Source: Stylophora pistillata (lineage: Eukaryota). Taken from it: a DNA stretch of 63,709 nt. Positions 1 through 63,709 of this stretch are shown here, piece after piece; position 1 is the stretch's first letter; each line of letters starts with the position of its first letter. A program made the position numbers and the translations under genes. The notes beneath the pieces were generated by a model. It made no database searches and was not told the DNA's origin. It saw only the letters and a list, made by a program, of their open reading frames with translations. The stretch lies in contig NW_019218072.1 of NCBI RefSeq assembly GCF_002571385.2, forward strand, positions 324,290 through 387,998. The letters are read 5' to 3'.

Positions 1-3000
1 GGGGGGGTTAGAGGATTTTGGGGGATGGATCCATGGTTTTCAGAGGAAATGGAGGATGAGTTGTTGCTGACAGAGTTTAAAGGGGGTGGAGCCATAGTAA
101 ATTCTTTCTTCCTTTCCTTTTTTCCTTTTTTGTTTTGATATGAAATTCAAAATCAAAATTTTAAAACACCCTGATTTATATATGAGAAATATCTCAAGGT
201 ATCTTATGAACTAAAAAGCAACACAGGCACCTTCATGCAGGCATGACGTGACTTTTTATTTAATGATCATGTGATTGGAAGTCCTGTGAGTAAAGAAGTC
301 AAATGGACACTGGTTTTTTTTCTGCACCTTGTTGAGATTTCACTTCTCAACTCTCCTATAAAGATTGCAGCAAGGAAAGAACAGCTTCAGTCTGATAACT
401 TTTTTTTACAAAGGCTGAAGAGGTAAACAAGACATAGAGAATTTCCCTCAGAAAGTTTCATGATTTATAAACTAGAGGTTGTTTGAACAGACATTTGTAA
501 GTACACCAGCGGGACACCAGAAAGCATACTATGCCAATGCTTTGCAGCTCAGGGAACACCAAGGAAAGAACTGGGAAAAAGAATGCAAGAAAGTTGAGCA
601 GGTGTCTGTACCTTTGGTGAAGATCTCTCAGAAAGCTAGTACTCCTTGCATGAGTTTTTCACCCTCAGGTTGGTGAATTAACCCTTTAGCTTTCAACATC
701 TAAACCTAAATTCTTTGTTATAATTATAGCTCTGAAAATTTCTTGTTTGATAAAACAAATTTCCCTCTGCTGATATTTTCTTACTTGTCTTTACCTATAT
801 GCATGGAAATGTAATGATATTGTTAGGAGAAATTCATCTTTGGTCACATGTGGAATTAATAGGGATAGTACATATTATTTTATTAAATGAAATTGAATAT
901 GGTTGTGTTAATGAAAATTTTGATTACACTACTATTAAAATTATTGTTATTATCCTTTTGATCATTCCTTGCTTGTGAAGTCAGGTTTGATGAGTCACAT
1001 ATTACATTTACTATTGATTCTCTTTACTGAGTTGGGCTTATCAGAGTGGACAATATGGGTGTGTGCATGATGTGATGATACAAAGTTATCTATGACTTTT
1101 CATAATTTTTTAAATGTCCTTCCAAAGTGTGCATGTAAATATGACTGAATAATTTTAATTTTGATTTTTTTTAATTTTTAATTTTTTTTTTTTCCCTCTT
1201 GTTTGGGACCTAAATTCAAGGTTACCACACACTCCTCTGCTCCTCTGACTTTACTCTCTTGTTCTTCTGTTCAATATGCAGCAGATTTCAAAATGGTTCT
1301 TAGGTGCGTGGGGATTTTTTTCATTTCTGTCTTTCCTCCCACAATCAGAAACAATCCTTGCAACAAAGCAATTTGAAATAATTTTGTGGAAGCTCCTATG
1401 AAGGATTTGTGTATTAAATTGCTGATTTTTTTTTTTAAACTTTAAACTTTAATGATAAATACTCCCCCCCCAAAAAAAGGTTTTTCAGTACCTATTTACA
1501 AATATGAATGCTAACTATAACTGACAAGCTATGGTTAAACACTAAATTCTAGCTATCACTTGATCATTCGTTCATGGCAAGTTTCAGGACTTTCTTAAAG
1601 GCCTTTACAGATGTAACGTTTCTCTGGTCTTCGTCTAACATGTTCCACAGAGATACTGCTCTATAGGCAAAGGACCTTTGGCCGTAGCTGATCTGAATAA
1701 TGGAATGTCAATCTTCTCATTATTATGCGATTATGTACAGAAGATTGTTTTTTAAACTTAGCACATAGATATTCAGGAGCTAAATTGTTGACACACTTAT
1801 AAGCTATAACAGCATCTAACAGATGAAAGAACAGTTTTTCCTATCAATTTAGTTCATCCCTCAGTGACAGAGAGGGTAATACTAGTAATATCACTGTCAT
1901 TATCAGGTATGTGACGATAAAAATATCAGGGTTCCTGTGCTCCTTGAAAGTCCTTGAATTTAATTTTTTGTTTTCAAGGACTTGAAAACCCTTGAATTTA
2001 GACTCAGGTCCCTGAAAATTTCTGAAAAGTCCTTGAAAATAAGTGCAGATGAACCAAAGTTGAAGTTTTGTTTGGTTTTTGCTATTGAAAGTAAGTTTCT
2101 TGCACAAATCGCAAAAATGAGTTTTCCTTTCAAATCCCATGTCTGATTATATTTGACAAGTGATATTTATATATTTTGTACCTGATTGGTGCATTGAAAA
2201 TAACCTTGGTTACCTAGCACCCGATCACTCTGATGTGCATGCCTGATGTGCATGCCTGATGTTACGCTCGTTGGACTTTTCCTGTTAATGTAATTTAGTT
2301 ATTGACCCCTTGCAGCCCAACACCAATATCCATCTTCTAAATACTCTTTTCTATACATTTCCTTTTCTATACATTTCCTTGGTACATAGCATATATTTAT
2401 TTAAACTTAATTCTTCCTAAATACACGACTCCACCAGCTCTGCTTTAAAATACTCCATCGTGTTTAAATAAAGTGTTCAGTTCAGTTCAGTCCTCTGGTA
2501 CCGACATAGAGATTTTGTCTAACAATAAATGCTCCTTAGATTGATGAGCATTTCCTTTATTGTTGTGATCCTTTATTCTCAGGAGCAGTTTGACTATAAG
2601 GAGAAATTAGATTCTTGTCACTTGTAGGGTTTTTAAACCCTAAAAAAGGTTAAAAGATGATGCTGTTTGGGGGTATATTTGAAATAGGTTGTTGTAATTT
2701 TAATTTTAGATAGAGGGCCATGAGTTGACTAGTTTCTGTAACTATTTTGTGCTACCCTCTTGAAATATAATGTATTATTACAGTTGGTCATCTGTTATAA
2801 GGGATAATTCACATATTACCATTCACATCATTTAAACTGATCCAGAGGAAAATAAAAGTTATTCATCAAAGTTTCATTTCTTGATATGCACTTATCCAAT
2901 TAAACTGATATAAATATATCATTATAGCATCTGTCGGGGTATTACAAGATAATTTGGTTTTATCAACTGAGTTGATAACGTAAACTGGAAACTATAAGGT

Positions 3001-3873
3001 ATTTGTAAAGCCAAGGTTTAGAGCATTAGCCCTTTGTTAGAGGGAATAAGCTAGGGCTAATTTTCAAAAGGTCAGCTTTAGCAACACCTTGTTCCAAGTT
3101 CCAAGTTTTATTTCGCACTATTCAAATTAATACAGAATAAGATGACTTATAGAACTAGGTGAAAAAGATAATGAGAAGTAGATATCATGCAGGTTTGTAT
3201 ATGTGTGCACAGTGACCACAGTAGCTGTAGCTTTCATGTTCGTCACTGTCCCATTTAAGTAAAAAGAGAGGTCCAAGATACAAGTGTGAGGTAATAGTAA
3301 ATTAGGGTATTAGGGGAATAGTTCTTAATATAAATATATAGAATGATCACTAGACTTATTGATACAGCGCGATAATATACTACAAAATAAAAATGGCCAA
3401 TTTACATTTATCAACTCAGTTGATAAAACAAAATTATCTAGGTGGGATTACATGTAATCAAATAAACTTTTCAACATGCATGGATGTTTACTTTAAGTAT
3501 TGACAAGATTTGTGTGTTGTGGCAACAAACTTGTAGAGCTTTAATGACTATGATTTCTTTGGGATACTTTTTTTTGCAACACTTTACTTTGAACAGAAAG
3601 AAGTATACTGAAATTTCACCTGAGATGACATGTTGATTTGTAGTACACTCCTTACCCTTTAGAGCTAACATCAGAATGGAAATTCTCTATACTTTTCTCC
3701 ATGCATTTCCAGAGGTGCTGACAAGGAGAATTTGTTTAACAATCAAGGGCTTCTTCTCTCGACCTTAATGTGTGATTCAGGGGTGATATTATAAGGACAA
3801 ACTGGATGTTAGTCACTGTTAGTGGTGAAATGGCGGCTTCCCCTTAGTTATTTTCTCAACAATTCTTTACTAG

Positions 3874-4157
3874 GTGATACTGGTGGAAAGCAAGGCGAAA
3901 AGGAAAGCTTGATAACACGAAATCCCTACTCTCTCTTTGTATTTATATCGACTCAAAGTGTCAAGTCCCCTCTGATGCCGTTAATAATTGCTGCTCAGAG
4001 TGGCAAGCCACAGGCGGTAAGGTTTCTTATCGGAAAAGGAACAGATCCGTATTCAAAAGACAACAATGGAAGGAACTCGTTTCATTGCGCCTCATTTGGT
4101 GATCAATTTGACCTCATTGAGCAACTAGTCTTGGATACAGCTGATGATTTCTGCTAA
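3874..4157 (+). pseudogene. Degenerate ankyrin-repeat exon
   Basis: After the acceptor ttctttactag (3873) the frame reads ...PLIIAAQSGKPQAVRFLIGKGTDPYSKDNNGRNSFHCASFGDQFDLIEQLV, i.e. two ankyrin-like repeats, then stops early. No intact gene could be assembled. Confidence 0.6.
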
Positions 4158-4507
4158 GAGAGGCAAGATACAGGCGCAGGACGGGCTCAGGTCCATCTAT
4201 AAGACAATTGACAATTGGAATTCGTGACGTGTGCTTGATGGATAGGTAACGCGGGCATTATCGACGCAATACTCTTTTGTGAAGTTTCTGTCGAATCCTA
4301 TGGAAAGTCTAATGAAACCTCGCTGTCTTAGCACAACATCCTTGGATGATCCGAGGGAGGGACCTTCATTGTATCTTCTTAGCAAATGTGCAGAGTCTGA
4401 CAGGGGAAAGAAGCCGAAGAGTGCTCGCCTTGTCGAGCGCAGGGGATTCGTGGTATCTTCGGACTTCGACCACTGTTTTGTCATACGGTAAGTACAAATT
4501 CTTGGCT

Positions 4508-5278
4508 AATAGAGCGCTTTTTCGATTTATTGTCGTAGAATCAAAACCAAAGTGATCACAACAGGCAATTAGAAGAAAGGAAATTACCCTTAAGATACAA
4601 TTAGAACTCAAAGTAAAACAAGCCAAAGCGCCTAAAACGCGGGAAAACGCGGGCGACCAAATCGCGTTTGGTGTTAGTTTTGCATCTGATTGGTTGAGAG
4701 AGTGACGCTAATTTTTTTGGACCAATCACAGAGCGAAGTGAAGCAAAACCAACACGATCTTGGATTACTTTCGATAATCAATACAATACAGTACAAAGAC
4801 TTTATTTAAACAGGATAATTGTTAAAGTCTTCTTATCTATTTTGAATCAGTTTAGCCAAATTAACTTTATATGTGGTTTCAATGGAAGACCATCGAGCCT
4901 TGCTTAGTACTTCAGACTTAGGCATATCCCATGGCCAGTTAAAAATTAATTTTGCCGCTCTACAGTGTAAAGACTCTAATGCAATTAGGCCCTCCTTATT
5001 AGTAAGGCCGCCCCAGACAGTGATACCATATATAATTGATGGGTAGATTACTTTGAAGTATAAGTCCAGTAGCACGGGTCTTGGTAAAAACAAGCTGCGC
5101 TTCAGCATGTTAAGCTTATTTGCAAAGCTGATCTTTAATGCTTTTACGTGGTAGCCCCAGTTAAGTCTATTATCAATGTAGACTCCAAGTAGCCTGGTGT
5201 GTTTAACCCATCTTATACAATGATTCATGAGTATTCATGACTGTAGTGGACCGGTGAAGTTTCAATTGAAAACTTCTC
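4508..5278. mobile_element. Non-autonomous repeat (MITE-like) split by a LINE insertion; second copy at about 20150-20400
   Basis: The block aaaacgcgggaaaacgcgggcgaccaa...gaccaatcacag...ttgaaaa is shared with 20150-20400. The element resumes at 5262 after the LINE. Confidence 0.7.
4783..5261 (-). mobile_element. 5'-truncated LINE (CR1/L2-like) ORF2 fragment
   Basis: ORF 4833-5228 (RLLGVYIDNRLNW..HV..., IYPSIIYGITVWG) matches the RT thumb/C-terminal region. Flanked by a TCAAT duplication (4778-4782 and 5262-5266). Confidence 0.85.
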
Positions 5279-5701
5279 TGATATGGTACAAATGTGAGTG
5301 TGATGGTCATGTGGTTTCTGTGGTAAATAAGCTGTCGTTTCCTCGTCTTAGAGGACCGAAAGAAGGGTTTTTATCGTAAATGATGTATAGCGGTTTCGTC
5401 GAGTTATATCGCAATCGGAGTCGAAACCCGAGACGAAAGCCTGACGGAAACGAAGTCGCATCGATAAGAACGGTTCCATTTTCTTCCGATTGTTCCAGTG
5501 ACTTTGACCGTTAGAGTTTGCTCGACAATTTTGTCAGAGTTTTCTCAGCACGAAAAAGTAAAGACTTCGGTAATGTTTAATTGCTCCATCATAGGCCGCA
5601 AACAGGTGTTAAGCCGAAATAATTTTTTTGTCGATTAGCGCAACGGCGAAAAGCGGAGATCCAGTCACTCTTTTGGCCGCTTTGCCGGCAGCGGCGCGAA
5701 T

Positions 5702-5846
5702 CTTTGATCATTTCGGAAGTATCCAGTTATCGGTATTTACAGCTTACAAGTAAACAACTCGTTTGTTTGTCGCACCGCTTTGTCTTTTGTTGACTGACAG
5801 GTGTCAGAGTATAAATAGGGCTTGGTGTTACAAGGGCTCCTCAGTC
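5702..5846 (+). promoter_or_regulatory. Core promoter of the homeobox gene (TATA + Inr) with TALE, Fox and TCF-like sites
   Basis: TATAAATA 5810-5817, TCAGT initiator 5841-5845, TGACAGGTGTCA 5795-5806, GTAAACA 5750-5756, CTTTGAT 5702-5708. Confidence 0.65.
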
Positions 5847-5870
5847 CAACTGTGAAGCAGTTAGTGGAAC

Positions 5871-7779
5871 ATGTCTGTAAACTCAATTGTCGTGGAGAGA
5901 CAGCAATTTAAACCAGCAGTTTCCATTTTAGACTCTGCGCGGTTACGAGCAATGTTGTACAGTCCTTCAATCCGTGCCCTGTCCTTAGTTCCAGTGACCT
6001 CACGGCCACTGACCAATTTTTCCATCAGCAGAATTCTGGGTCTGGAGAACAGTGAAATTCATCAACACTCACAAGCTACCGGTAAGTTGCAATTTTACTT
6101 TACTGTACTCAATTAAAAAAAAATAATAATAATAATCTATAAGTAAACTTACCAGTTTGGATTTAGTTTTCAACTCTCCTTTATTCATTCAGTTTTTTGC
6201 TAAAAAGTCTTGGTCAAAGCATGGGTTCGCAGTCTCAATAGCGTTCGGGATAACTCGATTAACATTTCTTTGGAGTTAACTTGCAAGACAAGGGTCATTT
6301 CGTAAGGTTTCTGTAATTAATCTTGAACAAAAGCTCATCTTTCAAACCGGCATTCTAAATCACACAGCTATCAACGAACGCTTTTCATTCCACTAATTTT
6401 TCGTGTTTTTCTCGTTGCCATGTTCCCACCAATCACGTAGCTCCTTTTTCTGCCTTTTAAAGCACACACAACCCACAATTCCTGTATTCGCTCCGACGAA
6501 GGGCTAGCGCTCGAAACGTCAGCTTTTATAATCGTAACGGTGGCCAATTGACCATTTCACTTTTTTGATATATTCAAATGATTTCTGTAATTAGGTTAAC
6601 TTGTCAAGTTCAAGTTGTGCATCCAAGTTTATTATGTTATCGATTTTTTTTTTCGTTTTATCAGTATTTAGGGAGCACCAGCGTCGCAATTCCGTTCGGG
6701 CGCCAAGTCCTGAACACTACTGCAGCGACATCAGCCCACGATCATCGCCTAATTCCAACCATTCCAGTTCCACCAGAGATTGTGAGAGCGAACCCGATCA
6801 ACTACCGACACCTTACGAGCAAGTAGCGAAGAAAAAACGACAGCGCACGACCTTTTCGCTGTTTGAAGTACGGGAACTGGAGAGAGTGTTCAAGCGGCAG
6901 CCACATTTGATGCCCGAAGATGAGGAAGAACTAGTTCAGAGACTGGGGATCACGGCCAGGAGTCTGAGGGTGAGTAAGATTTTTTCCACTGGTCAATGGT
7001 CAAACTAAACATTTTTGGACTCCTCGACAAACTTTCCTTCCACAAACTCGAATTCATCTGTGCGCAAGCTGTACCTACCTTAGACTGGGATGGAATGGTC
7101 AAGCGTTATTGGATTAATTTCTATGTGAGAGAATTATTTAGAATTTTAATTGAAATCAGTGGAGACATTATAACCCATTGGTCAAAGCGCTCAGCTTTTA
7201 ATCTGGTTGTCCCGGGCCTGCCCTCCACCCTGCTACTCTCTGGATTTGTTTGCACTAGCCTACGTGTAGCCGTACCCTCCCCCCGAGGAGATACATACCT
7301 CTGCATGGATTAGATTGACGTCACAGAACACGATTTGTGTCAAGTTTGCGTAGACGTTCCCTCCCTTCCGTTTCTCCTCGGGGGGGAGGGTGCAGCCACA
7401 CGCAGTAGGATGAGATCGGACATGTTTTCTGGCTATGAAAAAGTAATAATAAGTTAAGAATACGTCAATAATCTTCCTTTATTCCTTTTAATTTCAGTAC
7501 TGGTTTCAAAATCGACGTGCAAAATCGCGAAGAGAAGGAAGAAAGTTTCCGTCCGACTGTGAAACAAACCCGCTTGACCAGTTTAGAAAACCAGTACAGA
7601 CCTTGATGCAGCCTCCTTCAAATCCTTGGAGACAAGCTGAACGTCTCTCATACATCAAAGAAAACAAACACTCAACAAAATGGAATCCACCAAGTCGACC
7701 GATGGTAGCACACTATCCACACTCGTCCATCAGGTCAGATCGCCTTCGTTCGTACCCATGCTCCATCCGTTCCAGTTAG
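5871..7779 (+). CDS. Divergent Q50 homeodomain transcription factor (PRD-type intron) with eh1 repressor motif; join(5871..6081,6665..6969,7498..7779)
   Basis: eh1 FSISRILGL in exon 1. Homeodomain KKRQRTTFSLFEVRELERVFKRQPHLMPEDEEELVQRLGITARSLR|YWFQNRRAKSRR. GT-AG introns in phases 1 and 0, the second between homeodomain residues 46 and 47. Confidence 0.92.
6400..6575 (+). mobile_element. Penelope-like terminal-repeat fragment with hammerhead-like core; other copies at 49515-49609 and about 59650-59900
   Basis: ttcgctccgacgaagggcta(a/g)cgctcgaaacgtcagctttt...ggtggccaatt is near-identical in three places. Confidence 0.7.
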
Positions 7780-8650
7780 AAGAAAGAAGACACCTTGCGC
7801 CCGCGAGACCATTAAACAGCCGTGATTTCCATAGATACCAACCGTATTAATTTTTTTGTTCTAGCTTTGTATTTCTGTTTAGTTTTAAAAAAACGCAATT
7901 ATGTGACAGATGTTGATGTTGAGGATGTAATTCGAGAGATGATGGACCATTTTAGTGATATAATGAAATAAACAGTAAAACTTTGTAGAATTTATCAGTG
8001 GCATGTCGCAAAGAGGTTTGGGAAAATAGGTGTGTTATTAGTTGTGCTATGTAATCTTGTAATTTGAACTGTAATGAAAGAAGTTGCAGGTGGTGTTATT
8101 GCCACTATTCACATAAGAAACTTCAAATGCTACAACAAAAGCACCTAATAAAAAAGTTCGATAAATTTGCACAAGAGGCAATTACCAGATGGAAATCAGG
8201 AGAAAAATGATCTTTAATTTCCAAATTTTTGTTAGTAAATTACAGTAAAATGATTCATAAAGTTTTAGAACTGCATCAAGGCTATTCTATCTTGAAAAAG
8301 ATACCTCGAATTTTTCAGTTCCATCACCTGCAAAGTTCGTTAATATAGGAGCCATTAAAAGACGTTTTCTTAATATATGATAAAAGTTGTCACTTAGATA
8401 CTACCGTTTTTTTGCACTGTAATCATTTCTAGAGAATATCACTTAAGCCCTCAAATTACATAATCGATGACCAATTCCGCTTGTATGATATTGTTTCACC
8501 GCAGAGCTATAGCCACTTACACTGTTATGTCCAACCCTCGTTTGAGACTATTATAAAGACCGGGAGGTGATAATGTGGTTGCGATACTGTGGTGGCAAGC
8601 AAAATAGCGAAAAATATATGTCAAAGTGGCTGGCTTTTTATCTCGTAGTC

Positions 8651-8870
8651 AGAGGGTCTCAATAGAGTAAACTGATAGCCGTAAAACGATAAAAAATAAT
8701 TTTAGTCGTATGGCGGAGAAATTGACATTTTAATCTCTACTGAGTCATTAAAAAAGGTTAACCGTTAAAAATTTTATTTTAACCGCAACAGAAAATTAAC
8801 TATTAACCGTAAAATAGCAATTTTTTTAACCGTAAGCCGTAAAAGCCATCGCTCTCCATTAAGGCCTTCT
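8651..8870. mobile_element. MITE with imperfect TIRs and internal AACCGT repeats
   Basis: agagggtctcaat...attaaggccttct termini and repeated (a)accgt/agccgt motifs. Confidence 0.5.
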
Positions 8871-8943
8871 GTTCATTATGTCTTCATCAGCCCGAAGTGT
8901 TTATTTACCAGTCAGAAATATGTGAAATCGAAAAAGGGCGTCG

Positions 8944-9888
8944 TTAATGTTGTCTACCGAATATTTCCTTGAGTGTTCTTGATACCGCACGCCTGATCTC
9001 GCGTATTTTCAAACAGTATACAATTGGATTGACAGAGGAGTTGAGTAATATCAAAGTAACTCCAAAAAAGCGAGACCGCCTAGCTGCCCTATCCATTCCC
9101 CGTACATGAATCACGATTAAAATGCAAAAAAATGGCAGGTAGCAGAGAACAAAGGCGACATAAACATACATCATGTTATACACAGAGCGCTTGTAACGCA
9201 AAAAATGAAAACGATTTGTTGTCCCAACTGTTTCTGCTGGACAGTTTGCTTGTATAGGTTGAGGTGGAGGGACTTCTCGTATGGTTTTTTCATGTCGTTT
9301 GAGTGTTAGATAAATCTTAAGATAACAAAATGTTATTGTCGATAAACACAATGCCAAAGCACAGTTAGCGTTGGTGTTGTATATCGTACTGTCGTAAACG
9401 ATGACCGAAGTGCTAGCGAGGTACAGAAGCCAAATGAGTGTAAGGGTTGCTGTAACTTTTTTGCCCCTCACCAGATTGCGGTATCGCGTGCGGAAATGCA
9501 TGGCAAGGAATCGATCGATCGCTATGGCCGTGAGAAGAACCAAAGACATATTGGGCAGATAGAAGTTGCTTAGGTAATACATCGCTCGGAGAATGCGCGC
9601 AGCGTTGACACAGCCACTGAGTGCTGTAAGAACAGTTGAAATGTACAAGGGTTGCACAATGACTCCGACTCCCAAGTCGGCCAAAGCCAGGTTAAACAGG
9701 AATATCTTGAATACGGCATGGAGTTGTGTCAAAGGGATCTTGCGTAACGCGACCATGATAAGTACGTTGCCGATTATTGTTACCATCGAAGAAAGAGCAT
9801 TTATAGCGATGGAAGCCAAGTAAAAGGCAATTGGGATTTCAGGGTCGAGATATGGTGGTTGTAGAATATTTGTGAAATTCTCTGCCAT
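8944..9888 (-). CDS. Intronless class A (rhodopsin-like) orphan GPCR, melanocortin/adenosine-receptor-like type
   Basis: Seven hydrophobic segments with GN (TM1), LALAD (TM2), DRF (TM3), CYLP (TM6) and NPIVY (TM7). Likely start MAENF at 9888. Confidence 0.93.
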   Translation of the reverse strand: MAENFTNILQPPYLDPEIPIAFYLASIAINALSSMVTIIGNVLIMVALRKIPLTQLHAVFKIFLFNLALADLGVGVIVQPLYISTVLTALSGCVNAARILRAMYYLSNFYLPNMSLVLLTAIAIDRFLAMHFRTRYRNLVRGKKVTATLTLIWLLYLASTSVIVYDSTIYNTNANCALALCLSTITFCYLKIYLTLKRHEKTIREVPPPQPIQANCPAETVGTTNRFHFLRYKRSVYNMMYVYVAFVLCYLPFFCILIVIHVRGMDRAARRSRFFGVTLILLNSSVNPIVYCLKIREIRRAVSRTLKEIFGRQH

Positions 9889-11407
9889 TGTGCGAAAACT
9901 TGAATTCTGAATTGTTCTCGTCAATGAGGTGCCCAAGGAGAGGTTTCTTCTGTGTTTTTTTTTTTAGAGCTTTCTCGTTTCTGAAGTCGTGCACAGAGGT
10001 GCCTAACAATTAAGAGTACTCATCACAAAAATCGTATTTGACCACCTGCTTAAACATACGTGAGAAAACTTATACTTACCTGTATTAATCTATACTGTAC
10101 ATTATTATGCAGCTCACGTTTTTTATCCAGAAACGAATATTGGAAGAGTGATGTTCTTTCTCGTAAAAGTCTCTGTGAAGGATTTGCGATGTAATGCCGT
10201 TTTACAGATTAGTCTTCTCCCATGTTTTTATACCATTATTAGGAATTTGAAAATTATTACTTATCATAGTTTATTTGTTCTATGATGAAGATTTATTTTA
10301 GGTAGATTTGTAAAGAGACCATTCTGTCAAACATTAATTTAAAACATCTTTCCGTGACAATTGACTCGTTCTGGAAGTTTTCAGTGCTATTCTCGAAATT
10401 TCGAGTAAATGGAACTTTAAGTGTCCCTGTCTGAGAAAGTGTTCCGGGGGTCAAAAGTGGTGGTCAACCGATTTGGCTGAAACTTGACACAAAAGTTGAG
10501 TGTGATAGATATTTCAAAAGCCACTTTGGCTCACTTCTCTGACTGTTTGTTCTGGAGTTTCAGGGCGGGTCCCATTTGTGGCCTATGGAGCACCAAAAAT
10601 TCATCCTTCTAGTTGGCATTTTAAAAGTGCTATAAAACTCCATTGGTAAATTGTGCTGCCAAATGAATTTGACCGTGGACTCTGCTATAGTGGAGCTTTG
10701 TTCTCAAGCGATTAGACTGAGAGGGGCCTGGGGCTAAAGCTAGGTCAAATTGGACGTAAAAATCACTACCCAAAATTGCTATTTTTCAAAAAACCATAAC
10801 ATTCACCTGCCTTCTTGCATAACTTTCGTACCAAATCCAGTACGTATGTACTTTAGTGACCCATTTATCAAAATCAGTTGAGAAAAATATGGCTTTTTGA
10901 GGTTTGTTGGGTTTTTGGCACAAACTCTCCATGCCCCTCTTAAGGCCAAGCAAAATGGAATTTTGAGCATAATTCATGCTATAAACAAATAAAAGCCTTT
11001 ATTTTGAATTTGGTGGGTGAAAATGAAACATTAAAGCGAAATTAATGTTATTATCTAGAAATACTTCGATTCATAGCTTATAATTACTCTAAGAAGCCCT
11101 TTGATTAGCACTGCAAACACCTAGCGGTTTTGCAAAATAAAGGTAATTTTTTTTCCCATGAAAACCTAGTACCCATCATAGAGCACAAATGATAATGTTC
11201 TGACCTAGATATGACAACATTTTTTAAAGATGATTGAATTTTCTCGGATCTCTGTTTGTTAGGCCATATTTCCCTACATATTTCCCTAAATATTGCATAC
11301 TCCAAGCATGCAAAGTCTCCATATTTTTTTAGGCCGTTTTTTTTAATTGAAAATAGAGTGACCTTAACCGGCCTTAACCATTAAGCTCTGAATAAAACGA
11401 TTGTTAA

Positions 11408-11856
11408 AAGATGATCTACGCAAAAAGGAACCTGAGTGGCTTTATGAACGTGCAAAGATCACTGGGCAAGACACAGTTGCGCGAGAAGACAGCGCGAAAG
11501 AGAAGGACATTTTAAAACAATAATCAAGAGATTTAAGGCTCTTTGCTAAGGAATTCGGACAAGGCGTTAGCCAACAAAGAGTCAGAGACAAGACGAAAGA
11601 AAGAGCCGGAAGTCTACCGCTGGCTTTAACCATGATCCGACGAGTTATTTCACCTCAAACAGACAATGTTGTTGACATGCTCGAGGAACTTCAAGTCTTG
11701 AACGATGGACAGCATGCAACACCGGCAGTTGAAACTCGTCCGGTACTCTTTTCAAAGGGAGATGTGGTTGCTCTGAAGCACAACTGGAAGCAATATTTGG
11801 AGCCCTTTTTCCTGGCAATTCTTCGCGATGACCTTCATCGTAGCAATGATGGCTAA
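11408..11856 (+). pseudogene. Degenerate coding relic, possibly from a DNA-transposon ORF
   Basis: One frame reads DDLRKKEPEWLYERAKIT...KQ*SRDLRLFAKEFGQGVSQQRVRDKTKERAGSLPLALTMIRR...GDVVALKHNW...*. It has an internal stop, no start, and lies inside the inverted-repeat pair. Family not confirmed. Confidence 0.45.
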
Positions 11857-12006
11857 ATTGCGCGCTTCGCTCATCCCACTTCAGCTTGAAACGCAAAACT
11901 TGACCACTTGCTTGGGTTTTTCTCAGACATGATCGGTCCATTATTCTGTGTGGAACTACATATATGTCCTAGACCACATTACATTTCGCTTAACGTTCGA
12001 AGAATT

Positions 12007-12217
12007 GTGAAGCCTTGGAGCCGACTGGCCCATAGCCATCGAGCTCATTCCCCCGCAGTTTGTTAGGTTTCCCCAACAATTCACCGGTACCCATTTATGC
12101 TCCTGGGTGGAGAGAGGCACTGTGAGAGTAAAGTGTCTCGCCCAAGAACACAACACAGTGTCCCCGGCCAGGCTCCTCGATCTGCGGACGAGCGCACTAA
12201 CCACGAGGCCACCGCGC
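12007..12217 (-). mobile_element. tRNA-derived SINE
   Basis: Minus strand: A-box-like GGTGGCCTCGTGGTTAG, then the SINE body GTGTTGTGTTCTTGGGCGAGACACTTTACTCTCACAGTGCCTCTCTCCACCCAGG...AAATGGGTACC. Confidence 0.8.
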
Positions 12218-12516
12218 GTTGTTTAACATTACCAGAAATAAATTTGTGTTTTTTTTTCAATAATCCCTAAGATATATTACGAAAAAAAAGACAATCCTTT
12301 GAAGTAATGTGCAATGTACTCGATTTCTTTTAAGTATCAAGTCATGATTGAGTACTGAACGATAAATTTCGTAAAACGTTATTTATACGAGGAATCTCCT
12401 GCAATTCACTGTCGTGGTATATACTAAAACAATTATTTATCTCATAGCCAGTAAAATATACATTGCTGTTCGTGTTCGCCTCCAGTCCCTTACCGAGTAA
12501 TTGTAAAATATTTTAC

Positions 12517-13069
12517 ATTATTATCCAACTACACCTAGACGAGTACGAATAACGCCATAGACGAGTACAAATATCACGCGGTATTTGTACTCGTCTATTG
12601 TAGTACCGGTTAAACAGGTTTTCTCGCATCGCGCAAGCGAAGAATTGGTTGTGTTGCTGTTTCTATTTTCTAAGTGGCGGTCAATTTGAATCATATTTCC
12701 GACGACGAAGAGTCAGAATGGCTGGCAAATATAGATCTAAGTTCATTTGATGAATCGAACGAAGAAAAAAAGCTTGACGACCAGAAAATTTCTTCATTTA
12801 ATGAAGAAAATAGAAACAGCAACACAACAACGAGTTAATTCCGTTCCGCTTCGCAAACTTCTGTCACGCACTCCCAGTATATAAATATCCGCGAAATTCG
12901 CCTGCTGAAACAACAGTTTGGCGTGTTGGATAATAAATAACTTATTAGACGTTTTGTTGTGTAGTATCGCTGAGTATTTTTACTCGTTATTTGTATTTTG
13001 ACTCGCCCTACGGGCTCAACGTTTTTTTTAATTGAAAATAGAGTGACCTTAACCGGCCTTAACCAACGA

Positions 13070-13101
<32 letters not shown>

Positions 13102-13125
13102 CAACAAAACGTCTAATAAGATATA
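12517..13125. mobile_element. Compound non-autonomous element (TIR module + long hairpin); second copy at about 46565-47125
   Basis: ttattatccaac...ttggataataa followed by the palindrome ttattagacgttttgttgtgtagtatcgctgag...ctcagcgatactacacaacaaaacgtctaataa, in both copies. Confidence 0.8.
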
Positions 13126-14391
13126 AATAGTGATCCTTTTTTCAACCAATAATGATCGTCCTACACAATTCCCCTACATTGCAAGAATGAACAGCGATTT
13201 GTAAATTACTGCATGCCCATGAATTAGATAGAATCACGCAAGTTTTCAGTCCTTCATTATTTGAGCACCTAAAAATACTTACAATTAGTGCAGTGTCCTT
13301 TCAAGCGCTCATTGTGAGGCGTTAAGGTCTACGATGGATGAAGTCGAACAGGAGAAATGGAGATCAATCGAGTTAATTTAGGTAGGCATCTAATGCTTTG
13401 GATAGTTATAATTAATAACGAACTTTGGGAACAATGTTTTCCTTTTAAAAGAAATTATAGATAGCTCTATCTTCCACGGGCACGATTATTGTCGATTAGC
13501 TATCAAGTTTTTATGAACTGATCGAGGCAAAACTATGAGGAGAAAATCTCGTGGGATCAGTTACGAAAAAATATACCTCGTTACGACCCTGTTAGAGGGG
13601 CATGGAGAGTTTGTGCCAAAAACCCAACAAACCTCAATAAGCCAAATTTTTCTCAACTGATTTTGATAAATGGGTCACTGTACATAATGGATTTGGTTTG
13701 AAAGTTATGCAAGAAGGCAGGTGAATGTTATGGTTTTTTGAAAAATAGCAATTTTGGGTAGTGATTTTGACCTCAAATTTGACCTAACTTTAACCCCAGG
13801 GTAGAAGGTATGAATAGAAGAATGAATTTTTGGTGCTCCATAGGCCACAAATGGAACCCCCTCTGAAACTCCAGAACAAACAGTCAGAGAAGTGAGCCAA
13901 AGTGGCTTTTGATACATCTTATCACACTCGACGTTTGTGCCAAGTTTCAGCCAAATCGGTTGACCACCACTCTTGGCCCTTGGAATACTTTCTCGGACAG
14001 GGACACTTAAAACCAAACGATTCGTGAGCCCATGCAGCTCTAGTTTTACTTGATCTTTTTTTTTCGCTTTTCGAAGATGAACGACAGTTCAACTTGAAAC
14101 TCAACAAACACAGCTCTCTGTTGCTTAGGATCAGTTTTCCGCAAAATAATCTTTCAATAGAAAGAAAATGAAAGAGTTGACGAATTGTAAGAGGGTAAAT
14201 AAAGGTGACGTAAGATTTAACTTAGTCGCTCTTTAAATTGTATCAAATGCAAATTTAATTATTGGCTTTTGATGCATGGTCAATACTTCAGAGTAGGTCT
14301 TTCTAAGAGTATTTGGAATATTCTTCTGATATTTAGATATTTCCAAGATGTGTGTGAAGGATATTAAGAGATGTCAATGAATTTAAGGCTG

Positions 14392-14420
14392 NANNNNNTN
14401 NNNTNNNNNNNNTTTTNGNN
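14392..14420. other. Assembly gap / ambiguous bases
   Basis: Run of N next to poly-A. Confidence 0.99.
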
Positions 14421-14760
14421 AAAAAAAAAAAAAAAAAAAAAAAAACAAAACAAAAAAAAAAACAAAAAGTAAATATATTCAGTTCCTTTTCTTGTTGTCT
14501 ATACTCTGTATATGTCATTTATTAAACTATGAATTTCATTTTATAAATTAATGAGCTGTCTCCAATAGAGGATGTTAGTGACACCGGCGGGCTGGTTCAT
14601 GCCATTGTTATATCATTATAGTATACTTATAGTATACTTATGAGAAAAATATCTTTCGTACTTTTCAACCCCCACAGGGAAAACTTTAACCTCAAGTAAT
14701 TCCAAATTTCTTTATTTTAGAAAGAAGACTAGAACTCTACTTTGAGTTGATTGGTTATAA

Positions 14761-15910
14761 TTCTGGAATCTATCAGCCTCCATCACGTGAAAACTGTCTA
14801 ACCTGAAATCTCTCCCTTTTACTGATCCTTCTTCCGGAGTTGTTTTTATTAACACTTGGTATTAAAAAATGCCAGAGTGGTCAAATATCAGTCCAAACAT
14901 TTATTATTGTAAAAGATGGGGCCTGCTTCCTTGTTATCTTGAATTCATGGGTAAGTTACCCGCACAGATGATATGGGGTCAGAAACGATGAGTTAATGTC
15001 TTAGTCGATCACCAGAGAAACTGTAGTTGACTGCCGGCGTAATAGATCTCAATTTTCAGCAGTTGACGGGGATATTTTTTAGAAGCGACCATGTTAGCAA
15101 ACCATAGCAACAACCGAGTCTGATTTCATACGGAAATAATTTTGAATGTTTTACTGGGCAGGGTGTGATGCAGTGTGCAAACTGAACAACACTTCTTATG
15201 GCTACACTGATGTGGTTCCTGATGAAATTTCCTAATTGCAAATAATTGAAACATTTCATTTTACTTTATCTGTTTAAAGGCTCTTGCGAACAACAAAGGG
15301 AATTGAATTCCGAGATAAACAAAGTCAGTTAACTTGACCTTAGAATTTTCTCGATTCTCTAAAAAGAAGTGAAGTTCTGGCCTGGCGCACTTGAGACTCA
15401 GCTAACAATCTAATATGCTTTCCCACGTTTTTCAAAAGTTAGAAACGTGGAGAAGGCACCGAATTCGTCCAGCGTAACCCAGGAACAAACAAAATCATGC
15501 GAGAAATATGCAAACATTTCTGCGCGTTTGAAGGATCAGGACAAAGGAGGAACAATGTGTCAAAATAAAAAGAAGAAAGGAGATTTGTGAACTTTGTATA
15601 TGAGACAACTCATTCTGTTTGACATACCAGACAATAGAATGTGTACTGATCACTGATCTTAGAGAAGCAACCTGAGAGAAAGACATTGTCCTTTCGTGGC
15701 CTCTACCGTTGAGACTTGTGGATGATTGAAAAGATAAGTTTCGCATTCTACAGGAAAAAAAACCTACGTAGCTGGAAGCCAAGCTGATAAACAATGTCAT
15801 GAAAGAATGGAGATTATTCGGTTCTGGACAGCATTTATCATCTCTTTCTGGATTTAATTGGACAGTCACTTGCATCCAAGCTATTGTTTCAAAATTCAAT
15901 CGATTTTGAG
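14761..15910 (+). pseudogene. Possible decayed pentameric ligand-gated ion channel (nAChR-like) transmembrane region
   Basis: With frameshifts: GIYQPPSRENCLT*NLSLLL..LFLLTLGI/KMPEWSNISPNI (M1-M2-M3 linker-like) and EWRL../VLDSIYHLF (pre-M4-like). Many stops. Confidence 0.35.
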
Positions 15911-16442
15911 ACAATAAAAATCATGTAAATACTGCACATCAATTCAACATCATAATCTATTGGGGTAAGAGATTTACATTATGAATTGTCACCATAAACG
16001 TGTACTTTAAAAACTGTAATCTATGAGACAATCTACAAAGTTATGAAATTATGCCATTTATTTTCAGTCTGTTATTTGCTTCTTTCGACCTTTCACACCA
16101 ATTTGACATTCTGTTCGTTTTGCTGTACAATCTATTCTAAAGGAAGTCATGATGGATAACCCGCTTTCGCGGGTCCTTTAATCATTTGCCTTTTGAAGCT
16201 AAAGGTAATTGAAATTCTAATCAATTCTTTCACTGATGGCTTAAACAACTGAGTTCTTATCAACCTCTCACTAAATCACACTGTAACTTGACAACATAAT
16301 CTCTTAATTTATAAGCAATTTTCCGATCTCTTGGCATGCCTTACTATTTACATAAGAATGCTGCAATGAACTCTGGGCCAAAAGTGATGTTCGTTGTTTA
16401 TCTTCTTAAACGTCTGATCCTGTCTTTTGTAAACACAGCACA

Positions 16443-17459
16443 ATGTGTAAACATGTAAAACTCAAAATCGAACGTTCTGTTCTCTTCAAGTGGATTGGAA
16501 GATGTCTTTTCGTCTCCATTATACTTGTTCAGGTTTTGGTGCTCAACCAGTATCTGGTGTCGTATGAGAAGGAATCTTCATTCCAAGCTTTCACCCTTGC
16601 TTATGTCCCTACATTGCTTCTATGGGCTAAAGGACAAATGAACAATCGACAACGCGAGGTGGCAGCTGGAGTATGGTTCTTGTACATTCTACCTCTCTGC
16701 ATTCACGGTGGATGGATTCTGGGAACATTGATGTCCAAAATCAACGTCGATTCTTCTGGACTCGATCATGGCACTGTGAAATATCCTTTCTGCGCTACCG
16801 TGTTGGTGTATATGTTGTTGGATGCTGACGGCTTTGAACCCAGCTTTCATATGAACATAAACTGGCCGGTTATCATCGACATATTTGACGTTGTAAATCT
16901 TCTGGACGCCATTATCGATCCGAGAAAAAACGAAGTTTTACCGAGTGATATCGACTATTGCATATTTGCGTTTTCCGTTTTAAGTATGATAATTCTTACT
17001 TTCAGTTTTGCCGTACCAGTGAGGGAGGCACTTCGGAACAAAGATGATACTAATCAATCACAAGCGAGAATTTTCACTACATACACACTGTTACAATCGA
17101 TTGTTGTCAATCTACCATTTCTTATAATACGCCTGGTGCTTCACTATACATACAAAACTGGAGGTTCGGTTTTTGCGTTTAAAAATTTATTCGTGATAAT
17201 CTTAAATTTCATCAGGGTAAACTTCGATTGTTGTGTCAAAGAGGACGAAGAGGAACCTCAGCCGGCATTAACTTCGAATGGTCACACTCCGTCGAACACG
17301 GAGGAGTCTGGAAGTGTGATCCAGTCAACACAATCGAGCCACTTGGACGATGTTTCTAGCATTTCGTCGTCTGTTAAGAGAACGCACAGAGACGAAAGAG
17401 TCCGTTCAAGACTTGTGCAAGACAGGGAAGACCCTGAGGAAATAATTGTTCTGAGTTAA
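16443..17459 (+). CDS. Multi-pass membrane protein, TMEM121/CECR6 (TMEM26-like) family
   Basis: 338-aa single coding exon with about 7 hydrophobic helices, motifs IDIFDVVNLLD and NLPFLIIRL...SVFAFKN, and an acidic/Ser-rich tail. Acceptor just upstream of the ATG. Confidence 0.8.
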   Translation: MCKHVKLKIERSVLFKWIGRCLFVSIILVQVLVLNQYLVSYEKESSFQAFTLAYVPTLLLWAKGQMNNRQREVAAGVWFLYILPLCIHGGWILGTLMSKINVDSSGLDHGTVKYPFCATVLVYMLLDADGFEPSFHMNINWPVIIDIFDVVNLLDAIIDPRKNEVLPSDIDYCIFAFSVLSMIILTFSFAVPVREALRNKDDTNQSQARIFTTYTLLQSIVVNLPFLIIRLVLHYTYKTGGSVFAFKNLFVIILNFIRVNFDCCVKEDEEEPQPALTSNGHTPSNTEESGSVIQSTQSSHLDDVSSISSSVKRTHRDERVRSRLVQDREDPEEIIVLS

Positions 17460-19827
17460 ACGACAATTCGACTGTTTAGTCGTGGAAGTGCTGTTTAATT
17501 TTATTTTGCTAATTATACTTTTAAAAGGTCACAAACACTTCATTAACATGATCGTGAAAATACAGCCAATTTATGCCGAGATATTTGGTAGCTGTTTAAG
17601 AAAGAGACACTAAAGACTATTGAAACCTCAGTCACTTGGAAGAATCTTGAATAAAGTGACACAAATAAGGAGATCTTTCACTGGAATCATGAACAGAACC
17701 TTTTCAACATCATGTGATCCAAATCGTAAACGTTATCAAAATATTCTCTTGTTTAGAGTTACTCGAGCGGAAATACAATTCCATTTTGTACACAATATGA
17801 ATGATGTCCTTTCTTTATTAAAAATTAGTTGAGCCTCGAGGGCGTATGAGTTTTCGTTGGCATTTAAGGCCACCAGAGCCTAGTTCAATGGCAAGAGTCG
17901 TTATACGAAATCTCACCGATTTCAGACGCAATATCTCAACAGTTGTGTGCTTGGTTGCCAAGCTTTTGAATGGGAGTGAGGCTAGGGGTGACCTTGTTAT
18001 GATACAAACCTTGCTGCCTTTCAAATGTAAATCACTTTGTTACCATGCTAACTAGATACAGGTCTCTATCACAACAAGGTCACCTTTAGCCTCACTCTGA
18101 ATCAAAGGCTTGGCAATTACTTAAATTAATTAAATTAATTTCACAGGAGGAAATCTAATATTCACGCCGAGTAAGATTTGTTTTTCTGTGTCTCATTCGA
18201 TTCGATGACATTCGTTTTTTTCACATGGACACAATAATCAATATCAAGGACCTAAAGTATCAGTTTTGATGTAAGTGAAATTATTACCAAAAAGAGTATT
18301 TTTTCAGCTTGGTGTTCACTTTTTAAAAAAAAAAAAAATCCACCAAAGGCTGTTTCCATGGGCGAAGGAAGAAATGCTTCAAAATTTTGTGGAATGAATT
18401 TAGTCATTACTTGAAATATTCGAACTTTATGCTTGGAGGAAATCTCAAAAATCAAGAAAAATCCAAATTTAAGCCAGAGGCAAAAATATCAGTTAAACGA
18501 AAAACAAGAGAGTTCACACCTCATTGCATGACAGCAGTAAAGAGAATCGCGCATGCGCACAGAGTAAGAAGGGGAGATACGTTTTGTGGAAACTTTTCAA
18601 AGATTTACGAACCTTCGCCTCGAAGATGAAAAAGTTTGTTCATTTATAGAAAAATTAATAAGTATCAACGGCATCAATTGTCAAATGCTTATCGATCGTG
18701 GTGAGCCATTTGGTAAAATACAATGATTATTTTTAATCCAACGTGGCACCTAATTTTTACCAGATTTTCTTAGCCTGTAAGCAGGCTTTGGTACTTAGAG
18801 CCTGGGCACGAGCGTTTCTCAGGCTGCGGAGTGTATGAGACCTTGATCAAAGCTAGCCAGCGAGCATTCTATTAGTGTCAGACCCCCGGATAATCTTGCC
18901 CCGTCTTGTCTCAAACCCTCCCATGGGCGAAAAAACAAGTGTCTTGGAGCGCCTATAGTCGATTAGAGTCTTCCCGTTTCAGCCTCTCGATAATTTGCAT
19001 TTGTTACATATTTGATTTGTCTCAAGAAAGGATTAATTGGATACAACAACCAGCATTGCTTAGTGCCATAACTGTGTGCGCCCATGTCTGTTATTCGCTA
19101 TTGTTACGCCAGGTCAAATCTAACATAAAATTTAATACAGGCTGTAAAATTTCTTTCAAATCTTTTAAGAGTTCAGTTTCCTGGTCAAAAGAAAAGCCGA
19201 GAAGGGAAGGACAGTCCTCAAAATGTCTTCACTAAGAGACTGATTTTAGCAAAGAATCAATTGTTGCTACCTAGTATACGAAAAGAAAAACTTCTTAGAC
19301 ATAAGGAGAGATTCATCTTTATTTTAACACGAATTCAACTCGTAAACAAATAATGAAATTGAGTTACAGTTATTTGACAAAAATTATTTGGCAGGATTTT
19401 AACAGCATTATGAAAGCTCTAGTACACATTGTTAATTCCTATTCCAACACTGAGAGAAAAAGACACCCTGGTTGAACAAAGGAACCTATCGTGCTCCTAC
19501 TTCGACAAACTGAAAAACCTCGAAGAAGATACAAGTACATGAATCAATGAATCGTTGGTTTGCAACTTCTTCCATTCCTCGATCACAAAACGTGAAACTC
19601 ATTGCCGTTCCATTCATGTCTATTTTTACAGCTCATGTATAAGCTATGAGGATAGTCTCATGTGTAAGCCAATATTATTTGCAGGGTAGACAAGCACATT
19701 AAAACTAACTGAGGTTTACTGAGCCCGCAGAATTAGCATAGTGTCAGAACTTCGTGAGTTCCCCCCATACTTAGACATTAAGTTTCGAATTTGAGTTTTA
19801 AAGAGATTTTGCAAATATTCTGGTATT

Positions 19828-21580
19828 TTACATCAGTTTACGACCATGCATTTCTAGTTCCAGTTCCCTTAAGGTTCTATCTATCTCCGCGTCGTATTGT
19901 TTGATCCGATCTGCGTCCTGTTCGTCATTCAGGCTGGCTCCAAGGTCTCTGATGAAAGGGTCCTAAGACAGATTTAACATTATTTTTATTACTTTTTGTA
20001 CAACAGTGGTTCGAGCTTTGGAAATGAACTCTCCATAGAGTCTTGATACCAAAGGAAACGCTTCTTTGAAACTCGCTTCTTGAGTGCTCTTCCGAAGTGC
20101 TTCATATCTTCCTACGCATGAAACAATTGTTTTATAATTTCTTCCATGAGAACATTTTCAAATGACTGTCATAAAAACAAAACGAAAGAAATCACAACAG
20201 CCAATCATAATAATTGAAGGTTCGCGTCATCATTAGCCAAGGGGACTCAAAGAAAAAACAGGCAAACCACCAAAAGCGCGGGAAAACGCGGGCGACCAAT
20301 CACGATTGTTTTCCTTTGGCGTCTGACCAATCACAGACCGAAGTAAGGCAAAACCAGAACATCCTGGATTTCTTTCGACACTTTGAAAATGACTCTGCTA
20401 TCTAAAACCATTAGCTGTGTAAAGAACGACCGCAAACTGCACTAGTCCATCTTACCGCTGCGACCAGAAAGTGTGAAAAGAAGCCTTAATGTCAAACAAG
20501 GAAGCAATAACGTACCATGTCTTTGCTTTTGGCCTCATCATCTTTCTGTGTCTGCTTTCTTCGACAACCCATAAACCCAGGGGATACTCGGCATTTCCGC
20601 TTCTGCGGCTCTCGTTTTTCGAAAGTGTCCCCATTCTGGAGTAAATTTTCTTTTTTCCTCGCCTCCTAAATCGATGCGCAAATATTTTTTGAGAGTATTG
20701 TCGAAACACCAAAGGGCTTGTTCAGGATCGTTTGAAAAATCCAAAAATAAATTAAACAGGAACAAGTTTAAGCACATTGCAAATTCCCTCGCGCTGCAAC
20801 TTTCATGCTCCTCTGTCAAAAGGCAGATATGATATGCAACAATTACAAGCTTAAGGGTACACAGACGAGGTATTGATCACACGAGTGAAACACAAAACAG
20901 ATAGACCGTTTGCATTTGACTCTCATCACCAGTAATTATAAAAACAATACAAAGTGCTGAACCTTTACAGCAAGTACTTGCGCTTCAAAGAAAGATCAGT
21001 TATACTTGGGGAAGAGCAAGAGCACAATGGCACATATTAGCGGTAAATATTTCTCTTACCCAGTTGAGTATGTCTCGAATAAGAGTCCTCTTTAATTCTC
21101 CGTCTGTGAGACTTTGTTGGAGTTGAATCTTTGACGCTGTGTCTTCATTGTTATACGTTCTGTCTCTTGAAGGGATACTTCCTGTTTGTTCATTTCTCCT
21201 CCAAGGATAGCGATCAAAGTAGTCCTGAAAGACTCCCTCTTCCCCCGGAAACACCTTTAACAAAAGTTCAAGGCTACTCAGTTCAAGTAAAACTTTTCAT
21301 ACGTCACCAAATAGATTGTCTATGCGAGCTCATCACCACACAGTGGTCAAATGTTGGGCATGCGCGAGGAAATCAATTCTGGCTGGCCGCGCCCCAATGA
21401 AAAATGGATTGAAATGAATAACGAAAGATACGAAGCAAATAAACTGTTAATGTCATGGTTTACCTTATTGTAAAGATTGTCCTTTTCTTCTCTTTGAATG
21501 GACGAGAAAGGAAGGGAAGCGCATAGAATTATGCAGAGATTTACCAGGAGTAGCAACGAGACGCTTCTCATGTATGGCAT
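19828..21580 (-). CDS. Secreted prepropeptide A (about 198 aa); join complement(21580..21464,21254..21060,20665..20516,19962..19828)
   Basis: Signal peptide MRSVSLLLLVNLCIILCAS. All introns are GT-AG, phase 0. Exon 3 encodes EKREPQKRK-CRVSPGFMGC-RRK. The last exon ends ...RELELEMHGRKLM*. Confidence 0.78.
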
Positions 21581-24500
21581 GGCTTGACTTGCTCTCGAAT
21601 CAAAGTAATATAATCCAGTTGTAATCTGTGAAAAAAAGAAATAAATAAACGTGACGCTTCTCAGGTATGCCATAGCTTGACCTGCTCGTCAATCAAAATA
21701 AGATAATTCAGTTATTTATCTGCGAAAAAAAAAAAAAAGGAAGGGCGATGCAAAATTGTGCTTGACAATGACCTTCAGCCTTTACCCAGGCATTAGTTGT
21801 TTTTTCTTCTTTTGTTGGCCGTAAATATGAGATTTATCTTTCGTTAAAAGATGAAAGGGATATTCGGAAGACCTATAAGAAGTCGCTCGTTCATGGCGAT
21901 CGTCAGAGAAAGGAATGTCCTTTTGAAAAAACATTTTCGGTAGTACTGTTTTCTGTCTCGACAATCTGAGCGGAATTTTATATTATATGCTAGTAACAGT
22001 CGAAGTCGAAACGGAAATTGAATGACACATGTCAAACGGAAATGACTTCTGGTGGCGATCACGTCCGAATCGGCTGTAATTACGAATCAGCACGTCCCAT
22101 TCGAGTATATTGGGTTTTATTTCATTGACCAAATCATCCATTCTCAGAGTTACATCGTAGCGCATCATTCAAAACAGTGATGATCCTGCAGTGTTTGTTA
22201 ATTCTCTAGGGAAAATATCCATGAAAGAAGAAGTGTTGTACGCAAGCAGTACACAGGTAAATTATATTAATTTCATGTTCAGAGTCTAAACTTTACTATA
22301 ATATAACGATTGATACTTGAGTTACAAAAGCGTAGAAAGGTTTCTCTTCTATTAATCACGCAGTGTATTCTCAAGATTTTAGACCTTCAGATAACAGCAA
22401 AAAAATTTCGCATTATTGCCGTTAGATCCAACACGTGGTCTCTGATTATAAATTTGTGTTACATTTCCAAAAAATCGTGGAAGGATTTCCTGAATATCCG
22501 TTATATACTTAGCTCATTAGAATTCTAGACGGTAAAGGATTGAAATGAAATGCTGAACATTCCACTGATCTCGTAAGTTTTATTCAGGAAGCTTGGATTT
22601 TTCATTTCATGCCCTAAAACTATCGGAAGAACGTTGAAGTATAACCCTCAGTAGTCAAACATTTGTGCGAGAAATGGTTTTGTTTCATTGGAGTTTATAG
22701 ACGATCTGTTGTCATTCTTAAAATAGCTACTGGTTTTTTTTTTTTTTTTGCACATTTTAGGAACTGTTACTTTGGTCTCCATGTGAAATATTTCTGTAAT
22801 TATGAAACAATAACCATTCCAGGATTGGTTGCTTTGGGAGCCATTGCTGCATGTCTTTTTTCCAGATGGGAAAAAAATGACAATAAAAGATGAAAAAAAA
22901 AAAAAAAAAGAACAACAACAAATGAGAAAAAGATTACGAAAACCTTGGTAGCAGGCTTTACCTCTTTGTTCTTTATGTGCCTCTTAACGTCACATCATGT
23001 AACTTCAGCAACTCATAACTTAAATCCGTTTCCGAATAAAGATGACAACGATAATAAAGAGTATTACTATTGATGGTAGCTGGTAACGGTACATTGAATG
23101 ATGGCATTAATATAGAAAGGAAAAATTGTTTATGCATAATACACCAAAACGATCTTAGTGCGATTTCGAAAGAAAAGCCACTTAACGTCAGTTTGTTTGA
23201 TGGTTGCTGAATTCATGTGCGAAGAAATCTCCCGTGCTTCTGAAACGGGATGTGCTAAGACCAAGAAAAACGTCGTCTAAGAACAGATAACGGTGAAAGT
23301 GCGAACAGCGGTAATCCGCCCAAGAATTCAAAATGGCGGATGACCAAACGGAGAAAGATCTGAGCACTACTTTTGAACGCGCCCTTCGATCTTCGTAGTG
23401 GAAGCGAAAAACATGGAAGATAAACGAAGTTTTTATCGAAGGGTTTTACGCTAGAACTTTGACATCAAAGTTGTATTTTGCTCTGAAATATATAGCAGGT
23501 GCGATAGAAATCGGCCTTGTGTGACGTGAGTGTCTCGCAATTAATTCTAGGCGACTAAACATTGGAACAAGTAATTAAGAACTACATTCAACTGCACTGC
23601 AAACATGTCAATACTCTAACTATTAATGATTATACAACTTGACCTTAGTGAAATTTCCTTTCAATATTTCAAGTTTGCTTTTTCATCTGGCGTTATCAAT
23701 AATATCACAAACTGGGCATTTCAAAATAAATTTGAAAGTGATTATGCCACGTAAACATGGTTGTAAATATGACTTAATACCAAAATAAATGGAAAACGTT
23801 TTGTGATAGTATCAACCTGGGAGATACAGATTAATGAATTTCTTCATTCAGGCTTACCGTTCGTGGCACTGCTAGACATAGAAACAGAATATGATGGCTC
23901 GTGCTAGCTCCACACAAAGGCGAAGGTAAGAATTGTACTAAGTTATGATAAAAAATGTAAGTAGAGATTGCATCAGTGAATATTTACTTGCCATCCTCCA
24001 TTTTAAATCTTATGCGGATTACCGCGGTACATTTGTTTCTTGTTCAACGGTCTCGTTTCCAGAAGATATATTTTCTTTATACTTGTTGTTTTCTGAATGA
24101 AGGTCTCAAGGGAATCAGATGTGTGCACGTGAATTAGCGTAAATTTGAGGGACAGTTCCTACCTTGGAAAAAGAAAACATACGAGTGTGTTCCTCGTTCC
24201 TAACTTTAGTTTCATCAAACTTAACATGCGCCAAATTTTAAAGGTGAAATTTACAGAATCTTCAAATAGAGCATTTTTCGCCAAAATTTTCCTTAAAAGC
24301 TAGTTACTTTATTATTTCCCTTTCGATTCTTCGCTATTCTTGACGATAGCCTGCTTTAACCAGACATTTGTTGGTTTTTTCTTTTTTTTTTTTTTGTTGG
24401 CTGTAACTATGAGATTTATATTTCGTTAAAAGATGAAAGTGATATTCGGAAGACTTATAAGAAGTCGCTCGTTCATGGCGATCGTCTGGGAAAGGAATGT

Positions 24501-24685
24501 CCTTTTGAAAAACCATTTTCGGTAGTACTGATTTCTGTTTCGACAATTTGAGCGGAATTTTATATTATATGCCAGAACTCCAGGAATAATCGAAGTCAAA
24601 TCAGAAATTGACTAAACGGACGTGATTTCCGGTAGCGATCACGTCCGAATCGGCTTTAATTACGAATCAGCACGTCCCATTCGAC

Positions 24686-24993
24686 CACAGGTAACCCAAG
24701 GTCACTACTAGAAAAGCGGACGTGACTCTGACAGTGTTGCAACGTTTTCTATTTATAAAGGTTTGTATGGGATATTATCGGTTTGCCTTAAAAGGGAGAA
24801 AAAATGTCTTGTTTTGAAATAAAATGGACTTACCTTATTGCCTTGTTGTTTTCTTTGTTGATTACCAGCGTCTCAGGCCATTTTGAAGCGTTTTTCGGCG
24901 AGTTAAACACCAAAATAGCGCTAAATTTAAGACGTTGCGCAACACTGTAAGAATCACGTCCGCTTTTCTAGTAGTGAGCTTGGGCTGCCTGTG
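24686..24993. mobile_element. 308-bp MITE with CA...TG termini and 7-bp TSD (P-element-like)
   Basis: About 60-bp TIRs (cacaggtaacccaaggtcactactagaaaagcggacgtg / cacgtccgcttttctagtagtgagcttgggctgcctgtg). TSD ATTCGAC at 24679-24685 and 24994-25000. Absent from the paralogous copy at about 22100. Confidence 0.85.
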
Positions 24994-25189
24994 ATTCGAC
25001 CAGCTACTACAAGTTGTTCTCAGAGTCAACATGGTAGTATGTTTTATTTCATTGACAAAATCATCCTTTCTCAGTGGTACATCATAACGCCTCATTTGAA
25101 ACAGTAATGGTCTCGCAGTGCACAGGTAGATGATATTAATTTCATGTTTCCGACTCTAGACTTTAATTTATTACAGTTTCTCCAAATAT

Positions 25190-26418
25190 AGATTAAATTA
25201 AATTAAATTAAACATAAACAGAATAAATAAATGATGATGATGGAGAGGCAGCATCCAAAAGCGTCCTAGACACCATACGAGGGATGCTCCCCAGTAAGAT
25301 ACAATATTAAAAAAACAGTTATCATAGTTTAGAGTTTGATATCTAAGTATTAAATTGAATCAAATCTAAAAATTCTAAGAATTGCCAAGGAATGAAGTAG
25401 CTTTATGTTTAAGACTAGAAATACTAGCAGAATCCTTTATATTATTTTGAAGACTGTTCCATTCATTCACAACACGGATAAAAAAGCTATATTAAAAAAT
25501 ATTTGTTCGACTGTAGATGCAGACTTGGTCAAGAGAATCATTCTTCCTTGAGTTATAATCTACACTACGATCTTTACAGAAAAGAAACTTATCAGAAATA
25601 TCCCTATCATAATGCCCATTCATTAAATTGAATAAAAAAACAACATCCCTTATGTATCTTCTATGAAATAAACTATGTAATTTTAATTTCTTTAATCTAA
25701 CATCATAATCCTCATCAGATTTAAGAATAAACTTAGTTGCCCTCCTCTGAATTGCCTCTAATTTATTGATATTGCGTTGTGTATGAGGATTCCAGGTTTC
25801 ACATGAATACTCGAGCAGGGGTCTGACAAGACTGCAGTATAATGTATTCAATGTAGTGATATCTTTCAAATCTCTACATATTCTTTTCACCAGACCAAGA
25901 ATCTTATTAGCCTTAGCACATACCGAGAAGACCTAAATCCCTATGTATATGTACACTTTCTAAGCTCTGACCGTTTAGGTAATAGTCCCCAACTAAAGGA
26001 CTCTTTTTCATAGTAATTCTCATGATCTTACATTTCTTTGTGTGTATTTTCATTTTGTTATCCCTATACCAATCAGCTATCTTATTCAAGTCACTCTGAA
26101 AGGACTTCATGTCATCTGAAGAATTAATAATCCTATATAGTTTACTATCATCTGCATATAAGGCGATTGAGCTATCTTTACTTATAACCCCTGGTACATC
26201 ATTGATATAAATAATAAAGAATAAAGGTCCCAACAAGGAACCTTGAGGTACTCCAGAGGTAATTGTCAGCCAGTCAGATAATTCCCCTTTTACAACAACT
26301 CTCTGCTTACGATCAGTGAGATAGTCTTTACACTATTCCAGAAGACGCCCGCGGACTCCATACTTAAATAATTTAGTCGAGAATATTATGATTCACAAGG
26401 TCAAAGGCTTTGGCAAAA
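25190..26418 (-). mobile_element. 5'-truncated LINE with reverse transcriptase, degenerate
   Basis: FAKAFD, GVPQGSLLGP, LYADD and LVRPLLEY motifs, with frameshifts and a (TAAAT)n tail at about 25192-25212. Confidence 0.92.
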
Positions 26419-27912
26419 ATCGCGGAATGATTTTCTGAATATCAGTTATACTTAGCTCATTAGAATTCCAGAGGAAAAGATTGAAATGAAGTGTTGAACA
26501 TTGCATCGCATAAATTTAATCCAGGAAACTTGAATTTTACAATTCAATGTCACATCATGTAACCTCAGCAACTCATAACTTAGATCCCTCTCCAAATAAT
26601 GATGACAATGATAATTAAAGTAATACTAGTTCCTGATTTTCTGTATGAAATTGCCTTGGAGGACAAGGCGGACTATAAAAGCAGTGTAGGCCTCACTAAA
26701 TTGCGGCGTCCAAAATCATATTTGACTTTGGAGTAGAGCAGCAAAGGAGAACAGCTACAACCGAAAGACTCCCTCATTTGTTCATCTCCACTATGACCCA
26801 ATTGCAAAGTTCGAATTGACGCTCTAAGTAACAGTTCGGAATCTTGGTTCCTGCTCACAAAAAGTTGAGTAAACTAGCCCTACAATTTAAAATCGAAGCA
26901 TTTAGAGGCAACAAATAAACTGAACGGTAAATCATTGGTGGTCAGATGAATTCTACTCAGAAGTTGAAGAAATAACTCCTAAGACGCTAAAACGAGTGCC
27001 TTCAAAAGTTTTATTTGTCCGCCATAGAACGTGATGGAACTTTCTAGGATTAGAAATCGCTTACTGCTACACGGGTAGCACCTTCTCGCGTGCATGCTTT
27101 GCAATGCACGAAATTTTATAACATTGACGGTAACAAGGTCAATTTTTTTGGTCCGATCGTTATTCGGCATCATTAGTCTATCCCACACGATATGTTCTTC
27201 ACTTTCAGTGAAAGCGATGAATATTTACCTCCACTACGGTTAATAATTGTTAGCTATTGAAAACGGAACTTTGAGACGCTAGAAATTTAATGATTAGAAT
27301 CGTAGAGTTGTGTTCGCACTGAAGCGCAAGTGGGGATACCTTATAAAGTAAAATAACCTAGAGAGTATCTTTCCTTGAAACCACATCGTTTGAGACCAGT
27401 GTTTGAGCACTTGTTTGAGACCAGTGTTTTGAGCACTTGTAAATCTCAATATTCATACAAATCACCACTACTGGTAGGGCTAATGCTAAGAGCTAATTCG
27501 TCAGAGTCAAACAAGTTTTTGTTGATTTGTGAAATTTTGTAACGATTATAAGGTATTGTGAAACAATCTTCGTGAATATTCGCCTCGGCTAGAGTCAATT
27601 TAGACTGGTTTGTGTATATCCAATGCGTGTTTGCTTTGATTTGCTGGCGGGATTACCCAGCTGGACAATACTTTCGTTAAGACTTTTGAAAGATCCAAGG
27701 TTTAATAGTACTCAGTTCGAAAAAGAGATACCAAGGAATGCAAAATACTCAAATTGTCTTCAGCTGGTGCAGGTTAAATATCCCTGATTACCTTTTTAAA
27801 TGTTTACAATTTAACGTAAAGTTCGTCTTGTTAGAAACATGCTTTGTTTATGAAAAATGGTGACATTTGGAGATACGAAATTAAGCATAGATTGCAAGAG
27901 GAATCAGTAACT

Positions 27913-28435
27913 TCCAGGAGAAATGAATGCGCGCGAATTGTTTAGTTTCGTTAAGAGAAATCTGTCTCCTCCAGCAATTCCAGTGGTAAGAAAATGTCCA
28001 ATAGGCACCGAATTGCTTCATCAATTCCTTCGAGTTAATTCAAAACCATACTTAGAAACAGATACTCACAAACGTTGAGTGGATTATTAATCACGTTAAG
28101 GCGCCTCTTGAGAACTAATTTGGATAACTTTGAAGTAACTTATCCATTCTAAAGTTTGATAACAAAGCACTCATGTCTCCTCCAGGAGATATGACTGCGC
28201 GCGAATTGTTTAGTTTCATTAAGGGATATCTGTCCCCTCAGGAAATTCCAGTGTTAAGAAAATGTCCAATAGGCACCGAATTGCTTAATTAATTCCTTCG
28301 AGTTAACTCAAAACCATACTTAGAAACAGATCCTTGCAAACGTTGAGTGGATTGTTAATCACATTAAAGCGTCTCTTGAGAATTAGTTTGGATAACTTTG
28401 AAGTAACTTATCCATTCTAAAGTTTGATAACAAAA
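27913..28435. repeat. Two-copy tandem repeat, unit about 268 bp
   Basis: tccaggaga..tgcgcgcgaattgtttagtttc...aaagtttgataacaaa at 27913-28166 and 28181-28435. Confidence 0.9.
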
Positions 28436-31400
28436 CAATCAGTGATTTAGTAATTAGCACGAGAAAAAAAAAGTATGCAGACGCCAGAAAGTAGTCCTTG
28501 AGATAACAAGTTGTATTTGAACAATAATTTCATCAACATTACAAACAACGCATTTCCTCTGCGCGTTTTCGAATTTATGTGGCCACGAAATTTTTTTCCG
28601 AGCAACACAAGAATTGTAACTTTCCGCAGATTTTATCTTCTTGTTAACAACAGCTTATGTTATTGTTATGCATGGCTTTGCTTTGTGTCATGAACCTTAC
28701 GCGAACGCCCTGAGAAATTTCGACAGAAAAGAATGACTTTGCACGGTTCTCTGAGAGAGAGAGCTGATCAGCCACATGTATACAAGTATACTGATTACAA
28801 CGTTAACGTTCGAGCTAGTTTGAATTCGATTTGTAACTCGTCTTAATAACATGGTTTATCCTCTTAGGCTGGCCCTATCTCCCTTTTTTCTCTGTTACAT
28901 TCTTTCCCCGTCAGCCCCCATGGCTTGACCTAAGGCATAAGGACGTTAATAGCAGAGAGCCTTGCGATGTATACGTTAAAATATTCAATTATTTACTATA
29001 AAAATTAATGACGATGACTCACCGTTTAAGAAATTCCTTTACAACCGTTTTCCGTGAGTTATCCCAATGACAGCATTGGTGCAGATACACTGGAGATGTT
29101 CAGATAGACGCATTTAAATGCTTCTCCCGTGTTTTCACAGCTATCAATTTCCGGTATTCTATTGAAGAGTGATGTCATTCCATGATAGCTAAACAGATAA
29201 AATTGTTGTGATTCCAGCCGCTTCCTATTCACGTAATTAAAGATTTACTGGTCAATAACTCGGATGTTCCACTGGGTTCGACAATCTTACCGACGAGATT
29301 TGTGAACAGAAAATAATTGTATTATCCTCCAACGGCATTTCACTTTAAGAAGTTTCTCGTTACCTAACCCTACGTGCACATGTGCACAAGTTCCTCAACT
29401 ATTTTTCCACAATGATTGTTTTGCAGTACTTTTTTCTTATTGAGACTTTACTTCTGAAATCTATGGAACTGCTTTGAAGATCGACTTCCTCAAAATATAG
29501 TGGAATTGCTTCTCGGCAGTGCCATTTAACCTCGAAGAAGAGGCAGGGGTCTATTTTTAGATCCTTCAGTCCAAATTAGCCTGTTTTTTTCTTTTTGTTT
29601 CTTAAGTGCGTCTACAAGTGGGTGTGCCTTGTTCGCATTACTTACATAACATCACAGGAGTGGCATCCTAAGCGAAGAGAACAACAACAAATGAAACATT
29701 TTGTTTAGAAGGTATTACAGAAATTACTTTCTAATTAGTATTAGTGTTACGAGAAACAAAAGATGCGTACATAGATATACGTATATATACATCGCAATGT
29801 CGTCTACTGCAATAGAAACGAAGTTTTTTCTAAGTTTACTTCGTAATGTAAGCAATTAAGATGAAAGATCGCGGAGGAAGGTATGTCCCTTGCAATTGGG
29901 TCCAGTTGCTAGACGTTTAAGTGTTTCTCTAAGATGAAGTTATGTTTAGCATTAAACTCATCTGTCATCTGTTAGGGCGTGCAACCAAAATGGAAATTAG
30001 GAATGTTGTTCTTTTTTAAAAAAGGTTTCATTGAGTTGCCCTTATTTTGATGAAGTGAACCACGGAATTTATCCTGCTCGGGGCAGGCTTTAGGTAACAT
30101 GCGAATCTTCCTTGCGTGCCTCATGAATTAACGTTTAAGTGGATATAGAGAAAAGGTCAAGTATCGCATACCACACGTTTATTGTTGAACCACAAAGTTA
30201 CATAAAGGTTAATCACGAGACCATCAGGAAACACAAAACTAGTTTAGAGATGGCGGTTATTCATTGATTTTTTGACTAACTGGCATCAACTGGCACTAAT
30301 AATGATGATTACGATTGTATTTTGTTTCTATTTCCCTTAATTAAAATTTGTCTTTATCTGAGGGATTCTAAATATTCCTCGCTTTTTCCCAATAGATTTA
30401 ACCTAGCAGCTATTCACATAACAATAATCTCTAAAAATTCAACTATTCAACAAGCCAAACTGTTTTAATCTTCTTTTTCACCTAATATTGTTGAAGATAC
30501 CAAGTGCTTGAAAGGAAAGCGATAACTAAGCTTATAAAAATAGCTCAACCACTAAGGTAAACAATGTGTTTTTTTTTCGTTTACCAATGAATTACATGAT
30601 TTAAAACATATTGCAGACTCTGTCATATGATACTGTATGCTGATCATGGAATGATTTCCGACCCTGACACGCGACCAAAATGTTCCAGTTATTTTTCTGA
30701 TTCATTATCCATATAAAAGTATTTAGCACCCATTTCCTGTGCGAAGCATCTTAGCTATCTATCTTATTATCCCGGTACCGGTAAATCAAGTGCTCAGCTC
30801 ATTCAGATAATCCCCTTTCAACAAGAGCCAGCTATTGAAAACATTACTTGAATGACTACGTTGCAGAAAGAGGTTGTTTCTACGTATTTTACCTGAGCAT
30901 GGAGACCGCTCAATAATTATAAAACCCACGTCATTATACATTTTCTCAATGTTGTATTTTCTCATGTTTTTGAGTGTTTTCTTCTACCTGCGATGTATGT
31001 TATCTAGTACCTGGATGACCTTTACAAGTTCAACACGATTCTACGATGCATGTTCGGTAGAAGGCCCCATTAATACATGCTTTTACACAAATATTTCCTA
31101 AACGAGGTTGGGCGTCACCCACTGATGGCTGGAATGGAACGCCGATAAAAGAATTGCAAAACTGTGCTTGAGAACCAAGGAACGCACGCAAACAACAGAA
31201 TTTAACCTAAATGAGTTTATAGGGCTATCACAAAAATATTTCCCAAGGTAATTACAAACAGAAAGCCTTTCAGAGATATCGCCGCACTTCGCCAATTCTT
31301 TAATTAATAGTGTGGAATTAAGTATAGCGACGCGCCATAACAATAAAACGCGCCAGTACAATGATCAGTTATCTTTCAAAATGGGTAAAAATAGAACTTG

Positions 31401-31591
31401 TCGCATACTTGACATCAATCATGACTTTGGGACATGAAAATGTGCTCTTAAAGGTCCAATATAGAATGAATATGATTTTAAAATTTTCCTGTTTTAACAC
31501 ACTTAAAGACCCTTTTTGGGGCCTTTTTTATGATAATATTCGATCACAAGTTTTTTGATAGGATTTCAATTGACCGAAAGCTTTTAAAAAT

Positions 31592-31725
31592 CTGATGATG
31601 ACTTCCGCATAGGTTGTAGAAACGTCAGTCACCACCACTTACAACAGTCCTTCTCAGGACTACACTCACTCGGACGATCGCGCCACACTTTCACATGTTA
31701 CCCTGGATTCAAGCCATTTACTGTA
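31592..31725 (+). mobile_element. Penelope-type terminal-repeat fragment (hammerhead-like)
   Basis: ctgatgatgacttccgcataggttgtagaaacgtcagtcacc...ggactacactcac. Confidence 0.5.
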
Positions 31726-32256
31726 TGAAGCGTAAGCTTGTCTTTAGCACAAATGCCTTGAAAACAAAGTTTGTTGGAATATATTGTTGATGAGCTTTGT
31801 TGTTGGTCGTTCATCAGTGCCTTGCGAAGTTCATTGCAAGGGTTGCACGTTTGTTTTGGAACGGCAAATCTTCATGGTAGCTCACTATGCAACTTCTTTT
31901 CACTGAAAGTAAACATTGGTAGCCATAGTTTAATTGTTAATCCTACGTACGTACACTGAAAAAAATATGTTTCCAGCATGGAATGAGGCGATAAGCCAAG
32001 AATGAAGAGAATTAATACCCTCTTAGATAGGCGACGATCTCATGCGTCCATTCTTGAAATCCATTTATCCGTCGTTCAAAGTTAGAAAACGCGGTCGTTT
32101 TGAAGACAGGTATTTTAAATGTTTGTCAAGGTGGCGCCAAGACAGCAATATATCTCTAGATAGTTCCGTTATCGTTTTAAGTAAATAGGAGATTGTGTTA
32201 AACAGATTATCTTCCTTCCAATTGAGTTAGAAATTAAGTTACGACTGAGGTCCGTT

Positions 32257-32809
32257 CTATGCCAAAACTCGCTTGCCAGCTATTCCATGCATCATCAACA
32301 TTTGGACGACTTCACTAATCTTTAATGGGCGCTTAAGTGACTGGTTTTTTTCTTCTCCATCTGATTTCTCTTTTGCGTAGTTGGGGTGTAAAAGAACATC
32401 CTGTGGTAACAAAGTAGAACCGAAAAATTTTACCCCCAAGTAATCAGAGTTGAGACGGTTGGGTAGCATCTAACGGACTGCCAGACTAAGTAATGGTTAA
32501 ACTAGTTTGTCATTGTCATAATTTTCCTTCTGATTGTAGTGTGTCAAAAAGTTATGGTCAGAGTTTTCCCATTTATTGCTTGTTTTTCACTCTCCAAACA
32601 AAGAGCAAAGAGGAAAGGGATACTGTTAACGAAAGAATAAAAACAAAAATCACCAAGCATTTTTAAGTTTCTGGAAACATTTTGTTACCTTCTGAGTATG
32701 GCTAATTAACAATTACTCCACGAGCGCGCGATGGATATGAGATAATAGATAGCCAATGAGGCGCGTAGCGCCGAGTTGGCTATAATCATCTCATATCCAA
32801 CAAGCACGA

Positions 32810-32844
<35 letters not shown>

Positions 32845-32962
32845 AATTATTATTTTGTGAGAAGAAACCGGATTTTTTAGCTCCCTTTTGATTTTAAGCT
32901 GACGCGTACGCGTACCATATTTGTAGATTATGCTATATTGGCTCATATACCATAATGGCTAG

Positions 32963-33012
<50 letters not shown>

Positions 33013-34378
33013 TATCTATTCGACCCATCGATAGACCCAAATTAACCCGCCACGCCGTCCAAAAAGGGGTTAAAAAATATGCATTTCAATTCTCGTTTTT
33101 TTAGCTTTAAATATTTCATTTAAAGTCATCCAATCGAATTTACCACAGATGAATGAGTAAATTTGTAGTGAAACATTTATTATTTCTCTATTTTTCCATG
33201 CTCTTGTAAACTGTACAACAAATTTAATTTGCATTATTTACTAAGCGAAAAACTATACAGTTAAATACACTTTGATCACATCAAAGCTTCCTTTATTACT
33301 TCCCTCTGCCAGCAGTTCGCGAGTGAAAAGTACACAGCACATTTTTGGCCACTAAATTTCAGTGCTCAAGTTTATGATTAGAAAATAATTCAACAGTATC
33401 CTTTCCTCTCATTCAGAGGATAAATTATTTTTATGGTCACTTGTTAACAACTACATCTATACATGTTTAAATATCATGCAAATGTCTATGAAATTTGAGA
33501 CAAAATCAGTGACGAACTCTTTTGGGTGGTGCTTTGGTCGGCCGACGGCAACCAAAGTGACCAGGCGAACAGCGCCTTCGCGCTCTCTTCCTTCCTTTCT
33601 TTTCCTGCTGATGATCAGTGTCATTCAAAGCGCTGAAAGTGTGAGCACCTTGTTTTCCACCAGACCTGGGTGCATCTGTAGGCCTAGTTAAGATAGGGCT
33701 CGAAGATTTTGGTCCCTGGCTAATTTCACCAGAGTCATCTTCTTCCACGCCAAACGAGCTTGTTAAGCCCCATCCTTCTCCAAAATGATCTTCTTCACTC
33801 GTTGTCGTACTTGTGGGAAGGACCTCCGTTTTTTCCTGATATTGGAAAAGGATTTTTTCTGTCAAAGGTGATGTCTTTTTGATAAACAGTTTAAACTTGC
33901 TTTCAAGTCATATGAAGTTTCTAGTTATATGTTGCCCTACTTGTCGGAGGGACCTCCGTTTTTTCCTGATAGACGAAAGGGATTTTTTTCGTCAAAGATA
34001 ATGTCTTTTGGATAAACGAGTTAAACTTGCTTTCTAGTGATATGAAGATATAGAACTGGACGCGTCACATGCATCACTTAAGGTTGCGAATAACAACAAT
34101 ATTAACGACAGAATGCTGAGCTAAAACTCCACTTGAGTGGATGATGAGAGAGAAATTAAAGATTGTTTTCATTGTTACGTATTTTTCTTTGCACTGAGAA
34201 GCCCATTAAAACTTGCATACTATCTTGCTCTATCGGCTCCTTAGAACGCCTGGGAAAGTTTGCTCACCCTTTTCACTTTGCTCGGCAGTCCAGCCATTTG
34301 GAGGCTAGGCATTGCATCCACGAACATCGCCAGAGTCATCAACAATCCACAAAAGGCAATATAGGTTAGGAGTTTCAT
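32257..34378 (-). CDS. Secreted prepropeptide B (about 190 aa); join complement(34378..34268,33835..33518,32400..32257)
   Basis: Signal peptide MKLLTYIAFCGLLMTLAMFVDA, phase-0 introns and an acidic pro-region. Encodes RKRARRR-CSPGHFGC-RRPTKAPPKR. Last exon ...LKRPLKISEVVQMLMMHGIA-GKR-VLA*. The exon-2 donor AGA|GTTCGT is weak, and read-through stops at 33506. Confidence 0.8.
32707..33013. mobile_element. Hairpin + TIR non-autonomous element in an intron of gene B
   Basis: Palindrome aacaattactccac...gcgcgtagcgc...gtggaataattgtt followed by ttattaaaaac...gtttttaataa. Confidence 0.7.
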
Positions 34379-34701
34379 CTCGTAATTATGGTTTGTTCAC
34401 CGTAATCAAGGTTGCACCAAAAGCTGTAGTATCGGGAAAAAGAAGACTCTATTCAGAATTAACATTGCACTAACGTAGGATTTACCCTTAATGCAACTAT
34501 TGACCTGGAAGAAGTCAAAACTGGTTCAAATAATTCAACTGCATCTGCCAATTGACTGTCACTATACCAGAGAAACTGTTCTCTTTTCTTTTTGTAATCA
34601 TGAACAAGAGGAATCGCTTTGATTTAATTTGATTTTGTCTGTTTTTTTTTTTCCGTTGGTTTGTTTGTTTTATTTTGTTTTTTTCTACGGACATTTCGTC
34701 A

Positions 34702-35018
34702 AGGAGGGGCATTGGGGCCTCTGGGAGACCGCAAAACCGGAGAAAAAAACCTCCAAAACCCGAAAACCGACGAAAAAAGGGCAGCAAAACTGAAAATCGC
34801 ATGCAAACCCGACAAAACCGCTACATTTTCACCTTTCAAGGGGTCAAAAAGGAAAAACCGAAAACCGCATCAGAGTTTTCGTGAAAACCGAAGGCAAAAA
34901 CACGTAAAATCCGCTAAGCGCTCTGAACATCAAAACCGAAAACCCGAACCTATTTTGCCGAAAAAACCGATCCAAAAAACAATCAAAACCGCAAAACCGA
35001 CAATCCCAAAGCCCCCCT
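34702..35018. mobile_element. MITE with many AAAACCG subterminal repeats, in intron 1 of gene B
   Basis: aggggcattggg / cccaaagcccccct termini and about 10 aaaacc(c)g motifs. Explains the spurious K/P-rich ORFs. Confidence 0.7.
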
Positions 35019-35187
35019 CGTTGAGGGTAACTTTTATGACTGAAAACACATTATTATTTATTATTTATTATTTATTATTATTCTTCGGCAACTTCCAACT
35101 TGGAGGAGTTGGTGAGAAATGAATGAGAAGGCCGACCGCAAACGAACCACAAAGCAGAAATTCAGTGTTTCCGCTTTAGGCGGGTCG

Positions 35188-35232
<45 letters not shown>

Positions 35233-36457
35233 TAAAAAACAAAACCAGAAAAACGATATAATAAATGAATAAAAAAGAATTTAAAAGGGGCATGTTTTCC
35301 CTTGTTACGAAAGATACAGTCACTAAGCAAAGCAAGGCTATACGTCACCAGCGGACCTTTATACAACGCCATAATATCTAACATTTGAGAATGCGAGATA
35401 AATGAAGAACAGAATTACGCAGGAAGACTATACTAAAAAAAGAGATCGGCAACGATTTCCTGAATCGTGATTTCCGTTAAAATGACGATTGCTCCTTACT
35501 TTCCAGCTCCAACGGGAAGAAAGGTTATATTTAAGGTTGACTGGAACTATTTCCTTTATGAATAAATCACACTATGTCCTTTTACCTACATACCACGGCC
35601 AATGCATAAGCAGAAGTAACTTGATCTATCTTGTTTCACTCTCTTGTATCGTGCGACATAACTCTACTTTTTTTCTCAGATTTTCCTTTTGACTAGAGAA
35701 CTTGTAAGTTCTAGCTAGTGGAAATTTTGTGTGGGTGGTAAATTTAAGATTCAGTAGGAACGGAAATACGCCAAGTTCCAGGATAGAAGCGTTTTTGTTT
35801 TTTTCCTACATACGTTGTACGAGACTGAATTTAAAAAATAAAAATGCAATAAAATGAAGAAAAAGTCGCAGAATTAGTGCGAAGGAATGCATAAGCTTTC
35901 GAAAAAAATAATTATTAACGTAAACCTCGGTTTCCGATACGAAAAGGTTTCTGGGACTCCTTTTCTCAAATGCAGTTGTTACGTAGCTTCACGTGTTTGT
36001 AAAAGCGGTCCACTCTTTCTTTGTGGGGGAAAATTAAAGCTTGACAGGAAAAGTAACAATCATAATCGTTTGCTTCAGCAAAGCCGTCAAGCTCTGATCC
36101 TAACAGAGTCACATCCTCTTAGAAGAATGAAAACCTGATCTACGAATCTCAAACCATACTACTAATTGTTAGATCCCAGAAAGGCTGAAATCATTTTTGG
36201 TTACCTCAGCGAGGTGGCTGCCGAGCTCTGAGACGAGCGAGCTACAATACGTAACAAGAAATCATTCCACTTAATATGAATAGGTAAATCTAACTCACTT
36301 CTTTCGATACCCTGATACCATTGAAAGCGTGCTTAAATCTTTCGAAATAAAGGAGAAATCTTAAATGTGCTGCACTGTTGCACAATTTACTAGAATTGGG
36401 CTGATGAATTCCATGGTGATGAACACATTTACTTAGAAAAAAAAAGTGGAAACCTAC

Positions 36458-36654
36458 CACTTAGGGTTGTAGCTTGCTTCACTTGAGAGATCCTATCGAT
36501 GTTCTCTGATAGCTGGTTGCTCGTCTCTTGCCTTCTTCTCTGTTATCGCTGGTCAACGCACTAACCGTATACACGCCTTCGACCCGTTTTTATAGCCAGC
36601 ACTCGCGCTACGTCTCGGAAGCACGCATTGTGAAATCAGTTATTGTGACGTAAT
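36458..36654 (-). promoter_or_regulatory. Promoter and non-coding first exon of prepropeptide B
   Basis: TATAAAAA at 36594-36587, TTAGT Inr at about 36562, CRE-like TGACGTAA at 36647-36654, donor GTG|GTAGGT at 36458 and matching acceptor at 34423. Confidence 0.65.
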
Positions 36655-38179
36655 CCTCGAAGTGACACTGATCAGGATATCTTGAAATGTTGTTTTAACG
36701 TTGTCCAGTGATATCTTCTGAAAAGCTTTAGTTGTAATGTACTTGACATTGCCTTCACTGTAAATTGTTGAGTCTATAGAGCTACAAGTTAACATACCGA
36801 TGGTGATTTGCGATAACTTCATGATGACTGATGGGTGTCTTCTAATTTATTTACACTTAGTATGGGATTTCCTGTCGACCACGATTAGAAGGGGTATTTT
36901 TGCAAATCTTGTGTACGTTGGGCACGAGGAACACATTCTTGTTTATTTATCTTTGGTTAAATTTAGCTCTCTCTCTCCTCTTCTCCAAATATGGAAAACT
37001 ATTTGTGTTGAAGACAAGGCGTCTGAAGATCACCGTCAATTTGTCGTATTTTGCTTGTACCCGTAAAAGCCAATTAGTTTGAGGAAGTTTTGATCTGTTC
37101 CATGATTGATGATCTCGTGGTGGTACACCGGACTTTCTTCGCTGATCATTGCTCTCAAAGATTATCAGTTAATTTTTGAGATTTTTTCCCTGGTCTCATT
37201 CAGTTTCCATTTCCTAAAATGTCATCTATGTGACCGCAAAATGTGGATATAATTTCATAAATTTTCCAAAAAAATCTGCCCCTTTAATTAGCTACAAGTA
37301 TCATGATCAAAATCCAGATTTATTGAAAAAAGCTTTGTTTTCTAAGTCGAAACCAATCCCTTAAATATGCAGAACGCTTCAAACATTCGTCTAGGTCTAA
37401 CTGATACTTATTTCTTAGTTTTTGCCGTTGCTCTCATTTTCTAGGATCACCGTAAACATCTGCCCACACACCATAAACAGTCTTTGAAACTTAACTATGT
37501 GTGTAATCGGGTCTGGTGTTAAAACATGAACTAGGAGATATGGTACAGGGTTGATTCTCGAACGTGATATCCGCTTCATTGCATCCTCACGAAGGTAGTG
37601 AGTTGAGTTATCTCGGAAATAGTTGGACGATAATTATTTCTTAGTACGTGACAATTTTGAAAAATTAAGAAAATGAAGACAAATTAACTTTAGCTGCCCT
37701 GAGAACGTCCTACGTGCTCACGAAGTGTTCGTGTATGATAACTATTTGATGCTTAAATACCAGCAGAAGGTCCTACTCTGTGAAAAAAAAAAAAAAGCTG
37801 TTAACATGTGTCGCCAAAATTCAGGCTAAACACGGTGTGCCTCGACTTCACTTTCTGTTGGCATGAGTTGATCAGATTCTGGCCAAAATAGACTTCTTCT
37901 TTTAAAGATTTTTCCTTTTTTTTTTTTCTTAATTAAAAAGCCATTTACATGTAAATTACAAAGAGGAATCATGAGGTCGTGTTATCATAAGCTCGTGTTA
38001 TAGTAGTGAAACGATGTGTAATTGAGGTTCTCTTTTTTTCCTTTTGTCTATTTTTCGTTTGGTTGTATGCGTGTTTGCCTGGGATTTTTTTTTTGGCTTG
38101 GAGAGGATCGGATTCTTGAGAATTTCTGTTGGATAATCCTTTTTTCATTTAAGCTGTTCCGTTCCCGTTTCTACAAAAT

Positions 38180-38950
38180 ATGACCACACTGTTTTTCTTT
38201 ATCTCTATCGTGACTTGCATATTTCAAACACTCTCTCAAAACGCACTTTTGTTCTTAACCAAGGCGTAGAGATTATTGTTCGCATTCACACTGACTTACC
38301 CTCGGTTTTTGTAAACCGAGTGGTTTCGTTGTGGGTTTGTTTTGTTTCGTATCGGACTGGGTTATTTCGTACTTTATTGTATTGACTTTATTTGTTTGTT
38401 TGTTTTGTTATCTACCTAAATTTCACATTACAGCATTTTTCAAAGAATATCTTTTTATACACTTTTCATACACTTACGTAAATTGATCCAAACAATCTAA
38501 ATTAAACGTGACACTGCGCTTGAAAATTTATTAACTTACTGCAAATTCGGTGCAATTTTGAATAGTTCCTCAGATTTCGTAACACACAATTCTAAACTGT
38601 TCAACATATTTAAATGACGTGTCTACGTTTGCACGAAGACGCACGTGTAAGAGTCTTGCTAGTGGAAACTCTAGAAGATTAGCGCGCGCCTTGCTCAATA
38701 AATCATGGAAGTAACGAAAGTAAAGACTGATTAAGATATTCAGAAAATCGGCTGTCATGCGAAAGCGAAACTCAAAGATACGCCGGCACTGCCACCAAAG
38801 CGAAGGCGATCTTGTGGGTGATCTTCTTTGGAAGTCACGAGAACAGCCATACTGGGTAACTGGTGGGAAGCCGCACGGAAAAACTCGACGGGGATGTCGA
38901 AATGCATATCGTTAATCCACAGAATGTCACGAAAGATCGGAACTTCTAGA
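38180..38950 (+). pseudogene. Decayed multi-module prepropeptide paralog, head-to-head with gene B
   Basis: Acceptor at 38153, then MTTLFFFISIVTCIFQTLSQNA...* (signal peptide). The phase-0 exon from 38574 contains ARRR-TCKSLASGNS-RR. Further modules KRRRSCG* and TRRG-CRNAYR*STEC. Confidence 0.5.
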
Positions 38951-40744
38951 GTGTTAGAGAGGATTTGGTCCGGGAAATCCGCCCGGGAGGATGGGATAAG
39001 AAAGCGAATGTTTATGGTTATCATTGCTAACATCGTTGCGTGCTCATAATGCCTTTTTACAGCAATTCTACCGAAAAATGACATCAATTTTACTCCACAT
39101 TCACGTTTCAAAGTTGTGATCATCGATGAGAACTGCATTAAAGTACGAAAACCTTCTAAACTTAGAAGGATGGCTACTGATCACTTTTATTCATGATATG
39201 CCATTTTTTATCATGCATAGTGCCTAGTGCATAGTGCATAGTGCATAGTGCATAGTGCATAGCGCATCGGAAGGAAGACAACCATCACATCCAAAGTAAA
39301 GTAAACTAACGGATTTTGGAAATTTTCAAGTAAATTTTGAAAAGTGTACCACCCACTTAAACCTATCCATAATCTAAGGTTTTAAGGATACGCAGAACGC
39401 TTGTCACATTTGAGCAAAGCAGTTTACGGCCTTACGGCCTACAGGTAGAGGATCCTATTTCGAAAGACGAAAAAATGAGGTTTGAATTCTTTCAAGGAAC
39501 CAAGATTTTTTTCCCACTCTCACGAACATTTTTGACATCTACCCTCTTGACTTTGTCTATCAGGCTGTTAACTTAACAATCTTTCTCAATCTCCTTATCT
39601 CAATAGTTTTGGTAGTTTGATACTCATGTTACTTGTGAACCATTTGTGTCTTTTTTTTTTTCCACTTATAACACAGTCGTATGAAGTCGGAGAAATCTCA
39701 ATTTTGTCAAGCCTCAGTTTTAAAAACTCATCTACGTGAGATCAAAGATGCTTAGTGGAGGGGAGGATAAACCTGGTGAAACACTTGCAAATTTTTTTAG
39801 CGGGAACTATACAAATGATTACTGTCTCACTTTATTGTGATGTTCTCTTCGATAAATGAAGCGCTTCAACAGCTGACCTTATTGTGCTCTCTACTTCACT
39901 GGTAGAGCACAGGAGCAGGGAATGCAAAGCTGTGAGGTTCGATTTCACATAGGGAATCCCGAATTTTCTATTATTCTTTGGCCTGTGTGGGTGACAAGAC
40001 GAATGATTCCCAAGTACCCTTTGTTTCCACATTTGGCACATTTTTCTCAGCAATTAATCATATTTTGCTAACTGCATGGAGACAATCCTTAGCGAATAGT
40101 TCTTAGCTACCATTCTTTGTTATTTATACTTTGATAGATTGGAAAGACTCTTGAATTAATTCTCGCCAAATCTATTGACACTTAAACTTTTTGAGTATGT
40201 CTTCCGGACTTGAAGAGAATTTGCCATTCTAGAAAATTGTAACCTAGAAATGTTCCAATCAGCATAAGGCAGGGAAGTAGTTTGATTATTCGGAAAGAAC
40301 ATCAATCTCGATGAAACTGGACCATTTTAATTTTTGTTGTTTTGGTGAAAAAATTATAAACTTCGTGGTTTGGTTTGTCTCCGCATTTACTCTGTCGTCG
40401 ATTATGATTTCACACAAGAAGACGAAAATGACGCGGGCTTAGCTTTGTCATTCCACGGTTTCGAGGTTGTACAACTTTCGGGCACCATATTTCTTCGAAG
40501 CAACATGATTCCTGGTTTTCCTAAATAATCAGATGCATAGGGCCACAGCTTACGGAAACTATCATTCGTAGTTTGTATACAATTAAATGACCTATAAAAT
40601 TACTTTTCGACAACTAAAATTCTGGATTGAGAAAAACGTTGACAAAAAATAGAGTCGAAGTCAAGGCCACAGTTCTGAAATGTTAACAGAGTGAGGTTTC
40701 TTCTAAACTTACTATAAGAAGTATTACATTGCTTTACTATCTCA

Positions 40745-41260
40745 CTCAGGAGCCCACATGCAGAACAAAACCAGCATTCTGGAAGAAAGGTCAAGAAAAA
40801 CTGGCCTTGTTATCAACACCGCAAGGACCAAAGTCATGAAGATTAACTCATGTTCAAGGAGGAAGATCAGAGTGAATGACGCCGATATCGAAGAGGTGGA
40901 ATCGTTTACATACCTTGGGAGCGTAGTAGACACATGTGGGGGACCTGACGCAGACGTTGCAAACAGGATGAATAAAGCAAGAGGAGCCTTCCACTCCCTT
41001 AAGAAGATCTGGAGCTCTGGCAGCATATCTACATCAACTAAGCTGAAAATCTTCAACTCTAATGTAAAAGCTGTGTTTTTATACGGGGCAGAGACCTGGA
41101 GGATGAAAGTCAAAACGGCAAGAAAGTTACAATCATATGTCAGTCATTGTTTGCGTCGAATCCTGAAGATACATTGGACAGACAAGATCACAAACGAGGA
41201 GCTCTGGGAGTGGACAGGTCAAATACCGATGGTCAAGCAAGTGAGGAAGAGAAAATGGGT
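40745..41260 (+). mobile_element. RTE-clade LINE ORF2 fragment
   Basis: GLVINTARTKVM, EEVESFTYLGS, TKLKIFNSNVKAVFLYGAETW, CLRRILKIHWTDKITNEEL. Confidence 0.92.
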
Positions 41261-44200
41261 ACGCTTTGGCTTAGCAATTGAAAGAACTTCAGTTCTGGTG
41301 TTGAAATCCAATATCTTCAATCATCATCAAAAAAAAAAAATTAAATATATTTATGTGGCAGAAAGAGCATGGCTCATTTTAATTTCTAATAGATACTTAA
41401 CCTAAGTACCACTCAAGTTGTATCAGACTGGATGTCGGCCAATTTGAAAAGTTCATAATCGATATCGTGCAAAATATAAACTACCCTTTTTCTGCTGATG
41501 AAAGTGTGCGTCATTTTTGGTTTCCTCATTTTGTAAGATTGCAAGTAGGAATTTCCAGTTAGATTCTAATCATAGCATAGAGTGACTTAGATCTTCAGCC
41601 GCTCTGAGATAAAGGTCTATTATCTAAAGACAAAAAAAAGGACGATAACTGTGGGTATGTGCACCGTCACGCGTCTCTTATCAAAAGTTATGTAGCACTG
41701 GTTGTCGTCCACAAACTTTTGATCTCGCCTGGCACAATTTGGCTCTCCGGCGACCTCACTATTTATAGGTTGCGAATTAATTGATTTATTCTGTGATTTT
41801 ATTCTCGATACTGATCTTGACGAAAACTGCAAATTTTAACAGTTATTCAAAACTGCTAGTTTTAATTTTCATCGGAGAGGCTCTCCCCTTCAACACATTT
41901 TGTCAGCACACCAAATTCAACTCAAAACTGAAATATATCTATGGTACCTTTCAGTTGCCTTTTTAAAGTTTTAATGAATGCAAACAATCTAAGGGGTATA
42001 CTCAGCTCATGGCTCCAACTGAAACAGTAGCTGAAATAGTTTGCAAAGGTAGTCATTTCAACGTGTCGGGACGGATTTGGTGCACCAAATGCATTATGGC
42101 TGGCTCCCTTTGCTAGACTCCATTTCCCGTTCCATATGCAACAACAGTTGTTGTTGTTCTGTTACATAACACTGTCCTATCCTTGTAGTATGTTTACGTA
42201 GCTAAAATGATGCCTCTTTGAAGGAAACTTCAAAGTATTAGCTATTTACTCCTATGCATGTTTTGTATCTGTGCATGATCAATGTAAACCTTTCTAATCT
42301 AAAGAATTAAACCTACGGTTTAATTATTTTTCTTTTTTTTTTTGGAAGAAAATCGAAAATGCTATTAAAAGAAATAGATAAATAAACAAATGCTCATAGG
42401 TAGCTAATAGGAATGATTTCACTTTCCGCCACCTGTAGGGTGTACATAATATTGGAATACTTGGGTGTGTTTTTTTTTTTCCGGTCGCAGATATCTGCTA
42501 CGTGCACTTCTTTGACTTCTACCTCCAAAAGCAAATCCTAAGCTAACATCGTGAACTTGCTAAAAAAATACCTAGCGGAGGGGAGAAAGTTGTACTCTAT
42601 TACGTATCTTCCAACTTTTCTGACTCCCTGTTTTGTGTTTGTCCATGGTCTAAACCAATTAGACAAACAAAAAAAACCATACTTGCTTAGTTTTGGTCAG
42701 CTAACGATTTTTCAATGTTACAAATGAAAGCTTAAAACAACAGTCACTGGTGATTTACCCCCCTTTATACCAAATTTGTCAACCGAGATCCGACGACAAT
42801 TTGAAGAAATCTAACAGCTGGTTGTTTAATTGAAATGAGCTGAAAATAAAACCTCTTGAATTTATATTGTATTGCGGTTTTGCGGTCTTAGCGTTGTGAT
42901 GCAGGGCTGCCTGATTAAGCATTGCCTCTTATTTTGCCTCCCCACGGATTAGTTTCTTTAGAAGAAATCTTTTCGTTTGTCGAACTACGCTTTAGAAGTT
43001 TCTGGTGAGACAAAAAAAAAAAACAACAACAACAACAACAACAATCAACGTTATGCGCTAGTTTTAATTCCAAGTTATGAAAATGATTTTTTTCGCATGA
43101 CCTCACTCACTCTCAACCCATGCAAGTCACGTCTTTCTGATGATCGACGGAGAAAAAACTTCCGTAAACGTTGTTGTCTGGGAATATCATCAATGACATT
43201 GTTATAAAGACACTTTTTCTGTTCATTAAACTCGTCCCTTTACTATTTTGTTCTTCATTAGAGATGCGTAAATTGGCTTTTCGTTGAAAAAAATTGTCTG
43301 TGAAAATTGAAATTTTTAATGATATTTTGATAGGATTGTCCAAGACAATTTTCATACGAAAACGTGGAGTTACCCTCGAGCTCTTTTTAGCAACGCTACT
43401 AGGTTTCATTATGACTCGTTTAAACCGCTATCCATTAGCCTTTGACAAAAAAAAGTTGATACTGATAACGTTTGGGTAATTTTCAGTGTAATACGATTAG
43501 GTTAAAGTAGGGGTTTGTAATGATTTGTGGAGTGACAAACGGTGCGCATGCCAAGGCTAGGGTTAGGCTTACCCACATGCGCCGACAGAGTAAGGGTCAA
43601 AGAAAATCTACTTTTATTTGGTAACTCCTTAAGAAAGCTAAGTCTTAGCCGAATCATTTAGTAAACCAAGTGAAAAGGGTTAGAAACGAACCTAACACAT
43701 TCTTGAATTCGATTGGTTTCGGCTCAAGGATGTATGGTCAAACTGACCAACACTGAATTTCAGCACTAGCGGGTTTGCCAGCATTTTTAATGTCTCTCGC
43801 AGTTAATGAAATTTCACCAGCCATACTGTCTCGAAGGTCGATCTAAGTCACAAGGATGAACCTAAGAGAAGAAACATAGATTGTGCCTCCTTGAAACTAT
43901 AAAATAGACGAGATGCATTTTAAATTATTTATCGTGCGCCTGCATCATAATCGTCTTTGAATTCCACCATTTTGGTATTAGACCGACTTTCCTAAGTGTG
44001 GCTAATCGGTAAAGAGCCATAAAATTGAGTAGAGTTTTACGATGGATAAGTCTCCTAAATAATTGCTTGTCGGAGAATACACAAGGATATCTATATTTAT
44101 GCAATATCATTGAGGGTTTAAAAGGGGAACGTCTTGTATTCCTCTGTTTTCTTGATTGGCGGTAAAGGGTCTCTTGAATCTTGAAAAAGAATTATCTGAT

Positions 44201-45561
44201 CTTGAAATGTCGACAGCCTTGTGAGTATGAAAGTAACGCATTTGTTTTTTTGCAAGTTATCAAAGTTTAGGATCTGTTTTTTTTTTTACACTTGCGAAGG
44301 CGTCGATGAAAATGTAGCCTAGCGTGGAGATGTAGTTTTGAGCGACAAAATCAGCGTTTAATCTCTGTCGTTTTTAAATATTGCAATGTGGAAAATGCTA
44401 TATATTGCAAAAACAACGCGAAAAGAGAGTATTGCAGATCTATCCAATATTTCATGCTATTAATAACATTTAGGGCGATACAATGGTGGTGATAAAGATG
44501 AGTTTTAGAGCATAGTATACTGTTTGGTCGCGTCGCGGTCTCGGATTTTCAAACAGAACCCTCAACATCTGGCAATTCTCGGATTTCCCATTTGTCATCC
44601 CTGACTTATAGCATTTGCTGTTGTTGTTGTTGTTGTTTTTTTTTTAACAACATGTACTATGTTATAAAATGCTTTTAACTTGAGACTAGGTGGCTTTCCA
44701 TGATGCTTTTAGTTAACTATATCATCTAAGTATTTTGGAGGAACAAATGGTTTCACATTTGTTTAGCATTTAGTTTCTCAAATTCAAGTTCATGCGTAGG
44801 TCAATGTCCCTGCGTGGCCAATTTCGCATATACAGCCTTAGAGCTGCTGCACTTCCAACAAGATTTATTATCTTTCTCCTCTTACAAGAGACAAAGACTT
44901 TGTTCAGTTGAGGATTTCCACCTTTTTCTGTTCCCTTTTCGGGCAAAAGTTGAAAGGCAAATGTTCAAATGTTACTAGAAATGGGTTCTCTCAAGGTTCT
45001 AAGTCGTTCTCTCAAGCTTCAAAGTCTCCTTCTTTTAGTGTATTATGTAAGACGGGATCTGCAGAGTTATCATGATATAAAAATTAGCAATTTGCGTTAC
45101 CTCCTCTTTTTGCATTATTCCTGGAAAGCAACATTACTAGGCGTCTTAGGAAGTTGGTTTTTTTTTTGGCACAGTTTCCTTTTTGTTGATAACATCGCTT
45201 GTGTTTACTTGACCCCTCATTCCAATACCATCTAAGTTACTGTTATGCCGTGCATGCTTTCCCTGGAATTTCCCTGCATAAAATGACTTAGACTTATTGA
45301 TGTTAATGAAATTCTGAATGCGATTAAACATTTCGTCTAATTGATTAATTAAAAATATGCTCTGTGTGTTACTGCGAGTTGCAAAGTAAATCATATCCGT
45401 TTAATCTAATTGTCCCTCCATGCCTTTCAAGATCCACAATGATGCTGGCCAGTTTTTCTAATTCATCCGAAAAGAACTAAGGTCGTTAAATTATCTTTAT
45501 CACATCGCAGAGACATGATTCTTCCCAGATGATACCAAGGGTGACCTTGTTTCTTACACTC

Positions 45562-45601
<40 letters not shown>

Positions 45602-47052
45602 ACACTGTCAGTAAAGAGACTAAAAGTCCGAATGGGAACATTAAATTTGACTGCGCTCGATCTCTTTCCTCTAGGACCAGGCCGAAAACAGGGTGAACTA
45701 GCTGCGACTCAAAAGGTGTTTTTCAAGATTCGGAGCATTCCTTTTGAGCGCATACTTACCTTCTTTACTGAACAAAGAGACAAGGAGGTAGGTAAGGGGC
45801 TCTGCACAATTTACATGTAAGGCTACAGCAAAATTGCCAAACTTTGCTTCAAGAGCGAAATCAGTTGCAAAATAGCTCGTTACAATGAATATATGAAGTT
45901 CATATATTTTGAACTGCGGTTATAGATACGTATGATGCACGATCCTCGCAGTAGAATATACGTAAAATAGTTTGTGTCGGAGAACTCCCCCAAAAAGAAA
46001 GCAACAACAACAACTGTTACAATAGGAAAAATGCACAATCAACAGCCAAATTATTTTGAAAGATTTGGCCCCTTTTAATCTGATTGGATTATTTCAATTT
46101 TTTTCCTAGATTACAGATCCTCTTTTTAAAAGGTATTAAAATTTACTGTGAGAATTGACAAAAAATGCTTTATGTGAATGCTTCCATCTCGCTCAACCAG
46201 CAACTGTCTGAGAACCCTTTTCATTGCCGAAGCTATGCGCGTTGATAGAAGAATATGCAGTAATACTATGCGCCCACATGCAGAGATTTATTCTTTATTG
46301 TTGGTAAAATCCAATCAGCTAGTAATCCAGTATTGAGAGGCAAAACCCGTGTGATATACATAAACGGAAATGCACGATATGGATGTTCGTTTATAAGTGG
46401 GAGGAAGTGATTTGCAAGGTATTAGATAGGAGTTTAATATTATAACATCCTAACTGTCGTATAAACTCAGTGTATCCTCTTTATAAACTGATTTTCAAAC
46501 TTTCGCTCTTTTGCGTCAAGGTACTAAAAACAGACGAGTGTTGTTTATGTGGCAAATATGTGGTTTTATTATCCAACTACACTCCATAGAGTACAAATAA
46601 CGCCATAGACGAGTGCAAATATCACGCGGTATTTGTACTCCAGAGAACCGGTTAGACAGGTTTACTCGCATCGCCCAAGCGAAGAACTGAATTGAAGTTA
46701 CAAAAAGAAAAAATGGCGGACAATTTGAATCATATTTCTGAGGACGAAGAGTCGGAATGCCTGGCAAATATAGATCCAAGTTTATTAGATCAATCTAACG
46801 AAGAAAAAAAGCTAGACGACCAGGAAATTTCTTAATTTATTGAAGAAAATAGAAACAGCAACATGACAACGCGCCAAGTCCGTTCCGCTTTGCATACGTC
46901 TGTCATGCACTTCTCGTAAACAAACATCCGCGAAATTCGCCCGCACTGAAATAACAATTTGGCTCGTAGGATAATAAATAACTTATCAGACGTTTTGTTG
47001 TGTAGTATCGCTGAGTATTTTTACTCGTTATTTGAATTTTGACTCGCCCTAC

Positions 47053-47102
<50 letters not shown>

Positions 47103-47904
47103 CAACAAAACGTCTAATAAGATATATTTTCTCACAATCAGATACGTGCATCACGAGTGGTGCTTGAGATCATTTGGAATTTATATTGGTGAGCTTGATT
47201 AAAAGGTAATTGCAAACCTATTACTTTGATCCACTGAGATATTTTTGATAGTTAATTAATCCTTTACTGTCACTAGAGATTATCGCCTTCCGTCTGAGGT
47301 GTCTATTTTTGGAAATATCTCACGACAAATACGCCAGGATTTGTAAACACTTCCCGTCCACAAGTGCCTTTGTCTGAGAATAAGTGAAGTAAGATTGTTA
47401 CATCGAAAATTGTACTCGTATTCGCTTCCTGTCTACCCCAGATAGTTAACGAACAGCCCTCACAAGTTTACAACATGTAGAAAACATATTATATTGAAAA
47501 GAAAGCGTAGCATACTGCAGAAAGACATTTAAAACTAGTTTTAATAAGGTGTGCCTGTAGGAATCTCAAACTGTTTACAGGACGTGTTTTGCAAACCACA
47601 AGATTGAGAATATAAAAGTGAGCCACTTTCAATGCGAAATTATTGCCATGCTCAAGGCAATAAATACTTGCAATTCTCCTTTTCCTTCTCAGTCAACAAA
47701 TGAATTTGTATTTAGTAGGCTATTCCAAATTTGACTACCTTTGCTGGCCAGAATATTCTTGCTATCATTTGGACTGCTCGCAAACAAAAAGGGCAATTTA
47801 CGAACTTGTGAAGATGTTATCGTTGTTTTAAGTATTATTTGTAGAACATTTATTCTATTTTGCTTCGTATCGAGAGTCCATCCTTTTTACAGTTTCTTAG
47901 TTAC

Positions 47905-48383
47905 CTTTCCAGTCTACACAGTAAACCCCTAATATAACACAAGTCTTGAAAAAGACGGGTTTATAGTTTTGATTCAACCCAGCTCGGGCAGTCGAGCATT
48001 GTTCAATAATATTTGCATCATCAGTCATCTTTGAGCAATCACAAAGAAAGATATGTCGCCCAAAGTAGCAGTTTTTGGCCATCAGACAGTAGATAACAAC
48101 TTCTCAGCTATTGTAAACGCCAAGATGTACATGAATAATAAGATAAAATATTTCTTATGTGGGCTGAAGCCACGGAGCGACAAAACAGTTTTTAAAAATA
48201 ACTTGTCATTCAACAGGAAGCTCAAGTAAACTCTGAAATATCGAAGAGATTTAGATCTGAAATACATTGATCATGTCTGTCGTTGTCGCATCACGAGATG
48301 ACAGAGAAAAATGCTATTTGCGAAAACAAAGCTGCCACAACAACGGAACCTCTGGATTGACATCTTGAAGTTGGTGAGCGTCT
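47905..48383 (-). pseudogene. Possible decayed prepropeptide paralog
   Basis: Strong acceptor at 48383 and ATG at 48363, followed after a frameshift by hydrophobic SRGSVVVAALFSQIAFFSVIS*. Downstream AKN-CYFGRHIFLC resembles gene C CLSGHVYLC. Confidence 0.4.
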
Positions 48384-48601
48384 CTATTGAACAAGCAAAA
48401 AGAAGCACGCAAGCGAGAGCTGATTTCGTTTGGAGGCATTGATTGAACGACAATTCAACTCCGGAGCAGCGAGATTACTGATTGGAGAAACGTACTAGAA
48501 CTAGAGGATTGACTATTCTGGTTTTTGATATTGTGTACCGATAAAGAGAAGCTGCTTAAGGTACCATCACTTTTGCAACTCGGGTGTGTGGACGGTTCTA
48601 A

Positions 48602-49875
48602 TTAACACTGTGTGGAAGCACTCTGGAAACAGTGAGCGTTGATCAGTCTACGAACGCCGGACTTATGAAGGCTAGCTGCATTCCGAGTCGGCAAGGTGAC
48701 AAGGGATCTTGGAATTGTGCAGTTAATGGACCATAATCTGAAGTTATAATAGACCTGAACATTTTTTAATCCAGTGCAGGGGGTTAGTCTTTTCTTACGC
48801 TGGCATGCTTGAACTTTTATCAAATTCCTCAATCCAAGGTTTAACTGTAAGTCAGGATCTTGTTCTGCCATATCACTTCGAAGGACCTGTCACAAATTAT
48901 TTACCGTCACAATTTCAGTTCTTTGATTCGTACTTTCGCTCATGCGAAATGTTAAAGGCCCGTATTTTACAACAAAGCTAACTAGGGTCGCTTTGATATA
49001 CAAGCAGTGGACTTCGAATTTTCTCTTTTTAGGTTGGCTACTATGAATACATGAATGTTTTTGCTTTGCAAACCTTAAGCATGCTTAACCCTGTTAAAAA
49101 AATCAACTTTTAGATTAACAGTTCAGCTAAACTGACAATACTTTAGAACGTGGTCTTACTAAAAGCTAAGCTTTGTTCAGACAACCGGCCTAGTCATGAA
49201 AGGTTTAAACGTAAGGACATTTCGCGATCTTCATCACAAAAGCAGAAGGTTCCTCGAGGATCGGTACATGATTCAAGAACGTTCGGCTGAACTAAAATCC
49301 TTCGGAGGATGGTTGTTAAACTTTAGCTAAACTTTAATTTTAATCATCGATCCTATCAGGATCAAAGTACTAAGCATGAAGCGAATTTTTCGATCACCAA
49401 CGCTATAGCAAAAGGCTCTTTGATCACCTGTACAAGCATGTTTGAACTGCTCTTGATCACTGAAATCTTTGGTCGTCGCGGATTGGTAATCATTTCCTCA
49501 GTGATAACGAAGTTTCGCTCCGACGAAGGGCTAACGCTCGAAACGTCAGCTTTTGTAATCGTTACGGTGGCCAATTTACCATTTCAACTTTGTTGATATA
49601 TCCAAATTGTAACGAGGTTGACTCTGTCGCACTTGCTAAGACATAGCTCAAGTCCAATAACAACTGATACAGATGCTTAACAAAGGAAATCAGCTCACCT
49701 CCATCATTACTTGTAGGATTTGGGTTCGTTCGTCATGATTGTTGGGATGCTGGGTTTGTAACAACGCATTGACACAAATAAAACAACGTCGAAGGTCTCT
49801 GGCGGTTAGTTTTTATCTATACTTCTTTCATGTTGCTCAACAGAGTATTTGATCATCGATCTCGCTTTGGAATCC
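48602..49875 (-). pseudogene. Decayed multi-module prepropeptide paralog disrupted by a Penelope-type insertion
   Basis: Phase-0 exon 49875-49699, and a phase-0 exon from 49635 that is in frame once 49515-49609 plus one TSD copy is removed. Repeated modules KDFS..FKHA-CTGDQRAFC-YSVGDRK and KDFS../S-CTDPRGTFC-FCDEDRE. The exon from about 48886 contains RKKRLTPCTG. Confidence 0.55.
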
Positions 49876-52800
49876 CTGATATTTCCCGTAGCCTTCGAAC
49901 TATGAAAGATAATTGAAAATGAACAGAATAAGACTGCCGCTGAGACAAAAAATCTCTACAGCAAATTTTGTAGCTTTTGGCAAGTTTCTGGCGATGCAAT
50001 TATCATAGCATTTTGTTTTCGGCAACTGTTCCTTAACCAAACTGTTTCTACATCAAACATTACTGCGTTTTAGGTAGAAATATGGGGCCATTACTAAGTT
50101 ATGTAATATACTTCAGTCACTTAACTTGCAGATTAACTCTGCTAGTTTTTCTAGACTATAAAGAGAAACGAAAACATGTTGTACAACATAATGAGATTTT
50201 GCACCTGCGATTATATTCTCCAGCGCGTATGTATTTCTGGGACAAGGCTCTTGGTCTCCTGATGAATTAAAGAAATTCTTCGTAGAGTTAAGCATAAAAA
50301 TACTCCTAACCAAGAATAGGAAAAGCATTGCTGACCACAAAATGCAGTAGCAGGTGGTCAAATGTCAACTAAACCATACATTGATGCTTTTGTTCAAAGT
50401 GATATCTTAGTTTAGTGAAACTTAGAAACAGAAAGATCCAAACTGATGGGGATCAAACGGTCCTCTACATTGCATGAAACACTCTATCATGCAAAATGTA
50501 AAAGATAGGTATGAAAAAAAATCACTTTCTCCAGCACTTTTGAGATGATGAACTGTATTCGTACTGGTTTTATCACGATTTAAACGTATGTGACGGCATA
50601 CATGCAAGGTAGTGCATATGAAGGACGTTTGGAATGTATTTTGTAACAACATCACGATTCCTTCCGCTGCTCGAACCTTCTTGCTGATGTTCGACCAAAC
50701 TGATTGTGAGATACGCTAAATGAAAACAAGGGTCAGTTTGGTGTGCTAAATTCCCAAAAGTATTCTTGCTTGTTTAGGTTAGGTAATAACGAGGAAGGAC
50801 CCAGTACATTTATGGATGTTATAAACACAGTTAATTCAATCTAGATTGCGCAGTTAAGGCAAAAAAAAAAAAAATACGTATAGCGTTGGAATGTTATTCA
50901 TTTCAGTTATGAAGCAGATAGACATTTTATGTGACCACATGGGAACGCCTGAAAAGTAGCGTTGTCATTCAGGACGATACATAAATAGCGAAATTCACTA
51001 AAATTAAATCCAAAAAAAAAAAAAATTAAATAAAAAACCAATATAACGGAATTGGATCAGAAAGATTTGCTCTGCTGCCATGCCAGCGGGATGTCTGTCA
51101 AATTTCAAACTCTTGCTGCCTTTTTTCTTTAAGTTGTGAAAATGTGGTCTCCCTGAAAAGATGTTATTGGTAACCTTAGCCTGTCGCCTCTATGTATCAT
51201 TATTTGTTTACGTCTATCACTACGGAAATCTCTTGTAGAGGGTCTGTTTGATCTATTGTATACATCACTATTTCATGTGCAAGGTGGTCTTAATTATCAT
51301 TTTTGCATGGATATGTTCGGGGGTCCGTCTTACAGGTGGAAATTTCAGCAGAGATTTCATTTGCTTGGCAGTCTTGTCCTTTTCTACTCGTACCAACTTA
51401 AATCTTGGATATTAATCTTTTAAAGAAGTTAAAACCGAAGAAAACGAGGCCCTTTGTCAGGAAACGTGACAGCGGGCAGAACTTACTAGAACACCTTCCA
51501 TGGCTTGGAAGCTCGTTTGTTTGTGTTATGTAAAGCTCCAAACGTTTGTATCATTCATCGTCAATTGCTTCCGATGTCGTCTATAAATAAATTCTGTCCT
51601 GCCGCTGCTCTATACAATTGGAAGCATCTGGTACAAAGAAGAGATATCATTTGTATTCCACTGACAGGCACGTTCTCGCTTCTTAAAATAGCGAGAGGCG
51701 ATCAACATATATCATTAAGGTAAATGTTTAGTTTTCAATTACAATCGTAAAGATACCTAGCTAATTACAATAAGCTAATAGGATCACATGTTTTCAATAC
51801 GTCTGCGATGAATCAGCCACTTCCAAACAAATCCTGATGATTCTTGAAAGTAAAAGGAAAGATAATGTGACAATTGCGACTTCAGATTGTTGCTTTCTTT
51901 ATATTCTTACAGGCCAATTCTCAGCTAAAATGCCTGGAATATTGTAGCTCCCCCCCCCCCCGAAAAAAAAAAGGAACGAAAAGGCGCCCATTTTCCGCCA
52001 TTGTAGGGCGTATAAAAGGACGCCGATAAATCTTAGGGCGTCACTCTCGTCTAGGACTAATCCTTCTCAATGCTGATGCTAAAATCGTCTTAATTTAATC
52101 TCTTGATTGATTCCCCTGCCTTCTGATCTGAAAATTTCATCGCAGATTAAATAGTCTTACACGGTTTCGTCCATTGGCGCAATTTATATCGAAATCTCGG
52201 TTAATGGAAAAAGAGCTGTGATTGAGAAGACGTCAGGAAGTCACAACTTATTACGCCAAAATTTCTATATGCACAGACGATAAGTTATGTTGGTAAATCA
52301 AAAACAGAATAAACGAAGAACTGAATACAAAGAAAAACAAGTGAAGTATTTGTGGCCAAAAGCACCAGAGCCCGAATAAATCTTCTTTACAAATCTAAAC
52401 GTAAGTATTTACTAAAAACATAATGCACAATGAATAAAAATCTTCCGTTATTGAATACAAAACTGGAAACATGGCAAATTTTCCTTTGAAAACTTGAAAG
52501 CGAAATATTAATAATAAGGATTAACAAGGGTAAGGCACAGTACAAAAAATTCTGCTAAAAAAGCGATTTTCCCATGTTCTTCCTTTACTTTCATCCGTTA
52601 CAGGTTTCGAAGGTCAAAAGAGACTTCTGAGTATTGTCTTTCCCGTTTGAACCGATTACAGTGCAGTCCGTGAAAAGACCTCAGTTGCTGTGGATATTTT
52701 CGGAATTTTGTGTGTGTTCTGTGGTGCGACAAAGTCAATTTTTGTGAACCGCAAAGGAAATGAACTCAATGTTTCAATAACAAAAATTTGTTATCGCAGA

Positions 52801-55649
52801 CGGGCGTGGAGTCTGTGTGAAGAGTGTCAGAGTATGTTGGTTCTGGTATTTTCAGATAAAGACCATGGCCCTTGTCTTAACCCTACATTGAGGTCAGAAG
52901 TGTTACAGGTGATAGAAACGGTTCCGAGTGACAGGAACTGCATGGCTTCTTGTCTGATTCTGCCCTGTTCCAAATGTTACACAAATGCATCCGCATCTTT
53001 TTGGCACCATTACAAAGGTAAACGCAAAATCAAATTTCCCGACCAACATGTTTGGCGCCACATGTTTCATACATAATCGCCAGGTAAAGAAAACCTTAAA
53101 CGACCTCTCAAGTTAATAAATCAGGATTCTCGACTAAACTCTGCTAATCGAAAGTTTCTTAGATCGAATATCTCATCTCGGCCGGCAGTTTGATAATCTC
53201 AAACTTTCGTCTGATTGGTGGATGAAAGGCTCTCGGTTCCCGAGTGCTGGGATCTCAGATTGTGATGAATTTCATGTCAAAGATTTAGGTGTTTTATTTA
53301 GCATAAGAATTTATCAGCTATAAACAAACAAAAAAAAAAAAAAAAGGAAAGGAAAGGAAAGGAAAGTCATGTGCGCATGCGTGAAATCGAATTCAGGGCT
53401 TTTGTATATCATCAAGCCGCAGTTGGTTATAAATTTTATAATACTTTGTAATAGCCGAGATAAAAACAAAATTCGATGGTTTTATGAACAAACTTCTGGT
53501 TGAAAGTTCCTAATCTCTTGATATGTCAATCGATGAGACGCTCTGGGGATGTTGTTTGTCCTCTGCGAAACTTCATTTCGAAAGGTTCGCCGGGAAATCC
53601 CCCTTTCTTAGAATTAAACCTATAGTGTTTAAGGCTTCACTTAATAACAAAAACCAAGGAGTAATTAATTATTTAGAAGAATAAGGGTTGTTACAGAGGA
53701 AAAGATATGACATAGTAGCCAAATGGTGTGCTACAGATTCGTGAATTTTAATCAGTGTTTTGCCTTTCAAATCACTTAAACGAAATCTTAAGACCTTGAT
53801 AGATTTTTCAAATCTTTATGTCACATTATTTTGCAAGATGAAGTCAACCTAAAAGCAGTGGAAGTAGCCGGAAAAACTAAGCTTTTCCGGTCAGATTTGC
53901 TAAAACGTCCTGCTTAATTATATACTTAGGGTAAAATTTTAACATTTGGAAACATTTGTGATTTTATTGCCAAGTCAATGTCCATTTTTAGTTCTAATTT
54001 TATTTAAAACGGCGTTAAGCAAGGATTGATCTCTGGCGCTAAATAACGCATGACAAGATTTACTGTCTGAACTATATCCTCACTTGGTTTTAACTTAAGA
54101 AAATTTGAAATTAGTTGTAAATCATTTCGACAGCGCCATACATTTTTTTAGATGAAAATCCATAAAGAAATTAAAAGCAGGCTGTTAGGAGCTTCTTCTT
54201 CAACTCGTTCCTCCAAAAGAAAAAAAAGAAAAGAAGAGAAAATCTCTTTCCTTACAGTGATCGCTGAATTTGATCAAAATGTAATCACATCAGGTTAGTG
54301 TGACGGTGAGGTATTGACAAGTTCTTAGTTAAAAGACCTAAACCTTACATGCGTAAATAAGCAACATTAAACATAAATTTTCTCTTTCAAAGAGAACACC
54401 GAGCAGTATGCAGAAAACGTCGCAATCCACATCTCAAGTGACCAAATTGTGAGACAAGCGATCACATTTTCTCTTTTAATAAGTGTTATTTAACGCGATG
54501 AATAACCACAACCTTTTTTTACAATAATTTTCTCTTCATACATATGCTGCGATCTATTTATGTGACTTTTTTTGGCAAAAGGTGAGAAGAAGAGTTATAG
54601 AATAGGAAGGGAAGGCTTTTATTTACTTGATCAATTTTTTATACTTGACAGGATGAATATTTTCAGTGTTGATGTTGTGTGTGGCAAATATTGATGTTGT
54701 TATTAAAGCACCGGATGGCTCCACTTGGCTCTCTCGAAGTAAATGCGAACAATATTTTCCTTCTTTTGTTTAAAATCGCTAAAAATTGTTAAAAAAAAGC
54801 ATTTAAAATGTGCCTTTGGGCTGGATTGTTCTTTCGACTAATTAAAACAAAATATTTTCATGGTTAATGGATAAAATCGAGCGAACTATGTAATTATGAG
54901 GAGCTAAGCGCACAAGCTTATTGTTATCATTTTTTGACAAAATTGTAGTTAATTCTTTGACATCAGGAAACCTGTAAGCCTTTGAGGATATTCTCTTATC
55001 TTAGAAGTGTCCGTAAAACATCTTTAAAAAGTTAATTATGAATACAATCTTTTATCGTCAAGTGACAGTCATTTATCTGTCAGAAACAGACTGATTTAAA
55101 AAGAGTTTGAGGTTTTGAAGAGTATTTTGTTAGCATTAGAAACTCACAGCGAACTTCGAAAGGCAATACATGCAACGAAAAGGGGTGTCACTTTCTGAGG
55201 TACAAATTGTGGTTCTTTCTTCATCGTTGATGTTATTGTATTTGTTTCTGTTTTCTGTTACGCTGTCGTTGTCTATGTTTTCGTTTTCCTTTCGGCTGTG
55301 CTAACATTTGTTTCCTTTAGTTTTGATTTAAACTTGGCTCAATTCAACTTGGTATATTTGATCATTGAAATATTTGAATAGATTTACCGATTTACCCTGG
55401 CTCTCGGTCAAGGCAGTTATGAAAACGGGGTAATCGGTAGGGGTGTTAAAAATTGCCATTACATCATCTGAAATAGGGGTCACCATGAGATTTGATCCGC
55501 TTTAACAAAACTCTGCGCTTACTTTGCCGATGCGAGTATACGAGTAACATCATTTTGCAAAGTTTGTGTGGTTATTTGATCTAAATTAGCACACAACCTA
55601 ATATCTTATCAATATGCAGTTGATCATCTCTCCAATTTCTACCCCTTAC

Positions 55650-55799
55650 TACGCTTGCATACTAAAGTGCGAGTAGACCAACGATCAGAACTTGATTACT
55701 AATCGACACCGTGGTCGTGAAAAACTATAAAACCAGTTGAGACCTTAAATTTTTTTTGTATCAGAACATCGACACAAAAAATAATTAAGGTCTCATACA

Positions 55800-55831
<32 letters not shown>

Positions 55832-56750
55832 CTTTATTTAATCTCGAATTTGGAGTAGCTAAAGAATAAGCTGGTATCTTCGAGTTACAAGTATAATTTT
55901 AAATACTACTAAAATGTAAATGTAAAATGTAAAATTGTAACATTCTAAAATTTAACTATGAGAAAGAGTCATACTGTAGAATCTTGCGCTTGAAATCAGA
56001 AAAGTCAGACGTTCTAAAAGAGTCCGGAAGAGAGTTCCATAGTTTTGAAGCCATATATGAAAAGGAGTGAAGACCATAAGTAGTAGTTTTTGTAGACGGT
56101 AGAGACAAAATATAATTTCCGCGTAGATTATAGGATACAGACCGGAAACTAAACATATTCTTTAGATAGCCTGGATAGCAGTTAAAAAACAAGCTCTTGT
56201 ACAATATAATTAAGAAAGTCTGAAGGCGTCTTTTATACAGAGAATTGGAGTTAACTTTGCTAAGTAGAGAGTCATAGGGAGAATTATAATCCTGCAAGAT
56301 AACTCTAAGAATTTGCTTGTTTAAAGTATCTATCTTCTCAGTACTACGCGCACCACAAAAGTGCCATACAGACGAACAATAGTTAAAATGTGGCATAATA
56401 AAAGCCTTATACAATCTTAGTAGAGTATCTTTAGAGATAAGTTTACGAAATCTTAGCATTACATTGAACTGGCCATTTATCTTCTTACAAATAGTTGATA
56501 TATAATTATCAAAACGCAACCTATTGTCAATATTTATTCCAAATATATCCAAAGAATCTTTTAATGGAAAAGAGAAGGAGTGGCCTGTTTTTCCCAAGAC
56601 TATAGCCTGGTGTTTTCTCTCATTTACAATTTACAGTTTTTACTCATTTACAACCAGTCTCAACTGGTTTTATAGTTTTTCACGACCACGGTGTCGATTA
56701 GTGATCAAGTTTAGATCGTTGGTGAACTGGCAGTTTAGTATGCAAGCGTA
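55650..56750. mobile_element. Fold-back MITE (about 240 bp originally) carrying a LINE insertion
   Basis: tacgcttgcatactaaa...aaaaccagttgagacc at 55650-55744 is the reverse complement of 56657-56750. Confidence 0.88.
55796..56656 (-). mobile_element. 5'-truncated LINE (CR1/L2-like) with (TATG)n tail and 6-bp TSD
   Basis: ORF 55956-56597 (FGINIDNRLRF, PHFNYCSSVWHFC, KLWNSLP). TSD GTCTCA at 55790-55795 and 56657-56662. Confidence 0.92.
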
Positions 56751-56853
56751 AAATATGAATATTTGATGTTTGGTTCTGTCCTTTGACCTGTTTTTCTTCT
56801 TTTTTTGTTTTTTTGTTTTTTTTTTTAGGTGGTCCTTATCGTACCATATGCAA

Positions 56854-56940
56854 TATAAAGGAGCCTGAACACATATATTTACAGCAGACATTTGATGATT
56901 GAAAAAGCACCAACTGGTACACCATTGATACTGCTGCGAG
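56854..56940 (+). promoter_or_regulatory. TATA box and non-coding first exon of prepropeptide C
   Basis: TATAAAG 56854-56860, donor GAG|GTAAGC at 56940, and acceptors at 57184/57195 just before ATG 57210. Confidence 0.6.
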
Positions 56941-57209
56941 GTAAGCAGCTCGTTTACGCATGAGCCCTTTACTTGCATTGATTTACTTATAATTGTTTTG
57001 GAGTGTAAAGGGTTAATGTTCTGTTATTTGTCTCCCACATGTGCGCGACATGTGTTTATCATAGTTAGAGAGAGTGTCACCGGCCAGATTAGACATTACA
57101 AACACACATTTTAGCCTCAAGTAAAAAATTTCCTTGACCATGATTTGCTGAATTTGCATTCTTTTTTTATCTTTTCTATGTTAGGATAGGTACAGGTTAT
57201 ACATACAAA

Positions 57210-58203
57210 ATGATCATGGCACGGCGAGAATTAGCAGTTTTTTTATTGTCCCTGGTAACACTTGCTGTCTGTGCGTTACCCGAACACTCACGCATTCCAA
57301 GGAAGAAAGGGATTGACCCACAGGTATCGTAATTACAACCTTGAAACCGTTGTTCCTCGATGCATAGAGAGGTTCTGGCGAATTGTGAATTCTGTTTGTT
57401 TTGTTAGCACGATCGCCCTTCCCCTTTATTTCATAGCTGTTTGTAATCAGTGAAAACCATAATACACGTCATTTTAACAGTAGTATACCTCATTATTTTT
57501 GTTAGCGATTGATACAGTAAACCATTTAAAATTCAAATCTATATGGATCATAAATAATTTGATTGCGCACACAAAAAAAATAGTTTTGTTAAAATGGACG
57601 TTTACTAACGTGAAAGGCGTATATGAGGTGGACACTTATATCACACATACAGCAAAGGTGTGAGAAATTTTTGTGCTTTCTTTTATGTTTATTTACGAAT
57701 GTTCAACCTTTATGGTTAATTACAGAGCTACATACAGTCGGGTCTCGGAAATTGGATAATTTTGTCAAGGTTCAAGTGCTCAGTAAACATCAGGCACAAA
57801 AAATTACCAAGGACTCAAGCTCTTACCTTTTTTTCTTGCCTTTTTTTCTTTTTGTTTATTCCGTTTCATTTTGTTTTAATTATTTAATGATTGGTTTTCA
57901 AGCGTGCTCATCTTGTTTGTTACGTTTGCAATTCTTTGCCATTTCATTGATTGATTCGTCGAATTATCTACATATTACGCATAGAATGCCAGGAGGGAGA
58001 CTATATCGGCCAAAAAGTTTCAAGATGCAATTCCAAGTACGTTACATGTCTCTAAACTCGAAACGAGCCCGGCAAAAGCATCTTCTACAGATAAAGGACG
58101 ATTTCTGGGTGGAAACAAACGATCAGCACGGCGATGTCTTTCTGGGCACGTATATTTGTGTTTTCCGAAAAAAACGTCGGGCAGACGGCGAGAGTTTGCT
58201 TGA
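57210..58203 (+). CDS. Secreted prepropeptide C (110 aa); join(57210..57323,57985..58203)
   Basis: Signal peptide MARRELAVFLLSLVTLAVCA and a phase-0 GT-AG intron. Encodes KRSARR-CLSGHVYLCFPKKTS-GRRR, which includes an amidation signal. Confidence 0.75.
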
Positions 58204-58924
58204 CACTAGATGGCTGATTTCACAGAAGTTTATGAACAGGTATACCCTATAGAAAAGCAAGACAATTTAAGGCTCATAGAAGAGATTCCCCTTACATTCC
58301 TTATTCTAAAGAGCACCTTTCAGTACGTTCTAAAAGATATAATGATACATGTACCTATGGTGATATTTGGGTAGACCAATAAACGCCTTATGATATGTCA
58401 CGTTGTTCAAATCTGCCACATAGGATTGGTCATAATGGCTGGGCTCCCTTAATAATTCTCAGAGCTTGATCCTCTCTAAACTTCAGTGGTCGCGTAGAAT
58501 ATTAGGAGAAGGACGAGAAAAGTTTGTATATCACGAGCCAGAGGCGAGCTGTGAAAGTCATTAAGCTGTTAAACCAATAGAAAGTGTAGTCTGTTGTTTT
58601 AATGGTGGGGGAAGATTTTCGGACTTGGAAAATACCCAGAGGGCCAAGTGGTATTTTATGGCTTAGAAGACAACTGATAGAATATGTGGGCGATAGTGTC
58701 AAAGCATGGGAAAGCTTCCATAAATGAGTTCTTTTCTTTTTCTGACAGATGAAGCGCTTGACGAAAAGACCTGACTTTCAAACAGGAAGCCAGTACAGTA
58801 ACTCAACAAGAGACTTTGATTGCTTTTAGCACTGTAAAACAAACAGTTTAATAAAGAAAGAAAAAGAAAGTTCTCTGTGACTATGAAACCTTGGACTCTA
58901 TGATCGAAAACAAAAACAAAAACA

Positions 58925-59308
58925 AATCAATCAATGAATCAATTTATTAATGTCAAAACGTAGGATGGGGTTGCCCCGGCCTTCCAAGCCAGAGACTCAT
59001 GTATAAAACGTATGACAGTAAAATACTAAGTTAAAAACGATACAATTAAGAAGTCAATTAAAATACAAGCACCCACATTAAGTTAATTTAGAAAGCTGCA
59101 CCCACCCGTGACCCAGTGAATTAATGACAAAAAAAAAGAACTAGGAAACTCTAGCAAAACCCTAAGATATACAATAATTACATTTACAACTGGCTCTTAA
59201 GACCGGTTGATTAAAGGATTTTAAAAGCTTGCGAAATTCACTCAAATCGGTTGATCCTTTAAATATAAGAGGGAAGCTGATTCCACATATGCGAAGCCTA
59301 AACAAGCA
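58925..59308 (-). mobile_element. LINE 3' end fragment
   Basis: HMWNQLP / KGSTDLSEFRKLL...CKCNYC ORF2 C-terminus (frameshifted) and a (TTGA)n-like tail. Confidence 0.7.
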
Positions 59309-59623
59309 AAACAAAAACAAAAAAAAACAAGCTTGTGATATTTCTTTCTCAGAGTTCTGGTAACTGTGGGTGAAGAGCTCTCCCATAAGACCATGACACT
59401 CGGCTAAATTGAACTGTTTAATTTAAATTTCATCACAACTCTGAATCACATGACTCTCGTTGAACCTTTCGTAATCTTAGGACTTACGACGATAGCGTGC
59501 TTAAATTAAACATACAGTAAGTCTAAAAAAATTGAGGCAAGTTAGCCTCTTAATGCCAAGGTTGGACCTTATTCGGAACAGTAAAAAGCAAGAGAATATC
59601 AACGGTAAAATATCTGATTGGTA

Positions 59624-59645
59624 ANNNNNNNNNNNNNNNNNNNNN
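59624..59645. other. Assembly gap
   Basis: Run of N. Confidence 0.99.
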
Positions 59646-60361
59646 ATTTTGCTCTTGTCGCTTGTTTTTCTCGTTGCTATGTTCCCGCCAATAACGTAGC
59701 TCCATTTTCTGCCTTTGAAAGCACACACAACCCACAATTCGTCTATTCGCTCCGACGAAGGGCTAACGCTCGAAACGTCAGCTTTTGTAATCGTTACGGT
59801 TGCCAATTTACCATTTCAACTTTGTTGATTTATCCAAATTATTTCGTTACTCCCACCGACGCAGCCCCAAACAGTTTCTTTGGAAACTATCAGCCTTTAT
59901 TCTGAATATTTAATTGAATGTGAAACGCGGAGTTCTCACGAACGAAATGCTTCGAATATTGTTCATTCGCATTTAACACGTAACCTTTCTATCACAAGTT
60001 AAAACTAATGCTCGAGTATCCACCTGCTAGAGTCTATTTTCGGTTCCTTTCTTCTTATAGTAGTTCTATAGATACAAAGGCTGTATTATTGACTCAAAAA
60101 CAAGCTGTATTGACATTATGATTAAAACAATGCGATTTCCTTTGCTAGTCTTTTCTCGAATCCATTACCTTTCTGCAATGTTATGACCATAGTTTCATGT
60201 TACAAATTAAGAAAAAAAAATGAAAAATTAGAAAGTATTACAAGCATAGTAAAAAGGCATGATATTACAGTTTTGAAAAAGAACTGCCACCTTGAATAAT
60301 AATGGTTCCAGATCATTATTAAATTATATTCGCCTTTGCCATTTTATGAGATTGCGTAGTT

Positions 60362-61255
60362 TCAAATATTAATAATAGAGTGCATCTGTCTTTTTAGCTC
60401 CTTCCTGATGTCTCTTTTAAAGATTGCGTACGATAAAGGGTTTACAGCGGAGTTTACAACTAAGATAGGTAGTTTATAGACGGCGTCTTCGCATGAGTTA
60501 TGATGATTGATGATTAAAATGAAACTGCATCGCGCAAATATTATGTAACACAACAGAAACAAAGCTACAACGACTGCCATCATTTTTACTGTCGACTTCC
60601 CCTGAGTCTTTATGAAAACTTCGTGGTTAAAATGTAATTGTTTGGCTAAGATTCGAGCAGCTCGCTCGTGTTTGTAAACGATCCGAAACATGGATACAAA
60701 GCAGAAGATTAAAATAATGCACAAAGGTATGTCAAAACACGCATACAACCAGCCACTGATCTTATAAAGCAGAGAGGTATTCAGCGTAAAGCGAAGCGAT
60801 GCTACAAGTGTTATCACCGTGAGAGGTATTCCCCACGCTAAAGAAATTATACGAATGACCCGACGGCGTGTCATGAAAGTTAGATATTTCAAAGGTTTCG
60901 TAACAGCGATGTAGCGATCCAACATTAGACAACACAAGTTTGCGCCAGATGCATACTGAAATAACACCCTTATAAACATCACTGAAAGATAGCTGATTGA
61001 GGTTGTTGGCCGATTTTTGCACCCATTAGCCAAGATACAGAAGAACTGTAATGGAATAGCACTTATCCCTACGCAGAAATCAGCAACAGCCAAGGAAGCG
61101 ATAAAAGCGTTGGTTTCGGTGCGAAGCTGTCGTCGTCCGCAAACCAAAAGGATGACTAATCCATTTCCTATCATGGTCAAGACGGACAGGAACCATCCGA
61201 AAATCCAAAACAACACGTTTTCCATTTTTTTATCTGAGCTATCGAAGTCTTTCAT
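60362..61255 (-). CDS. Intronless class A (rhodopsin-like) orphan GPCR, amine-receptor-like type
   Basis: GNGLV, SLAVAD, LDRY, LCY and NPLSY motifs with 7 TM segments. First in-frame ATG at 61255. Confidence 0.92.
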   Translation of the reverse strand: MKDFDSSDKKMENVLFWIFGWFLSVLTMIGNGLVILLVCGRRQLRTETNAFIASLAVADFCVGISAIPLQFFCILANGCKNRPTTSISYLSVMFIRVLFQYASGANLCCLMLDRYIAVTKPLKYLTFMTRRRVIRIISLAWGIPLTVITLVASLRFTLNTSLLYKISGWLYACFDIPLCIILIFCFVSMFRIVYKHERAARILAKQLHFNHEVFIKTQGKSTVKMMAVVVALFLLCYIIFARCSFILIINHHNSCEDAVYKLPILVVNSAVNPLSYAIFKRDIRKELKRQMHSIINI

Positions 61256-62400
61256 CAATGGACTCAACAATTCCACGCTTTTTTGTACTTTTTGGCAATT
61301 TTTTTGTGGTCATGTTGATCACAAGGGAGTCTTGTTCACGACAGAGGAACCAAATCTGACTTTGAATATTTAAACTGCAATATTTAAAATGTTGTTGTGA
61401 TCTCAATTAGTTCTTGCGTATTATTGTCATGTAAAATAGTCTTTATTAAGAGCTGTCGACTCTAAACTTATTCACTGTTCCCTTGAAGAGTTTACTAAGT
61501 GTACTATATTTAATTTAACTTGTAAGAATCTTGACATCTCAGACTAGAGATAATATTATAATTTCGCAATTTCAGTCGAGTTAATATATACAGCGGTGGC
61601 ACCTGTAGCTTTTTATTAGGTTTATTTATTCATTTATTTATTTTTTTATTTGAGGATTTGTACCAAATACAGGAGCAGGAAACAGTAGGACATGGGTCCC
61701 CTACGAGGTTTAAGCTCCAACAAACCCACCCACAGAAAAAAAAGAACAAACACACAAACGAACAAAGCACCATAGTGGACGGCACGAGAGAGATTTGGGT
61801 CGGACCTCAAGATGATCACACGAACCGACCCAAGTCTCTCTCTTGTTTTTCCACTCTACCGTCACACCACTATCGCGCTGAAATTGGAACAAGCTACGTC
61901 ACAGGAAGGAACAACATACCTTGCATTGCGATTATCAGTCGTTTTACCGAAAAATTTCCCAAGAACCTAATCAGCAAAATTTTCATATTTGAAGCAGGTC
62001 TGCTCACTCAGCTGCGTGACTTCCTTAAGAAAAGCTGCAGACGTCATGGGAAGTTGAAGGAAGGTAACAGATCGAAATGACAACCTGACAGCTACATCAG
62101 CAGAATTTCGTGACTTCTTCCGTTTTAGCTCGTGATGGCGAAGGGCGTATGTTGGATTTCCGGTCAAATTTGTCAGATGTAGGGGGGGAGATTACCGCAC
62201 AAAATAATGGCGTTTGAGGGTATTAAGGTTTGTTTTGTCAGTCTAGTTCACCATAATTTCGTGATAGGCAGATGATCAGATGCTATCTACCTATCCCCCC
62301 TTTTTTACACCCTCGTGACTTTTAAACACTGATTTAAGAACATTTTGTCTTCTTATCGCTTAAACGGTTCAAGATTGGGAAAGTGAAACACCTCTTTATC

Positions 62401-63274
62401 ATGGAGAAACGAATACTGATGATTCGTGCGGCAACTATTTTGCTCTTGTCGATGGCCGTAGAAAAATCAAGCGAGAATCTTCTTCCATCACTTCAGTTTA
62501 CACGCGACACGCTGATGGGCTTTTCAATGGGCTCAGAGCGAGAAGTAAAAATTCTCACACCGAAGAAAACCACGAAAGAAATTCCTAATCGTGACAACTC
62601 CAACGTTAAGAACACTGGTGTTAAGATTTTTACGAAAAAGTTCATGAAAGGTAAAGGAGGAAAAAAGGTATTCAAAGGAGCTTCTGGACCTAAACCTGGC
62701 ATATCTCCATCGGGTCATGGCACGGTTATACCAGCGACTCGAAAACCAGTGACGCAAACAGTGATCACATATCAGAGAAAACGAAAGACATACAGACCTC
62801 GCGCTACGCCATCAAACAAGTTTCTTGAAGCCATCAACGACATCGAACGCGCTGTTGCGAATGCTAGGGCTTCAGGAGTCCGCTACAACGGTGATACACT
62901 GCCGAAATTAAAGAGGCTTATCGTAAGGGCGATCAGGAGCAAAAGCTACAAGTATGCGCGCGAGGTTTTGGGACAGATCATGTATATTCTTAGCTCAAAA
63001 TCATCGCCACCAAGACGCGGAAAACGGGCTTCTGAAAACAGCGCAAACCAAAGTAAACAATTTATTCAGGGGCTCCGAACTCAGCTTGGAAGCTCGACGT
63101 TTGATAGCTTCATGGCTGTTCAGGGAGATGTGTCTCTTATGTTTGTCATTGATGACACCGGAAGTATGGGCGATGAAATTCAAGCTACAAAGAACATCGC
63201 AATTGATATCATCAATTATCCACGTCAAGCTCCTGTGGAGTACATTCTGTCACCATTCAATGACCCTCTCCCAG
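62401..63274 (+). CDS. First coding exon of a secreted VWA7/hemicentin-type von Willebrand A domain protein (continues beyond the window)
   Basis: Signal-like IRAATILLLSMA, SLMFVIDDTGSMGDEI (MIDAS motif), YILSPFNDP, and donor CAG|GTGAGT at 63274. Confidence 0.85.
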
Positions 63275-63327
63275 GTGAGTCACGTTCTATCCGGCACTGT
63301 TACGCAATATGTGTTTTATGTAAGTAA

Positions 63328-63709
63328 ACCGCCTCCCGGTTAGCTCAATAGATAGAGCGCTGGACTGTTGTGCGGGAGGTCGAGGGTTCGAGCCCCGGCC
63401 GGACCAACACTCAAGGTCTTAAAATAATTGAGAAGAATATGCTTCCTTTCTGTAACATCAAGAAATGGTTAGATATTCTAGTCTTCTCGGATAGGGACGA
63501 ATAAATGGAGGTCCCGTCTCCTGCAGGGTTGGGGTAGGAGACGTTAATTTCCCACACACGAGATTACTGTGTGATGGATGTCCTCCCCTGGGGTGGGATG
63601 GGTGGGAGGGTGGACTAGCACGAATGGTTCCTATGTTCCTTTCTAGTCCTTCCCCACTGCAAAACTTAATGCAGTGAAAATGGACTAAATTAAATTAAAT
63701 TAAATTAAA
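63328..63709 (+). mobile_element. tRNA-derived SINE in the vWA gene intron
   Basis: A box TAGCTCAATAGATAGAGC, B box GGTTCGAGCCC, non-tRNA body and a (TAAAT)n tail. Confidence 0.85.

What the first reader, a model, noticed from the sequence alone, without database searches (positions are those of the whole stretch)
19828..58203. Hidden cluster of secreted disulfide-loop prepropeptide genes (candidate new peptide family)
Seen: the 40-kb 'desert' yields three spliceable genes (A 19.8-21.6 kb minus, B 32.3-34.4 kb minus, C 57.2-58.2 kb plus) with one architecture. A 5'UTR intron precedes a 39/37/38-codon signal-peptide exon, all coding introns are phase 0, and a poorly conserved pro-region leads to a two-Cys loop after a multibasic site: KRK-CRVSPGFMGC-RRK, RKRARRR-CSPGHFGC-RR, KRSARR-CLSGHVYLC. 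A and B share SPG-x-x-GC-RR, and B and C share ARR(R)-C-x-x-GH. About four decayed copies lie between them. Established: signal peptide plus KR/RR/RxxR sites plus G-basic signals is the grammar of prohormone-convertase/furin- and PAM-processed precursors. The loops do not match the RFamide, GLWamide, SCRiP or damicornin patterns I know. Inference: a fast-evolving birth-and-death family of cyclic neuropeptides/hormones, antimicrobial peptides or toxins. It is invisible to ORF scans because the exons are short.
Basis: partly seen in the sequence, partly recalled or inferred. Interest (0 to 1): 0.92.

Follow-up and report, generated by a model that had tools for sequence, protein, structure and literature searches.

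The report
Three linked coral ring-peptide precursor genes
Three small neighbouring genes in the coral Stylophora pistillata are real and are kept in at least three coral genera. Each encodes a secreted precursor carrying one short disulfide ring; two are already annotated as uncharacterised proteins, and the family has no described function or known relatives.

Summary
The claims that the genes are hidden and that the family turns over by birth and death are not supported.

- **Gene B (minus strand)** is spliced as predicted for its first two introns in poly(A) RNA contigs of four studies. It gives a 146-aa protein that NCBI already lists (XP_022797721.1, "uncharacterized LOC111335973"). It ends at the stop at 33506. 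The extra exon proposed near 32.3 kb has no RNA joint and is broken by stops in Pocillopora.
- **Gene C (plus strand)** is the GenBank protein PFX21150.1 (110 aa, hypothetical; UniRef calls it "Secreted protein").
- **Gene A (minus strand, 39+50+44 codons)** is in no protein database I searched. All three of its exons, every GT/AG site, the phase-0 junctions and the stop are kept in Pocillopora and in a more distant coral.
- **Cluster history:** all three genes have 1:1 syntenic orthologues. HMM scans of the window and of the 398-Mb genome find no further copies and no decayed copies.
- **Likely roles (inferred):** C looks hormone-like, with conserved basic sites, ring and Gly-Arg amidation signal. 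B pairs an acidic pro-region with a +6 to +10 C-terminal ring-plus-tail peptide, and its ring is hypervariable among Pocillopora samples, which is defence-like. In A the basic sites around the ring are not conserved, but the C-terminal helix and its G-R-K end are.
- **Gaps:** expression of A and C was not tested. No Pfam, PDB or literature match was found.

The parts
21464..21580 (-). Gene A, coding exon 1: ATG plus a 39-codon signal-peptide exon with donor AAG|gtaaac
   Evidence: The ORF and donor are seen. The same 39-codon exon, with ATG and donor, is kept in Pocillopora (L014 8811-8927, 79% aa) and in a third coral (L023 9375-9491, 51% aa). dN/dS is 0.23. Expression was not tested.
20516..20665 (-). 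Gene A, coding exon 2: 50 codons holding a conserved K-R, the Cys ring (C-x8-C) and a conserved acidic end; acceptor ttag|GAG, donor ATG|gtacgt
   Evidence: Sequence conservation drops immediately after the conserved donor. The splice sites and both Cys are kept in three genera, with in-frame length changes of 49 and 52 codons. dN/dS is about 0.9.
19828..19962 (-). Gene A, coding exon 3: 44 codons plus TAA, an acidic helix ending in G-R-K-x-[ML]-stop
   Evidence: Searches give the exon and its stop. It is 70% (Pocillopora) and 68% (third coral) identical at the aa level, with 25 invariant columns, and the stop is at the same codon. AlphaFold predicts a helix over residues 13-43 with pLDDT 89-95 in the core.
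36458..37346 (-). Gene B, non-coding first exon (5' leader); the 5' end is not defined
   Evidence: The RNA joint 34423->36458 is present in 4 runs. Contigs run from 36458 to 36916 and from 36659 to 37346. The block is 85-93% identical to Pocillopora and 75-85% to the third coral.
34268..34423 (-). Gene B, exon 2: 45 nt of leader, ATG at 34378, and 37 signal-peptide codons, phase 0
   Evidence: RNA joints lie on both sides of this exon. It equals residues 1-37 of P0005 / XP_022797721.1.
33190..33835 (-). Gene B, exon 3: 109 codons (33509-33835) with an acidic pro-region, a poly-basic site, a C-x6-C ring and a cationic tail; stop at 33506-33508; 3'UTR of about 300 nt
   Evidence: RNA contigs cover 33188/33229/33244-33836 continuously through the stop. 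Poly(A) signals lie at 33228 and 33181. Database proteins P0001 and P0005-P0010 come from about 47 transcript contigs.
57210..57323 (+). Gene C, coding exon 1: 38-codon signal-peptide exon, donor CAG|gtatcg
   Evidence: It equals residues 1-38 of PFX21150.1. It is kept in Pocillopora (63-66% aa) and in the third coral (56% aa) together with the donor.
57985..58203 (+). Gene C, coding exon 2: 72 codons plus stop; basic site K-R-S-x-R-R, ring C-x7-C, F-P tail and a G-R(RR) amidation signal
   Evidence: It equals residues 39-110 of PFX21150.1. The acceptor and frame are kept in three genera. The ring and both processing sites are nearly invariant while the pro-region varies. Nucleotide identity is 86%, against about 75% in the flanks.

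Best explanation
The 40-kb 'desert' between a TMEM121-like gene and a rhodopsin-type GPCR gene of Stylophora pistillata holds three real, anciently duplicated genes (A, B, C). Each makes a small secreted prepropeptide with a single disulfide ring.

**Inferred mechanism.** A signal peptide, on its own phase-0 exon, takes the precursor into the ER, where the Cys pair closes a ring of 6-11 residues. Furin/prohormone-convertase-type enzymes then cut at the conserved basic sites.

**Gene C.** C yields a peptide of about 15 residues that starts at the first Cys, and its C-terminus is amidated from a conserved Gly-Arg. It behaves like a signalling peptide: the mature part is almost invariant in three genera while the pro-region varies.

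**Gene B.** B yields a 21-29-residue, strongly cationic (+6 to +10) ring-plus-Pro/Lys-tail peptide behind an acidic pro-region. This is the layout of cationic host-defence peptide precursors. Its ring changes amino acids quickly between closely related Pocillopora samples.

**Gene A.** A keeps a K-R site, the ring, an acidic amphipathic helix and a terminal G-R-K. It is probably released as one long ring-plus-helix product, perhaps amidated.

**Shown versus inferred.** Shown here: gene structures, B's transcription and splicing, conservation and synteny, and the absence of further copies. Inferred: secretion, cleavage, amidation, disulfide formation and the biological roles.
For: **B is transcribed and spliced**
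- Two GT..AG joints are present in 4 poly(A) RNA runs of 4 studies.
- Identical 146-aa proteins come from about 47 transcript contigs and from NCBI.

**C is annotated**
- C is GenBank PFX21150.1, labelled 'Secreted protein' in UniRef.

**Conservation and synteny**
- The whole interval is collinear with Tara Pacific coral scaffolds, probably Pocillopora, at about 70-75% background identity.
- All 7 coding exons, 4 donors, 4 acceptors, all phases and the stops of A, B and C are kept there and in a more divergent coral (ENA ERZ25067556).
- All length changes inside the exons are multiples of three.
- dN/dS ranges from 0.23 to 0.9 by exon, and is about 0.5 for B and C.

**Paralogy**
- The best non-self hits of B proteins in the window are the A and C rings (Pocillopora B against C, E=3e-5).
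- Leave-one-out HMMs give B->C 8e-4, A->B 0.019 and A+C->B 8.5e-7.
- A B-only HMM ranks C's ring exon as the first non-self hit among the five candidates scored in the 398-Mb genome.

**Functional hints**
- C's basic site, ring and G-R signal are conserved in three genera.
- B's pro-region has pI 4.5-5.4 and its tail pI about 11 in three genera.
- In Pocillopora, 4 of 5 coding differences in B fall in the 7-codon ring. All are non-synonymous and none is synonymous (P=6e-5).
- B's second Cys is shifted by one residue in some lineages, but the Cys pair is always kept.
- A's exon 3 is predicted as a helix.
Against: - There is no RNA evidence for A or C. Neither appears among proteins called on public transcript contigs, and C's cluster lists no RefSeq accession.
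- No signal-peptide predictor was available, so signal peptides are judged by eye plus UniRef's label for C.
- dN/dS of A's ring exon is about 0.9, close to neutral.
- The similarity of A to B and C is weak: the B+C HMM does not find A, and genome-wide the B->C E-value is only 3.8.
- B's non-coding first exon is better conserved than its coding sequence, so the locus may have a further, unknown role.
- The hypervariable-ring signal rests on three haplotypes.
- No peptide, activity or cell-type data exist.
Confidence: 0.7

Rival explanations
1. All three genes are neuropeptide or hormone precursors, each releasing a small cyclic peptide cut out at the basic sites on both sides of the ring.
For: - C fits this fully.
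- In Stylophora all three rings are flanked by basic residues.
- Language-model look-alikes of C are mostly peptide-hormone precursors such as urotensin-2, calcitonin, PDH and DH. The scores are only 0.76-0.78, a level that shuffled proteins often reach.
Against: - The flanking sites are not conserved for A: there is no basic site after the ring in Pocillopora and none on either side in the third coral.
- The site after B's ring is not conserved.
- B's ring is the fastest-changing part in Pocillopora, the opposite of what mature neuropeptides usually show.
- The published scleractinian neuropeptide survey, which covers Stylophora and Pocillopora, lists no cystine-ring peptide family (PMC7523074).
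Confidence: 0.2
2. A is not a relative of B and C. It would be an unrelated small secreted-protein gene that happens to lie beside them and to carry a Cys pair near basic residues.
For: - The B+C HMM does not retrieve A.
- A has a third exon with a conserved helix that has no counterpart at B or C.
- The pairwise E-values are only 0.02-0.07, and that in a search space of just 64 kb.
Against: - A's ring is the top non-self hit of B in the window, and B is the top non-self hit of the A-only HMM.
- A is on the same strand as B and has the same exon logic: a 37-39-codon signal exon, a phase-0 junction, and a next exon that begins with Glu in both A and B.
- The third coral's A ring contains S-G-H-F-G, close to B's P-G-H-F-G.
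Confidence: 0.3
3. A and C, or all three, are not functional protein-coding genes. They would be chance ORFs or non-coding transcripts, and the conserved element at B would be its non-coding first exon.
For: - There is no RNA evidence for A or C.
- Background identity to Pocillopora is already about 72%, so ORFs can persist for a while without selection.
- B's first exon is more conserved than its coding sequence.
- dN/dS is 0.5-0.9.
Against: - In the third coral most intergenic DNA no longer aligns, yet all exons, splice sites, frames and stops are kept.
- Indels inside the exons are all in frame.
- Conservation drops exactly at A's exon-2 donor.
- C's 15-residue peptide is nearly invariant while its pro-region is only about 30-40% identical in the third coral.
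- The Cys pair is kept even where one Cys moved.
Confidence: 0.06
4. The products are venom or toxin components made in cnidocytes or gland cells.
For: They are short secreted disulfide peptides, and B's ring is fast-evolving.
Against: - There is only one disulfide.
- Nothing matches in Pfam or the PDB.
- C's mature peptide is strongly conserved, and the cluster has stayed at three single-copy genes rather than expanding as toxin families typically do.
Confidence: 0.07

Closest known systems
Damicornin-type coral antimicrobial-peptide precursor (Pocillopora damicornis; described in PMC4306955)
   Same: Gene B has the same segmented layout: signal peptide, acidic pro-region, basic cleavage site, then a cationic C-terminal peptide. 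It occurs in the same coral family.
   Different: - Damicornin is 40 residues long with six Cys (three disulfides) and is C-terminally amidated.
- B's peptide is 21-29 residues with one disulfide and has no Gly amidation signal.
- There is no sequence similarity, and no activity has been tested.
Cyclic FRamide neuropeptides of Cubozoa and Scyphozoa (C-x-G-Q-M-C-W-F-R-amide and C-x-S-P-M-C-W-F-R-x-amide; PMC6909153)
   Same: Both are cnidarian peptides with a presumed cystine ring and C-terminal amidation from G-R/G-K-R sites, as in gene C.
   Different: - Those rings are C-x4-C followed by W-F-R-amide. Several nearly identical peptides are reported on one jellyfish precursor, and their N-terminal processing is at non-basic residues.
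- They were not found in the Staurozoa or Octocorallia surveyed.
- Here the rings are C-x6 to C-x11, there is one copy per precursor, the N-terminal site is basic, and there is no WFR motif.
Bilaterian single-copy C-terminal cyclic peptide precursors (urotensin II, somatostatin, MCH, CCHamide types). This comparison rests on my recollection plus weak language-model leads.
   Same: The architecture of C matches: signal peptide, pro-region, a multibasic site, and one ring peptide at the very C-terminus. CCHamides and MCH also have G-H or G-R-V-Y inside the ring, a short-motif resemblance only.
   Different: - No detectable sequence homology was found: Pfam has no hit and the Atlas scores of 0.76-0.78 are within the chance range.
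- The ring sizes and motifs differ.
- No receptor is known.
Ring-plus-helix amidated hormones (calcitonin, CGRP, adrenomedullin type). This comparison rests on my recollection only.
   Same: Gene A's predicted product has a disulfide ring near its N-terminus, a long helix and a terminal Gly-basic signal.
   Different: - A's ring is C-x8 to C-x11, against C-x4-5 in those hormones.
- A's product would be about 70 residues and acidic.
- There is no sequence similarity, and the idea is untested.

Membership tests
Convertase-processed, amidated neuropeptide/hormone precursors (generic kind) | N-terminal signal peptide | tested here: inconclusive
   - All three start with M, 1-2 basic residues, 12-17 hydrophobic residues and a small-residue cleavage motif.
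- UniRef names C 'Secreted protein'.
- No SignalP-type tool was available.
Convertase-processed, amidated neuropeptide/hormone precursors (generic kind) | Conserved basic cleavage sites on both sides of the bioactive peptide | tested here: inconclusive
   - Met for C in three genera.
- B meets it on the N-terminal side only.
- Not met for A's ring.
Convertase-processed, amidated neuropeptide/hormone precursors (generic kind) | Gly followed by basic residue(s) as the amidation signal | tested here: met
   - C has G-RRR, G-RRR and G-R-stop in the three genera.
- A has G-R-K, invariant in all three.
- B has none, and its proposed GKR exon is rejected.
Convertase-processed, amidated neuropeptide/hormone precursors (generic kind) | Mature peptide more conserved than the pro-region | tested here: inconclusive
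   - Met for C.
- The reverse holds for B's ring within Pocillopora.
- For A, the helix rather than the ring is the conserved part.
Convertase-processed, amidated neuropeptide/hormone precursors (generic kind) | Expression in neurons or endocrine cells, and detection of the peptide | not testable with these tools
   There was no single-cell or peptidomic data at hand. No paper mentions the accessions.
Cnidarian cyclic FRamide peptides | C-x4-C ring followed by W-F-R-(x)-amide, with several peptide copies on one precursor | tested here: not met
   The rings here are C-x6, C-x7, C-x8 and C-x11, there is no WFR motif, and each precursor has one copy (compared with PMC6909153).
Damicornin-like cationic AMP precursors | Signal peptide, acidic pro-region, basic site and a cationic C-terminal peptide | tested here: met
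   This holds for B only: pro-region pI 4.5-5.4, and C-terminal peptide net +6 to +10 with pI about 11, in three genera.
Damicornin-like cationic AMP precursors | Six-Cys array, C-terminal amidation and antimicrobial activity | tested here: not met
   B has two Cys and no Gly amidation signal. Activity cannot be tested with these tools.
Any Pfam family or solved structure | A significant profile match | tested here: not met
   - Pfam gave nothing below E=0.1 for B, C, the third-coral B or A's exons.
- PDB profile searches gave nothing for the family profile, and only a synthetic helix at E=0.068 for A's exon 3.

The most novel reading that the evidence does not exclude
Gene C would encode the first cystine-ring, C-terminally amidated signalling peptide of an anthozoan: about 15 residues, with the ring C-L-[SP]-G-H-V-Y-x-C. 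Its receptor could be the rhodopsin-type GPCR gene that has stayed next to it in three genera. Its paralogue B would have been re-purposed, within the same cluster, into a cationic host-defence peptide whose ring is under diversifying selection. That would be a hormone-to-defence (or defence-to-hormone) transition caught in a three-gene cluster.
Probability: 0.2. Interest if true: 0.7.

Novelty: new member of a known kind. Interest (0 to 1): 0.5.

Why it matters
Published catalogues of coral peptide signals are short. The 2020 survey of scleractinian neuropeptide genes lists seven families and mentions no cystine-ring peptide (PMC7523074).

This work provides:
- Exon-exact models and three-genus alignments for an undescribed family.
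- A concrete synthesizable candidate ligand, the C peptide, next to a conserved orphan GPCR gene.
- A candidate cationic defence peptide, B, that is widely expressed in Stylophora RNA-seq and carries a hypervariable ring.

These make direct tests possible: receptor de-orphanisation, MIC assays and single-cell localisation. The value is moderate. The kind of gene is familiar, two of the three are already annotated as uncharacterised, and no function has been shown.

Tried and rejected
1. **Chance ORF stitching.** I expected this at first because A, B and C share no DNA similarity. RNA joints and three-genus exon conservation reject it.
There is no joint, the A-exon-3 HMM finds nothing there, and the ORF is broken in Pocillopora.
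3. **The 'decayed copies', including 48602-49875.** No HMM hit is better than E=0.5, apart from B's own exons and a 117-bp tandem duplicate of B's exon-3 acceptor inside its intron.
4. **Further paralogues elsewhere in the genome.** Only A, B and C were found. The one other weak hit (contig C237) has a single Cys and looks like chance.
5. **Word-index protein search with A's ring exon.** It came back blank, but this is uninformative because A's 133-aa product lies outside that search's length window. The exhaustive profile search also found no A-like protein.
6. **Looking up NCBI's own gene table around the window.** Records of this genome are withheld by the tool.
7. **Apparent loss of A's exon 2 in one Tara scaffold (L016).** This is an assembly gap of N, which I did not fill.
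8. **Rfam scan of the window.** No family was found.
9. **Literature searches by accession and by topic.** Nothing was found.
10. Exons were searched one by one by reference, and the full-length B and C proteins used are database records. A's joined 133-aa product was never built or searched. No complex prediction was run, because I do not claim binding of C to the neighbouring GPCR.

Full report
**Setting**

The window is eukaryotic DNA at 34-42% GC. Earlier notes of this scan and NCBI names attached to proteins encoded here identify it as the coral Stylophora pistillata. Pfam places four genes on the flanks:
- a rhodopsin-type GPCR at 8944-9936 (-);
- a TMEM121-like gene at 16443-17459 (+);
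- a second GPCR at 60362-61276 (-);
- a VWA-domain gene from 62383 (+).

The finding concerns the 40 kb in between.

**Observation**

Each has a signal-peptide-like ORF upstream on the same strand, of exactly 39, 37 and 38 codons, ending at a GT. The three loci share no DNA similarity, so I first suspected chance stitching.

**Gene B: direct RNA evidence**

Poly(A) RNA runs hold about half of the 31.6-37.5 kb interval. I laid contigs of four runs from four studies on it. All four show two minus-strand GT..AG joints:
- 34423->36458, a 2034-nt intron in the 5'UTR;
- 33834/5->34267/8, a 432-nt intron in phase 0.

Exon 2 (34268-34423) carries the ATG at 34378 and 37 codons. Exon 3 starts at 33835, and the contigs read without interruption through the stop at 33506-08 to about 33190. 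Poly(A) signals sit at 33228 and 33181.

The product has 37+109 = 146 aa. A search with exon 3 alone returned exactly this 146-aa protein from public transcript contigs. Its cluster contains NCBI PFX21162.1 / XP_022797721.1, 'uncharacterized protein LOC111335973', plus five more transcript-derived variants, the six transcript-derived forms lying on about 47 contigs. B is therefore real, well expressed and already annotated.

- no joint reaches it;
- its ORF is broken by several stops in Pocillopora;
- an HMM of A's last exon does not match it.

**Gene C**

Exon 2 (57985-58200) retrieved GenBank PFX21150.1, 'hypothetical protein AWC38_SpisGene25836' (UniRef: 'Secreted protein'). No transcript-derived copy and no RefSeq accession is listed for it, so its expression remains untested here.

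**Gene A**

A's ring exon found nothing in the word-index search. That search only sees proteins of 31-100 aa, and A turned out to be 133 aa.

Comparative sequence settles the model. The acceptor ttag|GAG and the donor ATG|gtacgt of exon 2 (20516-20665) are conserved, and similarity drops right after the donor. A third exon (19831-19962, stop at 19828) follows a conserved ttag acceptor. The model is 39+50+44 codons, with all introns in phase 0.

The exhaustive profile search would have listed an A-like protein, because its ring exon scores 41.6 bits and a 36.9-bit hit was listed. It found none. A is therefore unannotated, and it is also absent from proteins called on public transcript assemblies.

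**Orthologues and synteny**

I walked along Tara Pacific coral-metagenome scaffolds. They are probably Pocillopora, the pocilloporid among that expedition's target corals; this attribution is my recollection. Window 14-63 kb is collinear with them at about 70-75% background identity, TMEM121, both GPCRs and the VWA gene included.

A, B and C each have one orthologue in place. A second, more divergent coral assembly (ENA ERZ25067556, species unknown) came out of the exhaustive search. It has B and A in the same order and orientation on one contig, and C next to the GPCR on another. Most intergenic DNA no longer aligns in that assembly.

In all three genera every donor, acceptor, phase and stop of the seven coding exons is kept. 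Length differences inside exons are all multiples of three. Stylophora-Pocillopora dN/dS values are:
- A: 0.23, about 0.9 and 0.57 for exons 1 to 3;
- B: 0.48 and 0.53;
- C: 0.61 and 0.46.

This is weak but real constraint, strongest on signal peptides and on specific motifs.

**One family?**

- tblastn of B proteins against the window ranks A's and C's rings as the best non-self hits. Pocillopora B against C gives E=3e-5.
- Leave-one-out HMMs give B->C 8e-4, C->B 0.13, A->B 0.019 and A+C->B 8.5e-7. B+C does not find A.
- A B-only HMM run on the 398-Mb genome puts C's ring exon first among the non-self hits of the five candidates scored (E=3.8). A top hit lying 24 kb away with the same exon logic is unlikely by chance. 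The next hit has only one Cys.
- In the third coral, A's ring contains S-G-H-F-G, close to B's P-G-H-F-G.

I take B-C paralogy as likely and A's membership as plausible but unproven.

No further copy exists in the window or the genome. The 'four decayed copies' and the 'birth-and-death' picture are not supported. This is an old, stable trio.

**What the products look like**

*Gene C.* K-R-S-x-R-R comes immediately before the first Cys. The ring is C-L-[SP]-G-H-V-Y-x-C, followed by F-P, then Gly followed by R(RR). All of this is kept in three genera, while the pro-region falls to about 30-40% identity. This is the classical signature of a processed, amidated signalling peptide of about 15 residues. 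Among Pocillopora samples all variation lies in the pro-region.

*Gene B.* The block G-R-[KR]-R-x-R-R is conserved. The part from the first Cys to the stop is 21-29 residues, net +6 to +10, pI about 11, and rich in Pro and Lys. The preceding pro-region is acidic, pI 4.5-5.4. This is the layout described for the Pocillopora antimicrobial peptide damicornin (PMC4306955). The dibasic site after the ring seen in Stylophora is not conserved.
- Among Pocillopora samples that differ at under 1% of sites, 4 of the 5 differences in exon 3 hit four different codons of the 7-codon ring. All are non-synonymous and none is synonymous (binomial P=6e-5).
- The second Cys sits one residue earlier in Stylophora and the third coral than in Pocillopora B. 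The Cys pair is kept while the ring size changes.
- This pattern fits a defence or interaction peptide better than a hormone.
- Stylophora alleles also vary at the stop: a 33-nt deletion and a TGA-to-TGG change.

*Gene A.* The basic residues flanking the ring are not conserved: there are none after the ring in Pocillopora and none on either side in the third coral. The ring is C-x8-C or C-x11-C. The conserved features are an upstream K-R, the acidic end of exon 2, and above all exon 3:
- 68-70% identity and 25 invariant columns;
- a predicted helix over residues 13-43 with pLDDT up to 95;
- a terminal G-R-K.

A is more likely released as one long ring-plus-helix product.

**Comparison with known families**

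- Pfam gives no hit.
- PDB profile searches give none.
- The exhaustive search of 1.84 billion representatives finds only orthologues of B and C.
- The survey of scleractinian neuropeptide genes, which covers Stylophora and Pocillopora, lists seven families, and its text never mentions cysteine or a cystine-ring peptide among them (PMC7523074).
- The medusozoan cyclic FRamides have a C-x4-C ring and a WFR-amide end (PMC6909153), which this family lacks.
- Language-model neighbours of C are mostly peptide-hormone precursors, but their scores are in the chance range. B has no usable neighbours.
- No paper mentions the accessions.

**Limits**

The full-length B and C proteins used are database records. 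A's joined product was never built.
- N runs were left untouched, including a scaffold gap over A's exon 2 in one Tara scaffold.
- Signal peptides, cleavage, amidation, disulfides and roles are inferences.

**Verdict**

Novelty is lower than claimed, since two of the three genes are annotated as uncharacterised. The family is undescribed, apparently restricted to a few coral genera, and offers one clean hormone-like candidate (C) and one defence-like candidate (B).

Noticed in passing
window 36458-37250 (-): B's non-coding first exon and promoter block is 85-93% identical to Pocillopora and 75-85% to the third coral, well above B's own coding sequence. Only a 19-25-codon uORF starting MSST recurs across species, and there is no Rfam hit.
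   Followed up: partly
window 28958-31588: A 2.6-kb conserved non-coding block is 81% identical to Pocillopora, with islands of 67-75% still alignable in the third coral. It has no ORF above 90 aa and no Rfam family.
   Followed up: partly
window 60362-61276 (-), L007 16988-17851, L021 6584-7387: A rhodopsin-type GPCR gene lies convergently downstream of C, about 2-2.5 kb away in Stylophora and Pocillopora and about 4.8 kb in the third coral. A ligand-receptor relationship is pure speculation and was not tested.
   Followed up: no
window 21555-21738 and 33801-34047: Short tandem duplications sit at exon edges. A roughly 90-bp repeat duplicates A's start-codon region and creates an in-frame upstream ATG at 21673. 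A 117-bp repeat duplicates B's exon-3 acceptor inside the intron, and RNA uses the copy at 33835.
   Followed up: partly
window 33485-33517 and 33506-33508: B's stop codon is polymorphic in Stylophora RNA data. One allele has an in-frame 33-nt deletion that removes the stop (148-aa product), and another reads Trp in place of the stop, consistent with TGA to TGG.
   Followed up: partly
window 24400-26700, 40750-41250, 55900-56750: These stretches are absent from the Pocillopora alignment and carry ORFs: a DUF6451 ORF at 40758-41405, and ORFs at 25492-26236 and 55956-56597. They are probably lineage-specific mobile-element insertions.
   Followed up: no
window 32585-33175 and 31600-31796: Very high k-mer depth in all RNA runs, with many loose ends at 33012-33014, points to a highly repeated, transcribed element just downstream of B's 3' end.
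   Followed up: no
L023 16734-18446 (third coral): In the third coral a VWA_4/hemicentin-like gene, not TMEM121, lies downstream of A. The cluster's outer synteny has therefore been rearranged, although the B-A order is kept.
   Followed up: no

What the first reader, a model, noticed from the sequence alone, without database searches (positions are those of the whole stretch)
32257..36654. Precursor B: complete gene from TATA/CRE promoter to a GKR-amidated tail, homologous to A at both peptide sites
Seen: TATA and Inr about 32 nt apart, a CRE-like site, a non-coding exon, a signal exon ending VKR|, an acidic spacer, a furin-type RKRARRR, then CSPGHFGC-RR. The last exon, KR-PLKISEVVQMLMMHGIA-GKR, parallels A's EIDRTLRELELEMHG-RK (helix ending MHG). 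Established: CRE plus TATA promoters are common in activity-regulated neuropeptide genes. Inference: the products are an 8-residue ring and a 17-residue amidated peptide. Retention at the weak GTTCGT donor would instead give a cationic CSPGHFGCRRPTKAPPKRVRH, which is antimicrobial-like.
Basis: partly seen in the sequence, partly recalled or inferred. Interest (0 to 1): 0.82.

Follow-up and report, generated by a model that had tools for sequence, protein, structure and literature searches.

The report
Coral secreted cationic loop-peptide precursor

Summary
The gene is real. RNA contigs from four coral runs show both introns: 36457-34424 and 34267-33836.

The proposed fourth exon (32400-32257) is not supported:
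- In all four runs the exon 3 contigs run unspliced through the alleged GTTCGT donor, the in-frame TGA (33508-33506) and about 300 nt of 3'UTR.
- No 33518->32400 joint was seen, and depth on the claimed exon is at intron background.
- The donor GT is missing in two related corals, and the exon is not conserved in a syntenic locus.

The product is the 146-aa protein XP_022797721.1 (LOC111335973, Stylophora pistillata, uncharacterised).

A profile search of 1.84 billion proteins and of the whole genome finds a tiny family, seen so far only in Stylophora, Pocillopora and two unnamed coral samples. It has two paralogues, this gene and "Precursor C" in the same window. Homology to "Precursor A" is unproven at the ring and absent at the second site.

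My reading is a convertase-processed secreted peptide, defence-like or signalling. Its function is untested.

The parts
36646..36653 (-). CRE-like octamer TTACGTCA, about 52 nt upstream of the TATA box
   Evidence: Conserved in L006 but changed to TTACGTTA in L001. Its count in the window equals the chance expectation (4 against 3.9).
36586..36594 (-). TATA box (TATAAAAAC) within a conserved proximal promoter block (about 36429-36888)
   Evidence: Invariant in three species. The block is 78% identical to syntenic L006 over 463 nt and lies within the 86%-identical L001 match 37148-36458, better conserved than the coding exon 3.
36458..36562 (-). Exon 1, non-coding. The 3' end is fixed at 36458. 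The 5' end near 36562 is inferred from the TATA spacing only.
   Evidence: Joint 34423/36458 in all 4 RNA runs. There is no ATG in the exon. Upstream transcription in run X1 and in L001 leaves the true start open.
34424..36457 (-). Intron 1 (2034 nt, GT..AG), holding a high-copy repeat (about 34624-35115) and a (TAA)n microsatellite
   Evidence: joints table and depth table.
34268..34423 (-). Exon 2: 45 nt of 5'UTR, then ATG at 34378 and 37 codons (phase 0). The predicted signal peptide is residues 1-22 (34378-34313), with VDA before the predicted cut.
   Evidence: Conserved in L001 and L006, tblastn E = 4e-8 on L004 and 1.3e-7 on L006.
33836..34267 (-). Intron 2 (432 nt, GT..AG), containing a 130-nt tandem duplicate (33931-34047) of the intron/exon 3 boundary with an in-frame stop
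   Evidence: Joint in all 4 runs. Duplication.
33170..33835 (-). Exon 3, the last exon: CDS 33835-33509, stop 33508-33506, then a 3'UTR of about 300-340 nt with AATAAA at 33181-33176. The exact poly(A) site is not determined.
   Evidence: Contigs of 4 runs are contiguous from 33834 down to 33244, 33229, 33188 and 32984. The 3'UTR is conserved in L001 to about 33190 and in L006 at 33315-33178.
33572..33592 (-). Polybasic convertase site RKRARRR (residues 119-125). R121 and R124 are invariant across both paralogue types, with the spacing of P4 and P1 of a furin-type R-x-x-R site.
   Evidence: Alignment A3. Cleavage itself is inferred.
33509..33571 (-). C-terminal 21-residue peptide: a Cys126-Cys133 ring followed by a Pro/Lys/Arg tail ending in His. 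Net charge is +6.
   Evidence: Ring, PTK motif and terminal His are invariant in the family.
32257..32400 (-). It is not part of the gene; it is an unconserved chance ORF in downstream DNA.
   Evidence: No joint and background depth, with one unspliced contig across its acceptor in X1. No nucleotide or protein match in syntenic L006. No Pfam match.

Best explanation
This is the three-exon gene LOC111335973 of Stylophora pistillata. It encodes a 146-residue secreted, largely disordered precursor.

Shown:
- The exon structure, its expression, and the stop at 33508-33506.
- Conservation of this structure in two further corals.
- Restriction of the family to a few related corals, with one paralogue 24 kb away.

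Inferred:
- Signal peptidase cuts after residue 22.
- A furin-type convertase cuts at the invariant R121-x-x-R124 site.
- This releases a 21-22-residue peptide with one disulfide loop (C-S-P-G-H-x-x-C) and a Pro/Lys/Arg-rich tail of net charge +6, or +9 in the relatives.

My preferred function is an extracellular defence or effector peptide of the cationic host-defence kind. In that reading the mildly acidic pro-region masks the basic peptide until cleavage.

Odds: gene model about 0.95; processed C-terminal peptide about 0.6; defence or effector role about 0.4.
For: - Splice joints and unspliced passage through the stop in 4 RNA runs from 4 studies.
- The database protein P0006 (XP_022797721.1) is 146 aa and matches the window's translation at every aligned position.
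- The orthologues end at the same ...K-[RK]-x-x-H stop.
- R121, R124, both Cys, G-H, P-T-K and the terminal His are invariant in alignment A3.
- The C-terminal peptide carries +6 to +9 and has Lys-rich insertions of differing length between species, while the pro-region of B is net -5.
- dN/dS against species 2 is 0.71 overall and 1.6 over the 21 mature codons. This is a small sample.
- Every exon 3 variant listed in the RNA runs changes the protein.
- Only 4 relatives turned up in 1.84e9 representative proteins, and only 2 loci in the genome.
- The ESM Atlas model is disordered, with pLDDT 0.48.
- The layout parallels Hydra arminins, which have a conserved negative N-terminal part and a poorly conserved positive C-terminal part (PMC4820302).
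Against: - No peptide, cleavage or activity data exist.
- The tail has no hydrophobic face, so it is not a classical amphipathic antimicrobial peptide.
- The first half of the ring and the PTK motif are strictly conserved. That fits a specific receptor or target better than general membrane attack.
- The C-type paralogue keeps a Gly-Arg-Arg-Arg amidation-type site, which looks like a hormone.
- The C-type pro-region is basic, not acidic.
- dN/dS above 1 rests on 21 codons and was not tested for significance.
- Cell type and inducibility are unknown.
- Contigs cannot exclude rare isoforms.
Confidence: 0.4

Rival explanations
1. The gene and processing are the same, but the peptide is a signalling ligand (a neuropeptide or hormone-like ring peptide). 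It may be trimmed further at the conserved P-K-[RK] site three residues from the end, and it would act on a receptor.
For: - C-[SL]-x-G-H and P-T-K are strictly conserved across both paralogue types.
- The C-type paralogue has a Gly-RRR amidation and cleavage signal in Stylophora and in Pocillopora.
- A basic site followed by a short discarded tail is conserved at the C-terminus.
- The TATA promoter has a CRE-like site.
- Presumed cyclic peptides of medusozoan cnidarians exist (CxSPMCWFRxamide, PMC6909153).
Against: - There is one peptide copy per precursor and no amidation signal in the B type.
- The tail varies in length and sequence between close relatives, and dN/dS is high.
- The family is confined to a few related corals.
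- The CRE-like site is no more frequent than chance and is lost in one species.
- There is no sequence relation to any described cnidarian neuropeptide family.
Confidence: 0.3
2. The protein is not cleaved. It is a small, disordered secreted protein whose basic, looped C-terminus anchors it to polyanions such as mucus, matrix or the skeletal organic phase.
For: - The predicted model is disordered.
- The pro-region also holds conserved patches, such as E-G-W and D-S-G-E.
- The polybasic stretch and basic tail together form one long cationic patch.
Against: - The invariant R-x-x-R spacing sits directly before the first Cys in both paralogue types.
- The pro-regions of B and C are barely alignable while the C-terminal module is conserved. 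This is as expected if only that module is the product.
Confidence: 0.2
3. One reading: a weak GTTCGT donor at 33518|33517 is spliced to 32400, adding an exon that yields a GKR-amidated 17-residue peptide homologous to Precursor A's tail.
For: - The acceptor at 32401 looks good, and the frame stays open for 48 codons.
- Contigs drop rare isoforms, so a minor form cannot be excluded (notes).
Against: - No joint in 4 runs, and four contigs cross the donor unspliced.
- Depth on the exon is at or below intron background.
- The donor GT is absent in both relatives.
- The exon is not conserved in the syntenic locus.
- The NCBI model and all transcript-derived proteins end at the TGA, at 146 aa.
- Similarity to A's tail is at chance level, p = 0.37.
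Confidence: 0.03

Closest known systems
Hydra arminins (cationic antimicrobial peptide precursors)
   Same: Both have a signal peptide, a negatively charged N-terminal part and a poorly conserved, strongly positive C-terminal peptide. Both are lineage-restricted and evolve fast (PMC4820302).
   Different: There is no sequence similarity: the profile search found no other family. Arminins lack the disulfide ring. Here the ring and the PTK motif are conserved, and activity is untested.
Coral ShK-type antimicrobial peptides (damicornin, AmAMP1, digitiferin)
   Same: Secreted coral peptides made from a signal-bearing precursor (PMC12496222); from my own knowledge damicornin and AmAMP1 also carry a pro-region.
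   Different: Those peptides are cysteine-rich ShK-domain peptides with several disulfide bonds (mature digitiferin has 10 Cys). This one has two Cys and no ShK match in Pfam at E up to 1.
Cnidarian cyclic FRamide-type neuropeptide preprohormones (CxSPMCWFRxamide, CxGQMCWFRamide)
   Same: Short peptides with one presumed cystine ring, cut from a secreted precursor (PMC6909153).
   Different: Those have a C-x4-C ring, several copies per precursor and a Gly-basic amidation site. They occur in Scyphozoa and Cubozoa. Here the ring is C-x6/7-C, there is a single copy, the B type has no amidation site, and the family was found only in Stylophora, Pocillopora and two unnamed coral samples.
'Precursor C' of the same window (57210-58203, +) and its Pocillopora orthologues (RMX57008.1, CAH3155106.1)
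   Same: It is a true paralogue. It has the same three-exon plan and the same R-x-x-R, C-x-x-G-H...C and P-(T)-K module near the C-terminus (profile E = 1.9e-9 in the genome search).
   Different: Its ring is C-x7-C and its pro-region is shorter and basic. A Gly-RRR site follows the peptide, and its charge is lower (+4).

Membership tests
Amidated cnidarian neuropeptide preprohormone | N-terminal signal peptide | tested here: met
   The hydrophobic residues 1-22 with VDA before the predicted cut are conserved in three species. No dedicated predictor was available.
Amidated cnidarian neuropeptide preprohormone | Peptide followed by Gly plus basic residues (amidation signal) within the real transcript | tested here: not met
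   The only GKR lies in the claimed exon 32400-32257, which is not spliced on. The true C-terminal peptide has no Gly-basic site. The C-type paralogue does have G-RRR.
Amidated cnidarian neuropeptide preprohormone | Several copies of the peptide per precursor (usual, not obligatory) | tested here: not met
   There is a single ring module per precursor in all family members.
Amidated cnidarian neuropeptide preprohormone | Expression in neurons | not testable with these tools
   The gene id was not found in the held supplements of the Stylophora cell atlas or in any paper text.
Furin / proprotein-convertase substrate | R-x-[KR]-R or R-x-x-R motif in an exposed region of a secretory protein | tested here: met
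   R121-A-R-R124 lies within RKRARRR. R121 and R124 are invariant in 12 sequences of both paralogue types. Actual cleavage was not tested.
Cationic host-defence peptide precursor (arminin-like layout) | Anionic pro-region plus cationic C-terminal peptide | tested here: inconclusive
   In the B type the pro-region is net -5 and the peptide +6 to +9. In the C type the region before the ring (signal and basic site included) is net basic.
Cationic host-defence peptide precursor (arminin-like layout) | Antimicrobial activity of the mature peptide | not testable with these tools
   This needs a synthetic oxidised peptide and MIC assays.
ShK-type coral antimicrobial peptides | ShK domain with six Cys | tested here: not met
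   The mature part has two Cys, and there is no Pfam hit apart from a chance-level SRRM_C match.
CRE-regulated TATA promoter | TATA box about 30 nt upstream of the start, plus a conserved full CRE | tested here: inconclusive
   The TATA box is invariant in 3 species. The CRE is a variant (TTACGTCA), occurs at chance frequency and is altered in one species. The start is not mapped, and some contigs run through it.
Same family as 'Precursor A' (19828-21580) | Significant similarity to the B/C family profile | tested here: not met
   The profile of the C-terminal module scores A's ring exon at E = 41 in the window's six-frame translation. C against A gives p = 0.78. B against A pairwise gives p about 2e-4, carried by residues that B's orthologues do not keep.

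The most novel reading that the evidence does not exclude
B and C define an undescribed family of convertase-released, single-disulfide cationic peptides, so far seen only in Stylophora, Pocillopora and two unnamed corals. The C type would be amidated and hormone-like, and the B type would have gained a Lys/Pro-rich tail. This would be either a new class of coral host-defence peptide outside the ShK group, or a ligand family that was turned into a defence peptide after duplication.
Probability: 0.35. Interest if true: 0.55.

Novelty: new member of a known kind. Interest (0 to 1): 0.35.

Why it matters
The coral antimicrobial peptides named in the papers read here (damicornin, AmAMP1, digitiferin) are all ShK-type, and the cnidarian neuropeptide annotations consulted describe no such ring peptide. 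A small, expressed, fast-evolving gene pair for a looped cationic peptide in the model coral Stylophora pistillata and its relative Pocillopora is a cheap candidate to test, since the peptide is only 21-29 residues with one disulfide. It bears on how corals control microbes or signal between cells.

Tried and rejected
- Pfam scan of the three exon translations gave nothing real.
- The word-based protein search found only two clusters.
- PDB sequence searches with the peptide and with the family profile gave no relative.
- ESM Atlas gave no feature hit and only low-TM structural noise.
- Rfam on 31500-37500 gave nothing.
- Searching papers for the gene, protein and run accessions gave no paper. 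The gene id is absent from the held supplements of the Stylophora cell atlas.
- Digitiferin was considered as a relative and rejected, because it is a 10-Cys ShK-type peptide.
- A recent gene conversion between A and B at the ring was considered and rejected, because the codons differ throughout.
- The 'W' after the C-terminus in P0003 was considered as a stop-loss allele. It is more likely an artefact: a metagenome gene call on an unspliced contig that probably read TGA as Trp (the called gene does not translate to the protein).
It was rejected because no placement gives GT..AG and 33 nt is too short. It fits a deletion at an AGA microhomology.
Exons were searched by reference, and full-length comparisons used database proteins P0001, P0006 and others. 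The two coding exons were joined only inside local scripts, to translate them and to compute dN/dS.
Full report
**What is in the sequence.**
- A TATA box lies at 36594-36586 and a CRE-like TTACGTCA at 36653-36646.
- A short exon without any ATG ends at a GT donor (36458|36457).
- The next exon has its ATG at 34378 and 37 codons that start with a hydrophobic signal sequence and end VKR.
- A third exon starts at 33835 and reads through a Ser/Thr/Asp/Glu-rich stretch to RKRARRR. A CSPGHFGC ring follows, then a basic Pro-rich tail, then TGA at 33508-33506.
- The claimed last exon, 32400-32257, is open in the stated frame and does end ...MHGIAGKRVLA-stop.

**Transcript evidence.** The window comes from a coral, and 24 public runs were listed for the 4.9-kb stretch, 20 of which hold at least part of it. 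I laid the contigs of four RNA runs from four studies on 32000-36900.
- All four show the joint 34423/36458, which is intron 1 (2034 nt, GT..AG).
- All four show the joint 33834-5/34267-8, which is intron 2 (432 nt, GT..AG).
- From 33834 the exon 3 contigs run on without a break to 33244, 33229, 33188 and 32984. They cross the proposed GTTCGT donor (33517), the stop codon and about 300 nt of 3'UTR.
- No run shows a joint from 33518 to 32400.
- Depth over 32164-32491 is 0-18, at or below the intron background of the same runs. Exon 3 has 40-496.
- The one contig that covers the claimed exon (X1, 32000-32771) is colinear with the genome across its acceptor.
- Contigs can hide rare isoforms, so a trace form is not excluded. 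The main mRNA ends with the TGA at 33506.

**Identity.** The word-based search with exon 3 returned a 146-aa protein that is 98% identical (P0001) and a 59% relative (P0002). The cluster of P0001 contains XP_022797721.1 / PFX21162.1, 'uncharacterized protein LOC111335973 [Stylophora pistillata]', 146 aa. It matches the window's two coding exons at every aligned position. So the organism is Stylophora pistillata, and the public annotation already holds the three-exon model. No paper in the library mentions the gene or protein identifiers.

**Relatives and conservation.** A profile of the first hits was run against 1.84 billion representative proteins and found four proteins only.
- P0003 is an unspliced ORF artefact of the same gene.
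- P0002 comes from species 2.
- P0004 comes from species 3.
- P0005 belongs to a cluster that includes Pocillopora damicornis and P. meandrina proteins. It is the orthologue of the window's 'Precursor C'.

The same kind of profile run against the whole 398-Mb genome finds just two loci, this gene and C at window 57210-58203, each with its signal exon.

The RNA contig L001 of species 2 is spliced at the same two places and ends at the same ...K-R-x-R-H stop.

The genomic contig L006 of species 3 is colinear with the window over about 13 kb.
- It has the same acceptor and donor for exon 2, the same phase and the same position of the stop.
- It has no GT at the alleged donor.
- It has no nucleotide or protein match to 32400-32257, although short blocks on either side of it are conserved.

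**What is conserved in the protein.** Across twelve sequences of both paralogue types the invariant positions in the C-terminal module are T110, D111, G118, R121, R124, C126, G129, H130, P136, T137, K138 and the C-terminal His; M1, Q77 and S82 are also invariant.
- R121 and R124 have the P4/P1 spacing of a furin-type site directly before the ring. That is my reason to infer cleavage there. It would leave a 21-22-residue peptide in Stylophora and 27-30 residues in the relatives.
- The ring is C-x6-C in Stylophora and species 3, and C-x7-C in species 2 and in the C type.
- The tail differs in length through Lys-rich insertions but always stays strongly basic, +6 to +9.
- The B pro-region without the basic site is net -5. 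The C pro-region is basic.
- Against species 2, dS is 0.29 and dN/dS is 0.71 overall. Over the 21 mature codons dN/dS is 1.6, which is too few codons to test.
- The five exon 3 variants listed in the RNA runs all change the protein: S64L, loss of residue 70, F104Y, A122T and R143G.
- By contrast, the 690 nt up to and beyond the TATA box are 86% identical to species 2, more conserved than the coding exon 3 (75% nucleotide identity; dS 0.29).
- The Atlas model of the protein is disordered.

**Promoter.** The TATA box and a block around it are invariant in three species. The block includes GTGATTTCAC-ATGCGTGCTTCCGAG, conserved at all but one position.
- The CRE-like site is kept in two species and changed in the third. 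The octamer is no more frequent in the window than chance.
- The depth steps in X8, X5 and X1 fit a start within 36428-36591.
- However, X1 has depth 222 upstream of the TATA box against an intron background of 15. In addition, contigs of X11 and L001 link upstream sequence, exon 1 and exon 2.
- The start at 36562 is therefore plausible but not shown. A longer first exon or a second upstream start exists at least at low level.

**Relation to 'Precursor A'.**
- The ring exon of A aligns to B's C-terminus with 10 of 21 identities. The shuffle p is about 2e-4, and the window-wide tblastn E is 0.019.
- The B/C family profile scores A at E = 41, and C against A gives p = 0.78.
- The shared G-C-R-R is not kept by B's own orthologues.
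- The codons differ, so this is not a recent gene conversion.
- The second 'site' shares only L-MHG (p = 0.37) and lies in an exon that is not part of the gene.
- Homology to A is thus unproven at site 1 and unsupported at site 2. The true paralogue is C.

**How it most likely works.** The steps that are shown are these:
- transcription, splicing and the reading frame;
- a secretory-type N-terminus;
- the conserved basic site, ring and tail;
- the narrow taxonomic range and the fast protein evolution.

The inferred steps are entry into the secretory pathway, signal cleavage after residue 22, furin-type cleavage at R121-x-x-R124, one disulfide between C126 and C133, and release of the basic looped peptide.

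For its role I weigh three options.
- **Defence or effector peptide, about 0.4.** In its favour are the charge, the variable tail, the fast evolution, the lineage restriction and a layout like Hydra arminins (PMC4820302).
- **Signalling ligand, about 0.3.** In its favour are the strictly conserved half-ring and PTK motif, the Gly-RRR site kept in the C type, and a conserved basic site three residues before the end.
- **Uncleaved basic-tailed secreted protein, about 0.2.**

**Comparison with known families.**
- It is not a ShK-type coral peptide like damicornin, AmAMP1 or digitiferin. It has two Cys and no ShK match.
- It is not related in sequence to arminins or to the cyclic FRamide peptides of jellyfish.
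- It has no relative of solved structure.
- It is a new, small family of a familiar kind: a secreted propeptide with a basic C-terminal product.

**Limits.**
- All RNA evidence is from assembled contigs, so starts, ends, strand and minor isoforms are not resolved.
- The species behind P0002 and P0004 are unnamed.
- No cell-type or induction data could be reached.
Exons went in by reference, and full-length work used database proteins.
- The 42 N in the window lie outside this gene and were left as they are.

Noticed in passing
window 33801-33917 and 33931-34047: A 130-nt tandem duplication (85% identical) copies the intron 2 / exon 3 boundary. The upstream copy keeps the acceptor-like tatcag|GAAAAAACGGAGGTCC but runs into a stop. 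RNA uses only the downstream acceptor at 33835.
   Followed up: partly
window 32656-33147 and 34624-35115: Two stretches flanking exons 2-3 have RNA-contig depths of 1e3 to 1e5 with many rearranged joints, so they are high-copy transcribed repeats. The first contains a 39-nt inverted repeat (32708-32746 / 32785-32823), which looks MITE-like. The first repeat lies just downstream of the gene's 3'UTR.
   Followed up: no
window 36893-37732 (minus strand, upstream of the promoter): This non-coding DNA is 73-74% identical to the syntenic locus L006 and is included in the spliced RNA contig L001 of another species. In run X1 the part laid (36592-36900) is transcribed at depth about 220. It could be an upstream start, a longer exon 1 or an enhancer RNA.
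   Followed up: partly
window about 33485-33520; protein P0009: A variant seen on 8 contigs lacks 33 nt around the stop codon, between two AGA triplets. It replaces the last three residues (VRH) with HLHDI. No GT..AG placement is possible, so it is probably a deletion allele.
   Followed up: partly
window 57210-58203 (+), 'Precursor C': This is the only paralogue in the genome and has the same three-exon plan. Its peptide is followed by G-RRR in Stylophora and Pocillopora. The Stylophora copy ends ...EFA, whereas the Pocillopora proteins end ...EF[VL]SH, so the conserved terminal His is missing here.
   Followed up: partly
window 33520, 33583, 33636, 33738, 33756: All exon 3 differences listed between the assembly and four RNA runs change the protein (R143G, A122T, F104Y, loss of residue 70, S64L). 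No synonymous change is among those shown.
   Followed up: partly
window 30103-30855, 28994-29343, 29610-29739: Further blocks are conserved with the syntenic contig L006 (67-75% identity over 130-780 nt) downstream of the gene. They may be exons or regulatory DNA of a neighbouring gene.
   Followed up: no
window 35181-35253: A long (TAA)n microsatellite lies in intron 1, next to an (ATTATTT)-like stretch at 35048-35090. Contigs break there.
   Followed up: no
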